Of a DNA stretch of 64,000 bases, positions 1 to 64,000 are shown piece by piece. Positions within the stretch are counted from its first letter, which is position 1. The number at the start of each line of letters is the position of its first letter. Under the pieces are notes generated by a model, which was not told where the DNA came from, searched no databases, and saw nothing but the letters and a program-made list of their open reading frames with translations. Made by a program: the position numbers and the translations under genes. The stretch comes from Planctomycetota bacterium. Lineage in GTDB: Bacteria > Planctomycetota > UBA1135 > UBA2386. The stretch is from the NCBI GenBank assembly GCA_965228735.1, contig OZ245838.1, positions 2,816,001 to 2,880,000 of the forward strand, written 5' to 3'.

Positions 1-1133
1 TCACGGTGCTCGTCTACAACCTCTGCCTCAAGTGGTTCGGCCGGCAGCGGCTCGACACCCTGCTCACGATCGTCCAGACGCTGCTCGCGATCGCGATGGT
101 CGCGGGCAGCCAGATCGCGCCGCGGCTGCTGCAGAACTCCGAGCTGCTCGCCGACTTCGACGCCACGTCGCTGTGGGCGATCCTGCTGCCGCCCGTGTGG
201 TTCGGGGCGATCGACGCGATGTTCACCACGGCGACGCCGATCGAACACCTGTGGCCGCTCGCTGCGCTCGGGGTCATCGCGACGATCGTCGTCGCGTGGC
301 TCGCGTTCGACCGGCTCGCGAAGTCCTACGGCGAAGGCCTGCAGGCGCTCGGCGAGGGTTCGGGACCGGCCGTCGCCGACGACCGCGATCGCCGGCTGCA
401 CGCGGTCACGCGCTGGCCGCTGCTCTCCCTCTGGCTGCGCGACCCCGTCGAACGGCACGCGTTCGTGCTCACCAGCGCCTACCTGCTGCGCGACCGCGAG
501 ACCAAGATGAAGATCTACCCCGGTCTCGCACCACTGCTCGTGATGCCTGTCGTCCTCATCGGCATCGACCAGGGCATCAGCGAGTCGTTCGTCTTCCTCG
601 ACTACGTGATGCTCACCTACCTCGTGATCATCCCGATCCAGCCGCTCGTGTTCCTGCGCCACACGGAGCACTACCGGGCCGCCGAACTGTTCCGGATCAC
701 CCCGCTGCCGCACTGGGCGCCGCTCTACCACGGCATGCGCAAGGCCACGCTGGTCTGGCTCGGCGTGCCGAGCACGGTCGTTCTCGTCGCGATCATGCTC
801 GCCATCCGCGGCCGCGTCGAGCTGCTGCTCGCGGCCGTGCCGGTCGTCGCCATGATGCCGGTGTACTCGCTCGTGCCCGGCTACGTCCGCGCCCGCGACG
901 GCTGGCTGCCGCTCAGCAAGGCGCCGGCGGACCTGCAGAACGCGTCGCTCGGCTGCATGGTCATGGCAGTGGCCATGGGCTCGGCCATGCTCGTCGCCGT
1001 GATCGGGGGTGTGCTCGCCCAGTTCGGCTTCGGCCTCGTCTACGCCGGCGTCGCGATCGTCGCCTCGTTGTTGCTGCAACGCGTCCTCACGCGCGGCATG
1101 CTGGCGCACGCATGGAATCCGACGCGGAGCTGA
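1..1133 (+). CDS. Multi-pass membrane protein, ABC-2-type permease-like (5' partial)
   Basis: ORF is open from the window edge, has many hydrophobic helices and shows high-GC3 codon usage. Confidence 0.65.
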   Translation, partial: TVLVYNLCLKWFGRQRLDTLLTIVQTLLAIAMVAGSQIAPRLLQNSELLADFDATSLWAILLPPVWFGAIDAMFTTATPIEHLWPLAALGVIATIVVAWLAFDRLAKSYGEGLQALGEGSGPAVADDRDRRLHAVTRWPLLSLWLRDPVERHAFVLTSAYLLRDRETKMKIYPGLAPLLVMPVVLIGIDQGISESFVFLDYVMLTYLVIIPIQPLVFLRHTEHYRAAELFRITPLPHWAPLYHGMRKATLVWLGVPSTVVLVAIMLAIRGRVELLLAAVPVVAMMPVYSLVPGYVRARDGWLPLSKAPADLQNASLGCMVMAVAMGSAMLVAVIGGVLAQFGFGLVYAGVAIVASLLLQRVLTRGMLAHAWNPTRS

Positions 1134-2008
1134 GTCCCCTCGCCGACGCCCCGATCGTCGTCCTCGGCGCGCCGCGGTCCGGAACGACGTATCTGCGGAG
1201 CATTCTCGACCGCCATCCCGAGATCACGATCAGCAACGAGGTCCGCCTGTTCGAGTGGCTGCACCGCACGCTGGAGCTCACGAACGATCACGAGGCGGTC
1301 CTGTTCGAGCGCGACGAGTTCCGCGCGCACGTCGAACCCCGACTCCGCGCCGCCGTGCGGAGCTACTACGACGGTCGCAAGTCCGGCGCGCGCTGGTGGG
1401 GCGACAAGAACCCGCACTACGCCGCGCACCCGGCGACGCTCGCGACGATCGCGCGGCTGTGGCCCGAGGCGACGTTCCTGCACATCGTCCGCGACCCGCG
1501 GGCCGTGCTCGCGTCGCTGCTGCACAAGAAGCACCCGGACGGCACCCGCTGGATCGCGCACCCGGAATACGCCCACACCCTGATCGCCAACCACCTCGAC
1601 TTCGCCCATCGGTTTCGCGACGAACACCCGAACGCGCGGTTCTACGAGCTGCGGTACGAGGACCTCGTCGCCGACGACGAGGGCGTGGCCCGGCGGCTCT
1701 TCGAGTACCTCGCGATCCCGTTCGCGGACGCGGTCGCGGCGTTCTGCCGCGGGCAGCAGGAAGAGCGCACGGGCTTCAGCGGCCCGACATCGGACCTGCA
1801 GAGCGCGGGTGATCGTGACGTCGCGCACGCCGCTTGGGCCGCGGTCGCGCCGCCGCACCAGCAACGCGAGAGCCTGCGGTTCCTCGCGCCGTACCTGATC
1901 CGGCACGGCTACGAGACCGAGGCGAGCGTCGGCGAGCTCACCGACGCGTTGCCGCCCGCGGGGCCGGAGCCGGACGCGGGCAGCGAGTCGCCGCCGCCCA
2001 GTCGGTAG
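1112..2008 (+). CDS. Sulfotransferase family protein
   Basis: PAPS-binding motif VLGAPRSGTT, plus WGDKNP, HIVRDPR and RYEDLV. ATG 1112 overlaps the end of the upstream gene. Confidence 0.9.
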   Translation: MESDAELSPLADAPIVVLGAPRSGTTYLRSILDRHPEITISNEVRLFEWLHRTLELTNDHEAVLFERDEFRAHVEPRLRAAVRSYYDGRKSGARWWGDKNPHYAAHPATLATIARLWPEATFLHIVRDPRAVLASLLHKKHPDGTRWIAHPEYAHTLIANHLDFAHRFRDEHPNARFYELRYEDLVADDEGVARRLFEYLAIPFADAVAAFCRGQQEERTGFSGPTSDLQSAGDRDVAHAAWAAVAPPHQQRESLRFLAPYLIRHGYETEASVGELTDALPPAGPEPDAGSESPPPSR

Positions 2009-2025
2009 GGACGAACCAGCCCGGG

Positions 2026-3495
2026 CTAGTAGCCGAACGTCGCCGCGACGGCGTTGCTCACGGCGATGCCGCCGGTGGCCGCCGCGTCGAGCGAAGCCGC
2101 CTGGAAGAACACGTCGAAGCCGATGAACGACGCGAGCGCGGGCACGGGGAACGAGTAGGTGCCGGTGCCGCCGCTCACGCCGAATAGCAACGTGAACTGC
2201 GCGCTCTGCCACAGGTCACACGACGCGCCGAGTCCGAACTGGGCGAGGTTGACGGGCAACGCGCCGAGCGCCGACGTCGAGTCCGAGAACCCGAAGCTCA
2301 CGAACGCGACGGCAGCCGCCGGATCGAGGTTGCTCGCGTCGAGCTGCAGCGTGGAACCGAGCACCGGCACGTTGGCCGCGGCGAGTGCCGGCACGCCGCT
2401 GCCGCCCGGGCAACCCGCGCCGTAGGTCGAAGCCACGGCCGCACACCCCTGGATCCAGGTCTCGTCCGTGAACGGCCCGAAGAACGCCGCGCCACCGCCG
2501 AACGACACGTGGCAGTCCCCCGGTCCCTCGGCGGTCGCGAAGCGCACGCGCGGCGCCGTCGGGCTGCCGAACGCGCCGGTGACGTCGGTCCAGCTCGTGC
2601 CGTCGAAGATCCAGGTATCGCTGAGCGGCGTCGTGCCGGACAGCGTGCTGTCGTAGCCACCGTGCATCACGTAGACGCCGGTCGCTTCGTCGTACAGCAT
2701 GCTCGCGCCCGCGCGTGCCGGCGGCAGCGGGCCGGTCGCCGGCGTGATGTCCGTCCAGGTATCGGTCACGGCCGAGTAGACCCAGGTGTCGTTGAACACG
2801 ATCTCGCCGTTCGGCCCGGGCGGGTTGTTGAAGTTGGTGCCGCCGAACAGCAGCACGCCGCCGAGCGACGTCGCGGTGCAGAGCGACGCCTGCGACCGCC
2901 GCTCGGGCGAGACCGCCGGCGTCGTCAGCGACCAGTCCGCGCCGTCGTACTCGAGCGTCTCGGCCGGCATCGGCACGATGCCCTGGAACAGCTCACCGCC
3001 GAACAGCACGACGCGCTGCCCGATCACGTCGAACGCCATCGACACCTCGCCGATGCCGTTGTTCGAACCGATGAGCGACCCCGGCGTGTTGGTCGTGGTG
3101 ACCTGGCTCCAGTTCGCGCCGTCCCACTCCCACGTGTCGTTCCGGTGGTTGCCGCCGATCAGCGACGCACTCAGTCCGCCGTAGAGCACCGTGCGATCGC
3201 GGAAGACGTCGTGGGCGATCCCCGCGAAGTAGCGCGCCGGCGGCGTCGTCGCCGGTGAGAGCTGCGCCCAATCGACGCCGTCCCACACCCACGTGTCGTC
3301 GTAGTTCGTCGGCGGGAACCCGGCGAGGTCCGCGCCACCGAACAGCAGCGTGTAGCCACCGGACAGGTGGTGCGCCATCGCCGGCTCGAGGCGCGGGGAC
3401 GGCGCGTTCGCGGGAGTCGCCTGGCGCCATTGTGCGGTAACGGAGGCGGTGACGAGGAGCGCCGAGGCGGCGACGAGGGCAGGACGATGCGTCAT
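2026..3495 (-). CDS. Secreted Kelch-repeat beta-propeller protein with conserved C-terminal module
   Basis: Signal peptide, then repeated LFGG...DTWxWDGxxW units. Start placed at MTHRPALV. Confidence 0.85.
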   Translation of the reverse strand: MTHRPALVAASALLVTASVTAQWRQATPANAPSPRLEPAMAHHLSGGYTLLFGGADLAGFPPTNYDDTWVWDGVDWAQLSPATTPPARYFAGIAHDVFRDRTVLYGGLSASLIGGNHRNDTWEWDGANWSQVTTTNTPGSLIGSNNGIGEVSMAFDVIGQRVVLFGGELFQGIVPMPAETLEYDGADWSLTTPAVSPERRSQASLCTATSLGGVLLFGGTNFNNPPGPNGEIVFNDTWVYSAVTDTWTDITPATGPLPPARAGASMLYDEATGVYVMHGGYDSTLSGTTPLSDTWIFDGTSWTDVTGAFGSPTAPRVRFATAEGPGDCHVSFGGGAAFFGPFTDETWIQGCAAVASTYGAGCPGGSGVPALAAANVPVLGSTLQLDASNLDPAAAVAFVSFGFSDSTSALGALPVNLAQFGLGASCDLWQSAQFTLLFGVSGGTGTYSFPVPALASFIGFDVFFQAASLDAAATGGIAVSNAVAATFGY

Positions 3496-3640
3496 GATGG
3501 AGTGCGGCGGGGTGGCAGGTCGGCGACGTTCGCGAGCGCGCCGACGGAGATGCCGATCGTAGAACCACGAGAACGAGCGGACCAGCGCGCCCCCCACCGC
3601 GACTGCCGCCACTGCCGCTTGGCCGTATCGTTACGGCGCC

Positions 3641-4525
3641 TCAGCGGCCTCGTGCCCGCTCGATCAACTCGGCGACCGCGTCGGTCTCGCAATACTGCGC
3701 GACCGCCTCGAGGTGCGACTGAACCTCGGTGCGAGCGAGGTCACGATCGAGCAGCTCCGCCGCGAGCCGCAGCGATGCAGCACCGGTGTTCAGGTGCGCG
3801 CAGCCGTTGACCTCGACCGCCGCGCGCAGCGACCGCAGGGCAGCCGCCGGATCGCCGCGGTCGAGCGCCCGGAGTCCGTCGATGTTCGCGACGAAGTTGA
3901 CGGCGCACTCGCACACGTGCGCGTTCCGCGGCAAACCCTCCCACCGCGTTCGCAGCTCGTCGTAGCGCGGCCAGTCCGCCTGTTCGACGGCATGGCGCAT
4001 GGCTCGACTCAGTTCGTGCGAGTGCCATTCCGGATCGGTCCTCGCCAACAACTCGTCGAACGTCGCCGCGTAGCGCGGGTCACCCAGCGCCCGCAACGCC
4101 TCGACGTAGACCTCGAGGAACTCGCGATCGCCCGCGAGCGGTGCGCCGACGCGATCCAGGGCGGCCACGGCGCGCTGCACCATTGCGAGGTCCGGCTGCC
4201 GCCGCGACGCGGCCGCCATCCACAACTGTCCTTCGAGGAACGCCTGGAGCGACGCGTCATCGAGTTGCCACGAGCGGATGCAGGCCTCGACATCATCCGC
4301 CGCCAACCCCGGGATCGATTGCCCATGGGGATCGGTGACGAGGAGGTACGGATCCGCTGCCGCGAGCTTCAGGACCGCAGTCCGCATCAGCTCTGCCGCG
4401 TCATCACCGTCGTAACGGAACGAGTTCTGGAAGAACCGCAGGCACTGAGAGAGCGAGGCGTCGCCGGCCCGCAGAGCCGCGACGTAACCGTCCATGGCGA
4501 GCTTCATGAAGCGATCCGACCTCAT
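3641..4525 (-). CDS. Hypothetical alpha-helical protein
   Basis: Protein-like composition with CEC and GCAH motifs. Start uncertain (4525 or 4537). Confidence 0.6.
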   Translation of the reverse strand: MRSDRFMKLAMDGYVAALRAGDASLSQCLRFFQNSFRYDGDDAAELMRTAVLKLAAADPYLLVTDPHGQSIPGLAADDVEACIRSWQLDDASLQAFLEGQLWMAAASRRQPDLAMVQRAVAALDRVGAPLAGDREFLEVYVEALRALGDPRYAATFDELLARTDPEWHSHELSRAMRHAVEQADWPRYDELRTRWEGLPRNAHVCECAVNFVANIDGLRALDRGDPAAALRSLRAAVEVNGCAHLNTGAASLRLAAELLDRDLARTEVQSHLEAVAQYCETDAVAELIERARGR

Positions 4526-4608
4526 CGACGGGAGCATAGCGCCGATCGCGCACGCCTGACGGCGCCCGATCGGCGCGGGCAAGTCGCACGCGTTAGAGTG
4601 CGATCTCG

Positions 4609-4917
4609 ATGTCCCGAACGGAGCCACCCACGAATCGGCCTGGCGGCCTGAGGACTGCATCGCGGTGCGCGGTTCTTCTGGTCGGCAGCACCATGTTCCT
4701 GGTCGGGGGGACCATCGGCGTAGAGTGGCTCTTGGAACCGCTCGGGATGTTGTCCCTCGTGTGGTTCCTCGTCATCTTCTTCGCGCCATTCGTCCTCGTC
4801 CCGTTGCACCTCAGGTATCAGTCGCCGCGAGAGCACAGCGTGACTCTGGCGTTCGTCACGGGCGTGGGATCGTGGCTGCTGTTCTGGTGCGTACTGATCA
4901 TCAACTCTGCGACCTGA
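4609..4917 (+). CDS. Small membrane protein (about 3 TM)
   Basis: 102 aa ORF with three hydrophobic stretches. Confidence 0.5.
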   Translation: MSRTEPPTNRPGGLRTASRCAVLLVGSTMFLVGGTIGVEWLLEPLGMLSLVWFLVIFFAPFVLVPLHLRYQSPREHSVTLAFVTGVGSWLLFWCVLIINSAT

Positions 4918-5032
4918 CAGAGCTGCCCACATACGGCCGTCAGCTGGCATGTCACAGAGCTGCGCGGATTCGCCGCAGCCCCAGCCAGAGAATCACGTAG
5001 CACGCCGCGGCTCTCCTGGTCATTCCCTTCGC

Positions 5033-7645
5033 ATGGTGCTGCGAAACAAGACGATTGACCGCCGGTTTCGGCGGTTCTGCGAAACCGGTGACCCAGACGC
5101 CCTCGGCGACGTGTTCGACGCGACGGCCGGACGACTCATGAGGGTCGCGCTCTGGCTCGCCCGTAACCGGAACGACGCCGAGGACCTGCTCCAACGCACG
5201 TTCTTGCAGGCAATCGAAACGCGCGAGCAGTTTCGGATCGGCGAGCCCGTGCTGCCGTGGCTCATCGGGCTATTGGGCAACCAGACCCGCAAGCTACGTA
5301 GCGAGCGCGATCGGACGGCGGCGTCACGAGGTCTCGTCGACAAGGTCGATGACCCCGAGGTCGCAGTCGCTTCTCGCGAGCTCGCCGGTGCGGTGAAGGC
5401 CGTCAGTAATCGGCTCGGCGAGCCTTACCGCGATGTGCTGCTCCTGCACCTGGAGTCTGGGCTGAACGCCAAGGAGATCGCCGCACGACTCGATCGGCCG
5501 GCGGGGACGGTCCGAACGCAGTTGGTGCGCGCGCTGGAACTCCTGCGGCGACGACTGCCCAACGGGTTCGTCGCCGGCATGGTCGCCATCACGGCACCCG
5601 AGGTGTCGGCGTTGGCCGGCACGCGCGAAGAGATCGTGCGAGCCGCACATGCGGCGGTTCCTGCATCGGTCGCTTCCGTCGCGGCCGCCGGACTCGCTGT
5701 CGGAGGATCGATTGTGGCGAAGAAGTTGGCGGTAGCAGTATCGGCCCTCGCGCTCGTCGGTGGAATCACCATCTGGGCCATGGCCGCGGTGCGATCCGAT
5801 CCCGTCGCCGATTCAGCGGGAGAAAGTACGCGACTGGTGACGATGTCGGAGCCTTCCCGGAAGGAACCCACGCCGCACCGCCAGCTCGCCAGAACGCCAG
5901 GCGACAGCGGGAAGACGAAGTCAACGGACCACCAGCCCGAAACCTGGTCTCCGAACCTGATCGTCGTCGATGAGAGCGGGCAGCCCGTAGCAAACGCCGA
6001 GGTATCGATCTGGGCACCACGAAGGGTCGAGCCATCGCCGCGAGGAGGACGACGGTACGAGGGCCGGGAGAAGGCTGCCAGGGCGGAGCTCGTAACCGAC
6101 ACCCGTGGGCGGGCACGCGCCTCGGTCGACTTCGAAGCCTGTGTCGTGGCGGCGAACCGCGCCGACATCGGCCGAAGTCGCGAGCTCTGGCTGACCGCCA
6201 AGGGCGGGACGGCGACTCTCGTGCTCGAACCTCCGATTCGCCTACGTGGGCGCGTCGTCGACGAACGCGGAACGCCCGTGGCCGGGGCTTCGGTCGAAGT
6301 CAAGTGCGTGCCCCATACGGGCCTCTACCTCAATCGTGGCGCGCCTCCGACTCCGCCACCCGGAACCGTGGACCGCGACGGTCGTTTCTCGATCGACGTG
6401 TTCCGGGGCGCAAACTACACGTTGAGCGCGCGGCTACGCGAGCGACAGTCGTTTCGGGTGCGCGTCAGTGTCGACGATCGCGAACCGCTGCCCGTGACGC
6501 TTCGGTTCCCCGGAGCAACGAAGATCTCCGGCATCGTTGTCGACGGCTACGGACGACCGGTTCCGCGAGCCAAGGTCACCGCGTGGCGGATCCTGGCCCC
6601 CGACGATGATCACGCCGAACCCGAACGGGAGCGAGCTCTCGCCGATGCCGACGGCACCTTCGAGGTGATCGTCAGGTCGCACGCTCGCTACCAGTTGCTG
6701 GCGGCTGCGGACGGATACGCGACGAGTGCCCTTGCGAAGACCCAGACGACCCCGAAGGAACCGCACCCAAAGACGCAGCTCGTATTGCGGGAATTCGCAT
6801 CGATCACCGGGCGACTCGCAAGAGCCGACGGGCGTCCGCTGCCGGGCATCAAGGTCATCGCCAAACCCGAGTCGGGAGAGCCGTCGCCGCGGGCAGACAT
6901 CCCGAACCAAGAAGACCTCTTCCCACGAGTGAAGACATCCGTCACCGACGCTGACGGCAGGTTCGGGCTCCGGGTTCACCCGGACACCGCGTGGACGATC
7001 TCCGCCAGGCTGCAGCCCGGAAACTGGCGAATGGCCGTGCATCGACGCGGCGTCGCTCCCGGCACGACGAACCTGCTGATCACGGTGAGTGATGCTGAGT
7101 CACGGGGATGCGTAGTCGCCGGTCGTGTCCGGCGCCGCGACGGGCAGCCCGTAGGCTCGCTCCGGGTCGAAGTCGTCGATTACGATGACGACGGGAAACC
7201 CGTGACCTCGAGCCGCGTGCCGGCGAACGTCGAGGGCGACACGTTCACGTGCCCGCCGCTGCCGATCAACGCAACCTTCGCGCTACGGGTCCATGACGAA
7301 GACGACGAAGCCACGGCGCCCGCGATTCTCGGCCCTTTCGAAACCAACCGCGCCACGCTGACGCTCGACTGTTGGCTCGAGAATTGGGGACTACTGCCTG
7401 TCCGAGTGTTCAGTGCCGACGGAACACCAGCACTCGGCGTCGCTGTCTACCTTCGCCGCAGTACGCCATCGGGGTCCGATCACGTGGTCCGCGAGCCCGA
7501 CCTCGAGGGACGGGTGCCTGTTCACCGATGCATTCCAGGGCCACATCGGCTCTACGTGTCGCGCGATTCTCAGACCCTCGTCGAGCGCGATATCGAGGTG
7601 CAGAGCGGTGAGAACATGGAGGTCCTCGTCGAACTGCCGCGCTAA
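5033..7645 (+). CDS. ECF sigma factor fused to a TM helix and carboxypeptidase-regulatory-like (transthyretin-like) repeats
   Basis: Region 2 DAEDLLQRTF...PWL and region 4 EIAARLDRPAGTVRTQL, then a TM segment and repeated GRVVDxxGxPVxGAxV units. Confidence 0.85.
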   Translation: MVLRNKTIDRRFRRFCETGDPDALGDVFDATAGRLMRVALWLARNRNDAEDLLQRTFLQAIETREQFRIGEPVLPWLIGLLGNQTRKLRSERDRTAASRGLVDKVDDPEVAVASRELAGAVKAVSNRLGEPYRDVLLLHLESGLNAKEIAARLDRPAGTVRTQLVRALELLRRRLPNGFVAGMVAITAPEVSALAGTREEIVRAAHAAVPASVASVAAAGLAVGGSIVAKKLAVAVSALALVGGITIWAMAAVRSDPVADSAGESTRLVTMSEPSRKEPTPHRQLARTPGDSGKTKSTDHQPETWSPNLIVVDESGQPVANAEVSIWAPRRVEPSPRGGRRYEGREKAARAELVTDTRGRARASVDFEACVVAANRADIGRSRELWLTAKGGTATLVLEPPIRLRGRVVDERGTPVAGASVEVKCVPHTGLYLNRGAPPTPPPGTVDRDGRFSIDVFRGANYTLSARLRERQSFRVRVSVDDREPLPVTLRFPGATKISGIVVDGYGRPVPRAKVTAWRILAPDDDHAEPERERALADADGTFEVIVRSHARYQLLAAADGYATSALAKTQTTPKEPHPKTQLVLREFASITGRLARADGRPLPGIKVIAKPESGEPSPRADIPNQEDLFPRVKTSVTDADGRFGLRVHPDTAWTISARLQPGNWRMAVHRRGVAPGTTNLLITVSDAESRGCVVAGRVRRRDGQPVGSLRVEVVDYDDDGKPVTSSRVPANVEGDTFTCPPLPINATFALRVHDEDDEATAPAILGPFETNRATLTLDCWLENWGLLPVRVFSADGTPALGVAVYLRRSTPSGSDHVVREPDLEGRVPVHRCIPGPHRLYVSRDSQTLVERDIEVQSGENMEVLVELPR

Positions 7646-7811
7646 TGCCGCTCGTCGGTGACCAGCGGCCAGGGCGTACTGAAGCCGTGGAAGTACCCAT
7701 CGAGCAGGCTCGATCGGGTTCACCGGCCGCGCCATGACGCACGCCAGTAGAAAGGCCGACACAGCCGTTCAGCCACTAGACAGGCCGGCCGCAGCACAGG
7801 AGAGTGAGGTC

Positions 7812-8987
7812 ATGCGTCTCGTGGTATCGATGGCCTTTCTCATCACCGCGTCAGCGGCATCACAGACCTTCATCGTCGACGCCGCCAACGGACCAGGTGC
7901 TCACTACACCGACCTGCCAGCGGCCGTCGCCGCGGTGCCCGATGGCGCCGTGCTGCTCGTTCGTCCAGGCCACTACACGGGGTTCGCGGTCGCAGGAAAG
8001 GGACTCTCGATCCTCGGAGAAGGGGCGAAGATCACCGGCTCGATCGCGCTCACGAGCACGCAGTCGCACCAGGGGATCGCGATCCGTGGGTTGCGTTGGA
8101 CATCGGCCCAGCTCCTGACTGGGGACAAGCTCCTCAAGTTGGCGAACTGCGCTGGTCCTGTGCTCGTCGAGACACTCGAGCAACCCGCTAGAACGGGCCA
8201 CTGCTCGGCGTGCGCCGTGCCAACCGGAATACACGCGACGTCGTGCGCCCAGATCTGTGTACGCGATTGCCAAATCGGCTGCACGGCCCTGTTCGACTCG
8301 TGCACGGTCACGATCGACTCCTGCCAGATCCGCGGGGAACACTCATCCGCGCCGGGCAACAACTTCGGGCGCTCCGCCGTGGTGTTGTGGGGTTCCGACG
8401 CGCAGGTCTGCGGCGCCTCCGATCTCCGGGGAGGCGATGGTTGGCTCGGGGGACTCGGCACGGCGTTCCCGGGGGTGGGCATTCAGATCTTTGCTCCATC
8501 GACCGTCCGCCTCCTCGACGGCCGGCTCCAGGGAGGACGATGGGGCCCCACCCTGTTTGGACCGCTCGGATCCGCGAACTCGACCAACACTCGCATGTCG
8601 CCAAGGGTGAAGCTCGTTCAGGGCTCCACCTACACGGTCAGCCTGAGCCAAACGGCGATGCCCAGCCTGTCGGCCAACAGCACAGTGCCCGGCGGCGCGA
8701 TCCACGCTGCGACGCGGACGGAGGTTGGCGATCTTGTGGTCCTCGCGGTGGGGTTGCGTAGCGCCACCGCATCGGTCCCCGGATTCGTCGACGGATTCTG
8801 GCTCGATCCAGTTGCGCACGTGTTCCAGGCGATCGGCGTGCAACAAGCCAGCGCCCCAGTAACCGGCACGATCAACGTGCCGAACTGGCCTGGGTTGGTC
8901 GGGCAGCAGCTAGTCTGGCACGCGGCCTGCTTCGGCCCCGTCACGGGGCAGCAGAACAGCAACCCGGCGATCAGCATCGTGCACTAG
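7812..8987 (+). CDS. Secreted beta-rich (beta-helix-like) protein with conserved C-terminal module
   Basis: Signal peptide and an N-terminal IVDAANGPGAHYTDLPAAV...VRPGHY motif. Confidence 0.7.
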   Translation: MRLVVSMAFLITASAASQTFIVDAANGPGAHYTDLPAAVAAVPDGAVLLVRPGHYTGFAVAGKGLSILGEGAKITGSIALTSTQSHQGIAIRGLRWTSAQLLTGDKLLKLANCAGPVLVETLEQPARTGHCSACAVPTGIHATSCAQICVRDCQIGCTALFDSCTVTIDSCQIRGEHSSAPGNNFGRSAVVLWGSDAQVCGASDLRGGDGWLGGLGTAFPGVGIQIFAPSTVRLLDGRLQGGRWGPTLFGPLGSANSTNTRMSPRVKLVQGSTYTVSLSQTAMPSLSANSTVPGGAIHAATRTEVGDLVVLAVGLRSATASVPGFVDGFWLDPVAHVFQAIGVQQASAPVTGTINVPNWPGLVGQQLVWHAACFGPVTGQQNSNPAISIVH

Positions 8988-9087
8988 ACGCTCGCCATGC
9001 ACGCGGCGCCGGGGGATGCGCGACGTGCGACTGGTCAGCCGTTCGCCGCTGCGTCGCCGGCGGCACCGCATTGCACGCCAGGAGAAA

Positions 9088-9186
9088 TGGCGGGAGTGCA
9101 TGGGAATCGAACCCACCGAGAGCCGCGCCAGGCGACCCCCCACAGGTTTTGAAGACCAGGCCGAACACCAGCTCGGATGCACTCCC
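9088..9186 (-). tRNA. selC: tRNA-Sec (anticodon UCA)
   Basis: 8-bp acceptor stem GGGAGTGC/GCACTCCC, 6-bp D stem with 4-nt loop, CTTCAAA anticodon loop, long variable arm, T arm GTGGG-TTCGATT-CCCAT, G discriminator and encoded CCA. Confidence 0.95.
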
Positions 9187-9193
9187 GTGGGGT
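9148..9193. repeat. att direct repeat, left copy (5' half of intact tRNA-Sec)
   Basis: TTTGAAGACCAGGCCGAACACCAGCTCGGATGCACTCCCGTGGGGT, identical to 17526-17571. Confidence 0.95.
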
Positions 9194-9205
9194 TTCTCGC
9201 TCGTT

Positions 9206-9237
9206 CTGGGGCAACAGCCGGTGCAACGGGCTAGAAT
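9206..9237 (+). promoter_or_regulatory. Putative integrase arm sites and -10 box for a leaderless int transcript
   Basis: CTGGGGCAAC and CCGGTGCAAC at 12-bp spacing. TAGAAT at 9232-9237 lies 6 nt before ATG 9244. Confidence 0.45.
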
Positions 9238-9243
9238 TGCCTC

Positions 9244-10301
9244 ATGCCGAGGAGACCCCAGCGCTGGCCTTATGTGGAGAAGTCCGGCGCTGGGTGGCGC
9301 GCGAGCGTATCCATCGACGGCAAGCGATTCAAAGGACCCGTCCGCCGAGGCGATGGCGCGGATCGTCAGGCTCACGAGGACGCCGTGCGGCTTCTCGAAG
9401 AGCGCAAGTCCGAGGCACCGAGCGAGACGACCATCTCGACGGGCTTCGAGATCGTGAGCGCCGCCCTCGACAAGGAACCCGAGACGCGCCCCGCCACGCG
9501 GGACTTCTACCGGAACCACCTCCGGCCGTGGATCGAGGCCCTGGGCGCCGACCGGCTCTGGCGGGCCGTGACCTTCGACGAGGTGCAGCGGATCGTCGAC
9601 CGCTGGCGCGAGACCATCGGCCCGCAAACGATCCGCCACCGCCTCGGCGCAGCCACGCGCGTGGTGCGGCTCCTCGGGCTCCAGTCCAACCCGTTCGATC
9701 GCAACCGCCTCTCGCTACCGAGGCAGCGCAGACAGCGGCGTGAGGATCTGTCGTGGCCCGAGGTGCTCGACATGCTGCGCAAGCTGCGCGACACGAACCA
9801 GCGCACCGAACTGGTCGTGCTGGGGACGATCGCCGGGTTCGGGCTGCGCCGCGCTGAGTTCGCCCGGCTTCGGCGCCGGCACTTCGACCTGCGGAGCGGA
9901 TTTCTGCGCATCTCGGCAGACGTGGGCAAAACCGGCCCCCGCGATCTGCCGATCCCGAAGACGAAGGACACGCGCATCCTGATCGAGGATCTCCTCGACC
10001 TATAGCCCCCGGCCCCGCGGACGGCTTCGTCATTCCGGGCACCAGCGAGCGCCGAAGGATCGACTTCCTGCGGGCCGTGATCGAGCGCGTCCGTCACCTG
10101 ATCGAGAACACGGACGACCGGCTCCAGCTCCATGGCCTGCGCAGAGCGTTCGCGTCGCGCCTCGCCGCGACTTGCACGGTGCCCGTTGCGAGCGCCCTAC
10201 TCGGGCACAACCTCGAAGGCGTCGTCGGCCGCTACGTCCACGCGGACAAGAAGGCCCTAGCCGACGCGATGGACGCCCTGTGGCGCGACTTCGCGGACTA
10301 G
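9244..10301 (+). pseudogene. Tyrosine recombinase/integrase, frameshifted
   Basis: GLRRAE (catalytic R) is in the first frame and HGLRR, LLGH and RY in the second. Removing TA at 10003-10004 restores a single ORF. Confidence 0.9.
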
Positions 10302-10373
10302 GTCGCGAGCCAGCGCCCGACGCAAAGGTGAACGCCCGCGCTTGCGAGCGAGTCGGCCAAACAACTAGGACAA

Positions 10374-10520
10374 CTAGGTCGAACGTGTCGGCAGTAGCTT
10401 GTTCAGGTCCTTGAACAGCTCCTCGAATCGGTCAAGCGCCGTAGCTTCGTCGACTAGAGCGTATTCGCCTCCCTCCCGAGTGAGGCACTCGGCTGGGCGG
10501 TAGTGGTCGAACTCGTCCAC
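10374..10520 (-). pseudogene. C-terminal remnant of a gene truncated by IS256 (resembles AAA/OLD-type ATPase C-termini)
   Basis: VDEFDHYRPAECL...LDRFEELFKDLNKLL*, with the frame running into the IS end. Family assignment is from recollection only. Confidence 0.45.
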
Positions 10521-10522
10521 TT

Positions 10523-11886
10523 GGGAGTGTGCGATGAACGGTGTATTCGCGTGACGGCTGGTGGGATCCTCTGACCCGTAGGGAGCCCACCGATGACCCC
10601 GAAGAAGAATGACCGCCACCGAATCCCGGACGAGCTGATCGACCAGCTCCTCGCCAACTACGAGAAGCCAGAAGACCTGACAGGAAAGGACGGCATCCTC
10701 AAGGAGCTGACGGCCCGGCTGCTCGGCCGAGCCCTCGAAGGCGAGATGACCGAGCACCTCGGCTACGAGAAGCACGCACCGCGTGCCGAGGGCACGAGCA
10801 ACGCGCGCAACGGATCACGCAGCAAGACGATCAAGGTCGAGGACGGCGAGCTCGAGATCGAGGTGCCGCGCGATCGCGACAGCACGTTCGAGCCCGAGAT
10901 CGTCAAGAAGCGCCAGAGACGCTTCGCGGGCTTCGACGAGAAGATCCTGGCGCTCTACGCCCGCGGCATGACCGTCCGCGACATCCAGGGCCACCTGGAG
11001 GAGCTGTACGGCGTCGAGGTCTCGCCATCGCTGATCTCGAGCGCCACGTCGGCGGTCCACGAAGACGTCCTGGCCTGGCAGAGCCGGCCGCTCGAGCCGG
11101 TCTACCCGATCGTCTTCCTCGATGCGCTCGTCGTGAAGGTGCGCGACGAAAGCGTCGTCCGAAACAAGTCGGTTTACCTGGCGATCGGCGTCACGCTCGA
11201 CGGCCGCCGCGAAGTCCTCGGGATCTGGATCGAGCAGACGGAGGGCGCCAAGTTCTGGCTGAAGGTCATGAACGAGCTGAAGACGCGGGGCGTCCAGGAC
11301 ATCCTGATTGCGTGCTGCGATGGCCTGAAGGGCTTCCCGGACGCGATCGAGCACGTGTTCCCGCAGGCCACCGTGCAGACCTGCATCGTGCACATGATCC
11401 GGAACTCGCTGCGCTTCGTCAGCTACAAGGATCGCAAGGCCGTCGCCAAGGACCTCAAGCCGATCTACACGGCGGCCAACCGTGAAGCCGCCGAGGCAGC
11501 GCTGGATGCCTTCGACAAGAAGTGGGGCCGCCGCTACGAGATGATCACCTCGTCCTGGCGAGCGAACTGGGAGCGTGTCGTGCCGTTCCTCGACTTCCCG
11601 CCCGAGGTCCGGCGCGTGATCTACACGACCAACCAGATCGAGGCGCTCAACTCGAGCCTGCGCAAGCTGCTGCAGTACCGCGGCCACTTCCCGGACGACA
11701 AGTCCGTCACCAAGCTGCTCTACCTCGCGCTGCGTCGCTTCGAGAAGAAGTGGACGCGTGCGCTCTGGAATTGGAGCGCCGTCCTCGGGCAGCTCGCTAT
11801 CTTCTTTCAAGGCAGGATACCTGCCCTGTAACCGTGACCTCACTCCGCCAGCTGGTCGCCGTTTACACCGTTAGCTGCACACTCCC
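10523..11886 (+). mobile_element. IS256-family element 1
   Basis: Imperfect terminal IRs GGGAGTGTGC...AACGGTGTA at both ends. No target duplication. Confidence 0.9.
10593..11831 (+). CDS. IS256-family (Mutator) DDE transposase
   Basis: Motifs EMTEHLGY, VPRDR, FLDA, CCDGLKG, QTCIVH and YTTNQIE. Confidence 0.95.
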   Translation: MTPKKNDRHRIPDELIDQLLANYEKPEDLTGKDGILKELTARLLGRALEGEMTEHLGYEKHAPRAEGTSNARNGSRSKTIKVEDGELEIEVPRDRDSTFEPEIVKKRQRRFAGFDEKILALYARGMTVRDIQGHLEELYGVEVSPSLISSATSAVHEDVLAWQSRPLEPVYPIVFLDALVVKVRDESVVRNKSVYLAIGVTLDGRREVLGIWIEQTEGAKFWLKVMNELKTRGVQDILIACCDGLKGFPDAIEHVFPQATVQTCIVHMIRNSLRFVSYKDRKAVAKDLKPIYTAANREAAEAALDAFDKKWGRRYEMITSSWRANWERVVPFLDFPPEVRRVIYTTNQIEALNSSLRKLLQYRGHFPDDKSVTKLLYLALRRFEKKWTRALWNWSAVLGQLAIFFQGRIPAL

Positions 11887-11952
11887 GCGGGAGCGCCACG
11901 AACGGTAGTGCAGCATGCGTTCTGTAAACCGCCCGAGGCAGCTTGACGCAGT

Positions 11953-12029
11953 CGGCGGTGGTCGTCGCGGTCGGTCTGGGCGCTGCACCCTGGGTGCAGT
12001 GGCCAGGCCGACCGCGACGACCACCGCCG
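11953..12029. repeat. Long inverted repeat inside the IS256-2 left end
   Basis: Stem of about 37 bp with a 3-nt loop; the outer 22 bp are perfect. Confidence 0.9.
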
Positions 12030-12101
12030 GCGCGGACGGATGCTTCAAGTCGGCGAGTCACGACGCTCAGCTTTTGTTAACCACAACGAAAGCAGAACGA
12101 A

Positions 12102-13277
12102 GTGACCCACCAATCCGAAAGTAGCACGCTCGACACCGTCTTGGAATCCATCGCAACGCAGGGTCTGGGAGGGATCGCGGACGCGATCCGCGTCCTCGTG
12201 AACGAGGCCATGAAGATCGAGCGATCCGCGTTCCTGGGCGCCGGTCCAAACGAGCGTACCGAGTCACGACGGGGCTACGCCAACGGCTTCAAGCCGAAGA
12301 CCGTGGCGACTCGCGTCGGCGCGATCGAGTTCGCCGTCCCGCAGGTCCGCGAGGCCGTCGACGGCGAACGCTTCTATCCGACGGCACTCGAACGCGGGAT
12401 TCGCTCGGAGCGCGCCCTGAAGCTCGCGGTCGCCGAGATGTACGTCCAGGGCGTCTCGACCCGCAAGGTCGCCGCGATCACCGAGGAGCTCTGCGGAGTA
12501 CAGGTGTCGTCCCAGCAGGTCTCCCGGGCCGCCGCGGCACTCGACGACGAGCTGCAGCAGTGGCGGATGCGCGAGCTCGGCCGGTGCCGCTACCTGGTCC
12601 TCGATGCCCGCTACGAAAAGGTCCGGCACGCCGGCTCCGTCATGAGCGCCGCCGTCCTGATCGCGACGGGCGTCGATGATGCAGGCCATCGCTCGGTCCT
12701 CGGCGTCAGCGTGTCGCGCTCGGAAGCCGAGGTCCACTGGCGCGACTTCCTCGACAGCCTGCGTGAACGTGGCCTGCACGGGCTCGGACTCATCGTCAGT
12801 GACGACCACTCTGGCCTCCGCCAAGCTTTGGCGGCGAGCTTTCCCGGAGTCGCTTGGCAACGCTGCCAGTTCCACCTGCAACGCAACGCCGCTCCACGAG
12901 TGCCGACCGTCTCGTTGCGCCCGTCGATCGCTCGTGGACTTCGTGCGGTCTTCAACGCTCCAGACCGACCTGAGGCCGAACGGCTTCTTGATAGGCTTCT
13001 GGAGGATCACGCGGAAACCGCTCCCGACTTTGTCCGGTGGGCTCGCGACAACGTCCCCGACGGCTTCGCTGTCTTCGCGATCCCGGCGACGCACCGTCGC
13101 TGCCTTCGCACGACCAACATGCTCGAGCGCCTCAACAAGGAGCTCCTGCGCCGCACCCGCGTTGCGACGCTCTTCCCCAACGACGCCTCTCTTCTCCGGC
13201 TCGCCACCGCGGTCCTCATGGAGATCAGCGAGGACTGGGTGACTGGCCGTCGCTATCTCTCCATGGACGCTGAGTGA
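12102..13277 (+). CDS. IS256-family DDE transposase
   Basis: Motifs EMYVQGVSTRKV, LDARYEKVR, SDDHSGL, WQRCQFH and TTNMLE. Confidence 0.95.
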   Translation: MTHQSESSTLDTVLESIATQGLGGIADAIRVLVNEAMKIERSAFLGAGPNERTESRRGYANGFKPKTVATRVGAIEFAVPQVREAVDGERFYPTALERGIRSERALKLAVAEMYVQGVSTRKVAAITEELCGVQVSSQQVSRAAAALDDELQQWRMRELGRCRYLVLDARYEKVRHAGSVMSAAVLIATGVDDAGHRSVLGVSVSRSEAEVHWRDFLDSLRERGLHGLGLIVSDDHSGLRQALAASFPGVAWQRCQFHLQRNAAPRVPTVSLRPSIARGLRAVFNAPDRPEAERLLDRLLEDHAETAPDFVRWARDNVPDGFAVFAIPATHRRCLRTTNMLERLNKELLRRTRVATLFPNDASLLRLATAVLMEISEDWVTGRRYLSMDAE

Positions 13278-13434
13278 AATGATTCGCCGACTATGGGCTC
13301 GCTCTTACAGAACGAATGTTGCTTTGCCCCACGAACGCCGAGGAATTCGCGTGACCGCACGCATCGCTACAGATAGCAACTTCACCCAGGGAGAGGAATC
13401 GCACGTCGCGAAACCAACCTGGAAAGGAGAGGCG

Positions 13435-13791
13435 ATGCACTACGGACAGTGGCTCATCAACGACGGCGATGCGACGACGAAAGTCTTCACGCCATGGTTC
13501 CCGCGCGGTGGCGACAACGCAATCATGACGTATGAGATCATTACGTCGCTCGGCGGGACCTTCACCGTGGACGTGGTCCACAAGAACAAGGACGACACCG
13601 GGAACGGCTCCATCCTAACCCCATCGAGCGCATTCACCGTGGTGTCTGGAACAAGCTTCTACGAAGGAGAGTTTGCCAAGCTCAAAGAGCTTGTGCGATT
13701 CCAGGTCAGCCTGGTGTCCGGGACGACAGCAATCCAAGCGGTGCTCTACCGAATGCTAGCCCCAACTTGGTTCAACGACGTCGGCGCGTAG
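13435..13791 (+). CDS. Hypothetical small beta protein A (FPRGGD family)
   Basis: Strong RBS (AAGGAG) before ATG 13435. Paralog of the next gene. Confidence 0.8.
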   Translation: MHYGQWLINDGDATTKVFTPWFPRGGDNAIMTYEIITSLGGTFTVDVVHKNKDDTGNGSILTPSSAFTVVSGTSFYEGEFAKLKELVRFQVSLVSGTTAIQAVLYRMLAPTWFNDVGA

Positions 13792-13823
13792 CTTGCCACA
13801 ACAACAGTCGAAAAGGAGAAGTC

Positions 13824-14174
13824 ATGAACATCCCAGGTCGCAGAATCGAAGAGAACGAGATAATCACCACCGAGCCTTTCCCCCGCGGCGGAGATGGTAT
13901 GTTTCTTAGGGCACAGATGATCGATCGTCTGGACTCAACCGGGAACCTCGAAGTTGCCGTGTTCACGCGCAATACGGAGGAGGACTGGCCGGGATTGGCT
14001 ACCGCAACAATGAACATGACGCTCACGAATGGTGCGGTGTCTGAGATTCAAGTGGAAGGCTTGAAGGAGCAGATCCGTGTCAGGGTGACCGGGCCGACTG
14101 GCACGGGCACTGCCGCCGTCGTCCGCATCTTCCCGCCGCTTTTCTACGACGCGGCTATCGGAAACCTACCGTAG
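13824..14174 (+). CDS. Hypothetical small beta protein B (FPRGGD family)
   Basis: RBS AAGGAG before ATG 13824. Shares FPRGGD, LKExxR and RxxxPxF motifs with protein A. Confidence 0.8.
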   Translation: MNIPGRRIEENEIITTEPFPRGGDGMFLRAQMIDRLDSTGNLEVAVFTRNTEEDWPGLATATMNMTLTNGAVSEIQVEGLKEQIRVRVTGPTGTGTAAVVRIFPPLFYDAAIGNLP

Positions 14175-14252
14175 CTCAGCGAGGCATAGCTTCCTGAAAC
14201 CGGGGCCCGTCATATCCGCGCACCCTCCCTGAGACTCCACCCCTCCAAAGCA

Positions 14253-15425
14253 ATGCTCCCAGATTACAGCGGCACTCTGTTTGATCCTCCGGCCGAACAA
14301 GGCTGTGGATGCTCAGGGGGAGGTTGCGGCGGTGACTGTGGATGCGGAGGATCCTGTGGCGGGTGCAACGGCGGCTGCACGGGCGGGTGCAGCGGCGGAG
14401 CTGGGAGCAGCGCCCCTTTTTCGGAACCAGCCTTCGAGCCCGCGAACAGTCATATCCCGATTGACTTCCTAGGCGCCTGGTCAAGCGGTGGCTTGGGGAG
14501 TTCGGGGCCGCAGTTACTGGGCAGTGCCGCGCGCCAGGTAGACATCCCGAATCCCGGCGAAGGTGAACGCGGACAAATCACCAAGGAGGAGCCCGAGCCC
14601 CGCATTTGCCCCAAGGAATGCGAGGATCTATTCCCGCGCGTAGAGAAGGCCTGCACCCCGGATTGCTTCGTGCGAGAATGCATGACAATTGCTCACATCT
14701 ACGCTGAGTGCATTCGATCGGCGGGCGTCGACCCGAAGATGTGCCCTCAAGTCGACTGCGGGGACGACGAGGAGTGCCACGAGCTCCCTGAATGCAAGCC
14801 GCTGTATCGAGCTTATCTCGCGTCACAGGAGGACCTCCTTCAACCCGGCGGCTTTGCTCGCCTCGCGGCTCGCCACCCCAAAGGCTACGGTTCACCGTGG
14901 AGCAAGTATAAAGAATGCTGCCTGAAGAACTGCAAAAATGTGAAAGGCAAAAAGGGGCGCAGCAAGAAATCTGCCCGATCTTGCCGCTACGGAGGAGCCA
15001 ACATTACGTGTAACTTCTCGATTCCGGGGCCGACGGAAAGTCCAATACCGACGTTCTGCGAGTGCACATGGAAGCTAGATTGCGTATGCTGCAAGACAAG
15101 CGACTCCGAAGGAATGAAATGCGTTCGTGGGTGCGTGCAATGCCTGAAGTCTGTTGGCGCCGATGTAGACGCACATAATGACTGCTTCGAGAGTTGCCGT
15201 GAAGACGGCAAGTGGACCGACCAGGACGAGCAAGAATTCCGGCGAGTCGCGGACGATTGCTTGGTATGCAACGATCCCTACTGTGAGAGCGCAATGAGGG
15301 CAGGGATCCCGTTTAGAACATGGGAGATCATGAAGCGTATGGGCAATTGCGTCTACCGCGAGACTGGATCGGGGCCGATCTTTGAGGCGGCGGAGGGATG
15401 CAGTGACGAAGATCGAAATGGCTGA
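14253..15425 (+). CDS. Cysteine-rich protein with Gly/Cys-repeat N-terminus
   Basis: 390 aa open frame in lower-GC DNA with about 39 Cys by manual count. Start lacks a clear RBS. Confidence 0.7.
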   Translation: MLPDYSGTLFDPPAEQGCGCSGGGCGGDCGCGGSCGGCNGGCTGGCSGGAGSSAPFSEPAFEPANSHIPIDFLGAWSSGGLGSSGPQLLGSAARQVDIPNPGEGERGQITKEEPEPRICPKECEDLFPRVEKACTPDCFVRECMTIAHIYAECIRSAGVDPKMCPQVDCGDDEECHELPECKPLYRAYLASQEDLLQPGGFARLAARHPKGYGSPWSKYKECCLKNCKNVKGKKGRSKKSARSCRYGGANITCNFSIPGPTESPIPTFCECTWKLDCVCCKTSDSEGMKCVRGCVQCLKSVGADVDAHNDCFESCREDGKWTDQDEQEFRRVADDCLVCNDPYCESAMRAGIPFRTWEIMKRMGNCVYRETGSGPIFEAAEGCSDEDRNG

Positions 15426-15452
15426 GGCAAGGATGACGAGGAGAGACGCTGA

Positions 15453-15839
15453 TTGAGATCGCAGAGGCGGCACTATGTCGCGGCCCTCTCTTTGGCTGCC
15501 ATTTGCGGACTTGCTCTCCTTCTCTGGACGCAAAGACCCAGCGTGGACGCGATTGCCGAGAAGTGGAGGACAGCGGACGCTGAAGTCGGATCAGTTCTTT
15601 TCCAGAAACACTGCATCAACTGCCATACTGGGTTCGCACCTCGATTGAGGGGAGCAATCAATCGCGCTCGCGAATCGAACGTGGGAATTAGGTATTTGAT
15701 TGAGTCGATCGTCTACCCAGAGAGCGTCGTGGTGCCACAGCCAACAATGAAGAGGTCGTTGCCCATGCCATACTTTGACTTCAGCGAACGGGAGATTGCG
15801 AACCTCGTTCGATACATGATCGAGAGTCACGGGCGATAA
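15453..15839 (+). CDS. Membrane-anchored monoheme cytochrome c
   Basis: N-terminal TM/signal, LFQKHCINCH heme motif, YLIESIVYP and distal MP. GAGGAG RBS precedes TTG. Confidence 0.75.
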   Translation: MRSQRRHYVAALSLAAICGLALLLWTQRPSVDAIAEKWRTADAEVGSVLFQKHCINCHTGFAPRLRGAINRARESNVGIRYLIESIVYPESVVVPQPTMKRSLPMPYFDFSEREIANLVRYMIESHGR

Positions 15840-15961
15840 GGACACTGCCGTCGCAGCCCCAGCTCAAGAAACTCTGCCTCCGCCGCTGCGATCCGCTCCG
15901 CACGCGAACAGCTCTGCTTGCCGGTTGAGGGAATCTCGACGCCTACGCCCGCTCGCGCTCC

Positions 15962-16123
15962 TCATCCTCGAAAATCGGCCACGACGACTTCCCACAACCG
16001 TCGCACTGCCTCACGAACGTGAGCCTCGGCGGGGCGAGCGTAGAGGCCCGTGATCCCTGCCGCAGTCGTAGCCTGATGGCCTAGCAAGTGCGCGACGACT
16101 GGGATCGGCACGGGCGGATCGAC
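15962..16123 (-). pseudogene. C-terminal remnant of a second tyrosine integrase
   Basis: Translates to VDPPVPIPVVAHLLGHQATTAAGITGLYARPAEAHVREAVRRLWEVVVADFRG*, which carries the LLGH...Y catalytic box. Absent from the ORF track. Confidence 0.75.
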
Positions 16124-16125
16124 CG

Positions 16126-16944
16126 TTACCGCAATTGCGGCGGATCGATCTTGCCCAACAATGCCGCCACCGCGCGGAAGTAGGCGCCGACGAACGGGAG
16201 ACGCATGGCGAACCGGCCAACCGCGTCCGCAAGGATGGGACTAATCGTCGTGACCGTGATCCAGGTGCGAACGGCGAGGACATGCAATCGCCCGGGGCGC
16301 TTCTTGCGCATCTCGCTAACGTGTCGCCGCAGGTCGGCCGCGGACATCATCAACATCTCGCCCGTCTCGCCGGTCGAAAACCATGCGAACCAGTCGAGGA
16401 CGGCGCCAACCGTCGCGCGCCGACGAGGCGATCGACGCTCCGTCGTGCCTCGCCCTCGCACCAAGGTGAGCGCCAAGAGCCCGGCGACGCCGAGCATGGT
16501 CAATTGGATCCACTCCAGCCAACCAGGCGCCGAGACCGCGACCTGGTCAAACGAGGTCTTGCCGAGGTGCAACTCGATCCCTGAGTGAAATACCCCATCG
16601 TGGATCTTGACGCCCTCCCATCGCGTGCCCGCGCTCAGCTCGCGAGCGATCCGCTGCGCTTCGTCTCCTGGCATGTCATAGACTCGCGAGTAGCCGAACT
16701 CGCTCCAGATCGGGTGGCTGGTGTGGAGCAGATGCTCGTCAACCAACCGCGAACAGTATTCGCGATCGGCAGGGATGACCTCGGCGCCTCCACGCCGCTG
16801 GAAGTCCTCGATTGCTACCGCAAGCTCGTCGATCATCTCCTCGCGAGTCGGGGCCCGATGCCCGCCCGGCGCCGACGGAACGAAGCTCATCAAGCACGCG
16901 CAGAACACCGACGCGACCAAGATCATCAGCTTGCGACGACTCAT
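16126..16944 (-). CDS. Membrane protein coupled to PadR
   Basis: Signal/TM segment, soluble domain and further TM. ATGA overlap with padR. Confidence 0.65.
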   Translation of the reverse strand: MSRRKLMILVASVFCACLMSFVPSAPGGHRAPTREEMIDELAVAIEDFQRRGGAEVIPADREYCSRLVDEHLLHTSHPIWSEFGYSRVYDMPGDEAQRIARELSAGTRWEGVKIHDGVFHSGIELHLGKTSFDQVAVSAPGWLEWIQLTMLGVAGLLALTLVRGRGTTERRSPRRRATVGAVLDWFAWFSTGETGEMLMMSAADLRRHVSEMRKKRPGRLHVLAVRTWITVTTISPILADAVGRFAMRLPFVGAYFRAVAALLGKIDPPQLR

Positions 16945-17240
16945 GCCAGCCTCCCGCGCAGTCCGAACTTCGCGAGTTGCTGGTATCTCTCTCGCGCGAG
17001 CGCCAGAGCCTCAACACCAGCGCCGGTGATCCTGAACCACCGCAGGCGCCCGTCTTCGTCCTCGTCGTCGCGCATGGCTACCCACCCGGCTTCCCGCATC
17101 CGGCGGAACGAGGTGTAGAGCGTGCCGAACGAGATGGAGCGGCCGGTTTCCTTCTCGAACAGCTTGCCGACCTCGCGGCCAGTCCGCTCCGTGACGGTCA
17201 ACGCCAGCAGTTGGAACTCGGTGTCGGTCGGGAGACCCAT
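16941..17240 (-). CDS. PadR-family winged-helix regulator
   Basis: SISFGTLYTSFRRMREAGWV...RWFRITGAG. Confidence 0.85.
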   Translation of the reverse strand: MGLPTDTEFQLLALTVTERTGREVGKLFEKETGRSISFGTLYTSFRRMREAGWVAMRDDEDEDGRLRWFRITGAGVEALALARERYQQLAKFGLRGRLA

Positions 17241-17246
17241 GCCGAT

Positions 17247-17275
17247 AGTGTGCAGTCGTATACTATACGTGTCAA
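17247..17275 (-). promoter_or_regulatory. Putative sigma70 promoter with palindromic operator for padR
   Basis: TTGACA-17 nt-CACACT, 6 nt before ATG (leaderless). The spacer contains the perfect IR CGTATA-N-TATACG at 17257-17269. Confidence 0.6.
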
Positions 17276-17341
17276 GACAGCAGCGGCGAGCACCCACTCG
17301 CCCACTGGTTTTCACACTGGTGCTCCACAGGTGTCCTGGAG

Positions 17342-17386
17342 CTGGGGCAACCTGGGGCAACAGGCTGGGGCAACGGGTGGTGCAAC
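17342..17386 (+). repeat. Putative integrase arm-type sites
   Basis: CTGGGGCAAC at 17342, 17352 and 17365, and GTGGTGCAAC at 17377. Same motif occurs at 9206-9227. Confidence 0.65.
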
Positions 17387-17525
17387 ACTCCGAAATCACG
17401 CCTCAGCAGCCCACCGAGTCACTTCCCAGCGGCATCGCCACTTCCGCTACAAGCCGTTCAACAATATCGGCTTACGACTCCAGTGGAAGCCCTGCGAAAG
17501 ACGTGATCCGGCGGCGTTCTCTGGC

Positions 17526-17571
17526 TTTGAAGACCAGGCCGAACACCAGCTCGGATGCACTCCCGTGGGGT
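17526..17571. repeat. att direct repeat, right copy (tRNA-Sec 5' half only, 17526-17564)
   Basis: Identical to 9148-9193. The tRNA 3' half is absent. Confidence 0.95.
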
Positions 17572-17620
17572 ATCTCGCTCGCTCTTGGCAACAGCCGCTG
17601 CAACGGACTGGACCTGCCTC

Positions 17621-17745
17621 GTGCCGAGGAGATCCCAGCGCTGACCCGATCTTGCAAGGGTCCGGCGCTGGGTGGCGCGCGAGCGTATCCAGCGGCTGCA
17701 GGCGATGCAAAGGACCGGTTCGCCCGGACGAAGTTGCGAATCAGC
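17621..17745 (+). pseudogene. Degenerate copy of the integrase 5' end
   Basis: GTGCCGAGGAGATCCCAGCGCTGA...GTCCGGCGCTGGGTGGCGCGCGAGCGTATCCA aligns to 9244-9365 and has an early TGA. Confidence 0.8.
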
Positions 17746-17851
17746 GGCCGATCGGCCGGTCGAAGTGTCGCGCCCCCCGGCCCGAAACGCTGCGCGGCAG
17801 GAAGCGGAGTTTCTTTGGGCGCCGTGCAACCGTCGGCTCGTTGCTGTCGAA

Positions 17852-17930
17852 GAAATGGTCGAGAAGGCCGCGCCGGATCAAATACCGACTTTCTTTGAAA
17901 CATAGTCCGGGCGCGGCCTTCTCCCATTTC
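17852..17930. repeat. Inverted repeat with AT-rich loop
   Basis: GAAATGGTCGAGAAGGCCGCGCCGGA ... TCCGGGCGCGGCCTTCTCCCATTTC. Confidence 0.8.
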
Positions 17931-18602
17931 CCGTTCGAACCCCGGACGACGGAAACCCTCCCCTGGCGCAGCCGCTCCCTCCGACCCGCAGCGGAGAGGT
18001 GTCCGAGGCGAGCGCATCTCGGTCGGGCAACACCGCGGAGCGTCACCCGGAGTCGAGCCGACTCACGACTCGGCCCCGCCGACCACCGCGCTGCTCGCCC
18101 GCCGACGTTCACGGTGTGAAACGCGACCATCGCGCGGACGGCGCTACGCGCGCGGGCCGCCGTTCCGTTGTCGCCACGAGATTCGTCCGGATGAATAAAA
18201 GGCGACAGGCCCGCCGCTTGCCTCGACGGCGGACAAAGACTCGGGGGAGAAAGGGAAAGAAGGAGGAGTCGAGTCCCAACAACCCGGAACGGGATGTTCT
18301 GTCGCAGTGTTCGATCGCACGCCGAGCGGCGCATAGGCCCACGCGCCCGACCGAATCCACCGGGGTCTCCGGGCGTACGCACCTGTCACGCCGACCGGTC
18401 GCCATCCTCAGTACGTTCTCGCCTTAAGAGAAAACTCCCATCGCAGCGGCCCGTTGCGGGCCCACGAAACGGCGGGTCCAGGAACGAGACCAGACCACCG
18501 ACGGACCGGTCTCATCCCGAGAACGCGACGATCAAGCGAGTGGCGAAACTGGTCGACGTCTTCTGCAGGGCGCGGAAGCCAGAGCCGCGCACCATCGTTT
18601 CG

Positions 18603-19424
18603 ATGACGGACCAGAACGACATGACGCAGCGATCGGCCGAACCGATCGACCGCTCTTCTGACCACGGGGAAACCGCTGCGAGCTCGTCGACCACCGGGAA
18701 CGGCAAGGGCAGACGGCGCGAATCACGACGCGCACGCAAGCGGGCCCGGCGGCAGGCCGCGCGCGCGACGGCAACGACCGAGAAGGCAGAGCCGCTCGAG
18801 ACGCACGAAGGTCAGGCCCTGGCAACCGCGGAGCTGGTCTCGGCCATCGACACGTTCGATCTCGAAACCACGGTGCGCGCGCAGCCGACGGACGCCGAGC
18901 GCCCGAGTGAACCGACCGCGATCGAACGCGGCCTCGACCGCGATCTCGACCAGGCCGCCGCGGCGATGGCACAGGCGGCCCTCGAACCGGACATCGACAC
19001 CGTCGATGGGCTCGTGGAGGAGACCCAGGCGATCGTCGCGCGGCTCGCGGACACCGTCGAGGCCGGCCCCACAGAACAGACCGAGACCGCGGACTCCGGC
19101 GACGCGATCGGCATCGTCGAGGCCGTGAACGACCTGGACGACCTCGAGGTCGTCGACGACGACGCGTTCGCCGGTCAGCTGCTGCTGCGACCGGAGCGCG
19201 GGCCGAGTCCGCTCGACGCGCTCATTCCGGCGCCGCCCACGCTCGTGCTCGAGGAAGAGCCCGAACGGCCGCGCCGGGACTACAAGATGAGGGCCCCGAC
19301 CGGCCGGCGCGACCGCCAGCGCCGCCGCGCGGCCCCGCGCAGTGACGAACTGCTCGTGATCAAGCTCATGCTGCCGTTCGTGATCGGCCTCTGTGCCGGC
19401 TTCGGGTTCGGCCTCATCAACTGA
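18603..19424 (+). CDS. Acidic, probably disordered protein with C-terminal TM anchor
   Basis: Host-like codon usage and a hydrophobic tail LMLPFVIGLCAGFGFGLIN. Confidence 0.65.
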   Translation: MTDQNDMTQRSAEPIDRSSDHGETAASSSTTGNGKGRRRESRRARKRARRQAARATATTEKAEPLETHEGQALATAELVSAIDTFDLETTVRAQPTDAERPSEPTAIERGLDRDLDQAAAAMAQAALEPDIDTVDGLVEETQAIVARLADTVEAGPTEQTETADSGDAIGIVEAVNDLDDLEVVDDDAFAGQLLLRPERGPSPLDALIPAPPTLVLEEEPERPRRDYKMRAPTGRRDRQRRRAAPRSDELLVIKLMLPFVIGLCAGFGFGLIN

Positions 19425-19427
19425 GCC

Positions 19428-19471
19428 GGTCGACTAGACCGGTCGACTGGACTGGTCGACTGGACTGGTCG
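19428..19471. repeat. 13-bp tandem repeat (about 3.4 copies)
   Basis: GGTCGACTRGACY units between convergent genes. Confidence 0.8.
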
Positions 19472-19508
19472 GGTGGGCCGGCCGGCCGGACCGGCAACGT
19501 CGGGCCGA

Positions 19509-22500
19509 TCAGCTGGCGGGCAACGGCGGCGCGGTCTGGCGAGCCGCGGCAACGGCCTGCCGGTCCTCGAGCTGCGACTCGAGGCGACGCGCGCGTCGCA
19601 TCGGTGAGCCCGTGAACGGCGCGATCAGCCCGTAGGTCCCGGGCACGACGAGCAGCGTGGTGAACGTCGCGACCGTGACGCCGAACAGCACCACGAGCCC
19701 GATCGCGGACCGCCCTTCGGCACCCGCACCCGTCGCGAGCACGAGCGGCAGCGCGCCGAGCGAGGTCGACAGCCCGGTCATGAGGATCGGCCGCAGGCGC
19801 AGCACCGAGGCGTCGACGATCGCGTCGCGCCAGCTCTCGCCCTGGTCGCGCAGCTGGTTGGCGAACTCGACGATGAGGATGCCGTTCTTGGTGGCGAGGC
19901 CGATGAGGATGACGAGGCCGACGCCGCTGTAGATGTTGAGCGTCGCGCCGCCGAGCTCGAGCCCGAGCAGCCCGCCGAACGCGGCGAGCGGCACGGTCAG
20001 CATGATGACGATCGGCTGCAGGAAGCTCTCGAACTGCGCGGCGAGCACGAGGTAGACGAGCAGCAGCGCGACGATCAGCGTCACGAAGAACGCCGCGGAC
20101 GACTCCATGAACTCGCGGCTCTGGCCGTCGTAGGCCACGCCCGGGCGGTTGTCGAGTTCGTCGCGCACGATGCCGCGGAGGAACTCGAGCGCCTCGCCGA
20201 GCGTGTAGTCCTCGGCGAGGTTGGCGCTGATCTTGATCGCGCGCAGGCGGTCGTAGCGGTTGAGCGACGCCGAGTCGGCGAACTCCTTCAGCGTCACGAG
20301 ATTGGCCAGCGGCACGAGCTCGCGCGACGTGCTCGACCGCACGTAGATCTGCTGCAGGTCCGTCGGCGATCGCTTGTCATCGTCCTCGCACTCGAGGATG
20401 ACGTCATACTCCTCGCCGCGGTCGACGAACGTCGTCACCCGCCGCGACCCCATGAGCGTCTCGAGCGTGCGCCCGACCTCGGTCGACGACACGCCGAGAT
20501 CGCCCGCGCGGTCGTGATCGACGAGCACTGCGACCTGCGGCTTGGTCTCCTCGTAATCGGAGTTGACCGCGAGCAGTCCCGGATTCTTGCGAGCCGCAGC
20601 GATCACGGCGTCCCGCCACGCCGCGAGCTCTTCGTAGCTCGAACCCGTGAGCACGAACTGCACGGGCTGACCCGAACGCCGCAGCAGACCGGACTCCGGG
20701 ATGGAGAACGCGCGGTAGCCGGCCATGCTCTCGAACTGCCGATCGACGTCGGCCATGACCTCCTTGGTCGTCCGTTCGCGCTCGTCCCAGTGCACGAGCA
20801 GCACGGTGCCGAACGCCGAGTTCACGCTGCCGCTCGACGAGAACGAGCCGGGCACGCGCACGAGCACGCGTTGGCCCTCGCCCGATTCGATGAGCTCGAG
20901 CAGCACGTCCTCGACGCGCGACGCGGCCGCGACCGAGTGCTCGAACGACGCCCCCTCGGGGCCGCGCACGCTCACGCGGAACGAGCCGCGGTCCTCCTGC
21001 GGCGCATACTCCGCCGGCAGCCCGGTGAGCAGTCCACCGAGGGACAGCGCGAGCCCGACGACGATGCCGAGCGCGGCGAGCGGCTGGCTGACGACGCCCT
21101 CGAGCACCCAGCGATACGCGCGCATGATCGGCTCGAACACCGCATCGACGAACCGCGCGAAGAGCGACGGGCGGCCGCCCCGCAGCAGCGCGGAGCACAT
21201 CATCGGCGACAGCGTCAGCGCGACGAGCGTGGACAGCAGCACGGCGCCCGCGAGCGCCATGGCGAACTCGGTGAAGAGCCGACCCGTCGTGCCTTCGAGG
21301 AACGTCACCGCGAGCAGCACGGCCAGCAGCACGACCGTCGTCGCGATCACGGCGAAGCCGACCTGACGGGCACCGAGGTACGCCGCGCGCAGCGGTGGCT
21401 CGCCGTCGCGGATGCGCCGCGCGATGTTCTCGAGCACGACGATCGCGTCGTCCACGACGAGCCCGATCGCGAGCACGAGGCCGAGCAGCGTCAGCAGGTT
21501 GATCGAGTAGCCCAGCAGGTAGAGCACGAAGAACGACCCGACGAGCGACACCGGCACGGTGACCGCGGGCACGAGCGTCGCCGTGCCGCTGCCGAGGAAC
21601 ACGAAGATCACGAGCACAACGACGCCGGCCGTGATCAGCAGCGTGAGCCAGACCTCCTCGATCGCCGCGTTGATGTAGAGCGACGAGTCCGAGCTCGGGT
21701 AGAGCTCCATGTCGGACGGCAGCGTCGCGTTGACTGCCGCCATCCGCTCCTTCACGCCCTCGACGACCGCGAGCACGTTGGCCTTGGCCTGCGCCTGGAT
21801 GCCGAGCCCGACCATGTCCTCGCCGTTGCGGCGGAACATCGAACGGTCGTCGGTCGGCCCGAGCTCGACCCGCGCCACGTCACGCAGCCGCAACAGGTGT
21901 CCCGACGTGCCGCGGCCGACGACGAGCTCGCCGAACTGCTGCGCCGTCTGGAACCGGCGCTGGATCCGCACCGTGAACTCGCGGCTCGTCGACTCGATGC
22001 GGCCCGCGGGCAGCTCGACGTTCTCGCGCCGCAGCGCGTCCTCGACGTCGCCGACCGTGAGCCCCGTCGCGGCGAGCGCATCGCGGTCGAGCCACACGCG
22101 CATCGCGGCGCGACTGCCGCCGCCGTAGCGCACCTGCGCGACGCCCGGCACCGTCGAGAACTGGTCGACGATGTAGCGTTCGGCGTAGTCCGAGAGTTCG
22201 AGCGCGTTCCGCACGGGCGACGCGAGGTTCATCCAGAAGACGGTGTCCGAACCGGACTGCGCCTTCGCGACCTCGGGCGGGTCGACCTCGTCGGGCAGGT
22301 TGTCGAGCACGCGGGAGACCCGGTCGCGCACGTCGTTCGCCGCGGCGTCGAGGTCGCGCTCGAGGCGGAACTCGATGTCGATCGACGAGCGGCCATCCGT
22401 CGTCTCCGACGAAACGGTGCGGATGCCGTCGATGCCGCTGACGCTGTTCTCGAGCACCTGCGTGACGCGCGTCTCGACGACCGCGGCGGCGGCGCCGGGA

Positions 22501-22652
22501 TACTGCGTCGTGATCGACACGGACGGCGCGTCGATGTCGGGCAGCTCGCGGATACCGAGCCGCGACAAGCCCACGAGGCCGAGCGTGACGACGAGGAGGC
22601 TGGCGACGATGGCCAGCACCGGGCGACGGACCGCGAGATCGGAGATGATCAT
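19509..22652 (-). CDS. RND efflux permease (AcrB/MdtB superfamily)
   Basis: GLVVDDAIVVLEN, KNGILIVEFAN and RLRPILMT motifs; 1047 aa. Confidence 0.95.
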   Translation of the reverse strand: MIISDLAVRRPVLAIVASLLVVTLGLVGLSRLGIRELPDIDAPSVSITTQYPGAAAAVVETRVTQVLENSVSGIDGIRTVSSETTDGRSSIDIEFRLERDLDAAANDVRDRVSRVLDNLPDEVDPPEVAKAQSGSDTVFWMNLASPVRNALELSDYAERYIVDQFSTVPGVAQVRYGGGSRAAMRVWLDRDALAATGLTVGDVEDALRRENVELPAGRIESTSREFTVRIQRRFQTAQQFGELVVGRGTSGHLLRLRDVARVELGPTDDRSMFRRNGEDMVGLGIQAQAKANVLAVVEGVKERMAAVNATLPSDMELYPSSDSSLYINAAIEEVWLTLLITAGVVVLVIFVFLGSGTATLVPAVTVPVSLVGSFFVLYLLGYSINLLTLLGLVLAIGLVVDDAIVVLENIARRIRDGEPPLRAAYLGARQVGFAVIATTVVLLAVLLAVTFLEGTTGRLFTEFAMALAGAVLLSTLVALTLSPMMCSALLRGGRPSLFARFVDAVFEPIMRAYRWVLEGVVSQPLAALGIVVGLALSLGGLLTGLPAEYAPQEDRGSFRVSVRGPEGASFEHSVAAASRVEDVLLELIESGEGQRVLVRVPGSFSSSGSVNSAFGTVLLVHWDERERTTKEVMADVDRQFESMAGYRAFSIPESGLLRRSGQPVQFVLTGSSYEELAAWRDAVIAAARKNPGLLAVNSDYEETKPQVAVLVDHDRAGDLGVSSTEVGRTLETLMGSRRVTTFVDRGEEYDVILECEDDDKRSPTDLQQIYVRSSTSRELVPLANLVTLKEFADSASLNRYDRLRAIKISANLAEDYTLGEALEFLRGIVRDELDNRPGVAYDGQSREFMESSAAFFVTLIVALLLVYLVLAAQFESFLQPIVIMLTVPLAAFGGLLGLELGGATLNIYSGVGLVILIGLATKNGILIVEFANQLRDQGESWRDAIVDASVLRLRPILMTGLSTSLGALPLVLATGAGAEGRSAIGLVVLFGVTVATFTTLLVVPGTYGLIAPFTGSPMRRARRLESQLEDRQAVAAARQTAPPLPAS

Positions 22653-22664
22653 CGTGCCTCCCGC

Positions 22665-23741
22665 TCAGCCGCCGCTGGTCGTAGAGCCGCGGACGTCGAC
22701 GACGTCGACGGGCGAACCGTCCCGCACGCGCGCAAGGCCCTGCACGACGACGCGCTGGTCGACGGCCAGGCCCTCGAGAACCTCGACGCGACCGATCCGC
22801 CGGCGGCCGACGCGCACCTCAGTCTGCTGCGCCAACCCGTCCTCGCCCACGACGAACACGAAGTGCTGCTGGCCGCGCTGGACCAGCGACTCCTCGGGGA
22901 CCTGCAGCGACGGCGACTCGCCGCGATCGACCCGCACCTTGACGAGCATGCCGGGGCGCAGCCGGCCATCGGGGTTCGGCACGACGGCGCGGACGGTCGC
23001 CGCGCGCGCGACGGGATCGAGCCGGGTCCCCACAGCGGTGATGGCGCCGGGGAACTCATCGTCCGGCCACGCGTCGGTGCGCGCGTTGACCGGCATGCCG
23101 TTCTGGATGCCGGCGAGCCACGTCTCCGGGATCGTGAAGTCGACCTTGATGCGCGACAGGTCGTCGAGCGTCGTGATGACAGTCGCCGACTGCAGCAAGG
23201 ACCCGACGCTGACGCGGCGCAACCCGAGCCGCCCGGCGAACGGCGCGCGCACGAAGTGATCCTCGAGCAGCACCTCGAGCGTCGCGACGCGGGCCTGCGC
23301 CGCCTCGAGCTCGGCGGACGCCGCATCGACCTCGCTCCCGGGCGAGATGTTCTGCTGCGCGAGTTCGACCGCGCGCCGGTGCTTGGCGATCGCCTCCTTG
23401 AGCATCGCCTTGGATTCACGCAGCCGCGCCTCTTCCTCGCCCATCTCGAGCTCGAGCAGCACCGCGCCCTGCTCGACCTCCTGGCCGTCCTCGAAGTGGA
23501 TGGCCCGCACGAGGTCCGAGCGGTTGGCCGTGAGCTGCACGCTCTCGTTGGCGATCGCGGTGCCGAGCGCTTCGAGCGACTCGGAGAACGGCGCCTCTAC
23601 GACCGGTGCGAGGATCACGGGCGTGCTACTCGCGCGCCGCCGCGAATCGGCCTGCGCCTCTTCCTCGCCGCGCAGGAAGCCGAACCAGATCCCGGTCGCA
23701 ATTGCGAGAGCGGCAAACAGAAAGGCGATCAGCGTGCGCAT
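22665..23741 (-). CDS. RND periplasmic adaptor (MFP)
   Basis: VRAPFAGRLG and LRPGM motifs, an N-terminal anchor, and position next to the RND permease. Confidence 0.92.
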   Translation of the reverse strand: MRTLIAFLFAALAIATGIWFGFLRGEEEAQADSRRRASSTPVILAPVVEAPFSESLEALGTAIANESVQLTANRSDLVRAIHFEDGQEVEQGAVLLELEMGEEEARLRESKAMLKEAIAKHRRAVELAQQNISPGSEVDAASAELEAAQARVATLEVLLEDHFVRAPFAGRLGLRRVSVGSLLQSATVITTLDDLSRIKVDFTIPETWLAGIQNGMPVNARTDAWPDDEFPGAITAVGTRLDPVARAATVRAVVPNPDGRLRPGMLVKVRVDRGESPSLQVPEESLVQRGQQHFVFVVGEDGLAQQTEVRVGRRRIGRVEVLEGLAVDQRVVVQGLARVRDGSPVDVVDVRGSTTSGG

Positions 23742-24014
23742 CGGGGCGCGCAGTCTAGACCCAACGCACGCACGGGTCTGCCCGCGGGGAACGGAATCGT
23801 AGCGCGCGTACCGGCGACGTAACTCGGTCGCGCGAGAACGACGAGACCGAACGCCGATGCCACGGCCGGGTCCGCCGCGGCCGCCCGCGCCCGACTTCGC
23901 GGCCGGACCCAGACCCGGTTCACTCCGGATCGGCCCGCGACCGGCCCCACTGTCGGCCGCGAAGCGTTACGCTGCGACCACCCCCTCGACCATCACGCTT
24001 CACGGAGCTTACGC

Positions 24015-26537
24015 ATGCGCTTGCGTCCCGACCTGTCGCTCGTTCCGTTCCCGTTGTTCGCGTTCGCGACGGCAAGCCCGACCCAGTCGTTCGTCGATTC
24101 GGAACATACGTTCGTTCCCGACGTCGGACCGCACGTGCTCGTCGCCGCCGACTTCGACGGCGACGGGGACGAGGACCTGCTCGCGCAGGCGACCAATCCG
24201 CTGCTCGGCGGCTGGCGGTTGCTGGAGAACGACGGCAACGGCGTGTTCGAAGCGCGGCAGGGCACCCAGCTGGTCGCCGCCAACACGTTCTCCAGCGCGA
24301 CGGCTGCGGACCTCGACGGCGACGGTCACATCGACGTGGCGGTCACGGGCTACCTGTCGTTCGGCGGCGGTGCGTGGGTGCTGTGGAACGACGGCACCGG
24401 CTCGTTCACCGTGCAGGTGATCGCGACGGTCGGACCGTTCCACCGCGTGCTGCCCGTCGACCTCGACGGCGACAACGATCTCGATCTCGCGATCGCGGCC
24501 GGCGCGAGTCATGCTCCGGCCGAGTGCATGCTGTTCCGGAACGACGGCAACCGCACGTTCACCGACGTCTCCACCCTGATGCGCCCCGCGCCGCCGGAAC
24601 AGCGGGCCAGCGTCGCCGCGCTCGACGTGCAGGGCGACGGACGTGTCGACCTCGTGTTCGACGGCAACCCGGTGCTGACGATGCTGCAGAACCAGAACGG
24701 TGAGTTCGTCGCGACCCCCGGGGCACTCGGGCCGCCGCTGCCGCTCTATGGCGTGGGTGCGGTGGACACCGACGGCGATGGCGACGCCGATCTCGTCGGC
24801 CAATCCGGAACGGGCTCGACCGGCATCGGCATCACGCTGTTACGGAACGACGGCGGCGGGACGTTCACCCGCCTGTTCGCACCGACTGCCGACGTGGCGG
24901 CATGGCGCGTGGCCGACATCGACGGCGACAACGACCTCGACTTCCTGACGCAGCGGCTCACGCTCAACAGCATCCAGCTCTGGCGCAACGATCCGGGCTT
25001 CACGCTCGTCGACGTCACGGCGACGGGCCTCGTGGCCGACCCCGACGGGACGCTCCTGACGGCGGCGTTCGTCGACAGCGACGGTGACGGTGACCCGGAC
25101 CTCTACCACCCGAGCCTGCGCGACCTGCGGCACAACGACGGGACCGGCACGTTCCGCGATCTGCGGCCGACGCGCTCGCCCGACGCGCCGCGGGGCGCGG
25201 CGCCGACCGACCTCGACGGCGACGGCGACATCGACCTCGTCGGCTTCGACGCTCCGACCGAGGCCGGCTTCGCGGGCCCGGCCGAACTCGCGCTCTGGCG
25301 GAACCTCGGCACGGGCGACTTCGCGAAGGTCACCGTCCTCGGCGTCATGGATGTCTGCGACGAGTCAGCCGTCGTCCTCTTCGACATGGACGGCGACGGC
25401 GACGACGACATCTGGGCGTTGACCTGCGCCAACCTCGATCGCGTCTGGGAGAATGCCGGCGCGACCGGCTACATCGAGCGCTCGGCCACCGCGTTCCCGG
25501 CGGATTCGCGCTTCGACCACTCGGTGCTCGTGCACGACTACGACGGCGACGGCGATCTCGACGCGTTCGTCGCGCGCGACTTCTACTTCGATTCGTTCTA
25601 CATCAACCAGGGCAACTTCACGTTCACCGAAGAAGGGACGACGCGGCTCACCGACGGCGAGGACACGAACGCCGCGGTCGCGCTCGACTTCGACGACGAC
25701 GGCGACATGGACCTCGCCCTCGCCAACACGACCACCCCGCTGCGATTGTTCGAGAACGACGGCACGGGTTACTTCAGCGATGCGACCGCGGGCCGGGTCC
25801 CGAACCTGACCACGACGTTTCGGTACATGCTCGACTTCGACATGGACGGCGACGGCGACAGCGACCTGTTGCTCGTCGAGCAATCGCCGCTCGCGCAACC
25901 GACGCTGCTGCGGAACGACGGCGGCGTGTTCGTCGAGACCGCGCTCCCGCTGATGCCGAGCGGCAGCCGCGACTGGCCGTCAGCCGCGGACTTCGACCTA
26001 GACGGCGACGTGGACCTGCTGATCGGCAGCCTCTGGCTGCAGAACGACGGGACCGGCACGTTCACGCTGGCGCCGACGCAGCCGGAGATCGCGGCACCCG
26101 AGGTCCGCCGCCCGGTCACGCTCACGGATCTCGACGGCGACGGCGATCCCGACGTGCTGTCGGCGCCGCTGCAGTATCACCGCCACCGCCAGCTCGAGAA
26201 CCGCATCCCGCCGCGCACCGGCCTCACCGCGGTCGCGCGGCTGCACGCACTGCCCGAGGCAGCGAACTGGACGCCGTTCGGGGTCCTCTACACCGCCGCC
26301 GGCCTCGCGCCCGCGACCAGCGTCGCGCCGTTCGGCACGCTGTTCCTGCAGCAGTCGACGCTGACCCCGCTCGTCACGCTGTTCGTCGACCCGGCCACGT
26401 TCACGGCCGACGCCGCGTATCCCATCCCGGCCAACCCGGGACTCATCGGCGTCTCGTTCCCGATGCAGGCGATCGTCGCGCACGGCCCCGCGAGCGCGCA
26501 CACGACGAACGCGGTGTTGGTGACGGTGGAGCAGTAG
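24015..26537 (+). CDS. Secreted FG-GAP/VCBS repeat protein with conserved C-terminal module
   Basis: Many DxDGDGDxDL and NDGxGxF repeats. Confidence 0.9.
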   Translation: MRLRPDLSLVPFPLFAFATASPTQSFVDSEHTFVPDVGPHVLVAADFDGDGDEDLLAQATNPLLGGWRLLENDGNGVFEARQGTQLVAANTFSSATAADLDGDGHIDVAVTGYLSFGGGAWVLWNDGTGSFTVQVIATVGPFHRVLPVDLDGDNDLDLAIAAGASHAPAECMLFRNDGNRTFTDVSTLMRPAPPEQRASVAALDVQGDGRVDLVFDGNPVLTMLQNQNGEFVATPGALGPPLPLYGVGAVDTDGDGDADLVGQSGTGSTGIGITLLRNDGGGTFTRLFAPTADVAAWRVADIDGDNDLDFLTQRLTLNSIQLWRNDPGFTLVDVTATGLVADPDGTLLTAAFVDSDGDGDPDLYHPSLRDLRHNDGTGTFRDLRPTRSPDAPRGAAPTDLDGDGDIDLVGFDAPTEAGFAGPAELALWRNLGTGDFAKVTVLGVMDVCDESAVVLFDMDGDGDDDIWALTCANLDRVWENAGATGYIERSATAFPADSRFDHSVLVHDYDGDGDLDAFVARDFYFDSFYINQGNFTFTEEGTTRLTDGEDTNAAVALDFDDDGDMDLALANTTTPLRLFENDGTGYFSDATAGRVPNLTTTFRYMLDFDMDGDGDSDLLLVEQSPLAQPTLLRNDGGVFVETALPLMPSGSRDWPSAADFDLDGDVDLLIGSLWLQNDGTGTFTLAPTQPEIAAPEVRRPVTLTDLDGDGDPDVLSAPLQYHRHRQLENRIPPRTGLTAVARLHALPEAANWTPFGVLYTAAGLAPATSVAPFGTLFLQQSTLTPLVTLFVDPATFTADAAYPIPANPGLIGVSFPMQAIVAHGPASAHTTNAVLVTVEQ

Positions 26538-26548
26538 GCGGCGGCGCC

Positions 26549-29500
26549 CTACTTCACGTAGGGCACGGCGAGCTTGCGCGCGAGCGCGTTGAACTCCGCG
26601 ACGCCGGTCTCGCGGGCCGTGCCGAACTTCGCGAGCTCGCCGTCGATCGCCTCGATCAGCTGGTTCGCGACGTCGCGCTGGCCCTGGGTCGGCGGGAACT
26701 CCGCCCGGTTCATGCCGCCCATCACGTTGAGCAGCTTGTCCGTGAGCCGGATCGGGAAGTTGAGCACGTCCTGGCTGCTCTTCGCCTTGGTCTGATACAG
26801 CGCTTCCTCGACCGCAGCCAGCTGCTCGGCGATCGCCTTGCGCTTGCTGTCGAGCTGCTCCTTGGCCTCGCCCTCCATGCGGTCGACGACGGCCTGCATC
26901 TGGTCGCGCACCGAACGGATCTCCTCGATCGCCTCGTGCGCGCGCGTCACGGTGTCACGGCAGCGGCGCGCGAGGCGGTAGCGCGCCTGCAGTTCCGCGA
27001 CCGTCGCATCCGTCCGCGGATCGGGCATCACGGCTGCCGACACGGTCTGACTCTGCTCGCCGAGCGCCACCGTGATGTCGTAGTAGCCGGGCGGCAGCTT
27101 GGGCGCGGTGCGACCGCGACCGGACCAGAGGATCATGCCGTCGAGCACCTTGGCGTTCTCCTCGTCCCACTTCACCGTGACCGCGTTCATGCCGCGCGTC
27201 ACGTCGAGCTTCTCGTCGCCCTCGCCGTCCGTGCTGCGCTCGAACACGACCTCGCCGTCGAGGTCCTTCGCGGTGATCGCGACGCGCTGGTCCACGTCCG
27301 CCTCGGGGTCGCCGCCGAGCCAGAAGCGCACGACGATGTCGCGTTCCGGGTTCTGACCGACGCCCTTGCGTTCGCCACCCCGCCCGGGGAACTGCGCGAC
27401 GGGCACGGGCTTCCAGACGTAAAGCGGTGCCTGCGCCTGCTCGGCGGAGAGCTGGCGCAGGTGCGGCAGCCCGTCGAACGACCAGAACGAACGGCCCTGG
27501 GTCGCCGCGATCAGCGATCCGTCCTTCACGACGAGGTCGGTGATCGGCACGAGCGGCAGATTCTGCTGCAGCCGCTGCCACCGGCGGCCGTTGTTGAAGC
27601 TCACCCACACGGTGCGCTCGGTGCCGCAGTAGAGCAGCCCGGGCATCCGCGGATCCGGTCGGATCGCGCGCGTGAACCAGCGCGGGTCCAGCCCGCCGGT
27701 GATCTCGCGCCAGCTCGCGCCGTAATCGTCGGTGACGTAGAGGTACGGCCGGAAGTCGTCGAGCTTGTAGCGCGTCGCCGCGATGTAGGCGCCGCCGTCG
27801 TTGTGCGGGTCGTGCACGAGGCAGTTGACCTGCGCCCACTCCGGCATGCTCGGCGGCGTCACGTTCTTCCACGTGCGGCCGTCGTCGCGCGAGACGTGCA
27901 CGAGCCCGTCGTCGCTGCCGCACCACAGGACGCCCGGCTGCCGCCCTTCGTCGAACGCGAAGATCGTGCAGTAGTACTCGACGCCCGTGTTGTCCTTGGT
28001 GATCGGCCCGCCGGAGCTTTGCTGCCTGCTCTTGTCGTCGGTCGTGAGATCGCCGCTGATCGGGCGCCAGCTCTGGCCCTCGTCGTCGCTGACGAACAGC
28101 ACCTGCGCGGCCGTGTAGAGCCGGTCCTCCACGTGGCGCGACCACTGGATCGGGAAGTTCCACTGGAAGCGGTAGCGCTGCTCACCGACGCCGGCGCCGA
28201 GCGGGTTGTCGGGCCAGACGTTCACGCTGCGGCTCAGGCCGGTGCGGTGATCGCGACGCGCCAGGTAGCCGCCGTAGCTGCCCCCGAACACGATGTCGCT
28301 GTTGCCCGGCTTGGGCGCGATCCAGCCGCTCTCGCCGCCGGCCGTCGATTCCCAATCGTCCTCGCCGATGCCGCGGCCGGTGCTGCGGTGCCGAATACGC
28401 ACCGTGCTGTTGTCCTGCTGCGCGCCATAGATGCGGTAGGGCCGGTCGTCGTCGACCGTGACGCGATAGAACTGCGCCGTCGGCTGGTTGCGAACGCTCG
28501 ACCAGCTCTTGCCGCCGTCCTCGGTCACGCACGCGCCGCCGTCGTTGGCCTCGATCATCCGGGCCGGGTCGCGCGGATCGATCCACAGGTCGTGGTTGTC
28601 ACCGTGCGGCACGCGGATGCGGGTGAACGATTCGCCGCCGTCCGTCGACTTGTGGAAGCCGACGTTGAGCCCGTAGATCGTCTCGGGATCCGTCGGGTCG
28701 ACGACGATGCGCGAGTAGTACCACGCGCGCTGCCGCAGGTTGCGGTCGTCGTTGATCAGCCGCCACGTCTCGCCGGCGTCGTCACTGCGGAACAACCCGC
28801 CGTCCGCGGCCTCGATCTGGGCGTAGACGATGTCGGGGTTGCTCGGTGCGGCGCAGATGCCGCTGATGCCGAGCAGGCCCTCGGGCATCCCGTCGCGCTC
28901 GTGCAGCGGCTCCCAGCTGTCGCCGCCGTCGGTGGACTTCCAGAGCCCCGACCCCTCGCCGCCCGACTCGAGCGAGTACGGCGTGCGGAACGCGCGCCAC
29001 GTCGTCGCGTAGAGCACGTCGGGATCGCTCGCGACGAGCCACAGGTCGACCGCGCCGGCGTGTTCGTTCGTGAACAGCACGCGCTCCCACTTCTTGCCGC
29101 CGTTCTTCGTGCGGTAGACACCGCGCTCCGGGTTCGGCCCCGACAGGTGACCCATGACGGCGGCGAACGCGACGTCGGGGTTCTTCGGGTGGATGCGAAT
29201 GCGGCTGATGTGACGCGACTCGGGCAGCCCGATGTACTCCCACGTCTCACCGCCGTCGGTCGACTTGTAGGCGCCTTCGCCGGAGCTCACGTTGCCGCGC
29301 CACGTCTTCTCGCCGCCGCCGACGTAGATCACGTTCGAATCACTCGGCGCGACCGCGACCGCGCCGATCGAACCGCCGAACGTCCCGTCGCTGATGTTCT
29401 CCCAGGACTCGCCCGCGTTCGTCGTCTTCCACACGCCACCGCCACACGATCCGAAGTAGTAGGTGTCACGGTCGCCGACGATGCCGGTAACCGTGCACGA

Positions 29501-29677
29501 CCGCCCACCGCGGAACGGCCCGACGAGCCGCCATTCGAGCGTCTCGAACAGCTCGGTCGGCACCGGCCCGGGGGGATCCTGCCGCGCTGCGGCAGCGTCC
29601 TGAGCGAACGCGGAAGTCGCCACGACCGCGACGGTCAGGGCGAGAACGAACGAACCAGCGAAGGCGCGCATCGACAT
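26549..29677 (-). CDS. BNR/Asp-box (VPS10/sortilin-like) glycosyl-hydrolase-like protein
   Basis: Repeated SxDGGxTW, N-terminal WRLVGPFRGGRS and a signal peptide. Start uncertain. Confidence 0.9.
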   Translation of the reverse strand: MSMRAFAGSFVLALTVAVVATSAFAQDAAAARQDPPGPVPTELFETLEWRLVGPFRGGRSCTVTGIVGDRDTYYFGSCGGGVWKTTNAGESWENISDGTFGGSIGAVAVAPSDSNVIYVGGGEKTWRGNVSSGEGAYKSTDGGETWEYIGLPESRHISRIRIHPKNPDVAFAAVMGHLSGPNPERGVYRTKNGGKKWERVLFTNEHAGAVDLWLVASDPDVLYATTWRAFRTPYSLESGGEGSGLWKSTDGGDSWEPLHERDGMPEGLLGISGICAAPSNPDIVYAQIEAADGGLFRSDDAGETWRLINDDRNLRQRAWYYSRIVVDPTDPETIYGLNVGFHKSTDGGESFTRIRVPHGDNHDLWIDPRDPARMIEANDGGACVTEDGGKSWSSVRNQPTAQFYRVTVDDDRPYRIYGAQQDNSTVRIRHRSTGRGIGEDDWESTAGGESGWIAPKPGNSDIVFGGSYGGYLARRDHRTGLSRSVNVWPDNPLGAGVGEQRYRFQWNFPIQWSRHVEDRLYTAAQVLFVSDDEGQSWRPISGDLTTDDKSRQQSSGGPITKDNTGVEYYCTIFAFDEGRQPGVLWCGSDDGLVHVSRDDGRTWKNVTPPSMPEWAQVNCLVHDPHNDGGAYIAATRYKLDDFRPYLYVTDDYGASWREITGGLDPRWFTRAIRPDPRMPGLLYCGTERTVWVSFNNGRRWQRLQQNLPLVPITDLVVKDGSLIAATQGRSFWSFDGLPHLRQLSAEQAQAPLYVWKPVPVAQFPGRGGERKGVGQNPERDIVVRFWLGGDPEADVDQRVAITAKDLDGEVVFERSTDGEGDEKLDVTRGMNAVTVKWDEENAKVLDGMILWSGRGRTAPKLPPGYYDITVALGEQSQTVSAAVMPDPRTDATVAELQARYRLARRCRDTVTRAHEAIEEIRSVRDQMQAVVDRMEGEAKEQLDSKRKAIAEQLAAVEEALYQTKAKSSQDVLNFPIRLTDKLLNVMGGMNRAEFPPTQGQRDVANQLIEAIDGELAKFGTARETGVAEFNALARKLAVPYVK

Positions 29678-29783
29678 GCGAGCAAGCATGCAGCAACGCC
29701 ACACCGCGGAGAACAGCGGTCGCACCTTTGGGACAGGATCCGCGCCTCAGCGCAAGCGCCGGCGGGCGAAGTCGAGGAGGGCG

Positions 29784-30944
29784 CTACCGCGTCACTGTTC
29801 GCTCCAACCCGTCCGCGCTGGCGAATCGGGCGCGGTCACCGTCGATCTCGATCTGCAGCATTCCGTCGCCGAGCAGGTCGCGCAGCTGAGGCAGTGGCTT
29901 TCCGAGATGGAACACGACGGCCAGTCGCAGCAGGCGGAGTGCGACGCCCGCGCGGCGGCAAGACTCTTCGATGTCCGCGGCATCCGGCAGCATGAAGCCG
30001 GTGTGGGCCGCGGCGCGCAGCTCGTCTTGCAGCGTGTCGAGTGCGCGGCGACGTTCCGTCCAGGTCGCGGTTGCGATCGGCGCGCGTCGGCGGCTGCGTT
30101 CGAGGAGTTCGAGCTGCTCGACGATCGCGCTGCGGGCGTAGGACCGCATCGAGAAGCCGTGCCGCCACGCGACCCAACGGCCGCCGAGCCCGAGCGCTGC
30201 TGGATCGAAGCGCTGATCGTCACCCGCGCAGGCGACGCGGTGCGCGATCTCACGCTCGAGGAAATCGTCGCCGATCGGATGCACGGTGATCAGATCCTGC
30301 AGCGCGCGGTCGAGCTTCTCGAGCCGCGAACGATCGAGCTCGGCGAGCATCGCGTCCGTGAACTCCTCGCAGAACCACAGCACACCCTGCTGCCCGATCA
30401 GGCGCTCGACGCCGATGCCGGCGGTCGCGGTGTCGAGCGCGGCGGTGATGCCGTCGAGCAGCAGCGCGGCGGCCGCAGCGCGGTCGGTGCGGGCGAGTTC
30501 CAGAGCCGTCAGCCGAACAGCGCCGAAGGCGCGGTGCAGCGCCAACACGTCGAGCACCGCGGACGACGCATCGACGCCCAGCCGCGGCCGCTGCGGGTCG
30601 ACGTCCTGGATCCTGCCCACGCCGGCCCGTATCGCTGCCACGATCGGTCCCAGCTCCTGGGTCTGAGGGGGCGCGAGCTGGGGCCCGGCCGCCATGGTGA
30701 CCCGGACACCGACGGCCTCGGGCAGCCGTGCCGCGAGCTCGGCGGCGCGGCGGTAGTCGTAGCGCGAGCAGCCCTCCTTCGGCCATTCCGCGACGACCGG
30801 CGCGCCGTCGGTGCGCCATTCGCGCTGCCGTTCCGCGAGCCAGTTCTCGACCGCGCCCCAGTCAGGCGCGTCGTCGCTCATGCTGGAGAGCGTCATGGCG
30901 ACGACGACCGCGCCGGCGATCGCGATGGGGACCCACTTGCTCAT
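29784..30944 (-). CDS. Hypothetical membrane-anchored protein
   Basis: N-terminal hydrophobic segment; last gene of the operon. Confidence 0.6.
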   Translation of the reverse strand: MSKWVPIAIAGAVVVAMTLSSMSDDAPDWGAVENWLAERQREWRTDGAPVVAEWPKEGCSRYDYRRAAELAARLPEAVGVRVTMAAGPQLAPPQTQELGPIVAAIRAGVGRIQDVDPQRPRLGVDASSAVLDVLALHRAFGAVRLTALELARTDRAAAAALLLDGITAALDTATAGIGVERLIGQQGVLWFCEEFTDAMLAELDRSRLEKLDRALQDLITVHPIGDDFLEREIAHRVACAGDDQRFDPAALGLGGRWVAWRHGFSMRSYARSAIVEQLELLERSRRRAPIATATWTERRRALDTLQDELRAAAHTGFMLPDAADIEESCRRAGVALRLLRLAVVFHLGKPLPQLRDLLGDGMLQIEIDGDRARFASADGLERTVTR

Positions 30945-31003
30945 GGTGGGTCAGACCGGGTGCGGGCGCCGTTTCTTCCCGCGCGGCCAGAACGACGTCA
31001 ACA

Positions 31004-33724
31004 TCAGCGTCGATGCGACCGCCGGCGCGCGCGGTCGAGCGCGCCGAGCATGTCCGCGCCGCGATCATCGGCCTTCGCCTGTGGCTTCGCGCTCGGCGGC
31101 TCGATCGTCTTCGGCTCACGAATCCGTGCACGCTTCACTTCGGCCGGCGCCGCGGCGGGATCGACAACGGCTCGCTCCCGCTTCGTGATCGTTGGCAGGT
31201 AGATGCCGAAGCGACGCACGATGATCTCGACGAACAGCAGCACGAACGCCGCGATCGTGGCCCAGAGCGTGAAGTCGCGGCGGCCGAGGCTGTCGCGCGA
31301 ACCGCGCATCACGTCGTCGGCCGTCGGCTGCAGTCGGCCGCCGGTCACGTCCGCGAGGCGCCGCATGAGACGCTCGCCGGCGCGTGGATCGGTCGTCGGG
31401 CGGTACTCGGACGAGTACGGCAGCGCGACCGGCGGCACCCGCACGGTCGTGCCGGCGACCTGAACCGCGGCGCGGTAGACGCCTTCGTTCTGCAGCGGCA
31501 CGCGCGCGCGCAGCCGCGCCTCGCCGAGGCGCTCGAACACGAGCTCCTGCGTTCGGCCGCCCGGGGTCGTGAGCACGCCGCGCACCTCGTCGAGCTGCGG
31601 CGCGAGCTCGCGTTCGACCTCGAGATCGAAGAAGCCGACGTCGCCCTCCCGGCGCGACTCGACGTGGATGCCGGGCGTCTGCCCCCCCGTGAGCCAGCGC
31701 ACGAGCGTGCCGAAGAAGTGGCCGTACTCCTCCCACGTCGAGAGCCCGCCGGACAGGTCGCCGTCGGCCTCGCCGAGGAACGCGGCCGCACGGCCGAGCC
31801 CGACCTGCCAGTGGCTGAGCATCGCCGTGTCCTGATCGTCGAGCGTGACGAGGTCGAGTTCGGCGCGCGGCTTCAGCCACGCGAGCGAGTAACCGTCGAC
31901 GCGCGGGAACGCGGTCGGCATCTCGCCGATCGCCGCCAGCGCCGGGCGGACCTCGCAGTCCGTCGGTTCTTCGATCATCGACGAGCGCGCGACCTGGATC
32001 GTCTCCTCGGCGAACACGCGCGGCAGATCCGCGGCATCCGCCACGAACGTGCAGCGACCGTTGCCGAGCCGCGCGATCTCCTCGAGCAACACCGCGTCGC
32101 TGTCGGTGTCGCTGCCGAGACCGATGACCGACACGGTCACGCCTTTGCTCGCCAGTTCGGGCACGAACGTGAGGTAGTCCGTCGGCTGCTCCGCGTCGGC
32201 GGCGTCGGCGAACAGCACGATGTGGCGGTTCTTCTGCGGCGCGAGCGCGAGCTGGTTGGCACAGGCATGCAGCGCTTCGCCGACGTAGATGCCGCCGCCG
32301 CCCGACGTGATCGACCGGATGCGGTCGCTGATCTCCGGATCGTCGTTCTTGATCGGCTGCATCTCGACGATCACGTGCGGCCCCGAGTCGACCGCGATCA
32401 CGGCGACGGAGTCCATCGGCGACAGCAGCTCGACGGCGGTCGCGGCCCCGCGGTTCGCGAGGTCCATCTTGGTCTCCATGCCGGCCGTCTGCCCCATCGA
32501 GCCGGAACGGTCGAGCGCGACGGCCATCGCGAGCCCGAAGCGGCGGTGCTCGTCGCGAATCTCCATCGTCACCGGCAGCACGTCCTCGACCGCCGTCTTG
32601 TGATACCCACCGACGCCGAAGCTCGCGCGACCGCCGGTCATGAGCAGCCCGCCGCCGAGATCGCGCACCCACTGCGCCAGCGTGCCGATCGCACCGCGCG
32701 GCAGCTCACCGGCCGGCACGTCCGCGAGGATCACGCAACGGAAGCCGTCGAGCCGATCGAGATTGAGCGGCGCGCCGAGCGGGGCGCTCGTGACGACGTC
32801 GAGGCCGATCGCGCGCAGCGATCGCGTGAGGCGGTCCTCGCGGCCACCCGGCGTGATCGCGAGCACCCGCGGGGCCGCCGTGCCGCGGACGACGGCGAGG
32901 CCGCGGTCGTTCTGCGGCAGCGGGTCGCCCTCGCGGCGCACCTCGACGGCGAACGTCGACAGCCCGGGTGACTGCGGCGCGCGGCGGAACTGCAGCACGT
33001 TGCGGCCCGGCACGAGGTCGATGCGGCCCTCGCGCGCGACCTCGCCGTCGACGAGCAGCCGGAACTCGGCGGGACCGGCTTCCACGGCCGAGACGATGCC
33101 CGACAGCACGAACGGTTCGCCGACCGCGACGGCGCTCGGCGCGAGCACGTCGACGACGGCGACGTCGGGGCCGGGCGTGCGGCCGACGAACTCGGCGTCG
33201 ATGCGGACGTTGCTGCGCAGCGCCGAGCGCAACGCCGCGTCGAGATCGGAGCCGGTGTGCTGCCCGTCGCTCACCACGAGCAGCGAACCCTGCCGCCCCG
33301 GCGAGATCAGCGCGAGCCCGGCCGTGACCGCGGCCGCGAGGTCGCTGCCGTCCGCATCGACTTCGCGCGCGGCCTCCGGCCAGTCGAACGGCGCGGTCGG
33401 CACGAGGTCGACGACGGGCTGTTTGCCGAACGACACGAGGCCGATGCGATCGCCGGGTTCGAGCCGTTCGGTGAGCTGCTCGGCCAGCTCCATCGTTCGA
33501 TCGCGGACGGCAGGCGGCATCGAGCGCGACCGATCGATCACGATGACGACATCGCGCCCCTCCTCGGCGCCCGGCACCCACGGCTGGGCGAGCATCGCGC
33601 AGACCAGGGCGAGGAACAGGACGCGCAGCGTGCCGACGAACGGGCGCGGCCAGATGCGACCGCGCAGGACGAGCAGCGCGAGCGGCAACAGCAGCCACGC
33701 TTCGGGCCAGGCGAAGCGGATCAC
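31004..33724 (-). CDS. Double vWA / glutamine-amidotransferase-like membrane protein
   Basis: MIDAS motifs DRSRSM and DRSGSM, plus GGGLLMTGG. GTG start overlaps the upstream stop. Confidence 0.85.
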   Translation of the reverse strand: MIRFAWPEAWLLLPLALLVLRGRIWPRPFVGTLRVLFLALVCAMLAQPWVPGAEEGRDVVIVIDRSRSMPPAVRDRTMELAEQLTERLEPGDRIGLVSFGKQPVVDLVPTAPFDWPEAAREVDADGSDLAAAVTAGLALISPGRQGSLLVVSDGQHTGSDLDAALRSALRSNVRIDAEFVGRTPGPDVAVVDVLAPSAVAVGEPFVLSGIVSAVEAGPAEFRLLVDGEVAREGRIDLVPGRNVLQFRRAPQSPGLSTFAVEVRREGDPLPQNDRGLAVVRGTAAPRVLAITPGGREDRLTRSLRAIGLDVVTSAPLGAPLNLDRLDGFRCVILADVPAGELPRGAIGTLAQWVRDLGGGLLMTGGRASFGVGGYHKTAVEDVLPVTMEIRDEHRRFGLAMAVALDRSGSMGQTAGMETKMDLANRGAATAVELLSPMDSVAVIAVDSGPHVIVEMQPIKNDDPEISDRIRSITSGGGGIYVGEALHACANQLALAPQKNRHIVLFADAADAEQPTDYLTFVPELASKGVTVSVIGLGSDTDSDAVLLEEIARLGNGRCTFVADAADLPRVFAEETIQVARSSMIEEPTDCEVRPALAAIGEMPTAFPRVDGYSLAWLKPRAELDLVTLDDQDTAMLSHWQVGLGRAAAFLGEADGDLSGGLSTWEEYGHFFGTLVRWLTGGQTPGIHVESRREGDVGFFDLEVERELAPQLDEVRGVLTTPGGRTQELVFERLGEARLRARVPLQNEGVYRAAVQVAGTTVRVPPVALPYSSEYRPTTDPRAGERLMRRLADVTGGRLQPTADDVMRGSRDSLGRRDFTLWATIAAFVLLFVEIIVRRFGIYLPTITKRERAVVDPAAAPAEVKRARIREPKTIEPPSAKPQAKADDRGADMLGALDRARRRSHRR

Positions 33725-35478
33725 GCGCGCCTCCTGCCGAGCACCCACCAGTCGAGCAGCGCCGCGGCGAGCAGCAGCACCGCGAGCAGCCGCCGTTCGA
33801 TCGACGTGTCGCGCACCGTGTCGTCGCTCAGCGCAGCGGTGTCGGGGCGCATGGTCTTCGTCGTGAGCCGACCGAGATCGGACTCGGCCGGATCGTGGAA
33901 GCGCACGGCGGCCACGCCCCGCAGGTAGCCCTGCTGATCGAAGACGCGATGCAGCCCCGGCATCTGCGGCACCCAGCCGACGACGCGATCGCCGCGGCCG
34001 CGTTCGCGGGCATCCAGGGGATCGGCGAGCCACAGCACCGAGTCGGCGCTCTCTGCGATGAGCGTGCGGCGGAAGCGGATCTCGTCGCCGAGCGTGACGT
34101 TGGCGGCGACGAGACCGGGCACCTCGTCGCGCGCGACGTCGAGCAGGTTGGCGAACAGGAGCGGCCAGTCCGGCGAACGCACGAGGTTGCCGGCGCTCGG
34201 ATCGACGTTCACGCGCAGCCGGCGGCCCGCGCGCACGAACTCCTCGGTCATCAGCGCGCGGTTGCCAACCGCGACGACCACGCGGCCGGGTGGCGTCTCG
34301 CGACCGGCGAGCCAGACGACGCCGTGCAGGTGCACACCCGTGAGCCACGGGTGACCGCGGTCGACGACGAACGGGCCGCGCCAGCCGTCGCGTTCGCCGT
34401 CCCCGGCGGACAGCACGACCTCGGTCTGGCCCGCGATCGGTCGACCCGGACTGGTCGCGAGCACGAGCTGCGCGTTGAGCAGCTCGGCCTCGAGCACGTG
34501 ACCGTCGAGTGCTCCGAACACGCGATCGAGACCGAGGGCCTCGCGCTCCTCAGGCTCGAGCAGATCGCAGACCCGCACGGTGCGCAGCGGCTCGGGCGCG
34601 ACCCACGCGACGTTGTCGATCGCGAGCGCATCGTCGCCAAGCCGCACCTCGACCGGGCCGGCGCCTGCCGGCAGCGGCAGCACGAGGTCCGCGTGACCGG
34701 GCGCGAGGTCGAGCGTGCGGTGCAGCAGTTCGTTCTCCTCGAGCAGCACCTTGATCTCGGCGCTGGAGATCGCGCCGTACCGGCCGACCCGCACCCGCAG
34801 CTCTTCGCCGCCGGCTTCGCGCCGGAACCGCTGGGCGCTCAGGATCGCGGCGTTGGGCACCGCCTCGCCGACCGCGACGACGTGGATGTCGAGCGCGCCG
34901 CGCCCGAGGGCCGCGACCCCGGCCAGCTCGTCCGTGACGAACAGGACCTCGTCGGCGGCCGTCGCGAGCTCGCGCGCGAGCTCGAGCGCCGGCAGCGGGT
35001 CGTGCCGCGGCTGCGCGGGCTGCCAGGTCGCGAGCGCCGGTTCGATCTCGGAGGGCAGCGCGCGCGGGCCGACGAGGATCTCGCCGCGCGGGCCGGTGCG
35101 CAGCAGCGTGACGCGGTCACGGCTCGCGAGGTCGTCGATGCGGGCCCGCAGGGCGCGCCGCGCGGGCTCCGCGTCCTGCACCGCCATCGACGCGGAGTCG
35201 TCGAGCACGAACACGACGTGGCGCGCGGCGATCCCGCCCCACGATGGACCGGCGAGCCACAGCGCGAGGAGCGCGGCCGCGAGGCACTCGAGCCAGAGCG
35301 AGGGCGACCGCAGCAGCCGCGTGCGCGTGCGGCCCGCGGCGGTCACGAGCCGTTCGCCGGTGAACAAGAACACCGCCGCGACGCGCCGCTGCTGCAGCCG
35401 GCGGCGAAAGAGGTGCAGCGCGACGATCGCCGGCACGGCCAGGAGCGCGAGCAGCGCGAGCGGGTGGGCGAAGCTCAT
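33721..35478 (-). CDS. BatA-domain / vWA protein
   Basis: MSFAHPLALLALLAVPAIVALH and DDSASM. Confidence 0.85.
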   Translation of the reverse strand: MSFAHPLALLALLAVPAIVALHLFRRRLQQRRVAAVFLFTGERLVTAAGRTRTRLLRSPSLWLECLAAALLALWLAGPSWGGIAARHVVFVLDDSASMAVQDAEPARRALRARIDDLASRDRVTLLRTGPRGEILVGPRALPSEIEPALATWQPAQPRHDPLPALELARELATAADEVLFVTDELAGVAALGRGALDIHVVAVGEAVPNAAILSAQRFRREAGGEELRVRVGRYGAISSAEIKVLLEENELLHRTLDLAPGHADLVLPLPAGAGPVEVRLGDDALAIDNVAWVAPEPLRTVRVCDLLEPEEREALGLDRVFGALDGHVLEAELLNAQLVLATSPGRPIAGQTEVVLSAGDGERDGWRGPFVVDRGHPWLTGVHLHGVVWLAGRETPPGRVVVAVGNRALMTEEFVRAGRRLRVNVDPSAGNLVRSPDWPLLFANLLDVARDEVPGLVAANVTLGDEIRFRRTLIAESADSVLWLADPLDARERGRGDRVVGWVPQMPGLHRVFDQQGYLRGVAAVRFHDPAESDLGRLTTKTMRPDTAALSDDTVRDTSIERRLLAVLLLAAALLDWWVLGRRRA

Positions 35479-36299
35479 CGCGGTTCGAGCACGCCTCCCG
35501 CGAGCAATGCCCCTTCGCACATCGCATCGAGGCCGGCCGCGGGCACGCGCGTGTGCACGCCGCCATGGGCCGTGACCTCGGCGCGCAGAGCCTCACACAG
35601 GCGTTCGAGGCGCGTGCGGTAGCCAGCGATCGTGCGCGCGTCGAGCTGCACCTCGGAACGGTCGCCCGTCTCGCAGTCGACGAGCGTGAACGCGCCTTCC
35701 GCGGATGGCTCGATCTCCCACGGGTCCAGCACCTGCAGGCAGAAGAACCGCGCGGTGCTCGTGAGCGTCCGCCGGATGAACGCGTCGGACGCGGCCGGCC
35801 ACAGTCCGTCCGTGACGAGCACGCGCACGCCGCCCGGTCGCAACGGCACGAGCGGCAGCGCCGGCGCGGTGCCCGAATCGTCGAACGTCAGCTGGCCGGG
35901 ATCGAGCGGGCCGCCGCCGAGCCCGAGCACGCGCGCGCGCGAACCCTGGCGTTCGGACCAGCCGACGAGCGCATTCACGAGCTCGATCACGGCGCGCTGC
36001 TTGACCGGCGTCGACGCCATCGACGCCGAGCCGTCGAGCAGGATGTCGACGTGCGGCGCGACCTCCTCCTGGTGCAACCGGATGCGGAGCTGCTCGGTCC
36101 GCGCGTAGCCGCGCCAATCGAGATGCCGCAGGTCGTCGCCCGGGACGTAGTCGCGAAAGTCGAAGAACTCCTGCGAGCTGCCGACGCCGTGGCCCCGTCG
36201 TTCGCCGGCGCGGCCACGGAACCGCTGCGCGCCGAGGCCGAGCCGGTAGCGCGCGACGGCAGCCGCGACTGCGGCCGCCGCTGCCTGGTCGACCGTCAT
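35475..36299 (-). CDS. DUF58 family protein
   Basis: EFFDFRDYVPGDDLRHLDW and DGSASM. Confidence 0.9.
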   Translation of the reverse strand: MTVDQAAAAAVAAAVARYRLGLGAQRFRGRAGERRGHGVGSSQEFFDFRDYVPGDDLRHLDWRGYARTEQLRIRLHQEEVAPHVDILLDGSASMASTPVKQRAVIELVNALVGWSERQGSRARVLGLGGGPLDPGQLTFDDSGTAPALPLVPLRPGGVRVLVTDGLWPAASDAFIRRTLTSTARFFCLQVLDPWEIEPSAEGAFTLVDCETGDRSEVQLDARTIAGYRTRLERLCEALRAEVTAHGGVHTRVPAAGLDAMCEGALLAGGVLEPR

Positions 36300-37897
36300 G
36301 ACGACTCGGGCGGCGCTGCCGCCGGCGCCCGCGCGCGCCGCACGGCCGAGGCCGCGAGCACTTCGCGCACCGCCCCGACGATCGCCGGCACCTGCAGCAC
36401 GACGACCCCGAGGGCGACGAGCCCGATGATCGTCGCGTGGTTGCCGTTCGAGGAATCGAACACGGCCTCGTTGATCGTCCAGAACGGATTCATCGCGTGG
36501 CCGACGTGCCAGCCGCGGACCCCGCCGCGGACGAACACGTCGATGAGCAGCGGCACGATGCAGAACAGGAACAGCAGGAACGGCAGCCCGAACCGCGCGA
36601 GGTGATTGCCCTGCACGCTCTTCGGCAGGCGACCGCGGAGCCAGAGGCCGAGCGCGAGGTAGATCACGGTGTACGACACGACGAGCACGGCGAACTCGTT
36701 GCGGTTGTCGAGGCCGAACGACCGCGACACCGAACTCGGCCAGGTCAGCAGCGCGAGCGAGCCGATCCAGGCGGCGGCGATCAGATAACACAAGTAGCCG
36801 CGGACGCGACCCGGCAGGAACGGGACGCTGAGCAGCGCGAGCACCGGCGACCGCGGCACGTGCGCGCGGACGCGCGGTGACAACCCGCGCTGCTCGGTGA
36901 CCATGAAGATGCCGAACACGGCCGCGCCGATGAGCATCGCGATCGTGCCCGCCACGAACGCCGGGACGCGGGCCGCCGCCGGCACGAAGAACGCGATCCA
37001 GCCGAACGCAGCGCCCACGACGACGAGCAGGAACACGCGGAAGCCCGACGACTTGTTCTCGTAGGCGTGCGCCAGGAACGTCGCGGCCGTCAGCCCCGAC
37101 ATGACGCACGACGCCGTGCCCGCCAGCACGAGCCCGCTCGTGACCATCGCGAGCGCGTCGCTGCGGAGCAGCCACGCGATCCCGCTCGCGTACCCGCCCG
37201 ACCCGATGAACGCGATGAGGCTCGTGCTGGCGATCGCGAGCGCGACCGCGACCGCGAGATTGGCGATGCCCTGCATCGCGGGCAGGACGCCCTGCGCGGC
37301 CGAACTGACGGCGAACGCGGTGGCTGCGACGCAGAACAGCAGGCCGAACGCGAGGCTCACGGCGATCGTCGGCACATCGACGCCGCGCAACAGATAGCTC
37401 GTCGCGAGCAACGGCGACAGGATCGACACGTAGAGGCCGAACTGCACCATCGCCGCCCCGAGCTTGCCGGCGATGATCCGCCACGGCTTGAGCTCCGAGA
37501 GCAGCAGCTGCTCGATCGTGCCGCCCTTGAGCTCGTGCCGCATCGACTGGTACGCCTGCATCGGCACGACGAAGATCAGCAGCGGCACGAGCGTCGCGAG
37601 GCCCGCGTCGAAGACGTTGCGGCCACCGGAGTCGGGATCGAAGTCGGCGGCGACGATCAGCGCGATCGAGATGACGACGATGCACGCCGCGAGCACGCTG
37701 ATGACGAACACGCGCCCCTTGAGCGCCTGCTGCACCTCGCGCACGACGATCGGGTTGAGCCAGTCCGACCACCGGCTCCAGCGTTCGCGCCGGCGCTCGG
37801 CCGCATCGATCGGGGGCTCGGGCACCGGCGCGGGGCCGTTCGGCTCGGCCGCGAGTTCGGCGAGGGCGGTGCCATCGGTCCGTGGCTGGTCGTTCAC
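36296..37897 (-). CDS. ABC-2-type permease-like membrane protein
   Basis: NPIVVRE and IIAGKL motifs with many TM helices. Confidence 0.8.
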   Translation of the reverse strand: MNDQPRTDGTALAELAAEPNGPAPVPEPPIDAAERRRERWSRWSDWLNPIVVREVQQALKGRVFVISVLAACIVVISIALIVAADFDPDSGGRNVFDAGLATLVPLLIFVVPMQAYQSMRHELKGGTIEQLLLSELKPWRIIAGKLGAAMVQFGLYVSILSPLLATSYLLRGVDVPTIAVSLAFGLLFCVAATAFAVSSAAQGVLPAMQGIANLAVAVALAIASTSLIAFIGSGGYASGIAWLLRSDALAMVTSGLVLAGTASCVMSGLTAATFLAHAYENKSSGFRVFLLVVVGAAFGWIAFFVPAAARVPAFVAGTIAMLIGAAVFGIFMVTEQRGLSPRVRAHVPRSPVLALLSVPFLPGRVRGYLCYLIAAAWIGSLALLTWPSSVSRSFGLDNRNEFAVLVVSYTVIYLALGLWLRGRLPKSVQGNHLARFGLPFLLFLFCIVPLLIDVFVRGGVRGWHVGHAMNPFWTINEAVFDSSNGNHATIIGLVALGVVVLQVPAIVGAVREVLAASAVRRARAPAAAPPESS

Positions 37898-38832
37898 TGC
37901 AGGTTCCCCTTCGTCGTGTGCAGGAAGATGTCCTCGAGATCGGCCTCGGTGCGCGCGAACTCGGCGACGCGGATGCCGGCCGCGAACGCGCGCTGGAGCA
38001 CCTCGCTCATCGCCTCGTCGTCGCCCGTGAACTCGAAGCGCAGCTTGTTGCCGTCGACGACGACGCCGCCGACGCCGGGCTGGGTCAGCAGGAACTTCTC
38101 GGCCTGTTCGGCCTCATCGATCACGCGCATCGCCACGGCCTGGTCCTGGGAGAGGCTCTGCTGGATCTCGGCGATCGAGCCCCAGACGACGCGCCGCCCC
38201 TTCTCGACGACGACGACCGAATCGCACGTCTCGCCGAGTTCCGGCAGGATGTGCGAGCTGATGAGGATGCCCTTGCCGGCCGCCGCGAGCTCCTTCAGCA
38301 GCGCGCGGAACTCGATGCGCGCGCGCGGATCGAGACCCGACGCGGGCTCGTCGAGGATCAGCAGCAGCGGGTCGTGCAGCAGCGTCTTCGCGAGATGCAG
38401 CCGCTGCCCCATGCCCTTGCTGAGCCCCGTCGCCGGCCGATCCGCGAACGTGTCGAGCCCGCAGAAGCTCGCGACCTGCCGCACCATCTGCACCCGCTTC
38501 CGGCCGCGCAGGCCGTAGGCGCGCGCGCTGAAGTCGAGGTACTGCAGCACGTCGAGGTTGGGGTACGGGTGGAACTGATCGGACATGTAGCCGATCCGCC
38601 GCCGCACCGCGCGCGGCTCGACGAGGACCGACACGCCGTCGACGAGCGCGTCGCCGCTGTCGGGGATGTCGAGCGTCGCGACGATCCGCATCGTCGTCGT
38701 CTTGCCGGCACCGTTGGGACCGACGAAGCCGGTGACCTGACCGCGCGCCATCTGGAACGACAGGTCGGATACCGCGCGGACCTTGCCGTACGCCCGGCTG
38801 AGGTCGTTCACCTCGAGGAGCGGCGCGGTCAT
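37894..38832 (-). CDS. ABC transporter ATP-binding protein
   Basis: GPNGAGKTT, LSKGM, LILDEP and SSH. Confidence 0.95.
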   Translation of the reverse strand: MTAPLLEVNDLSRAYGKVRAVSDLSFQMARGQVTGFVGPNGAGKTTTMRIVATLDIPDSGDALVDGVSVLVEPRAVRRRIGYMSDQFHPYPNLDVLQYLDFSARAYGLRGRKRVQMVRQVASFCGLDTFADRPATGLSKGMGQRLHLAKTLLHDPLLLILDEPASGLDPRARIEFRALLKELAAAGKGILISSHILPELGETCDSVVVVEKGRRVVWGSIAEIQQSLSQDQAVAMRVIDEAEQAEKFLLTQPGVGGVVVDGNKLRFEFTGDDEAMSEVLQRAFAAGIRVAEFARTEADLEDIFLHTTKGNLQ

Positions 38833-40574
38833 CGGACGATGTCCTCCGGACCGAGGCGGCCGTAGACGAAGTGACGCTGCCGTTCGTAGTCGGGTGCGAG
38901 GCCGTGATCGGGCACCCACGGCGCCTCTGCGACGTGCGTCATGTAGGTCCCGCGGGGCAGCTCGCGGCCCGCGAACAGTGACTCGAACGACCCCAGCACG
39001 TGAAGTGTCGGCGAGACCTCGTTCGCCAGGTGTCCGCTGACGTTCTCCTCGAGTTCGCCGAGCCAGTCCTCGGCGTCGCTCGCGCTGATGCGGGTGAGCC
39101 GCCCACCATCGCCGAACCAGTACGCGCCGTCGTCGTCGCGCAGCAGCAACCCACCGGTCGGCTGGACGCCGCCGTCCGAGAGCAGTTCGAGATCGCCGTC
39201 CGGCAACCGACGGGCGCGCAGCCGCGCGCGACTGATGCCCTGGCGCGCGCTCACGAGCGCCGTCTCCGTGCGGGCCGGCACGACGTTGCCGAGGATCGTG
39301 CCGCGATCACCGTCGAACGACCACCGATGCCGACTGCGTTGATCCGGCCGCCGATACGCCGCGGGCGACAGCAGGATGCTGTCCGCACCGAGCGTCAGGT
39401 CGGACGGCGACAATCCGGCAAACAGCGTGCGGCTCGCGATCGTCGCGACCTCGTGATTCTGCTGATCGAGCACGGTCCACGACCGTTCGACGCCGCGCAC
39501 GCCGAAGCCGTCGTGCAGGATCGCGTAACCGAACATCAGCAGCGTGGTCCCGAGGCCGATCGCGGGCACGGTGACGAGCGCGAGCATCGGACGCTTGGCG
39601 CGCCGCAGCATGAACAGGTTGATCGGTCCGACGACGATCGCGAACATCAGGATCACGAACAGGAACACGAGCACGGGCGCCTGCGCGAGCCCGGGGATCT
39701 CCTGCCGCACCTGCAGACCGTGCTCGAGCGGCCAGACGCCGATGCTCTTGCCGGAGCCGAGCAGCCCGGGCACGAGGTGATCGAAGTCGAGCCGCGGCCC
39801 CGCGACGGTGACGAACCCGAAGCCCGTACGGGCGCGCTGGCCGTCGTCGAACGCCTCGAAGTTCTCGCGCAGTTCGCCGGGATCGAGCCGGTCGGCACCG
39901 ACGAGCAAGAGGCTGCCGCCGGCGTGGGCGAAGCGCCGCAAGGCCGCCTGGCGCTCCTCGTCGATCCGCGACATGCCGTCGACGACGACGAGCGGGAACG
40001 CGGTGTAGAGCCGCCAATCGCGCGGCGCGTCGACGGTCGGGCAGGTGACGACGCGCGGCTTGCTGCGCCGCTTGCCGGGCCACAGCTGCTGCACGAGCCC
40101 GAGCGTCGCGGGTTCGAAGTCTTCGTTGTCGCTGACGACGAGCGCCGCTGGTCCGTCCGTGCGACCCGAGGTCATGTATTCCTCGTAGATCGTGTTGTCG
40201 ACCGTGACGATCACGTCGAACGCGTAGCGCGACAGCACGGGCATCGGCAGGTGCAGGCGCGCGCGTTCGTACGGCCCGAGTCCGACGGTGCGCCGGAGTT
40301 CGACGCTGCTCTGCGTGTGGGTGCGGGTCGAGATCTCGACCCGCACGGCGTGGGCCGCGGAGTCCTCGTTCTGCAGGTCGACGAGGATGAAGCCGTAGCC
40401 GCCGCCCGTCCCGCTGCCCGTCCCGCTGCCCGCGAACACGGAGAATCCGAGGCCCATGATGCGCCGCTCATCGACCTTGTGATCGATCGTGAGGTCCTGG
40501 GCCCGGAGCGCGCCCCCAAGGAGCGGAACGATGAGCGAGCCGAAGATCAGCAGCAGCAGGGTCAGCGATCTCAC
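38829..40574 (-). CDS. Membrane protein of the MoxR operon (GATase-like domain)
   Basis: Signal peptide, FAHAGGSLLL and two central TM helices (VGPIN). Confidence 0.7.
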   Translation of the reverse strand: MRSLTLLLLIFGSLIVPLLGGALRAQDLTIDHKVDERRIMGLGFSVFAGSGTGSGTGGGYGFILVDLQNEDSAAHAVRVEISTRTHTQSSVELRRTVGLGPYERARLHLPMPVLSRYAFDVIVTVDNTIYEEYMTSGRTDGPAALVVSDNEDFEPATLGLVQQLWPGKRRSKPRVVTCPTVDAPRDWRLYTAFPLVVVDGMSRIDEERQAALRRFAHAGGSLLLVGADRLDPGELRENFEAFDDGQRARTGFGFVTVAGPRLDFDHLVPGLLGSGKSIGVWPLEHGLQVRQEIPGLAQAPVLVFLFVILMFAIVVGPINLFMLRRAKRPMLALVTVPAIGLGTTLLMFGYAILHDGFGVRGVERSWTVLDQQNHEVATIASRTLFAGLSPSDLTLGADSILLSPAAYRRPDQRSRHRWSFDGDRGTILGNVVPARTETALVSARQGISRARLRARRLPDGDLELLSDGGVQPTGGLLLRDDDGAYWFGDGGRLTRISASDAEDWLGELEENVSGHLANEVSPTLHVLGSFESLFAGRELPRGTYMTHVAEAPWVPDHGLAPDYERQRHFVYGRLGPEDIVR

Positions 40575-41587
40575 TGCACGGCCTCCGGCAAATCGCGCGC
40601 GATCTCGGGCACCGCATCGAGCAGCGCGGCGACGACGTCCGCCGCCGTCGTCCCGGCGACGACCGCGGCGTGATCCAGCACGAGGCGGTGCGCGAGCGCG
40701 GCCTTCGCCGTCGCCTGCACGTCCGCGAAGTCGACGTTGGGTCGGCCCGCGATGAGCGCGGCAGCGCGCGCGGCCTCGCCGATCGCGATGGCGGCGCGCG
40801 GCGACGCGCCGAAGCGCACGGCCGTCTGCACCACGTTCGGCGCCGCGGCGTCACGCGGATGACTCGCGGCGACGAGGCGCGCGATGTAGCTCGCGACCGC
40901 TTCGGGCAGGAACACCTCGTCCACGAGCCCGAACAGCTCGTCGAGCTCGGCGGGCGTCAGCACGGCGTCCTGCGCCGGCGGCTGCCCCCGGCGACGCTCG
41001 CCGAGGATGCGCGTCATCACCGACGCGTCGACGCCCGGCACCTCGACCTTGAACAGGAAGCGGTCGAGCTGCGCTTCGGGCAGCGGATACGTGCCCTCGA
41101 GCTCGATCGGGTTCTGCGTCGCGAGCACGAAGAACGGCAGCGGCAGCGCGTGCGTCTCGCCGAGCACGGTGACGCTGCGCTCCTGCATCGCCTCGAGCAG
41201 CGCGGACTGCGTCTTGGGCGACGCACGGTTGATCTCGTCGGCGAGCACGACGCTCGCGAACAGCGGACCGGGTTGGAACACGAACGCGCGTTCGCCGCCC
41301 TTCTCCTGCAGGATCGGACCGCCGGTGATGTCGCCGGGCAGCAGATCCGGCGTGAACTGGACGCGCCGGAACGGCAGTCCGAGGAGCCGACCGAGCGCCT
41401 TGACGAGCTCGGTCTTGCCGAGCCCCGGCAGGCCTTCGAGCAGCAGATGGCCGCGCGCGAGCAGCGCGATGACCGCGAGGTCGACGAGCTCTTCCTGGCC
41501 GAGCAGAACCGAGTTGCAGCCGTCCCGGATGCGGCCGAGCAACTGCTGGCCGCGTTCGACCTCGGCGGCGGTGAGCACCTTCGTCAT
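40571..41587 (-). CDS. MoxR-family AAA+ ATPase
   Basis: GLPGLGKT, LADEINRA and ATQNPIELEGTYPLPEAQLDRF. Confidence 0.95.
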   Translation of the reverse strand: MTKVLTAAEVERGQQLLGRIRDGCNSVLLGQEELVDLAVIALLARGHLLLEGLPGLGKTELVKALGRLLGLPFRRVQFTPDLLPGDITGGPILQEKGGERAFVFQPGPLFASVVLADEINRASPKTQSALLEAMQERSVTVLGETHALPLPFFVLATQNPIELEGTYPLPEAQLDRFLFKVEVPGVDASVMTRILGERRRGQPPAQDAVLTPAELDELFGLVDEVFLPEAVASYIARLVAASHPRDAAAPNVVQTAVRFGASPRAAIAIGEAARAAALIAGRPNVDFADVQATAKAALAHRLVLDHAAVVAGTTAADVVAALLDAVPEIARDLPEAVQ

Positions 41588-43135
41588 CTACTTCTTCCTG
41601 GTCTCCGCGTCGAAGAACCGCCGCAGCACCGCGCGGTGCCGGGGCGCATAGTCGAGTTGCCACGTCGCGCCGCCGCTGCCGGCAGCCGCGCCGTCCCCGC
41701 TCCGCCCGGGAGCGACGTTGGGTCGCGGCGCGACGGTCGGCGCGACCCGCTCGGTGCGCACGGGCACCCAGCGATCGGGCAGGTTGCGATTCTTGGGCAA
41801 CGGCAGCGCGGCGCCCGCCGTGCCGGCCGTCGGGGCGTTCGCGAGGTCGAGCGCGGTGTGGCCCGGACCGCGTGCCCTGCCACCGTTGCCGGGGCCAGCA
41901 CCCTGGCCGTTGCCGACGCCGAACTGGCCCTCCCCGAACTGGCCGAACTGCTGCGCCAGGGCCTGCAGTTGCGCGAGCCGTGCTGCGTCGAGGCGGCCCG
42001 CGAGCGCGGCGAGGTCGCCGAGATCGAGGTCGGAGAACGCGCCGAGGTCGAGCCCCTTCAGGTCGAGATTGGCGAGATCGAGGTTGGCCAACCCGAGCTT
42101 CGCGAGATCGAGGTCGCCGAGATCCATGCCGTCGAGCGTCGCACCGAAGGACTGGGCGAGCATCGCGAGGCGCGCGGGATCGAGCGGCAGCTTGTCGAAG
42201 TCGAACGTGCCATCCGGGCCGCGCGCCGCCTCGAGCAGATCGCTCAGCGTGCCCGGCACCTCGCGCAGCAGACCGAGCTCGTTGAGCATGTTCGCCGCGT
42301 TCGCGAGCAGGCCAGTGTCGAGCAGGCCGGAGTCGAGCGGCCGCTCGCGACTCTCGCCCGGGGCCATCGGGGCACCACCGTTGCCTGCCGCGGCCGCGGC
42401 GAGCTGCAGCAGCTGCTCGCGTTCGAGGCGCTGCGCGAAGTCGTCGATGACGCGCCACTCCGGCACCTCACCCGCGTCGACCTGCTTCTCGAGATCCGCC
42501 AGCGTCGCGCGCAGCTCGCGTTCGACCTCGGCGGGCACGTGACCACGATCGAACAGACCGCGCAGCTCGTCGCCGAGACGCCCGACCTCGGCCTGGAACG
42601 TCGGCAACGGGGTCGCTGCCGGTGCGAGCGCCGGCGGGGGCAGCATCGCGGTCAGCGTGAACACCGCGGCGGCGAGCACCGGCCCGGGCAGGAGTCGCCC
42701 CCACCGCAGGCGCGGCAACGCCGCGGGCAGACCGGCCATCGCGTGCTGCAGGTGCGCGCGCCACGCCGGGTCCAGCTCGGCGCGTTCGGCCCCGGCACCA
42801 ACCCCGCCGGCGACCTGGTGCGCGGACAGCAGCAGCCCGCCGAGCTCGAGTCGGCGATCGAGATGCGCGGCCGCGGTCGGCAGGTCCGGTCGTTCGCGGC
42901 TCGCGCGATACCAGCCGAACGCGACGACCGGCACCACGAGAGCGGCCCACCACCAGTTCATCGGCAGATAACCGTCGAACAACCGCGCGCCGACGAGCGC
43001 GGCGGCCGCGAGCACCGCGATCACGAGGGTCGCCCGCAACGCCCCCATCACGAACCCCAGCGCCGTCAGGCGGCGGCGGAACGAGGCGATCGCGGCTTCG
43101 GGGGTCGGCATCGGTGCGTTGGGGTCGACGGGCAC
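41588..43135 (-). CDS. Membrane protein with coiled-coil/low-complexity region
   Basis: N-terminal TMs and a C-terminal PRHRAVLRRFF of the kind seen in MoxR-operon partners. Confidence 0.7.
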   Translation of the reverse strand: MPVDPNAPMPTPEAAIASFRRRLTALGFVMGALRATLVIAVLAAAALVGARLFDGYLPMNWWWAALVVPVVAFGWYRASRERPDLPTAAAHLDRRLELGGLLLSAHQVAGGVGAGAERAELDPAWRAHLQHAMAGLPAALPRLRWGRLLPGPVLAAAVFTLTAMLPPPALAPAATPLPTFQAEVGRLGDELRGLFDRGHVPAEVERELRATLADLEKQVDAGEVPEWRVIDDFAQRLEREQLLQLAAAAAGNGGAPMAPGESRERPLDSGLLDTGLLANAANMLNELGLLREVPGTLSDLLEAARGPDGTFDFDKLPLDPARLAMLAQSFGATLDGMDLGDLDLAKLGLANLDLANLDLKGLDLGAFSDLDLGDLAALAGRLDAARLAQLQALAQQFGQFGEGQFGVGNGQGAGPGNGGRARGPGHTALDLANAPTAGTAGAALPLPKNRNLPDRWVPVRTERVAPTVAPRPNVAPGRSGDGAAAGSGGATWQLDYAPRHRAVLRRFFDAETRKK

Positions 43136-43206
43136 GTCCCGGCAATATTCACGCTTTTCGCGATTCGCCCGGCCGCCGGCGCCCCACCGTACCGACCCCC
43201 GCGCGT

Positions 43207-44286
43207 TCAGACCACGGGCCCGGCCCCTGGTCGGTCACTTTCCTGCCCGCGGCCGGCCGCCGGCAACGCGCCGTGGTGATGCGTCTCTTCGTCCGGCTGC
43301 ACCGCCTCGTCGACGGTCAGCGGCACGAGGCCGGTGAACGGCTGCCGCCGCACGGTGCACGCTTCGAGATCGCACATCGAGCAGTACGTGCGCTCGCACG
43401 GATCGGTGTGGAACGACACGTCGCCGTCGCCCGGCATCTCGCGCACGACGTGCGCCGCGAGTTCTTCGGCGAGGTCGTGCGCGCGTTCGACGGTCCAGAA
43501 CTCGGGCACGACGAGATGCGCCGAGATGTGCCGGAAGTGGCCGGAACGGATCGCCCGCATCTGGTGCACCCGGATGACGCCGCCGCCGACCCGCGAACCG
43601 AGCACGTTGACGACTTCCTGCAGCAGTTGCGGGTCCTCTTCGTCGAGCAGCCCACCGGCAGCCCGCCGCACGACGCGCCAACCGGTGTTGAGCAGCAGCA
43701 GCGCCGTGACGATCGCGACCGCGGGATCGAAGAACGTCAGGCCCGTGAGGCGCACGAGTCCGAGCCCGACGATCGCGCCGAAGCTCGTCCAGAAGTCGGA
43801 GAGCACGTGCTGCCCGTCGGCCTCGATCGCAGCCGAACCGTGCCGCCGGCCATAACGGATCAGGAACAGCCCGAGCAGCCCGTTCGCGACGCCGGCGCCG
43901 AGCGTCAGCAGCATGCCGGTCTCGAGCTCGTGCAGCTCGTGCCCCTGGACCAGCGCCGCGATCGACTGCCACAGGATCGCGAGGGCCGCGAAGAAGATGA
44001 GTCCGCCCTCGAACGCCGCGGTGAAGAACTCGATCTTGCCGTGACCGAACGGGTGATCGCGATCGGCCGGCCGCGTCGCGTAGACCATGCCCGCGATCAA
44101 GAGCAACGCGGCGACGACGTTCACGATCGACTCGAGCGCGTCGCTGAAGACCGCCTGCGACCCGGTGAGCGACCAGGCCCAGAACTTCACGGCCATCAGC
44201 ACGATCGCCGCGATCAGCGAGAGCCCGGCGATGCCGACGTGCCCGCGCCCCGGCCGCTTCGCGCCGTGCCCGTGCCCACCGCTCAC
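43207..44286 (-). CDS. Cation diffusion facilitator (FieF-like)
   Basis: SDALES, HPFGHGKIE and HVLSD, with a C-terminal Cys cluster. Start uncertain. Confidence 0.9.
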   Translation of the reverse strand: MSGGHGHGAKRPGRGHVGIAGLSLIAAIVLMAVKFWAWSLTGSQAVFSDALESIVNVVAALLLIAGMVYATRPADRDHPFGHGKIEFFTAAFEGGLIFFAALAILWQSIAALVQGHELHELETGMLLTLGAGVANGLLGLFLIRYGRRHGSAAIEADGQHVLSDFWTSFGAIVGLGLVRLTGLTFFDPAVAIVTALLLLNTGWRVVRRAAGGLLDEEDPQLLQEVVNVLGSRVGGGVIRVHQMRAIRSGHFRHISAHLVVPEFWTVERAHDLAEELAAHVVREMPGDGDVSFHTDPCERTYCSMCDLEACTVRRQPFTGLVPLTVDEAVQPDEETHHHGALPAAGRGQESDRPGAGPVV

Positions 44287-44455
44287 GACCGACCCCGCAG
44301 CCGCGCCGGAGCGCGGGAAGGTCCGGGGTCGTTCTGCGTCGAAGGCATGCCAGCCATCGTCGCGGCTGCGACGGGCCGGCGCAAATCGCATCCCGCGAGC
44401 CGAGGTTCCGCGGTTTCTCGTACCCTTCGCGCTCCTCCCCGGCATTGGGCCTCCC

Positions 44456-45100
44456 GTGAGCAGCAACGCCATCTCCGCGCCGATCACCCGTGCGGGCGCC
44501 GAGCCCGCACCCGCGAGCTCGCTCCCGAGTCTGGGGCACCCGAGTCTGGGGCACCCGAGTTTGGGGCACCCGGATCCGGCCCAGTTCGTCGGCGCGCACC
44601 AGACCGGACTCTGGCGCTATCTGCGCGCCCTCGGGTGTGAACCCGCGCGCGCCGAAGAACACTGCCAGGACGCGCTGCTCGCGGCCCTGAACGATCCGAT
44701 CGCGACGGCCCCCGCCGCGGACGCGGCCCGCTGGCTGCGGCGCGCCGCGAAGAACCTGTTCCTCATGCGGCTGCGGCACGAACGGCGCCGGCCCGAGGTC
44801 GCATCGATCGAAGCCGCGGAAGCGGATTGGCGGGCGTGGGGCGCGCTGGCCGACGGCGGCGACGCCGCGCTCGCAGCGCTCGACCAATGCCTCTCGAGCC
44901 TGCCGCCGCGCGACCGCGAGCTCGTGACGCGGCGATACGCGGACGACGAACCACGCACGACGATCGGCCGCGCGCTCGGACTCGGCGAGGCCGGGGTCAA
45001 GCAGGCGCTGCGACGGCTGCGCGCGCGGTTGCGGGCATGCGTGAGCCGGCGCCTCGCGGACGAGGACGAGAACGACAGCGAACGAGGACGAGGACGATGA
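44456..45100 (+). CDS. ECF sigma factor
   Basis: LWRYLRALG, AEEHCQDA, WL and a region-4 HTH (GVKQALRRLR). Start uncertain. Confidence 0.8.
   Translation: MSSNAISAPITRAGAEPAPASSLPSLGHPSLGHPSLGHPDPAQFVGAHQTGLWRYLRALGCEPARAEEHCQDALLAALNDPIATAPAADAARWLRRAAKNLFLMRLRHERRRPEVASIEAAEADWRAWGALADGGDAALAALDQCLSSLPPRDRELVTRRYADDEPRTTIGRALGLGEAGVKQALRRLRARLRACVSRRLADEDENDSERGRGR
44525..44572 (+). repeat. 15-bp tandem repeat x3 (encodes PSLGH)
   Basis: CCGAGTYTGGGGCAC three times. Confidence 0.9.
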
Positions 45101-46507
45101 CGACCGAGACCAACGAGACCGGCGGCGCGATCGACGCGCTGCTCGCCGAACGCGTCGGCGGCGTGACCCCGCCGGATCTGACCGACCGCGTGCTCGCCGA
45201 GTACGAGCGCGGATCTGAGGATCGCAGCCGCGCCCAGACCGCGCCCGCGGGCTGCGGCATGTTCGAAGGGAGCAGCGAACCGAACGGCGGATCGCGACTG
45301 CTCGCGGCCGCGCTGCTGCTGCTCGGCCTCGGCGTCGTGACCGCGACGCTGTGGTTCGGGCGGGCCGGCGACGGCGCCGCGCACTCGGCGACCGCTCCCG
45401 GCGAGCGCCAGCAGGATCCCCAGCAGGATCCGCGCGGCCAGCAAGCGCCCCCTGCCGAACCGCCGCCACCCGAACAGGCCGGCCCCGAACCGTCCGGTCC
45501 GTGCGCGATCCGGCTGCGCGTCGTCGACCCGCACGGCGGCCCCGTCCAGCAGTTCGCGTATCGCGTGCTGTCCGCGCAGGTCGAACCACCGGCCGCCCGA
45601 GTGGGCGGCCGCGGCCACGAAGCTGCTGCGGGCACTGCCGGGGTTCGATCGACAGGCCCGGCCGCGCGACTTCGACACGGACACGCTCGCGGTCGCCGGT
45701 CTGTCGCCCGGCCGCTACCGCGTCGTCGTCGACGCCCCGGGGTTCGCGCGCTCGGCGTCGCAGCCGTTCGTCCTGACCGCTCCCGGAGCCGACGAGGCGA
45801 CGCCCGCCGTCACGGTGAAACTGAACCGCGGCAGCTCGATCACGGGCACGATCACCGACGCGCAAGGCGACCCGATCGCGAACGCGAAGGTCACGCTCGA
45901 ATCCGTCGCCGACTCCGCGGCGAAGACGAAGCGGCTGCCGCCCGAGATCGCCGGCTGGCAGGAGTTCGCCGGCCGCTTCGACTTCGTGAGCATGTTGTCC
46001 GAAGGAACGGTTCGCACCGACGCCAACGGCCGCTTCCGCTTCCGGACGATCGCGCTCGGCGAATACACGGTCGGCGTCCAGCACCCGGACTTCTGCCCCG
46101 CGATCGGCCCGCCGTTCACCCTCGGCGCCGAACCGATCGAGATCCCGAAGCTCGAACTCGCGGTCGGCACGGCGGTGCACGGCACCGTCACGCTCGACGG
46201 TCGCCCCGCGCCCGAGATCCAGATCCGCCTCGCGGCGGGCACCACGGCCCCGGGACTGCAGCGCGACGGCAAGATCCGCCGCATCGCGCAGCACTGGACC
46301 GCGATCTCGGACGAAGACGGCAAGTTCACGTTCCCGACGCGCGTGCCGGCAGGCGACTACACGATCAGCGGCCGCGAGCTGAACACCGAGGGCAACCCGT
46401 TCCAGCTCCTGCTGCAGATCAAGGAGTCGCAGGTCGCATTCACGATCGAACCGGGGACGGCGCGTTCGCGCCACGACCTCGTGATCACATCGAAGAAACG
46501 CAGGTGA
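45097..46507 (+). pseudogene. Putative anti-sigma membrane protein with carboxypeptidase-regulatory-like repeats, frameshifted near 45570-45600
   Basis: MTTET...TM...VVDPHGGPV is in one frame and GLSPGRYRVVVDAPGFA...GSITGTITD is in another. ATGA-coupled to the sigma gene. Confidence 0.7.
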
Positions 46508-46547
46508 AGGCCAGCTGACGCGGCGTCCCGTTCCGGGACCGCGTCGT

Positions 46548-46575
46548 TCAAGGACCAGCGGTTCCGACCCGATAG
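46548..46575 (+). promoter_or_regulatory. Possible sigma28 (FliA) promoter
   Basis: TCAAG-N15-CCCGATAG just upstream of the flagellin gene. Confidence 0.45.
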
Positions 46576-46585
46576 CGGGGCCCGG

Positions 46586-47344
46586 ATGAGCCTCACGATC
46601 AGCAACGACTCGCACGGCATGTTGCGCGCGCTGTACGCGACGGACCAGCGCATGCAGCGGTCGTTCGCCCGTCTCGCCACCGGCAAACGGATCGCCTCGG
46701 CCGCGGATGACGCGGCCGGCCTCGCGATCAGCCAGCGGTTGTCCGCGCAAGAACGCGGCTTCCACCAGGGCGTGCGCAATCTCGCCGATGGCTACGGCTA
46801 CGCGGCGACGGCCGAGGGCACGCTCGGCTCGAGCGCCGACACGCTCGGTCGCATGCGCGAGCTCGCGGTGCAGGCGCAGAACGGCACGCTGAGCGCCGCG
46901 GACCGCGCGACGATCCAGGAAGAGTACGACCAGCTCGCGGCGACGCTCGACCAGACGGCGCCGGCCGCCGAGAGCAAGACGTTCACGGACGGCAACGGCG
47001 GCGAGGTGACGCTCGATGTCGCGGATGCGAGCGCGAGCGGCCTCGGCGTCAGCGGTCTCGATCTGTCGGACCCGACGTCGATCGACGCGATCGACCAGGC
47101 GATCGACGACGTCTCGTCGGCCCGCAGCTCGCTCGGCACGGCGATGAATCGCATGGAGTACCGCTCCGAAGCGGTGAGCGGCCAGGCCGAATCCGCGGCC
47201 GCAGCGCGCTCTCGGATCGAGGACGCGGACTTCGCCCAGGAAGTTGCGAATCTGACGCGGGACCGCATCCTGCAGCAGCTGCAGGTCTCGGGCCTGCAGA
47301 TGGCTGGCCGCAACAAGGGCGTGGCGCTCGACCTGTTCGCGTAG
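46586..47344 (+). CDS. fliC: Short flagellin
   Basis: RLATGKRIASAADDAAGLAIS, RMRELAVQAQN and RSRIEDADFAQE. Confidence 0.88.
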   Translation: MSLTISNDSHGMLRALYATDQRMQRSFARLATGKRIASAADDAAGLAISQRLSAQERGFHQGVRNLADGYGYAATAEGTLGSSADTLGRMRELAVQAQNGTLSAADRATIQEEYDQLAATLDQTAPAAESKTFTDGNGGEVTLDVADASASGLGVSGLDLSDPTSIDAIDQAIDDVSSARSSLGTAMNRMEYRSEAVSGQAESAAAARSRIEDADFAQEVANLTRDRILQQLQVSGLQMAGRNKGVALDLFA

Positions 47345-47407
47345 CCAGCGCACATCTCTCCGCCGCGACGACGCACGCGACCGCCGAGTTGCGCTACCAT
47401 CCGAGGC

Positions 47408-48955
47408 GTGTCCTGTCCCCGCCCTGGGTTCGTCCGCGCCATCACGCTTCCCGCCTTGGCCGTCTGGCTCGCGACCGCCGCGAGCGCGCAGCGCACCGCA
47501 CCCGAGGTGTTGCGCGCACAGGTTCCGAGTCGCGAGCTCGCCGTCGGCGAGGCGCTGCGGTTCGCCGACCGCGCGTGCCTCTGCGCGCGGCGCGACGGCC
47601 GCCCGTTCCTCATCTGGGATCGCACGGACTACCTGCCGATCCCGGACAGTGCGGACGGTGCGGCGACGTGGCTCCGGGATCACGGGGGCGAGCTCGGCCA
47701 CGGCGAGTTCGACGCCGTCGCTGCCGGAACGCGCGATTGGAACGGCGCGACGATCCGGCGCTTCACGCTGAGTCGGAACGGCATCGCGCTCGCCGACGCC
47801 GAGGTCTGGGTGTGCTTCGACGACCGCGGTTGCCTCGGCCTGATGAACCGCGTGCCGCGCGGGCTCGCCGCAGCACCGCCGCCACCAGCCGTCCCACCGG
47901 CCGGTACCGAACTGCAATACAAGGTGCGCCGCGCGAGCGGTCAGCGCGACCGCGTCGTGCTCGCCGAGGTGCGCCGCCAGCAAGCCGGCAACCACGAACG
48001 GATCGAGTTCGTCGACGCCGGCACGGTGTTCGCGCGCGAACGCAGCCAGCGCGCCGGCAGCCAGCCCGACAGCGCGGCGACGATCACCGACTTCTTCGTC
48101 GGCGGGTTCCCCGACCAGCTGCAGGCGGACGCGCGCGGCGTGATCTGGGTCTCCGATCCGACGCTGAATCGTCTGCTCGAGATCGACCCGCAGACCGGCA
48201 ACGTCACACCGCACTCGACGTCGCCCTGGACCCAGCCGGACGGCCTGTGCGTCGACCCCGACGGTCGCGTGTGGACCGGGCTCTACACGACGGGCAACGG
48301 CCTCGGCCTGTTCGATCGTGCGACCAACCAGTTCACGCGGTTCGCGCCGCCGACCTTCGGCTCCTACGCGATCCCGACGTGGCACCACAGCGGCCGCATC
48401 TATCTCACGGAGCATTCGCCCGCGACGCTGCACGTCTTCGATTCCACCACCAGCACGTGGCAGCCATCGATCGCGATGCCCGGCCTCTGGCCCGTGAGCG
48501 GGACCTACGACTCGACGTCCGGTGACCTGTTCGTCATGCAGTGGTCGAGCAACTCGATCGCGCGCGTCCGCGACACCGCGGTCGTCGCCAACCTGCCGAC
48601 GCCGATCACGGCCGGGCCGAGCTTCAGCGCCTCGGCCAACGGCAAGGTCTGGTTCTCCTACTGGTCGTCGACCCAGATCGGCGAGCTCGACCTCGACACC
48701 GGCGCGTTCACCACGCACAACCAGACGGTGAGCGGCGCCGGCGGCCCGATCGACGTCGGCCCCAACGGCCACGTCTTCCTCGGCACGCGCTTCACGGGCT
48801 ACATCATCGAGTTCGACCCGGTCGCCGGCACGTCGACCAATCACCCGATCAGCGGCACGCAGGGCGCGCTCAAGGACGGCCTCACGGTCGCACCCGACGG
48901 CTCGGTGTGGTTCACGAGCGGCAACGGCTACGTTGTCCGCTTGACCCTGCCGTAG
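47408..48955 (+). CDS. Secreted protein: FTP-like N-terminus plus Vgb-like beta-propeller
   Basis: Signal peptide and repeated xPDGxVWF units. Confidence 0.7.
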   Translation: MSCPRPGFVRAITLPALAVWLATAASAQRTAPEVLRAQVPSRELAVGEALRFADRACLCARRDGRPFLIWDRTDYLPIPDSADGAATWLRDHGGELGHGEFDAVAAGTRDWNGATIRRFTLSRNGIALADAEVWVCFDDRGCLGLMNRVPRGLAAAPPPPAVPPAGTELQYKVRRASGQRDRVVLAEVRRQQAGNHERIEFVDAGTVFARERSQRAGSQPDSAATITDFFVGGFPDQLQADARGVIWVSDPTLNRLLEIDPQTGNVTPHSTSPWTQPDGLCVDPDGRVWTGLYTTGNGLGLFDRATNQFTRFAPPTFGSYAIPTWHHSGRIYLTEHSPATLHVFDSTTSTWQPSIAMPGLWPVSGTYDSTSGDLFVMQWSSNSIARVRDTAVVANLPTPITAGPSFSASANGKVWFSYWSSTQIGELDLDTGAFTTHNQTVSGAGGPIDVGPNGHVFLGTRFTGYIIEFDPVAGTSTNHPISGTQGALKDGLTVAPDGSVWFTSGNGYVVRLTLP

Positions 48956-49013
48956 CAGACCAGACCCCGAACACCCCGACCCCGACCCCGAAAGACCCGC
49001 TCAGGAACGAACG

Positions 49014-50420
49014 ATGCACGGGATCAGGCAATCCGACGCGGCTCTGCTCGCCCTCGCCACGCTCCTCTCGCTCGCGGCGGCGCCGGCGCAATCGGTGATG
49101 CGGCTCAGCACGGCGAGCGGACCGGGCTCGCGCCATCCGATCACGGCGCTCGACGCCGACGTCGTGGTGTGGGTCGCGTTCGTCGCCGGCACGCGCGAGC
49201 TCATGCTGTCCGCGACCGACGGCAGCGCGCCCGTGCAGCTCACGACCGGCGCCGACGTCCGCGTCGGGCACGGCACGTTCGACCAATGGTCGCCGATCTC
49301 CGTGAGCGACGATGGCGAACGGATCGCCTACTGGAACGCGCAGGGCGTGCACGTCCTCGACCGCATCGCGAACACGGACACGATCGTCGCGCCCGCCACG
49401 CTGGCGCCGATGCCGCAGCTCAGCGGCGATGGCACGCGCCTCGTCTACCAGGCGCCCGTGTCCGGACCGACGGGCGTCGCCAACCTCGAGGTGTTCGTCG
49501 TCGACGCGGATGGCGCGACCCCGCCCGTGCAGGTGACGACGGGCAGCGGCGGCGGCCGGCGTCTGCCGCACGTGCGCGGCGACCGCGTCGTGTTCCAGAA
49601 CCGCGTCGGCTACGAGATGGAGCTGTTCGTGCACGACCTCGCGACGAGCACGACGGGCCCGGCGCTGACGAACGGCAGCGGCGGCGGCAACCGCCACGGC
49701 CGGCTCACGCCCGACGGCGATGCAGTCCTCTACGAGGCCGTCGTCTCTGGCGAACAGACGGTGATGCGCCTCGACCTCGCCGGCACCACCCCGACCGTCG
49801 TCGGCGGCAACGCGAGCGGCACGCGCATGCCCGCGGGCGACGGCGACGACCAGATCGTGCTGCAGACCGGTGTCGGCACGCCCCTGCAACCGGGCGTCGA
49901 GCTCGTCGATCCGGCGGCGACGACCCTGTCGGGCGGCTCGCGCGGCGGTCACCGCCTGCCGCGGCTCGACCGCCACGGCCAGCTCGTCGTCTGGCAGGAA
50001 GAGGACCAGGGCCAGGTCGAGGTGTTCGCGCTGCGCCGGGTGTGGCCGACGACCGCGACGACGTTCGGCACGGCCGGCACCCCGTCCGTCGGCACGCTGC
50101 AGTCGTTCGACCGCCTGTGGCGGCTCAGCCAGGAGCTCGGCGTGCACACGCAGCTGCCGACGAATGCGCCGGCGTTCTTCGTCGTCGGGGTGCAGCAGCA
50201 GCAGGTCCCCGTCTCGGGCGCCCCGGGCAACACCCAGTACGTCGTTCCGGACAGCAGCATCGTGGTCCTGATCGATAGCAACGGCGACGCGATGGTCGGC
50301 ATCCCGCTCACGGCGAATCTGCTCGGCTTTGCGTTCTACGCCCAGTTCGCGCTCTTCGACCCGCCGGCCAACGCGCTGGGCGTCGTCGCGTCGGCCGCAT
50401 GGACCGTTCAGGTCCGCTGA
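49014..50420 (+). CDS. Secreted TolB-like propeller protein with conserved C-terminal module
   Basis: SDDGERIAY, SGDGTRLVY and PVQLT motifs. Confidence 0.7.
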   Translation: MHGIRQSDAALLALATLLSLAAAPAQSVMRLSTASGPGSRHPITALDADVVVWVAFVAGTRELMLSATDGSAPVQLTTGADVRVGHGTFDQWSPISVSDDGERIAYWNAQGVHVLDRIANTDTIVAPATLAPMPQLSGDGTRLVYQAPVSGPTGVANLEVFVVDADGATPPVQVTTGSGGGRRLPHVRGDRVVFQNRVGYEMELFVHDLATSTTGPALTNGSGGGNRHGRLTPDGDAVLYEAVVSGEQTVMRLDLAGTTPTVVGGNASGTRMPAGDGDDQIVLQTGVGTPLQPGVELVDPAATTLSGGSRGGHRLPRLDRHGQLVVWQEEDQGQVEVFALRRVWPTTATTFGTAGTPSVGTLQSFDRLWRLSQELGVHTQLPTNAPAFFVVGVQQQQVPVSGAPGNTQYVVPDSSIVVLIDSNGDAMVGIPLTANLLGFAFYAQFALFDPPANALGVVASAAWTVQVR

Positions 50421-50642
50421 CTCCCGGCCATCCTGGGTGCCCCGGCGCCGACTTTGCACGCCGCCGCAAACCGGCGATCGGCAATCCGACCCGGGCGGAG
50501 TTGACAGACCCGCGCCAGCGCGAATACTTGTCCGTCACCTGCCTCTCGACCGTCGGTCTCCTCCCCTGTCCAGGGAGCCGCTGGTAGACACCCAACGCGC
50601 CGTCCCATGGCGCGTTTCCCAGCAAGACTAACAGGTTAGCTC

Positions 50643-53609
50643 ATGCGTAGATTCCTCCTCGCGAGCCTCGCGCTCGCGGTCTCCCCGCTCGCTCAAGAGC
50701 CGGGCAAGTTCCCCTCCCCGCAGCAGGCCTACAACCGCTTCCTGGAGCAGACTCCGGGTCGCTGGATCGCCCAGTGGCATCCCGCCACGGGCACGCCGAG
50801 CGCCATGTACGGCAGCGGCCTGCGCCTCGACGGCTGGAACGAGAACTCGCTCGAACACGCTCGCGGGCACGCGAACGCGCTGCTCGTGACCTACCGCGAC
50901 GTGCTCGGCCTCGGCACCTCGACGTGGCAGGAGAGCATCGGCGCGCGCATGGGCCGCACCTGGTCCTTCAAGTTCGACCAGTACTTCCGCGGGCTGCCGG
51001 TCATCAACGGTCGCGCCGACATCCGCATCAACATGCGCGGCGTCGTCGCGCAGATGGGCAGCGTCGCGGTCCCGGTCCCGGCCACGTTCAACATCACGCC
51101 GAAGGTCGCGGAAGAACTCGCGACGGCGCTGGCGTGGGCGAAGGCGGGCGACCCGACGGGTGCGCCGCAGCCCGGCACGATCGCAGCACCGCGCCTCGTC
51201 ATCTGGGGCAACACGGCCGCCGAGGACGGGGAACCGACCCACGCGCTCGCCTGGGAAGTGCCGATCAGCAACGTCGACATCACCGGTCAGGGCCCGATCG
51301 GACGCCACTACGTCGACGCGCAGACCGGTGCCCTGCTGCACTACGCCTCGGACAAGCACGAGTGCCACGGCACCATGTGCCGCAATGCGATCCATCGCGT
51401 CGCCCCTCCGGAGGAGACGGCCGAGACCGCGCTGCCGGTCCCGACGACGGTCACGGTCCAGGCGTGGACGCGCACGGGCAACGACGCCTACAGCGCGCTC
51501 GTCAACACCCCGCTGCAAGGCATCGTCATCAACGTTCCCGGCGTCGGGCTCCGCACGACGGACCAGAACGGCGAGTTCGTGATCGACATCAACTCGCCCG
51601 TCACGATCTCGGTCGGCCAGCTCAACGGCACGCACTTCGACCCGATCGTCGGCTCGAGCGCCCCGTCGGCCTCGGTGACCGTGAACCCGGGCGTCGCGGC
51701 GACGCTGCAGATCGGCTCGGCCGGCTCGTCGACGGCGCAGGCCGCGCACCCGACGTCGGCCTACTGGGTCGACCGCACCAACGAGTGGTTCCGTTCGATC
51801 CTCGGCAATAGCGCGCAGCTCAACGCGATCAGCAGCGTCGACATCGACGTCAACATCAACAGCAACTGCAACGCGTTCTACACGAACAACTCGATCAACT
51901 TCTACACGGCCGGCGGCGGCTGCGCGAACACCGCGTTCTCGACCGTCGTCGCGCACGAGTGGGGTCACGGCATCGACGCGCAGTACGGCGGCATCAGCAA
52001 CAACACCGGCGACGGCCTGAGCGAAGGCTGGGGCGACATCATCGGGATGTACCTCGTGGACAGCCCGCTGCTCGGCAGCGGCTTCCAGTCGCCGAACGTC
52101 GCGCTGCGTCGCGGTGACAACAACCGCAGCTACCCGCAGACCGGTGCTGGCGTGCACACGGCCGGCCAGGTCTGGATGGGCTTTGCGTGGCGTCTGCGCG
52201 AGAACCTGCGCGCCAGCTACGGGACCCCGACGGCGATCGCGATCTCGGACGACATCGTCATCACGTCGATCGTCGCCGACGCGACCAACCAGGTCGACGC
52301 GGTGCGCGAGGTGTTCATCGCGGACGACGACGACGGCAACCTGCTCAACGGCACGCCGAACTACAACGAGCTCGCCGCTGCGGCGGTCACCAAGAACCTG
52401 CCCTACCCGGAGATCCAGTTCGGGCAGATCAGCCACACGCAGCTGCCCAACACCAACATCCCGCTGACGCCGCGCAAGGTCGTCTGCACGGCGCAGGAGA
52501 TCCTGCCCGGCGCGATCACCGCGGTGACGATGCGCTACCGCGTCGGCAACGGCGCGCTGCAGACGCGCAGCATGTTCCCGACGGGCAATGCCGACGAGTT
52601 CGAGGCGCTGCTGCCGGGCGTGCAGGCCGGTGGCATCAGCTACTGGATCGAGGCGACCCATACGAGCACCAGCGGCAACAACACGATCCGGCTGCCCGCG
52701 ACGGGCGACTTCAGCTACAGCGTGGACGGCTCGTTCTCGCCGTTCTGGACGGACGACTTCGAGGGTGCGTCGCTCGGCTGGACGCACGCCCAGGTCCAGA
52801 CGCAGGATGACTGGCAGCTCGGCACGCCGACCGGCAAGAGCGGCACCAGCCAGGGCGTCTCGTGGGCCGACCCGTCGAGCGCGGCATCGGGCGCCAACTG
52901 CTGGGGCAACGACCTCGGCCCGACGGGCTTCAACGGCGCCTACCAGCCCAACGTCTACAACTACCTGCGGTCGCCGATCATCGACTGCACGGGCAAGTTC
53001 GGCGTCGCGCTGCGCTTCAACCGCTGGCTGACCGTCGAGGAGGCCATCTACGACCAGGCGACGATCCTCGTGAACGGCGTCCAGGTCTGGCAGAACCCGC
53101 AGAACGGGCAGTTCCGCGACACCGCGTGGACCCAGGTCCAGTACGCGCTGCCGATGGCGGACAACAACCCGAGCGTCCAGATCGAGTTCCGCCTGCAGTC
53201 CGACGGCGGCCTGCACCTCGGCGGCTGGAACATCGACGACATCGAGATGGGTGAAGTCATCCCGGTGCAGTTCGACGCCACGCTCGAGATGCTGCCGGAG
53301 CAGGTCGTGCAGAACGGCCAGATCAACGCGTTGATCACGACGGGTATGCAGGCGCAGCCGTTCATCCTCGCGATCGGCTCCGACGCCGGCCCGACGCTGT
53401 TCCCGGGTGTGCCCCCGATCCTCGTCGGCGGTCCCAACATCATCAGCCTGCCGGCGTTCTCCAACGCGCTCGGCATCTACAACTTCTCGTTCAACGCCCC
53501 GCCGGTGCCGGGCGTGACCGGGATCACCTGGTACAGCCAGGTGGTGACGCTCGACTCGACGTCGCAGATCGTCACGTCGAACCAGTTCATCAACTTGTTC
53601 ACGCAGTAG
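50643..53609 (+). CDS. Secreted M4/M36-type zinc metalloprotease with accessory beta domains
   Basis: FTP/PepSY propeptide, NAFY, HEWGH, SEGWGD, GVH and GWNIDD. Confidence 0.88.
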   Translation: MRRFLLASLALAVSPLAQEPGKFPSPQQAYNRFLEQTPGRWIAQWHPATGTPSAMYGSGLRLDGWNENSLEHARGHANALLVTYRDVLGLGTSTWQESIGARMGRTWSFKFDQYFRGLPVINGRADIRINMRGVVAQMGSVAVPVPATFNITPKVAEELATALAWAKAGDPTGAPQPGTIAAPRLVIWGNTAAEDGEPTHALAWEVPISNVDITGQGPIGRHYVDAQTGALLHYASDKHECHGTMCRNAIHRVAPPEETAETALPVPTTVTVQAWTRTGNDAYSALVNTPLQGIVINVPGVGLRTTDQNGEFVIDINSPVTISVGQLNGTHFDPIVGSSAPSASVTVNPGVAATLQIGSAGSSTAQAAHPTSAYWVDRTNEWFRSILGNSAQLNAISSVDIDVNINSNCNAFYTNNSINFYTAGGGCANTAFSTVVAHEWGHGIDAQYGGISNNTGDGLSEGWGDIIGMYLVDSPLLGSGFQSPNVALRRGDNNRSYPQTGAGVHTAGQVWMGFAWRLRENLRASYGTPTAIAISDDIVITSIVADATNQVDAVREVFIADDDDGNLLNGTPNYNELAAAAVTKNLPYPEIQFGQISHTQLPNTNIPLTPRKVVCTAQEILPGAITAVTMRYRVGNGALQTRSMFPTGNADEFEALLPGVQAGGISYWIEATHTSTSGNNTIRLPATGDFSYSVDGSFSPFWTDDFEGASLGWTHAQVQTQDDWQLGTPTGKSGTSQGVSWADPSSAASGANCWGNDLGPTGFNGAYQPNVYNYLRSPIIDCTGKFGVALRFNRWLTVEEAIYDQATILVNGVQVWQNPQNGQFRDTAWTQVQYALPMADNNPSVQIEFRLQSDGGLHLGGWNIDDIEMGEVIPVQFDATLEMLPEQVVQNGQINALITTGMQAQPFILAIGSDAGPTLFPGVPPILVGGPNIISLPAFSNALGIYNFSFNAPPVPGVTGITWYSQVVTLDSTSQIVTSNQFINLFTQ

Positions 53610-53634
53610 ACCGGCTCGAACGATCGTTCGATCA

Positions 53635-53683
53635 GAGACCGCCGTGCTCTGGCCAGGAGGCCGGAGCACGGCGGTCTCCGTTT
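53635..53683 (+). terminator. Intrinsic terminator-like hairpin
   Basis: GAGACCGCCGTGCTC...GAGCACGGCGGTCTC followed by a short T run. Confidence 0.65.
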
Positions 53684-53713
53684 GGGTGGTGTGAGTGAGT
53701 AAGGTGCTGCCCC

Positions 53714-55429
53714 GTGCCCACCGCGCGCACCGCCCTCCTGCTGTTCCTCTTCGGCCTCGCGCTGCGGCTCCTGTTCTGGGCCGCGACGGGCGACCGGGGC
53801 GACGCGTTCGCGGCCGCGTTCCAGGGCGACGCGCCGGTCTGGACCGAGCTGGCCGGCGCGGCGCACCGCGGTGAGGAGAACGAGCTGTTCAAGCTGCCGC
53901 TGCGGCCGCCCGCGATGCTGTGGCTCGTGACGTTGCTGTGGGACGGCAGCCCGGACGGTGCGTGGCTCGTGCGGTTCGTGTTCGCGGTGATGGGCGCGGC
54001 GATCGCGCCGCTGACCTGGCTGCTCGTGCGGCCCCACGTGAGCCAGGGCCGGGCGCTGTTCGTCGGCGTAACCGTGGCCGCGGCGAGTTCGCTGCTGCAG
54101 CTCAGCAGCGGGCCACACTCCGAAGTGCCCTACCTCGCCCTCGTGCTCGTGACGCTGCTCGATCAGCGCCGGCTCGCGACGGCGGACGGCAGGGCGCCGG
54201 TCGGGATCGTGTTCCGCTGGGGCCTGCTGCACGGCGCTCTGTGCCTGCTGCGAGCGGAGCACGCGCTCACGTTCCTGATGTTGCTCGGCGCGCTCGGATG
54301 GCAGCGTCGGACGCAGGGCGGTAGCGGGCGGACCGCGGTCATCGCGATCGGGAGCGCCGCCCTCGCGCTTACACCGTGGCACTGGATCACGTTCGATCGC
54401 ATCGACACCTACAATACGGCCGGCGCGCCACAGCTGCCCGCCGCGGGCCAGCGCATCCCGGGGCAGCTGCCGTGGACGGCTGATGCTCTCGCGCGCCTGC
54501 AGACCCTGCCCGCGTTCCAACAGGGCCCCACGTTCCAGTTCGTCAGCGCGACGATCCGACAGCGCCGCGGCCGGCAGGTCGACGCGCCGGACCTCGACGT
54601 GATTCGCGAGGCCTACGACTGCTGGCCCGAACCGATCCCGTGGTCGTTCGTGTGCGTCTACGGCGGCTTGAACTTCTTCCTCGCGAACACGCCGGAAGCC
54701 GACGGCGGGTTCTCGGGCGCGGCCCTCGACCGCGTGCCGCCGCTCACGGGCGGACCGACGCGATACCCGCCCGGGCTGGTGTCCGTGCTGCCACGATCCG
54801 GGACTCTCGTCCTCAGCTACCCGCCCCACCTCGACCGGCTCGTGCACGGCTACGCGCGCGGGTTCGAGGAGCTCGCGAACGACCCCGGCGGCGCGACCAT
54901 GCGCACGGGCAAGAAGCTCTGGCACGCGACCGAAGGCATGGCGACCGGGCTCGGCGGCTACGCGCTGCCGATCGGCATGTCCGGCACGCGGCGGCAGGTC
55001 GACCTCGTCACGGCGCAAGGTGCGTGGCCGACGATCTACCGCGCGCTGCTGCTGCTAGCCGCGGTCGTGGGCTGGTGGCGGCTGCGACGCAGTGAATTCG
55101 CGGGCGCGGACAACGACGAAGTGGCGACGAACGAAGAACCGTGGCGCACCCCGTGGCTCGCGTTCGCGGCGAGCAAGCTGATCACGGTGGCGCTCTTCTT
55201 CGGCTACGCGCGCCAGGGCGCACTGTGCGTGCCGATCCTCTGCATCGGCCTCGCCGGCTGCCTGCCGCGCACGCTGCGGCCACGAGCGGTCTGGCTGCTC
55301 GCCGGCGCGCTGCTCGCGATCGAACTCGTGAGAACCTTCATCACCGATGTCACGATTGCGCTGCCGAACGGCGAGCCGAGCACCCTGCCGCCGCACGATG
55401 TGGCGGAGGTCCTCGTCCGCTACGACTGA
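53714..55429 (+). CDS. GT-C (ArnT/PMT-like) membrane glycosyltransferase
   Basis: GDA, RPPAM, SEVPY and LLRAE motifs with many TMs. Confidence 0.7.
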   Translation: MPTARTALLLFLFGLALRLLFWAATGDRGDAFAAAFQGDAPVWTELAGAAHRGEENELFKLPLRPPAMLWLVTLLWDGSPDGAWLVRFVFAVMGAAIAPLTWLLVRPHVSQGRALFVGVTVAAASSLLQLSSGPHSEVPYLALVLVTLLDQRRLATADGRAPVGIVFRWGLLHGALCLLRAEHALTFLMLLGALGWQRRTQGGSGRTAVIAIGSAALALTPWHWITFDRIDTYNTAGAPQLPAAGQRIPGQLPWTADALARLQTLPAFQQGPTFQFVSATIRQRRGRQVDAPDLDVIREAYDCWPEPIPWSFVCVYGGLNFFLANTPEADGGFSGAALDRVPPLTGGPTRYPPGLVSVLPRSGTLVLSYPPHLDRLVHGYARGFEELANDPGGATMRTGKKLWHATEGMATGLGGYALPIGMSGTRRQVDLVTAQGAWPTIYRALLLLAAVVGWWRLRRSEFAGADNDEVATNEEPWRTPWLAFAASKLITVALFFGYARQGALCVPILCIGLAGCLPRTLRPRAVWLLAGALLAIELVRTFITDVTIALPNGEPSTLPPHDVAEVLVRYD

Positions 55430-55443
55430 GCGAGCATGCCGCC

Positions 55444-56205
55444 CTACCACATGACCTGCCCACCGCACTGACTCAGCGCCTGCCCGGTCATCCCCGAAGC
55501 CCCGTCCGAGCACAGCCAGACGACGTGGTCCCCGATCTCCGCCGGTTCGAGGATGCGGCCCAGCGGCACCATCGACAGCGCGGTCTTGCGCGCCTCCTCG
55601 TAGGTCGTGCCCATCCCCTCGGCCATGAGCTTCATGCCGTCGCGGGCCATCTCCGTTTCGACCCAGCCGGGGCAGATCGCGTTCACGGTGATCTTGCGGC
55701 CGGCGAGTTCGAGGGCGAGCGCCTTCGTCAGGCCGATGACGCCGTGCTTGCTCGCGCAGTAGGCGGTGTAGCCCGGAACGCCGAAGCGGCCGAGGACGGA
55801 GCTGATGTTCACGATGCGGCCGCCGTCGGGCAGATGGGACAGCGCGGCGCGGGTCGTGAAGAACACGCCGTCGAGGTTGGTGCGCACGATCGTGTCCCAC
55901 CGCTCCGGGCCGGGCAGCGCGCAGGCGTTGGGGCCGCCCGTGCCGGCGTTGTTCACGAGCACGTCGAGACCGCCGAGCAGCTCTGCCGCGCGGTCGACCG
56001 CGGTCTTGATGCCGGCCTCGTCGGTCACGTCGCCGGTCACGGCGACGGCCTCGTGACCGAGCTTGCCGAGGTGCAGAACGGTCTCGTCGAGCTTGTCCTG
56101 CCGGCGCCCGAGCACGGCGATGCGATGACCAGCCGCGGCGAGCCGCTCGGCGATGCCGACGCCGATCCCCGTGCCGCCGCCCGTGACGAGGCAACGCCGG
56201 CTCAC
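55444..56205 (-). CDS. SDR family oxidoreductase
   Basis: TGGGTGIG, NNAG, YCASK and CPGWVET. Confidence 0.92.
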   Translation of the reverse strand: MSRRCLVTGGGTGIGVGIAERLAAAGHRIAVLGRRQDKLDETVLHLGKLGHEAVAVTGDVTDEAGIKTAVDRAAELLGGLDVLVNNAGTGGPNACALPGPERWDTIVRTNLDGVFFTTRAALSHLPDGGRIVNISSVLGRFGVPGYTAYCASKHGVIGLTKALALELAGRKITVNAICPGWVETEMARDGMKLMAEGMGTTYEEARKTALSMVPLGRILEPAEIGDHVVWLCSDGASGMTGQALSQCGGQVMW

Positions 56206-56882
56206 GACCGCACCTCCGCAGCAACGAGCTCCATGACGGCGTCGACGAGCTTGCCGATGCCGGTCGCGACGTCGTTCACCCGCGCGTCGTACATGTAGGC
56301 CGGCGTCGTCACGATGCGATTGTCGCGGTCGATGACGCAATCCGTCACCGCGCACTCCTCGTGCACGGCCCCGAGCGCCTCGAGGGCGCTCGCCGTGGCC
56401 GCGTCGTTGCCGATCGTGAGCCGTGGCTTGCTGCTCCGACCGAGCGTGAGCGCGACGAGCGCCGGCGCGATGCAGATCGCGCCGATCGGCTTGCCGGCCG
56501 CGTGCGTCTCCCGCAGCAATCGCGCGACCTCGGGGTGGGCGCTCCCCTCTGATCCCTTCGTCGCGAAGTCGCTGAGGTTCTTTGCCGCGCCGAAGCCGCC
56601 GGGCAGCACCACGGCGTCCACCGCGTCGGCCGTCATGAACTGCAGGTCCGTGATCTGCCCGCGCGCGATGCGCGCGGACTCGGCGAACACGTCACGGGTC
56701 GCGCCCGCTTCCGGCTGCCCCTTGCCGTGGTGGATCACGTCCGCCTGCGGCATCACGGGTGCGACGCACAGCGTCTCGACACCGTGCCGATGCAGGTGCA
56801 TGAGGGTCAGGACGGACTCGTGGATCTCGGATCCGTCGAGGAACCCGGCTCCGGAGAGAACGACGGCGACTTTGGCGGCCAT
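56202..56882 (-). CDS. elbB: DJ-1/PfpI family glyoxalase ElbB
   Basis: DGSEIHE, PGGFGAAKNL, CIAP and TTPAYM. Confidence 0.92.
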   Translation of the reverse strand: MAAKVAVVLSGAGFLDGSEIHESVLTLMHLHRHGVETLCVAPVMPQADVIHHGKGQPEAGATRDVFAESARIARGQITDLQFMTADAVDAVVLPGGFGAAKNLSDFATKGSEGSAHPEVARLLRETHAAGKPIGAICIAPALVALTLGRSSKPRLTIGNDAATASALEALGAVHEECAVTDCVIDRDNRIVTTPAYMYDARVNDVATGIGKLVDAVMELVAAEVRS

Positions 56883-56913
56883 GATCAGATCATGCCGCCC
56901 ACCGCGGGTCAGG

Positions 56914-58410
56914 TCACGAAGCGGTCGGCGCGTCCGGACCGACGCCGGCGCCCGCCGGCATGAGCTCGGCTTCCCTCTGCTGCTGCACCTCTTCGAGGAT
57001 GTCGAGCGCCGCGACGCGATAGGCCTCGGCCAGCGTCGGGAAGTTGAAGATCGACTCCACGAACATGTGGACGTCGTTGCCGTTGTTGATCGCCAGCTGC
57101 GCCAGGTGAATCAGCTCGGTGGCGCCCTCGCCGATGATCTGACAACCGACGACGGCCAGCGTCTCCGGGTGCACGACGAGCTTGAGCATGCCGGCCGTGA
57201 CGTTGGCGATCTGACCGCGCGCCAGTTCTTCGAACTTCGCGCGCCCGACGAAGCAGCTGCCGAAGCGCTCGGTCGCCTTACTCTCGTCGAGGCCGATGCT
57301 CGAGATCTCGGGGATCGTGTAGATGCCGGCCGGGATGTCGTCGCTGCCCTGCCCGCGCGGCAGGTCGAACGCGACCCGCACGGCGCGGCGGCCCTGCTCC
57401 ATTGCCGCCGATGCGAGCGCCGGCGGGCCGATCACGTCACCGACGGCGAAGATGTGCGGCACGGCGGTCCGACAGTCCTCGTCGACCTTGATGTGGCCGC
57501 GTTCCGTCATCTCGATGCCGGCCGATTCGATCTGCAGGCCATCGAGGTTGGCGACCCGGCCGAGCGCGAACAGCAGCTTCTCGCTGCGGATCTCCTCGCC
57601 GTTGTCGAGCGTCGCGATCACGTTCTCGACGCCGTCCCAGCGCACCTCGGTCGCGCGCGCGCCGCCGATGTAGCGGCAGCCCTCGTGCGATTCGAAGGCC
57701 TGCACGAACACGTCCAGGATCTCCGCATCGAGGAACGTGAGCGGCCGCGGCGCCCGATCCACGATCGTGACCTCGACGCCGAGCGACGCGAAGATCGTCG
57801 CGTATTCGCACGCGATGACGCCACCGCCGAGCACGCAGAGCGACTTCGGCCGGTAGGCCATGCTCAGCACCGAGTCGCTGTCGAGCACGTGCTCGTGATC
57901 GACCGGCACGTCGTCGGGCGTGCGCGGGCGTGAGCCGGCCGCGATCACGATGACCTCGCCGCGCAGCATGCGCATCTCGCCGTAGATCGCCTCGACGAGC
58001 ACGGTCCGCTGATCGACGAAGCTCGCGCGGCCGTGGATCTGCTCGATGCCGTTGCGCTCGAGCTGCCGGCCCATGTAGCCGACGTGCGCCGTCACGACCC
58101 GTTCCATGCGATCCATTAGGCTCGCGAGCTGCAGGTCGGGGGGCACGTCCACGTCGATATGACGGCCCATGCGCGCCCGGAAGCCCTGCACGTAGGACGC
58201 CGATTCGCGCAGCGTCTTGCTCGGGATCGTGCCGCGATGAACGCACGCGCCACCGACGCCCTTGTCGCGCTCGACGACACACACGCTCTTGCCGGCCTTG
58301 GCGGCCTGCACGGCAGCCTTCTGGCCCGCCGGCCCGCTGCCGATCACGACGACGTCCCACAGCTCGGTGCCGTCGTCGCCGATCGTCGGCCCTGATACTC
58401 GATCGGTCAT
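56914..58410 (-). CDS. sthA: Soluble pyridine nucleotide transhydrogenase
   Basis: GSGPAG, GGACVHRGTIPSK (CxxxxT), GIYTIPEIS and FNFPTLAEAY. Confidence 0.9.
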   Translation of the reverse strand: MTDRVSGPTIGDDGTELWDVVVIGSGPAGQKAAVQAAKAGKSVCVVERDKGVGGACVHRGTIPSKTLRESASYVQGFRARMGRHIDVDVPPDLQLASLMDRMERVVTAHVGYMGRQLERNGIEQIHGRASFVDQRTVLVEAIYGEMRMLRGEVIVIAAGSRPRTPDDVPVDHEHVLDSDSVLSMAYRPKSLCVLGGGVIACEYATIFASLGVEVTIVDRAPRPLTFLDAEILDVFVQAFESHEGCRYIGGARATEVRWDGVENVIATLDNGEEIRSEKLLFALGRVANLDGLQIESAGIEMTERGHIKVDEDCRTAVPHIFAVGDVIGPPALASAAMEQGRRAVRVAFDLPRGQGSDDIPAGIYTIPEISSIGLDESKATERFGSCFVGRAKFEELARGQIANVTAGMLKLVVHPETLAVVGCQIIGEGATELIHLAQLAINNGNDVHMFVESIFNFPTLAEAYRVAALDILEEVQQQREAELMPAGAGVGPDAPTAS

Positions 58411-59255
58411 GCCATCCCCTCGGAGACGAGTTCGGCTCGTTCCTTCATCGCGAGCAGCTCGTCGAGCTGGTCGGCGTACATGTTCAGCCCCTCGAGCACC
58501 TCGTGCTGCTGCAGGTCCTCGAGCCGGACCTCGTCGTAGAACTCGCTCGGCGACAGGTGCGTGGCGATCCCGTCCGCGAGGCAGACGGTCATGGCCATGT
58601 CCTTGAACGACTTCGCGTTCTCCCAGTCGTGGTGCAGCGCGATCGCCTCCTGGATCTGATCGGGCAGCTGCCATTCCTCGGCGAGCATCTTGCCGGCCGC
58701 GAGGTGTTGTTCGGTGACGGCCGCGAGCAGGTCCTCGGTCCTGATCTTGAGGTCGCGATTGCCGACGAGGCGATCGACGCTGTCGAGCAGCACGGCCTTG
58801 CCGATGTCGTGCAACAGGCCGCACATGAACGCGGTCTCGACGTTGCGCCGGCGCATGCGCGCGATCTCCTTCGTGTAGAACCCCGTGAGCACCGAGTGGC
58901 GCCAGAGTGCCCCGAGCAGTTCGGCGCATTCCGGGTTGCCGAACATGCGGCCGCGAACGGAGACGGCCATCGAGATCTCCGTGATGAGCTGCAGTCCGAG
59001 GCGGCTCACCGCCTGCTGCAGCGAAGCGACCGGCACCTGACCCGCGTAGGCCGCCGAATTGGCGACGCGCAGGACCTGCGACGCGATCGTCTGGTCGTTG
59101 TGGATCACGGACGACAACTTCTCGGCGTCCGTGTCTTCCTGTTGGCACAGGTTCATCACCTCCGCCGCGGTCCCGGGCATCGTCGGCAGCTGCAGCTGCT
59201 TCTCGGCGATCTTCCGGGCAAAGATCTGAGAGAGGTCGGCAGTGGCGATACTCAT
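58407..59255 (-). CDS. HDOD domain protein
   Basis: LPTMP, LRVANSAAY, LWRHS, GLLHDIGK and IALHH. Confidence 0.9.
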   Translation of the reverse strand: MSIATADLSQIFARKIAEKQLQLPTMPGTAAEVMNLCQQEDTDAEKLSSVIHNDQTIASQVLRVANSAAYAGQVPVASLQQAVSRLGLQLITEISMAVSVRGRMFGNPECAELLGALWRHSVLTGFYTKEIARMRRRNVETAFMCGLLHDIGKAVLLDSVDRLVGNRDLKIRTEDLLAAVTEQHLAAGKMLAEEWQLPDQIQEAIALHHDWENAKSFKDMAMTVCLADGIATHLSPSEFYDEVRLEDLQQHEVLEGLNMYADQLDELLAMKERAELVSEGMA

Positions 59256-59376
59256 CGCCCCGTTCATCGGCACTTCCGCACCCGACCCCAACAGGGATTC
59301 CACCACCCTCCCGCTACCGCCCACGGCGCGGGTTGCACAACTGCGCTCCGCCGCGAGAATGTCCGGTCCGCCCGCG

Positions 59377-61272
59377 ATGCTCCTCGCCCCCACCCGTTCC
59401 CTGCAACGCGCCCTGCGCATTCTGGCCACCGCGGCGACCGTGACCGCGCTCGCCGCGCCCGGCGTGGCGCAGCAGCCCGCGGCATGGGCGACGAAGGCGA
59501 TCCCGGGGGGCGTCGATCCGACGCGGATCGACGGGCGCGGCAAGCTCACGACCTACGACGCGGGCACCGAGCTGCACGTGTTCTCGGCCGTCCACCGGCG
59601 CTGGCAATCGCTGCCGAAGTCGCCCGGTGCGCCGCTCCGCATCATGAACGACTGCCTGCTCGTGATGGACGGCACCACGTGGACGGCGTTCTCGAGTTAT
59701 GCGGGCCGCTTCGAGCCGCTGACCGTCGGTGCCAGCGCGCAGCTCGTGAACCCCGGCTCGCAGAAGAACGACTCGATCCTGCTCGTCGACGACGGCGCTG
59801 CCGCGCACGCGTTCAGCTGCTTCACCGGGACCTGGACGACGCGCGCCCTGCCGCCGACTACGGGTTTGTCCGTAGAGCGCCACGTCGCGCTGCTCGCGGA
59901 CGGCGCCAACGTCAGCGCGTTCGACGGGTTCACCGGCACGTTCCACGACCACACGCTGCCGCAGCCGGCAACCGCCCTCGACTGCGGCGGCACGGCCGGG
60001 CTCGCGCTCGCGGCCGGCACCGTGCACGCGTTCTCGGCCCACCACCGGACATGGACGAGCCACGCGCGGCCGAACGGCACGCTGCTCGCGCGCGGCGACG
60101 ACTGGGCGCTGTTCTACGACAGCAACCAGATGGTCGGGTACAGCGCGCTCGAGGGGCGCTTCGCGACGTTCCCGGTCGGCGCGACGAACGTGCTCCTCCA
60201 GCGCGACCTGTTCGGCATCGTCGATACCACGGTCGGCCCGATCGCGTTCTCGGCAGCGCGCACGGCCTTCACCCCGGGCGTCGGCCCGAGCACCGCGACG
60301 ATCCGCGCGGGCAACGCGACGGCGATCCTCAGCGATGCGGGGCAGGTCACGGCCTACAGCGCGGTGACCGCCACGGCCGCGACGCTGGCGGCGGCCTCGA
60401 CCGCCGAAGGCGTCGGTGACTGCATCGCGTTCGCCGTCGACACCGCGACGGGATCGCCGTGGTGTTTCTCGGGGCTCACGGGCACGTGGCACCAGGCACC
60501 GGTCGACACCGTGCCCGGCCCGCCGCAGGCGACGGCGACGTCGATCCTGCTCGCGGCGACGAACGGCGCCTACGCGTTCACGGCCAGGAGCGCGACCTTC
60601 GTGCCGCTGGCCCGACCGGGGCTCGCGCTCATCGGCAACGACCAGAGCTCGGTCGCCGCCGCGTGGGACGCGACGCACCTGCACGCGTTCGACGCTCGTG
60701 CCGGGCTCTGGCGCAGCACGCCGCGCACCGGCACGACCGCTCCCCTGGTGCAGATCTGGCGCACGGCGATGTTCCTGCTCGACGGCTCGACCCTGCACGG
60801 CTTCGGGAGTCAGGACGGCACGTGGAGCGCGCTGCCCCTGACGCAGAACTACCAGTTCGGCCGCGCCAACTCGGAGAGCAGCCGCGTCGCCACGGCCAAC
60901 GCGCTGCACGCGCACGCGGCCGTCCCGATGACGATGGCGCACGCGCAGTTCCCCGAGTTTCGCAGGCCGCAACCGACCGGCACGAGTGCGCGATTCTCGG
61001 TCGCGCTGCCGGGCGGCGGCGTCGCGGTGTTCGCCGGCGGCATCTTCGCCGGCAGCACGACGACGATTCCGGGTCTCGGCGCGCTCCACCTGCAGAGCCC
61101 GCTCGCGACCGTGCTCGGCACGGCGTCGGCACCGACGGAACGCGCGACGTTCGAGTTCCCCGTCCCGAACGTCCCGACGCTCACGGGCACGCAGCTCGGT
61201 TTCCAATCGCTCGCCCTGCCGACGCAGGGCCCCACCTACCTCACCGACGCGACCGGCCTCTACGTGCTCTGA
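59377..61272 (+). CDS. Secreted repeat (propeller-like) protein with conserved C-terminal module
   Basis: Repeated HAFSxxxGxW units and a signal peptide. Confidence 0.7.
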   Translation: MLLAPTRSLQRALRILATAATVTALAAPGVAQQPAAWATKAIPGGVDPTRIDGRGKLTTYDAGTELHVFSAVHRRWQSLPKSPGAPLRIMNDCLLVMDGTTWTAFSSYAGRFEPLTVGASAQLVNPGSQKNDSILLVDDGAAAHAFSCFTGTWTTRALPPTTGLSVERHVALLADGANVSAFDGFTGTFHDHTLPQPATALDCGGTAGLALAAGTVHAFSAHHRTWTSHARPNGTLLARGDDWALFYDSNQMVGYSALEGRFATFPVGATNVLLQRDLFGIVDTTVGPIAFSAARTAFTPGVGPSTATIRAGNATAILSDAGQVTAYSAVTATAATLAAASTAEGVGDCIAFAVDTATGSPWCFSGLTGTWHQAPVDTVPGPPQATATSILLAATNGAYAFTARSATFVPLARPGLALIGNDQSSVAAAWDATHLHAFDARAGLWRSTPRTGTTAPLVQIWRTAMFLLDGSTLHGFGSQDGTWSALPLTQNYQFGRANSESSRVATANALHAHAAVPMTMAHAQFPEFRRPQPTGTSARFSVALPGGGVAVFAGGIFAGSTTTIPGLGALHLQSPLATVLGTASAPTERATFEFPVPNVPTLTGTQLGFQSLALPTQGPTYLTDATGLYVL

Positions 61273-61290
61273 TTCGCGCCGGTCCGTTGA

Positions 61291-61836
61291 TCAACAGTCG
61301 GCGTCGATCGCCGCGATCACGTCCGCTGGGGTCGCGGCGACCGTGTAGATGCCGCGGTAGTGCTCCTGGATGAAGCCGCCCTGGAAGCCGTGCTCGATCG
61401 CCGCGAGCAGCGGTTGCCAGTAGCCGAGCGTGTCGAGCAACACCACCGGCCGGTCGTGGAAACCGAGCTGCTTGAACGACAGCGTCTCCGCGACCTCGTC
61501 GATCGTGCCGAGGCCGCCGGGCAGCGCGACGAACGCGTCGCCGCGCTCCGCGAGGCCGCGCTTGCGCAGCCGCATGTCGGTCACGGCCTCGACCTCGTTC
61601 GCCCGTTCGCAGTGGACGTTCTTGTCGATGAATTCCTGCAGGATCACGCTGATCGTGCGCCCGCCGGCATCGCGCGCGCCGTCGGCCACGGCGCCCATGA
61701 GGCCGTAACGGCCACCGCCCCAGACGAGGTCCCAGCCGCGTTCGGCGATGCGGCGGCCGAGTTCGCGCGCGGGCTCCTTGAAGGCCGGGTCGATCCGTTC
61801 ACTCGACGACGCGAAGACGGTGATGCGTTTGCTCAT
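61291..61836 (-). CDS. LOG family protein (TIGR00730)
   Basis: GGGRYGLMG, MRLRK and PGGLGTIDE. Confidence 0.9.
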   Translation of the reverse strand: MSKRITVFASSSERIDPAFKEPARELGRRIAERGWDLVWGGGRYGLMGAVADGARDAGGRTISVILQEFIDKNVHCERANEVEAVTDMRLRKRGLAERGDAFVALPGGLGTIDEVAETLSFKQLGFHDRPVVLLDTLGYWQPLLAAIEHGFQGGFIQEHYRGIYTVAATPADVIAAIDADC

Positions 61837-62390
61837 TCCTGCTCCAGGCGGTTGCCGCGGGCAAGCCAGCGGTCGAGGAGCATGAGCCCGGCGAGCGACT
61901 GCCCATCGCCGCACTCCTGCTCGACGAGGCGGGCGCGCGCCTCATCGAACGGCAGGCGGTGCACCTCGATGTGCTCGCTCGGCTCGAGCTCCTGCCCCAC
62001 GAACTCGAGGTCGCGGGCGAGGAAGAAGTGACAGCGCTCGGTCGAGGCCCCCTTGTACGGCGCGAAGAACCCGAGCTCGTCCCAGCGCGTCGCGACGACG
62101 CCGGCCTCCTCGCGCAGTTCGGCCTCGGCGACGGCGCGCGGCGAATCGCCGGGCTGCATGCCACCGATCGGGAACTCGAAGAGCCGCTGCCCGAGCAGGT
62201 AGCGTTCGACCTCGAGCAGCAGCGTCGTGCCGTCAGGGAAGTGCGGGACGATCCCGCAGCTGCCGGCCATGTCGATGTAGAAGTACTCGCCCTCCGAACC
62301 GTCGCGCTGCACGTAGCGGTCGCGGCAATAGCGGTGCCAGCGGTTGTCGACGAGGACCTCGCGATCGATGCGGGAGAACGGCCGACCCAT
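61833..62390 (-). CDS. NUDIX hydrolase
   Basis: FPIGG...AEAELREEAG. Confidence 0.9.
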   Translation of the reverse strand: MGRPFSRIDREVLVDNRWHRYCRDRYVQRDGSEGEYFYIDMAGSCGIVPHFPDGTTLLLEVERYLLGQRLFEFPIGGMQPGDSPRAVAEAELREEAGVVATRWDELGFFAPYKGASTERCHFFLARDLEFVGQELEPSEHIEVHRLPFDEARARLVEQECGDGQSLAGLMLLDRWLARGNRLEQE

Positions 62391-64000
62391 CAGCGCGAGA
62401 TCCAGAAGAAGAACTGCCGGCGGTTGTCGCTCTCCTCGTAGAACCACGGCCACGCGAGGTCGAGCGCGATCGGCACCTCGAGGTACGGGATCTCGATGCG
62501 CAGGCCGACGCCGCTGCTCAGGCGCAGCTCACCGAACGACGGGTCGTCGATCCTGGTGCCGAGGAGCCCGAGGTCGGAGAACACCGCGAAGCGCAGCAAC
62601 TCGCGGTCGCGCACCTCGTTCTCGAGGCGCGTCGCGACGAGCGGGAACGTGAGCTCCAGCGTCGCGTTGTAGGTCGCCTCGCCGCCGAGCGGCCGACCGA
62701 ACTGGCTCGGGCCCGCGTCGCGGTAGTCGAAGCCGCGGAGGTTGCGGCCGCCGAGATAGAACCGCTCCGTGAGGAAGACGTCGTCGCTCTTGCCGAACGC
62801 GTGGGCCACGCCGAAGAAGTGGTCGAACCGCAGCACCGTGCGGTGGTCCATCTCGTTCTCGGTGAGCCACGTGTAGGCCTCGGCCGTGTGCACGAACTTG
62901 TAGAGGTTCGCGCCGCCGCCGAGGAAGCCGCCGACGACCTCCGCCGACACCGACAGGTCGAGCCCCTCGGTCGGCCGCCGCAGGTTGTCGAGGTCGCGGT
63001 AGCGCGCGCTGAGCCGCAGCCCGCGCAGCTCGGTGTGGCCCTCGGCGTCGTAGGCGAACACCGTCGCGTCGCCCGCGAGGTCCTCGATCTCCACCGTGTC
63101 GTGGCGCGCGGCGATGCCGATGTTGAAGTGGTCGGTGAGATTGCGCCCGATGCCGACCTCGCCGCCGAGCGTGTCCGACGTGTAGCCGTCGGGCTCGCGG
63201 CGGATGAGGCGCAGGCCGGCGACGCGCAGGTCCCACGTGTCGTAGTGATCGCCGAAGAGGTCGGGCTCGAGCCACGACACCCGGAACTGGCTGTAGCGAC
63301 TGCCGGGCGCGAGCAGCACACCGAGCTGCTGGCCGCCACCGTGGAACGCGCGGTTGTCGAGCATCTCCTCGAGCATCGTCGCGGGGTTCCACGAGCTCGG
63401 CGGGTTCCACAGGTCGAAGTTGCGCTTGTTGTAGCTGATCGACGCCTGCGCACCCTGCCCCGTGCTGATGCCGACGCCCCAGCGCAGCTCACCCGTGCGG
63501 CCCTCCTGCACCTCGATCGCGAGATCGAGCAGGTCCTCCTCGCCGGCGACGGGTTCGAACTGCACGATCGGCCCGCGCAGCGCCGCCTGGTCGGTGAAGA
63601 AGCGCGTCTGCTCGAGGAAACGCAGCGAGCGCCGCACCTCGCGCATGTCGACGCGTTCACCGGGCCGCGCGCGCACCCGGCGGCGGATGACGGCGTCGCG
63701 GGTGTACTGGTTGCCGCGAATGACGACGTCGCGCAGCGTCTTCGGCCCACCTTCGTAGACCTGGAACGTGACGTCGACCTCGGCGCCCTCCTCGGGGTAG
63801 TTCTCCTGCGGCGGCCAGAAGACGCGGCACGCCGTCGGGTCGTTCCCCATCCCGCGGAACGTGGCCGGCGGATGACCGCGCTCGCCGTAGAAGTCCTGGA
63901 TGTCGAGCCAGTCGCGTTGCAGGCGCGCGTGGTCGTAGAACTCGCCGGGCTCGACCTCGAGGATGGCGCGGATCTCCGCGGGCGAGTAGAGCGGCGAGCT
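62390..64000 (-). CDS. bamA: BamA/Omp85 outer membrane protein (5' partial)
   Basis: POTRA motif IRGNQYTRDAVIRR, ERFYLGG-LRGF and a C-terminal QFFFW. Confidence 0.8.
   Translation of the reverse strand, partial: SSPLYSPAEIRAILEVEPGEFYDHARLQRDWLDIQDFYGERGHPPATFRGMGNDPTACRVFWPPQENYPEEGAEVDVTFQVYEGGPKTLRDVVIRGNQYTRDAVIRRRVRARPGERVDMREVRRSLRFLEQTRFFTDQAALRGPIVQFEPVAGEEDLLDLAIEVQEGRTGELRWGVGISTGQGAQASISYNKRNFDLWNPPSSWNPATMLEEMLDNRAFHGGGQQLGVLLAPGSRYSQFRVSWLEPDLFGDHYDTWDLRVAGLRLIRREPDGYTSDTLGGEVGIGRNLTDHFNIGIAARHDTVEIEDLAGDATVFAYDAEGHTELRGLRLSARYRDLDNLRRPTEGLDLSVSAEVVGGFLGGGANLYKFVHTAEAYTWLTENEMDHRTVLRFDHFFGVAHAFGKSDDVFLTERFYLGGRNLRGFDYRDAGPSQFGRPLGGEATYNATLELTFPLVATRLENEVRDRELLRFAVFSDLGLLGTRIDDPSFGELRLSSGVGLRIEIPYLEVPIALDLAWPWFYEESDNRRQFFFWISR

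Follow-up and report, generated by a model that had tools for sequence, protein, structure and literature searches.

Why should six otherwise unrelated exported proteins, encoded in one stretch of a planctomycete genome, end in the same tail, and what could that tail do? The window analysed here is a stretch of 64,000 nucleotides from a Planctomycetota bacterium (GCA_965228735.1, contig OZ245838.1), and its initial annotation had proposed an unnamed, lineage-specific sorting or anchoring module at the C-terminus of these proteins.

One domain on six window proteins

All six tails match one domain profile of about 125 residues, and the six reading frames, together with the peptides first quoted from them, are all present in the translations where they had been placed. 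Pairwise identity among the tails is 14-23%, and the match is therefore not obvious pairwise. An independent profile, made from the members in the genome minus the six and all members at least 35% identical to them (30 of 299 removed), recovered the tails with E values of 9.9e-21 to 3.3e-5 in a search of 61,526 ORFs, and no reversed decoy matched at iE<0.01. The profile was built by HMM-aligned iteration; MAFFT-based iteration drifted. The proteins and their domain copies are as follows.

2026 to 3495, reverse strand: Kelch beta-propeller protein with a signal peptide, carries the domain
2029 to 2427, reverse strand: domain copy 1, E 9.9e-21, modelled structure, Cys pair present
7812 to 8987, forward strand: exported protein bearing the domain, unmatched in Pfam and belonging to a passenger family with 23 members in the genome
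8622 to 8984, forward strand: domain copy 2, E 3.3e-5, diverged subfamily
24015 to 26537, forward strand: FG-GAP repeat protein, carries the domain
26175 to 26534, forward strand: domain copy 3, E 3.3e-7
49014 to 50420, forward strand: beta-propeller protein bearing the domain, with weak likeness to TolB
50049 to 50417, forward strand: domain copy 4, E 9.4e-18
50643 to 53609, forward strand: M4/M36-like zinc metalloprotease with HExxH, whose non-carrier homologues end in dockerin-type domains
53268 to 53606, forward strand: domain copy 5, E 2.4e-7
59377 to 61272, forward strand: exported repeat protein bearing the domain, unmatched in Pfam and NCBIfam
60892 to 61269, forward strand: domain copy 6, E 8.3e-9

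Several details of the initial annotation are amended by these results. The tail is indeed shared, but the motif quoted for it covers only the last third of the folded domain. Positions 7812 and 59377, given as gene starts, are Met codons within longer frames; for the Kelch gene, the most probable start is 3495 on the reverse strand. The labels "TolB-like" (TIGR02800, E 0.0016) and "M4" (PF01447, E 0.003) are weak, both matches being below cut-off.

Copies across the genome

A profile search of the genome ORFs gave 299 to approximately 360 copies on proteins with signal-peptide-like N-termini, as assigned by a heuristic rather than a trained predictor. About 92% of the copies are C-terminal, but 23 of 299 are not: 12 lie N-terminally, directly after the signal peptide, and 11 are followed by 32-45 further residues. 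At least seven genes encode a signal peptide and the domain only. Judged by the sequences of these N-terminal, inserted and stand-alone copies, the domain is probably not cleaved off the chain end. The passengers are typical secreted cargo, including all three choice-of-anchor B proteins of this genome above cut-off and its choice-of-anchor I protein. Glutaminyl cyclase (PF05096) had no match in the genome, although Gln stands at +1 after the signal peptide.

Fold and possible ligands

The description of the module as unnamed was borne out, since none of 65 tails matched Pfam or NCBIfam and comparison with PDB sequences gave no match to the domain. AlphaFold returned a confident Ig-like sandwich, in which the domain is predicted to comprise seven strands and an extra hydrophobic flap of about 25 residues, often with a disulfide. 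A structural search with the model found generic Ig matches (best Z 9.0) and no T9SS CTD among the matches listed.

Such a domain might bind the envelope directly, through outer-membrane lipid, LPS or exopolysaccharide, in the manner of a carbohydrate- or lipid-binding module and without a protein partner. Charged residues are few (median 7.6%; Lys 0.2%), the flap is conserved across members, and low conservation is tolerated (identity among members is only about 21%). No cognate gene was found, and lipobox-like starts are depleted, occurring in 9 of 240 domain proteins as against 241 of 1486 among the remaining soluble exported-like proteins. Lipid-binding ML proteins do occur among the weak Foldseek rows, but at a TM of about 0.3 and rmsd 8-13 they offer no support. 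Glycan-binding modules often stand in tandem, whereas none of the 299 proteins here has two copies. Overall, we consider direct binding improbable.

It is also conceivable that the copies bind each other in a surface layer or mesh, with the domain-only proteins as filler and the others displaying cargo. Cohesin-plus-dockerin proteins of sister lineages could form chains (20 of 20 inspected), and an Ig-domain S-layer protein appears as a weak Foldseek row. That row is not significant (E 4.5e-3), however, the domain-only genes are scattered and divergent, and 21% identity argues against a lattice, which makes a self-binding mesh very unlikely.

Export and anchoring machinery

The tail had been likened to the T9SS CTD, PEP-CTERM and LPXTG systems. 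A cleaved sorting signal of this kind would suit the terminal position and the many passengers, and the genome has one exosortase and one C25-like protein, the latter a weak partial match. Tripartite sorting signals, however, combine a motif, a transmembrane helix and a basic cluster (10.1101/2023.06.07.544157), and neither the motif nor a transmembrane segment with a basic cluster was present in any of 374 tails. An exosortase was found in just 15 of 33 carriers and in 8 of 17 others (23 of 50 genomes), and no PEP-CTERM-like tail was seen in this genome. PorV (PF19572) was not found in the genome, which is 93% complete, while its positive control was detected; SprA, PorP and the T9SS CTD model TIGR04183 likewise had no genome match, with their positive controls also silent. 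A heuristic screen of the genome revealed no giant barrel, the predicted outer-membrane barrels screened being ordinary families and small unnamed barrels. With N-terminal, inserted and stand-alone copies to be accommodated as well, the likeness to cleaved signals is largely refuted and has scarcely any probability left.

Alternatively, the domain could serve only to mark cargo for secretion: a secretin-based exporter, either the type II system or the TPR-secretin/ExbBD cluster, would recognize it in the periplasm, and it would be dispensable afterwards. The single, terminal, Ig-like copy resembles a T9SS CTD, the cargo is of the secreted kind, and the genome encodes seven secretins, of which the GspD orthologue occurs in 19 of 20 carriers and the TPR-secretin in 33 of 33. 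Both are also present in most non-carriers (35 of 44 and 44 of 47, respectively; 54 of 64 and 77 of 80 genomes overall). Among the families profiled there was no co-distributed translocon or peptidase: these two secretins are phylum-wide, exosortase is patchy, and TPR-secretin, GspD and exosortase were rejected as dedicated machinery because their distribution does not follow the domain. Passenger-free and inserted copies are hard to explain for a pure tag, and so is the exchange with dockerin described below, dockerin being a known binding module. We therefore regard a pure recognition tag as rather unlikely.

Comparison with a small carrier genome, covering 1.2 Mb of its approximately 2.4 Mb, yielded 519 proteins in common; 196 of these have hydrophobic segments, and there was no obvious candidate among those listed. 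No repeat scaffold was found among 260 large exported proteins screened.

Exchange with dockerins

Of 301 Planctomycetota genomes, 55 have an expansion of the domain, in keeping with the proposed lineage specificity. In the same set, GC-dockerin is saturated in five genomes and a dockerin-I-like domain in 15. No genome has more than one of these three mass expansions, an exclusivity that could trace back to three or four events since related genomes are not independent.

On homologous passengers, the Ig-like domain is shown to be exchanged with dockerin-type domains. Homologues of the M4-like protease end in the Ig-like domain at 20 of 21 loci of carrier genomes and in dockerin-type domains at all nine non-carrier loci (Dockerin_1 above cut-off in two of five tails scanned). 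The protease itself was found in 14 of 15 carriers and in 9 of 10 genomes with expanded dockerins, against none of 34 others. Choice-of-anchor B proteins of non-carriers end in dockerin-type domains at six of seven loci, with NF041540 above cut-off in the single GC-type tail scanned. Among 23 carrier loci, seven match the profile, seven are similar by eye, four have another tail and the remaining five are incomplete or misread; carriers of family f21 have a different tail on both passengers. A Kelch protein with an N-terminal dockerin matches three proteins here in which the Ig-like domain is N-terminal. This exchange, together with the non-overlapping expansions, is what is new here. The swap shows a common slot on passengers, not a common mechanism.

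The protease homologue search returned close relatives only, and Elusimicrobia homologues lack any such tail. No ancestral locus was found in five single-copy genomes, one contig of which looks chimeric.

A proposed retained docking handle

Since the domain occupies the dockerin position of sister lineages on the same proteins, we tentatively propose, with confidence a little short of even, that it serves as a handle: left uncleaved, it would dock its protein non-covalently to the cell envelope. The exchange and the never-overlapping expansions favour a handle that is retained, as a dockerin is, over a cleaved T9SS or sortase signal. The depletion of lipobox-like starts also speaks for the proposal. 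Tagged proteins would be exported by Sec, fold in the periplasm and cross the outer membrane via the general type II secretion system; at the surface, the domain would bind a common protein partner, be it a scaffold, an adaptor or another copy. Hundreds of different enzymes and propellers would thereby be kept on one envelope partner. It counts against this proposal that genome searches found no cohesin, scaffold or other partner, and the identity among members is loose for a single protein partner. The anchoring interpretation of the initial annotation survives as far as a terminal domain, lineage-restricted and unnamed, is shared by diverse Sec substrates in an anchoring-domain slot.

The closest working counterpart, not named in the initial annotation, is the dockerin (Dockerin_1, PF00404; GC-type, NF041540), which takes the same slot on homologous passengers; with it goes the proposed planctomycete "planctosome" (PMC6461901). 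Dockerins are also mostly C-terminal, sometimes N-terminal, and mass-expanded on exported proteins. Yet they are helical EF-hand pairs with a duplicated calcium-binding loop-helix, whereas the Ig-like domain is all-beta in the model, always single, and has a calcium-loop motif in only 4 of 374 tails. Dockerin profiles had no match in this genome, and cohesin PF00963 was absent from it and present in one of nine carriers (positive control detected). Pfam cohesins were found in none of five GC-dockerin genomes, so that a dockerin slot need not mean cohesin binding. The type A T9SS CTD of Bacteroidota (TIGR04183, PF18962) likewise folds as an Ig-like sandwich and stands once, at the terminus, in each of many Sec substrates; these too have Gln following the signal peptide and are similar cargo. 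However, it spans about 72 positions, against about 125 here, and the present domain, which has no match to its profile, also occurs N-terminally, inserted or alone. Tripartite signals (LPXTG, PEP-CTERM, GlyGly-CTERM and MYXO-CTERM) resemble it in that many unrelated exported proteins each end in one such module, but they are not a folded domain.

More speculatively, and in our view doubtfully, Planctomycetota may have one secretome-display system with interchangeable handles, of Ig type or of two dockerin types by lineage. The Ig type would then be part of an undescribed protein-docking pair through which 5-7% of the proteome is arranged on the surface as a coat or mesh of enzymes. A diderm that has neither T9SS nor sortase would in this way have reinvented a cellulosome-like principle on another fold.

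The domain marks 5-7% of genes in abundant, mostly uncultured planctomycetes, and a single profile predicts their secretome, at present annotated as hypothetical. Through the dockerin exchange, a vague "sorting tag" gives way to a testable claim on surface enzyme retention in PVC bacteria without T9SS or sortases; the exchange also identifies the lineages for comparison and bears on the role of the many non-cellulosomal planctomycete dockerins.

A small recurring passenger was considered as a cohesin and rejected, as its folded model is a jelly-roll with weak lectin-like structural matches.

A large family of mostly C-terminal domains, predicted to be Ig-like

The initial annotation proposed that six unrelated secreted proteins share a C-terminal domain. 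All six ORFs and every peptide that it quoted were found in the translations, and each of the six tails still scores with a model built without them and their near relatives. Six-frame translation of the genome (7.19 Mb) gave 61,526 ORFs; a profile of these tails, iterated over that set, converged on 299 with iE < 0.001, and in 276 of them the match ends at most 20 residues from the stop; no reversed decoy fell under 0.01. Once two diverged subfamilies were added (hhalign probability 93% each), the family comprised 333 copies, 309 of them terminal. In the first round of a tail-only search, 362 of 4,748 tails matched at E < 0.01; among 2,551 internal windows drawn at random 6 did so, and among reversed tails none. 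The domain accounts for 5-7% of the proteome (5,586 genes by our own gene caller). The six tails had no match in Pfam or NCBIfam, and the family is real, large and uncatalogued. No description was found in the literature covered, a body of work that mostly excludes subscription papers and in which supplementary domain tables could list the family.

The copies are divergent (median identity 21%), with Pro, Gln, the Ser/Thr-Asn preceding the last strand and several Gly best conserved. Two Cys positions are coupled (both present in 113 rows, the first alone in 3, the second alone in 48, neither in 34), a pattern suggestive of a disulfide. An AlphaFold model from 65 alignment rows (pLDDT 96.5) predicts an extra flap of about 25 residues, many of them Leu, Phe, Gly or Pro. 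Foldseek returned nothing under E 0.001 with this model and no PDB sequence scored below E 0.15; a wider structural search gave generic Ig-like rows (best Z 9.0 across 88 residues), and an Atlas search led to unnamed Planctomycetota clusters. The domain contains 0.2% Lys and about 7.6% charged residues. No protein carries two copies.

Relatives come from MAGs, mostly labelled Planctomycetota. The domain was matched in 60 of 301 Planctomycetota genomes, 55 with 6-14 of 14 scored candidates and five with one. Matching cluster representatives numbered 32,928; the domain is terminal in 147 of the best 150, some possibly fragments. In a small carrier of another family, 16 of 17 hits were terminal across the 1.2 Mb examined. 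The lone copy of genome G265 (L060) lies on a chimeric-looking contig, where an unrelated gene starts mid-frame.

Passenger proteins and placement of the domain

By a heuristic signal criterion, 229 of 289 members begin with a hydrophobic N-terminal stretch followed by a small residue and Gln; of the 4,459 other proteins, 781 do. Many members missing it, the Kelch protein among these, have miscalled starts. No transmembrane segment was found in 277 members, and lipobox-like starts occurred in 9 of 240. In most members across the genome, the residue after the predicted signal peptide is Gln, yet no glutaminyl cyclase of the PF05096 type was found in the genome. BLAST groups the 291 passengers into 111 clusters, and Kelch, FG-GAP and ELWxxDGT propellers, proteases, sulfatases, oxidases and lectin-like domains were recognized in the 82 and 62 members scanned.

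Placement is free. Twelve of 23 non-terminal copies directly follow the signal peptide, and 11 have 32-45 residues C-terminal to the domain. For one protein with such an extension, the model shows two domains in a rigid arrangement (pTM 0.91), in which the domain would be inserted into a jelly-roll. L153:6463-7560 (-) belongs to a 15-gene jelly-roll passenger family in which such an extension is frequent; 96 homologues were found, all unnamed. At least seven genes encode a signal peptide and the domain, and nothing else.

Exchange with dockerin-type domains

Of 59 genomes, 23 yielded homologues of the window protease (M4/M36-like, 50643..53609 (+)); among carriers the figure is 14 of 15, among genomes with a dockerin expansion 9 of 10, and among the others 0 of 34. 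These homologues end in the Ig-like domain at 20 of 21 carrier loci and in dockerin-type domains at all nine non-carrier loci. Choice-of-anchor B proteins show a similar pattern, with a dockerin-type end at six non-carrier loci out of seven. Their 23 carrier loci divide into 7 that match the profile, 7 that are alike by eye, 5 that are cut or misread and 4 with another tail, labelled IPT/TIG-like by eye. The f21 genomes, a carrier family (L168, L170, L192, L193, L199), have the domain, yet these passengers end in the IPT/TIG-like tail, perhaps a fourth handle type. Since kin genomes are not independent, no p-value is attached to the exchange counts.

Of the same 301 genomes, 5 are saturated for GC-type dockerins and 15 for a dockerin-I-like domain; these 20 do not overlap with the 60 domain-matching genomes, and stray dockerins in carriers number 1-3 each, in seven genomes only. 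Cohesins were found in 10 of the 15 dockerin-I-like genomes, in none of the 5 GC-type genomes and in 1 of 9 carriers. All 20 cohesin-hit ORFs inspected in dockerin-I-like lineages (L299-L318) also have a dockerin-like domain, some in alternating arrays (L311), and such proteins could build branched networks. In Omnitrophota, according to 10.1101/2023.11.21.568195, dockerins lie close to type II systems.

The exchange of the slot, the free placement of the domain and the existence of stand-alone genes favour a handle that is retained over a signal that is cleaved. We tentatively prefer a retained handle for a protein partner, a reading that may well be right but falls short of an even chance; both where the domain resides and what it binds are inferred. 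Direct binding to lipid or glycan appears rather improbable to us, we regard self-assembly as distinctly improbable, and we consider a known cleaved signal very improbable.

Export and sorting machinery

The initial annotation had read the domain as a lineage-specific export or surface-display signal. A role as a secretion tag seems unlikely. The distributions of exosortase, GspD and TPR-secretin do not follow the domain, and no tripartite sorting tail, as defined in 10.1101/2023.06.07.544157, was present among the domain tails. A search of the genome for PorV, whose control worked, found none; SprA, PorP and the T9SS CTD gave no match, their controls being silent as well. The genome has a gspDEF locus and with it an export route, though not a specific one. 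The planctosome hypothesis is presented in PMC6461901; the passages covered of 10.1101/817700 mention neither secretion nor C-terminal domains.

In the region G000:C1:6765000-6785000 (L084), TPR proteins, ExbB and two ExbD genes lie between two long secretins, one of which contains TPR, and an actin-family gene adjoins; this is possibly a motor-driven secretin system. Nearly every genome of the phylum has the secretin pair (77 of 80 genomes).

Other features of the window

4949-7645 (+), ECF sigma factor whose long fused extension contains carboxypeptidase-regulatory-like repeats
10593-13277 (+), two tandem Mutator-family transposases, where the GC content of the window is lowest
31004-48844 (-), cluster of BatA/vWA, DUF58, MoxR ATPase and ABC ATPase genes with an unnamed 1,869-aa ORF
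62390-64000 (-), Omp85/BamA gene extending past the window end, the best of three Omp85 matches in the genome
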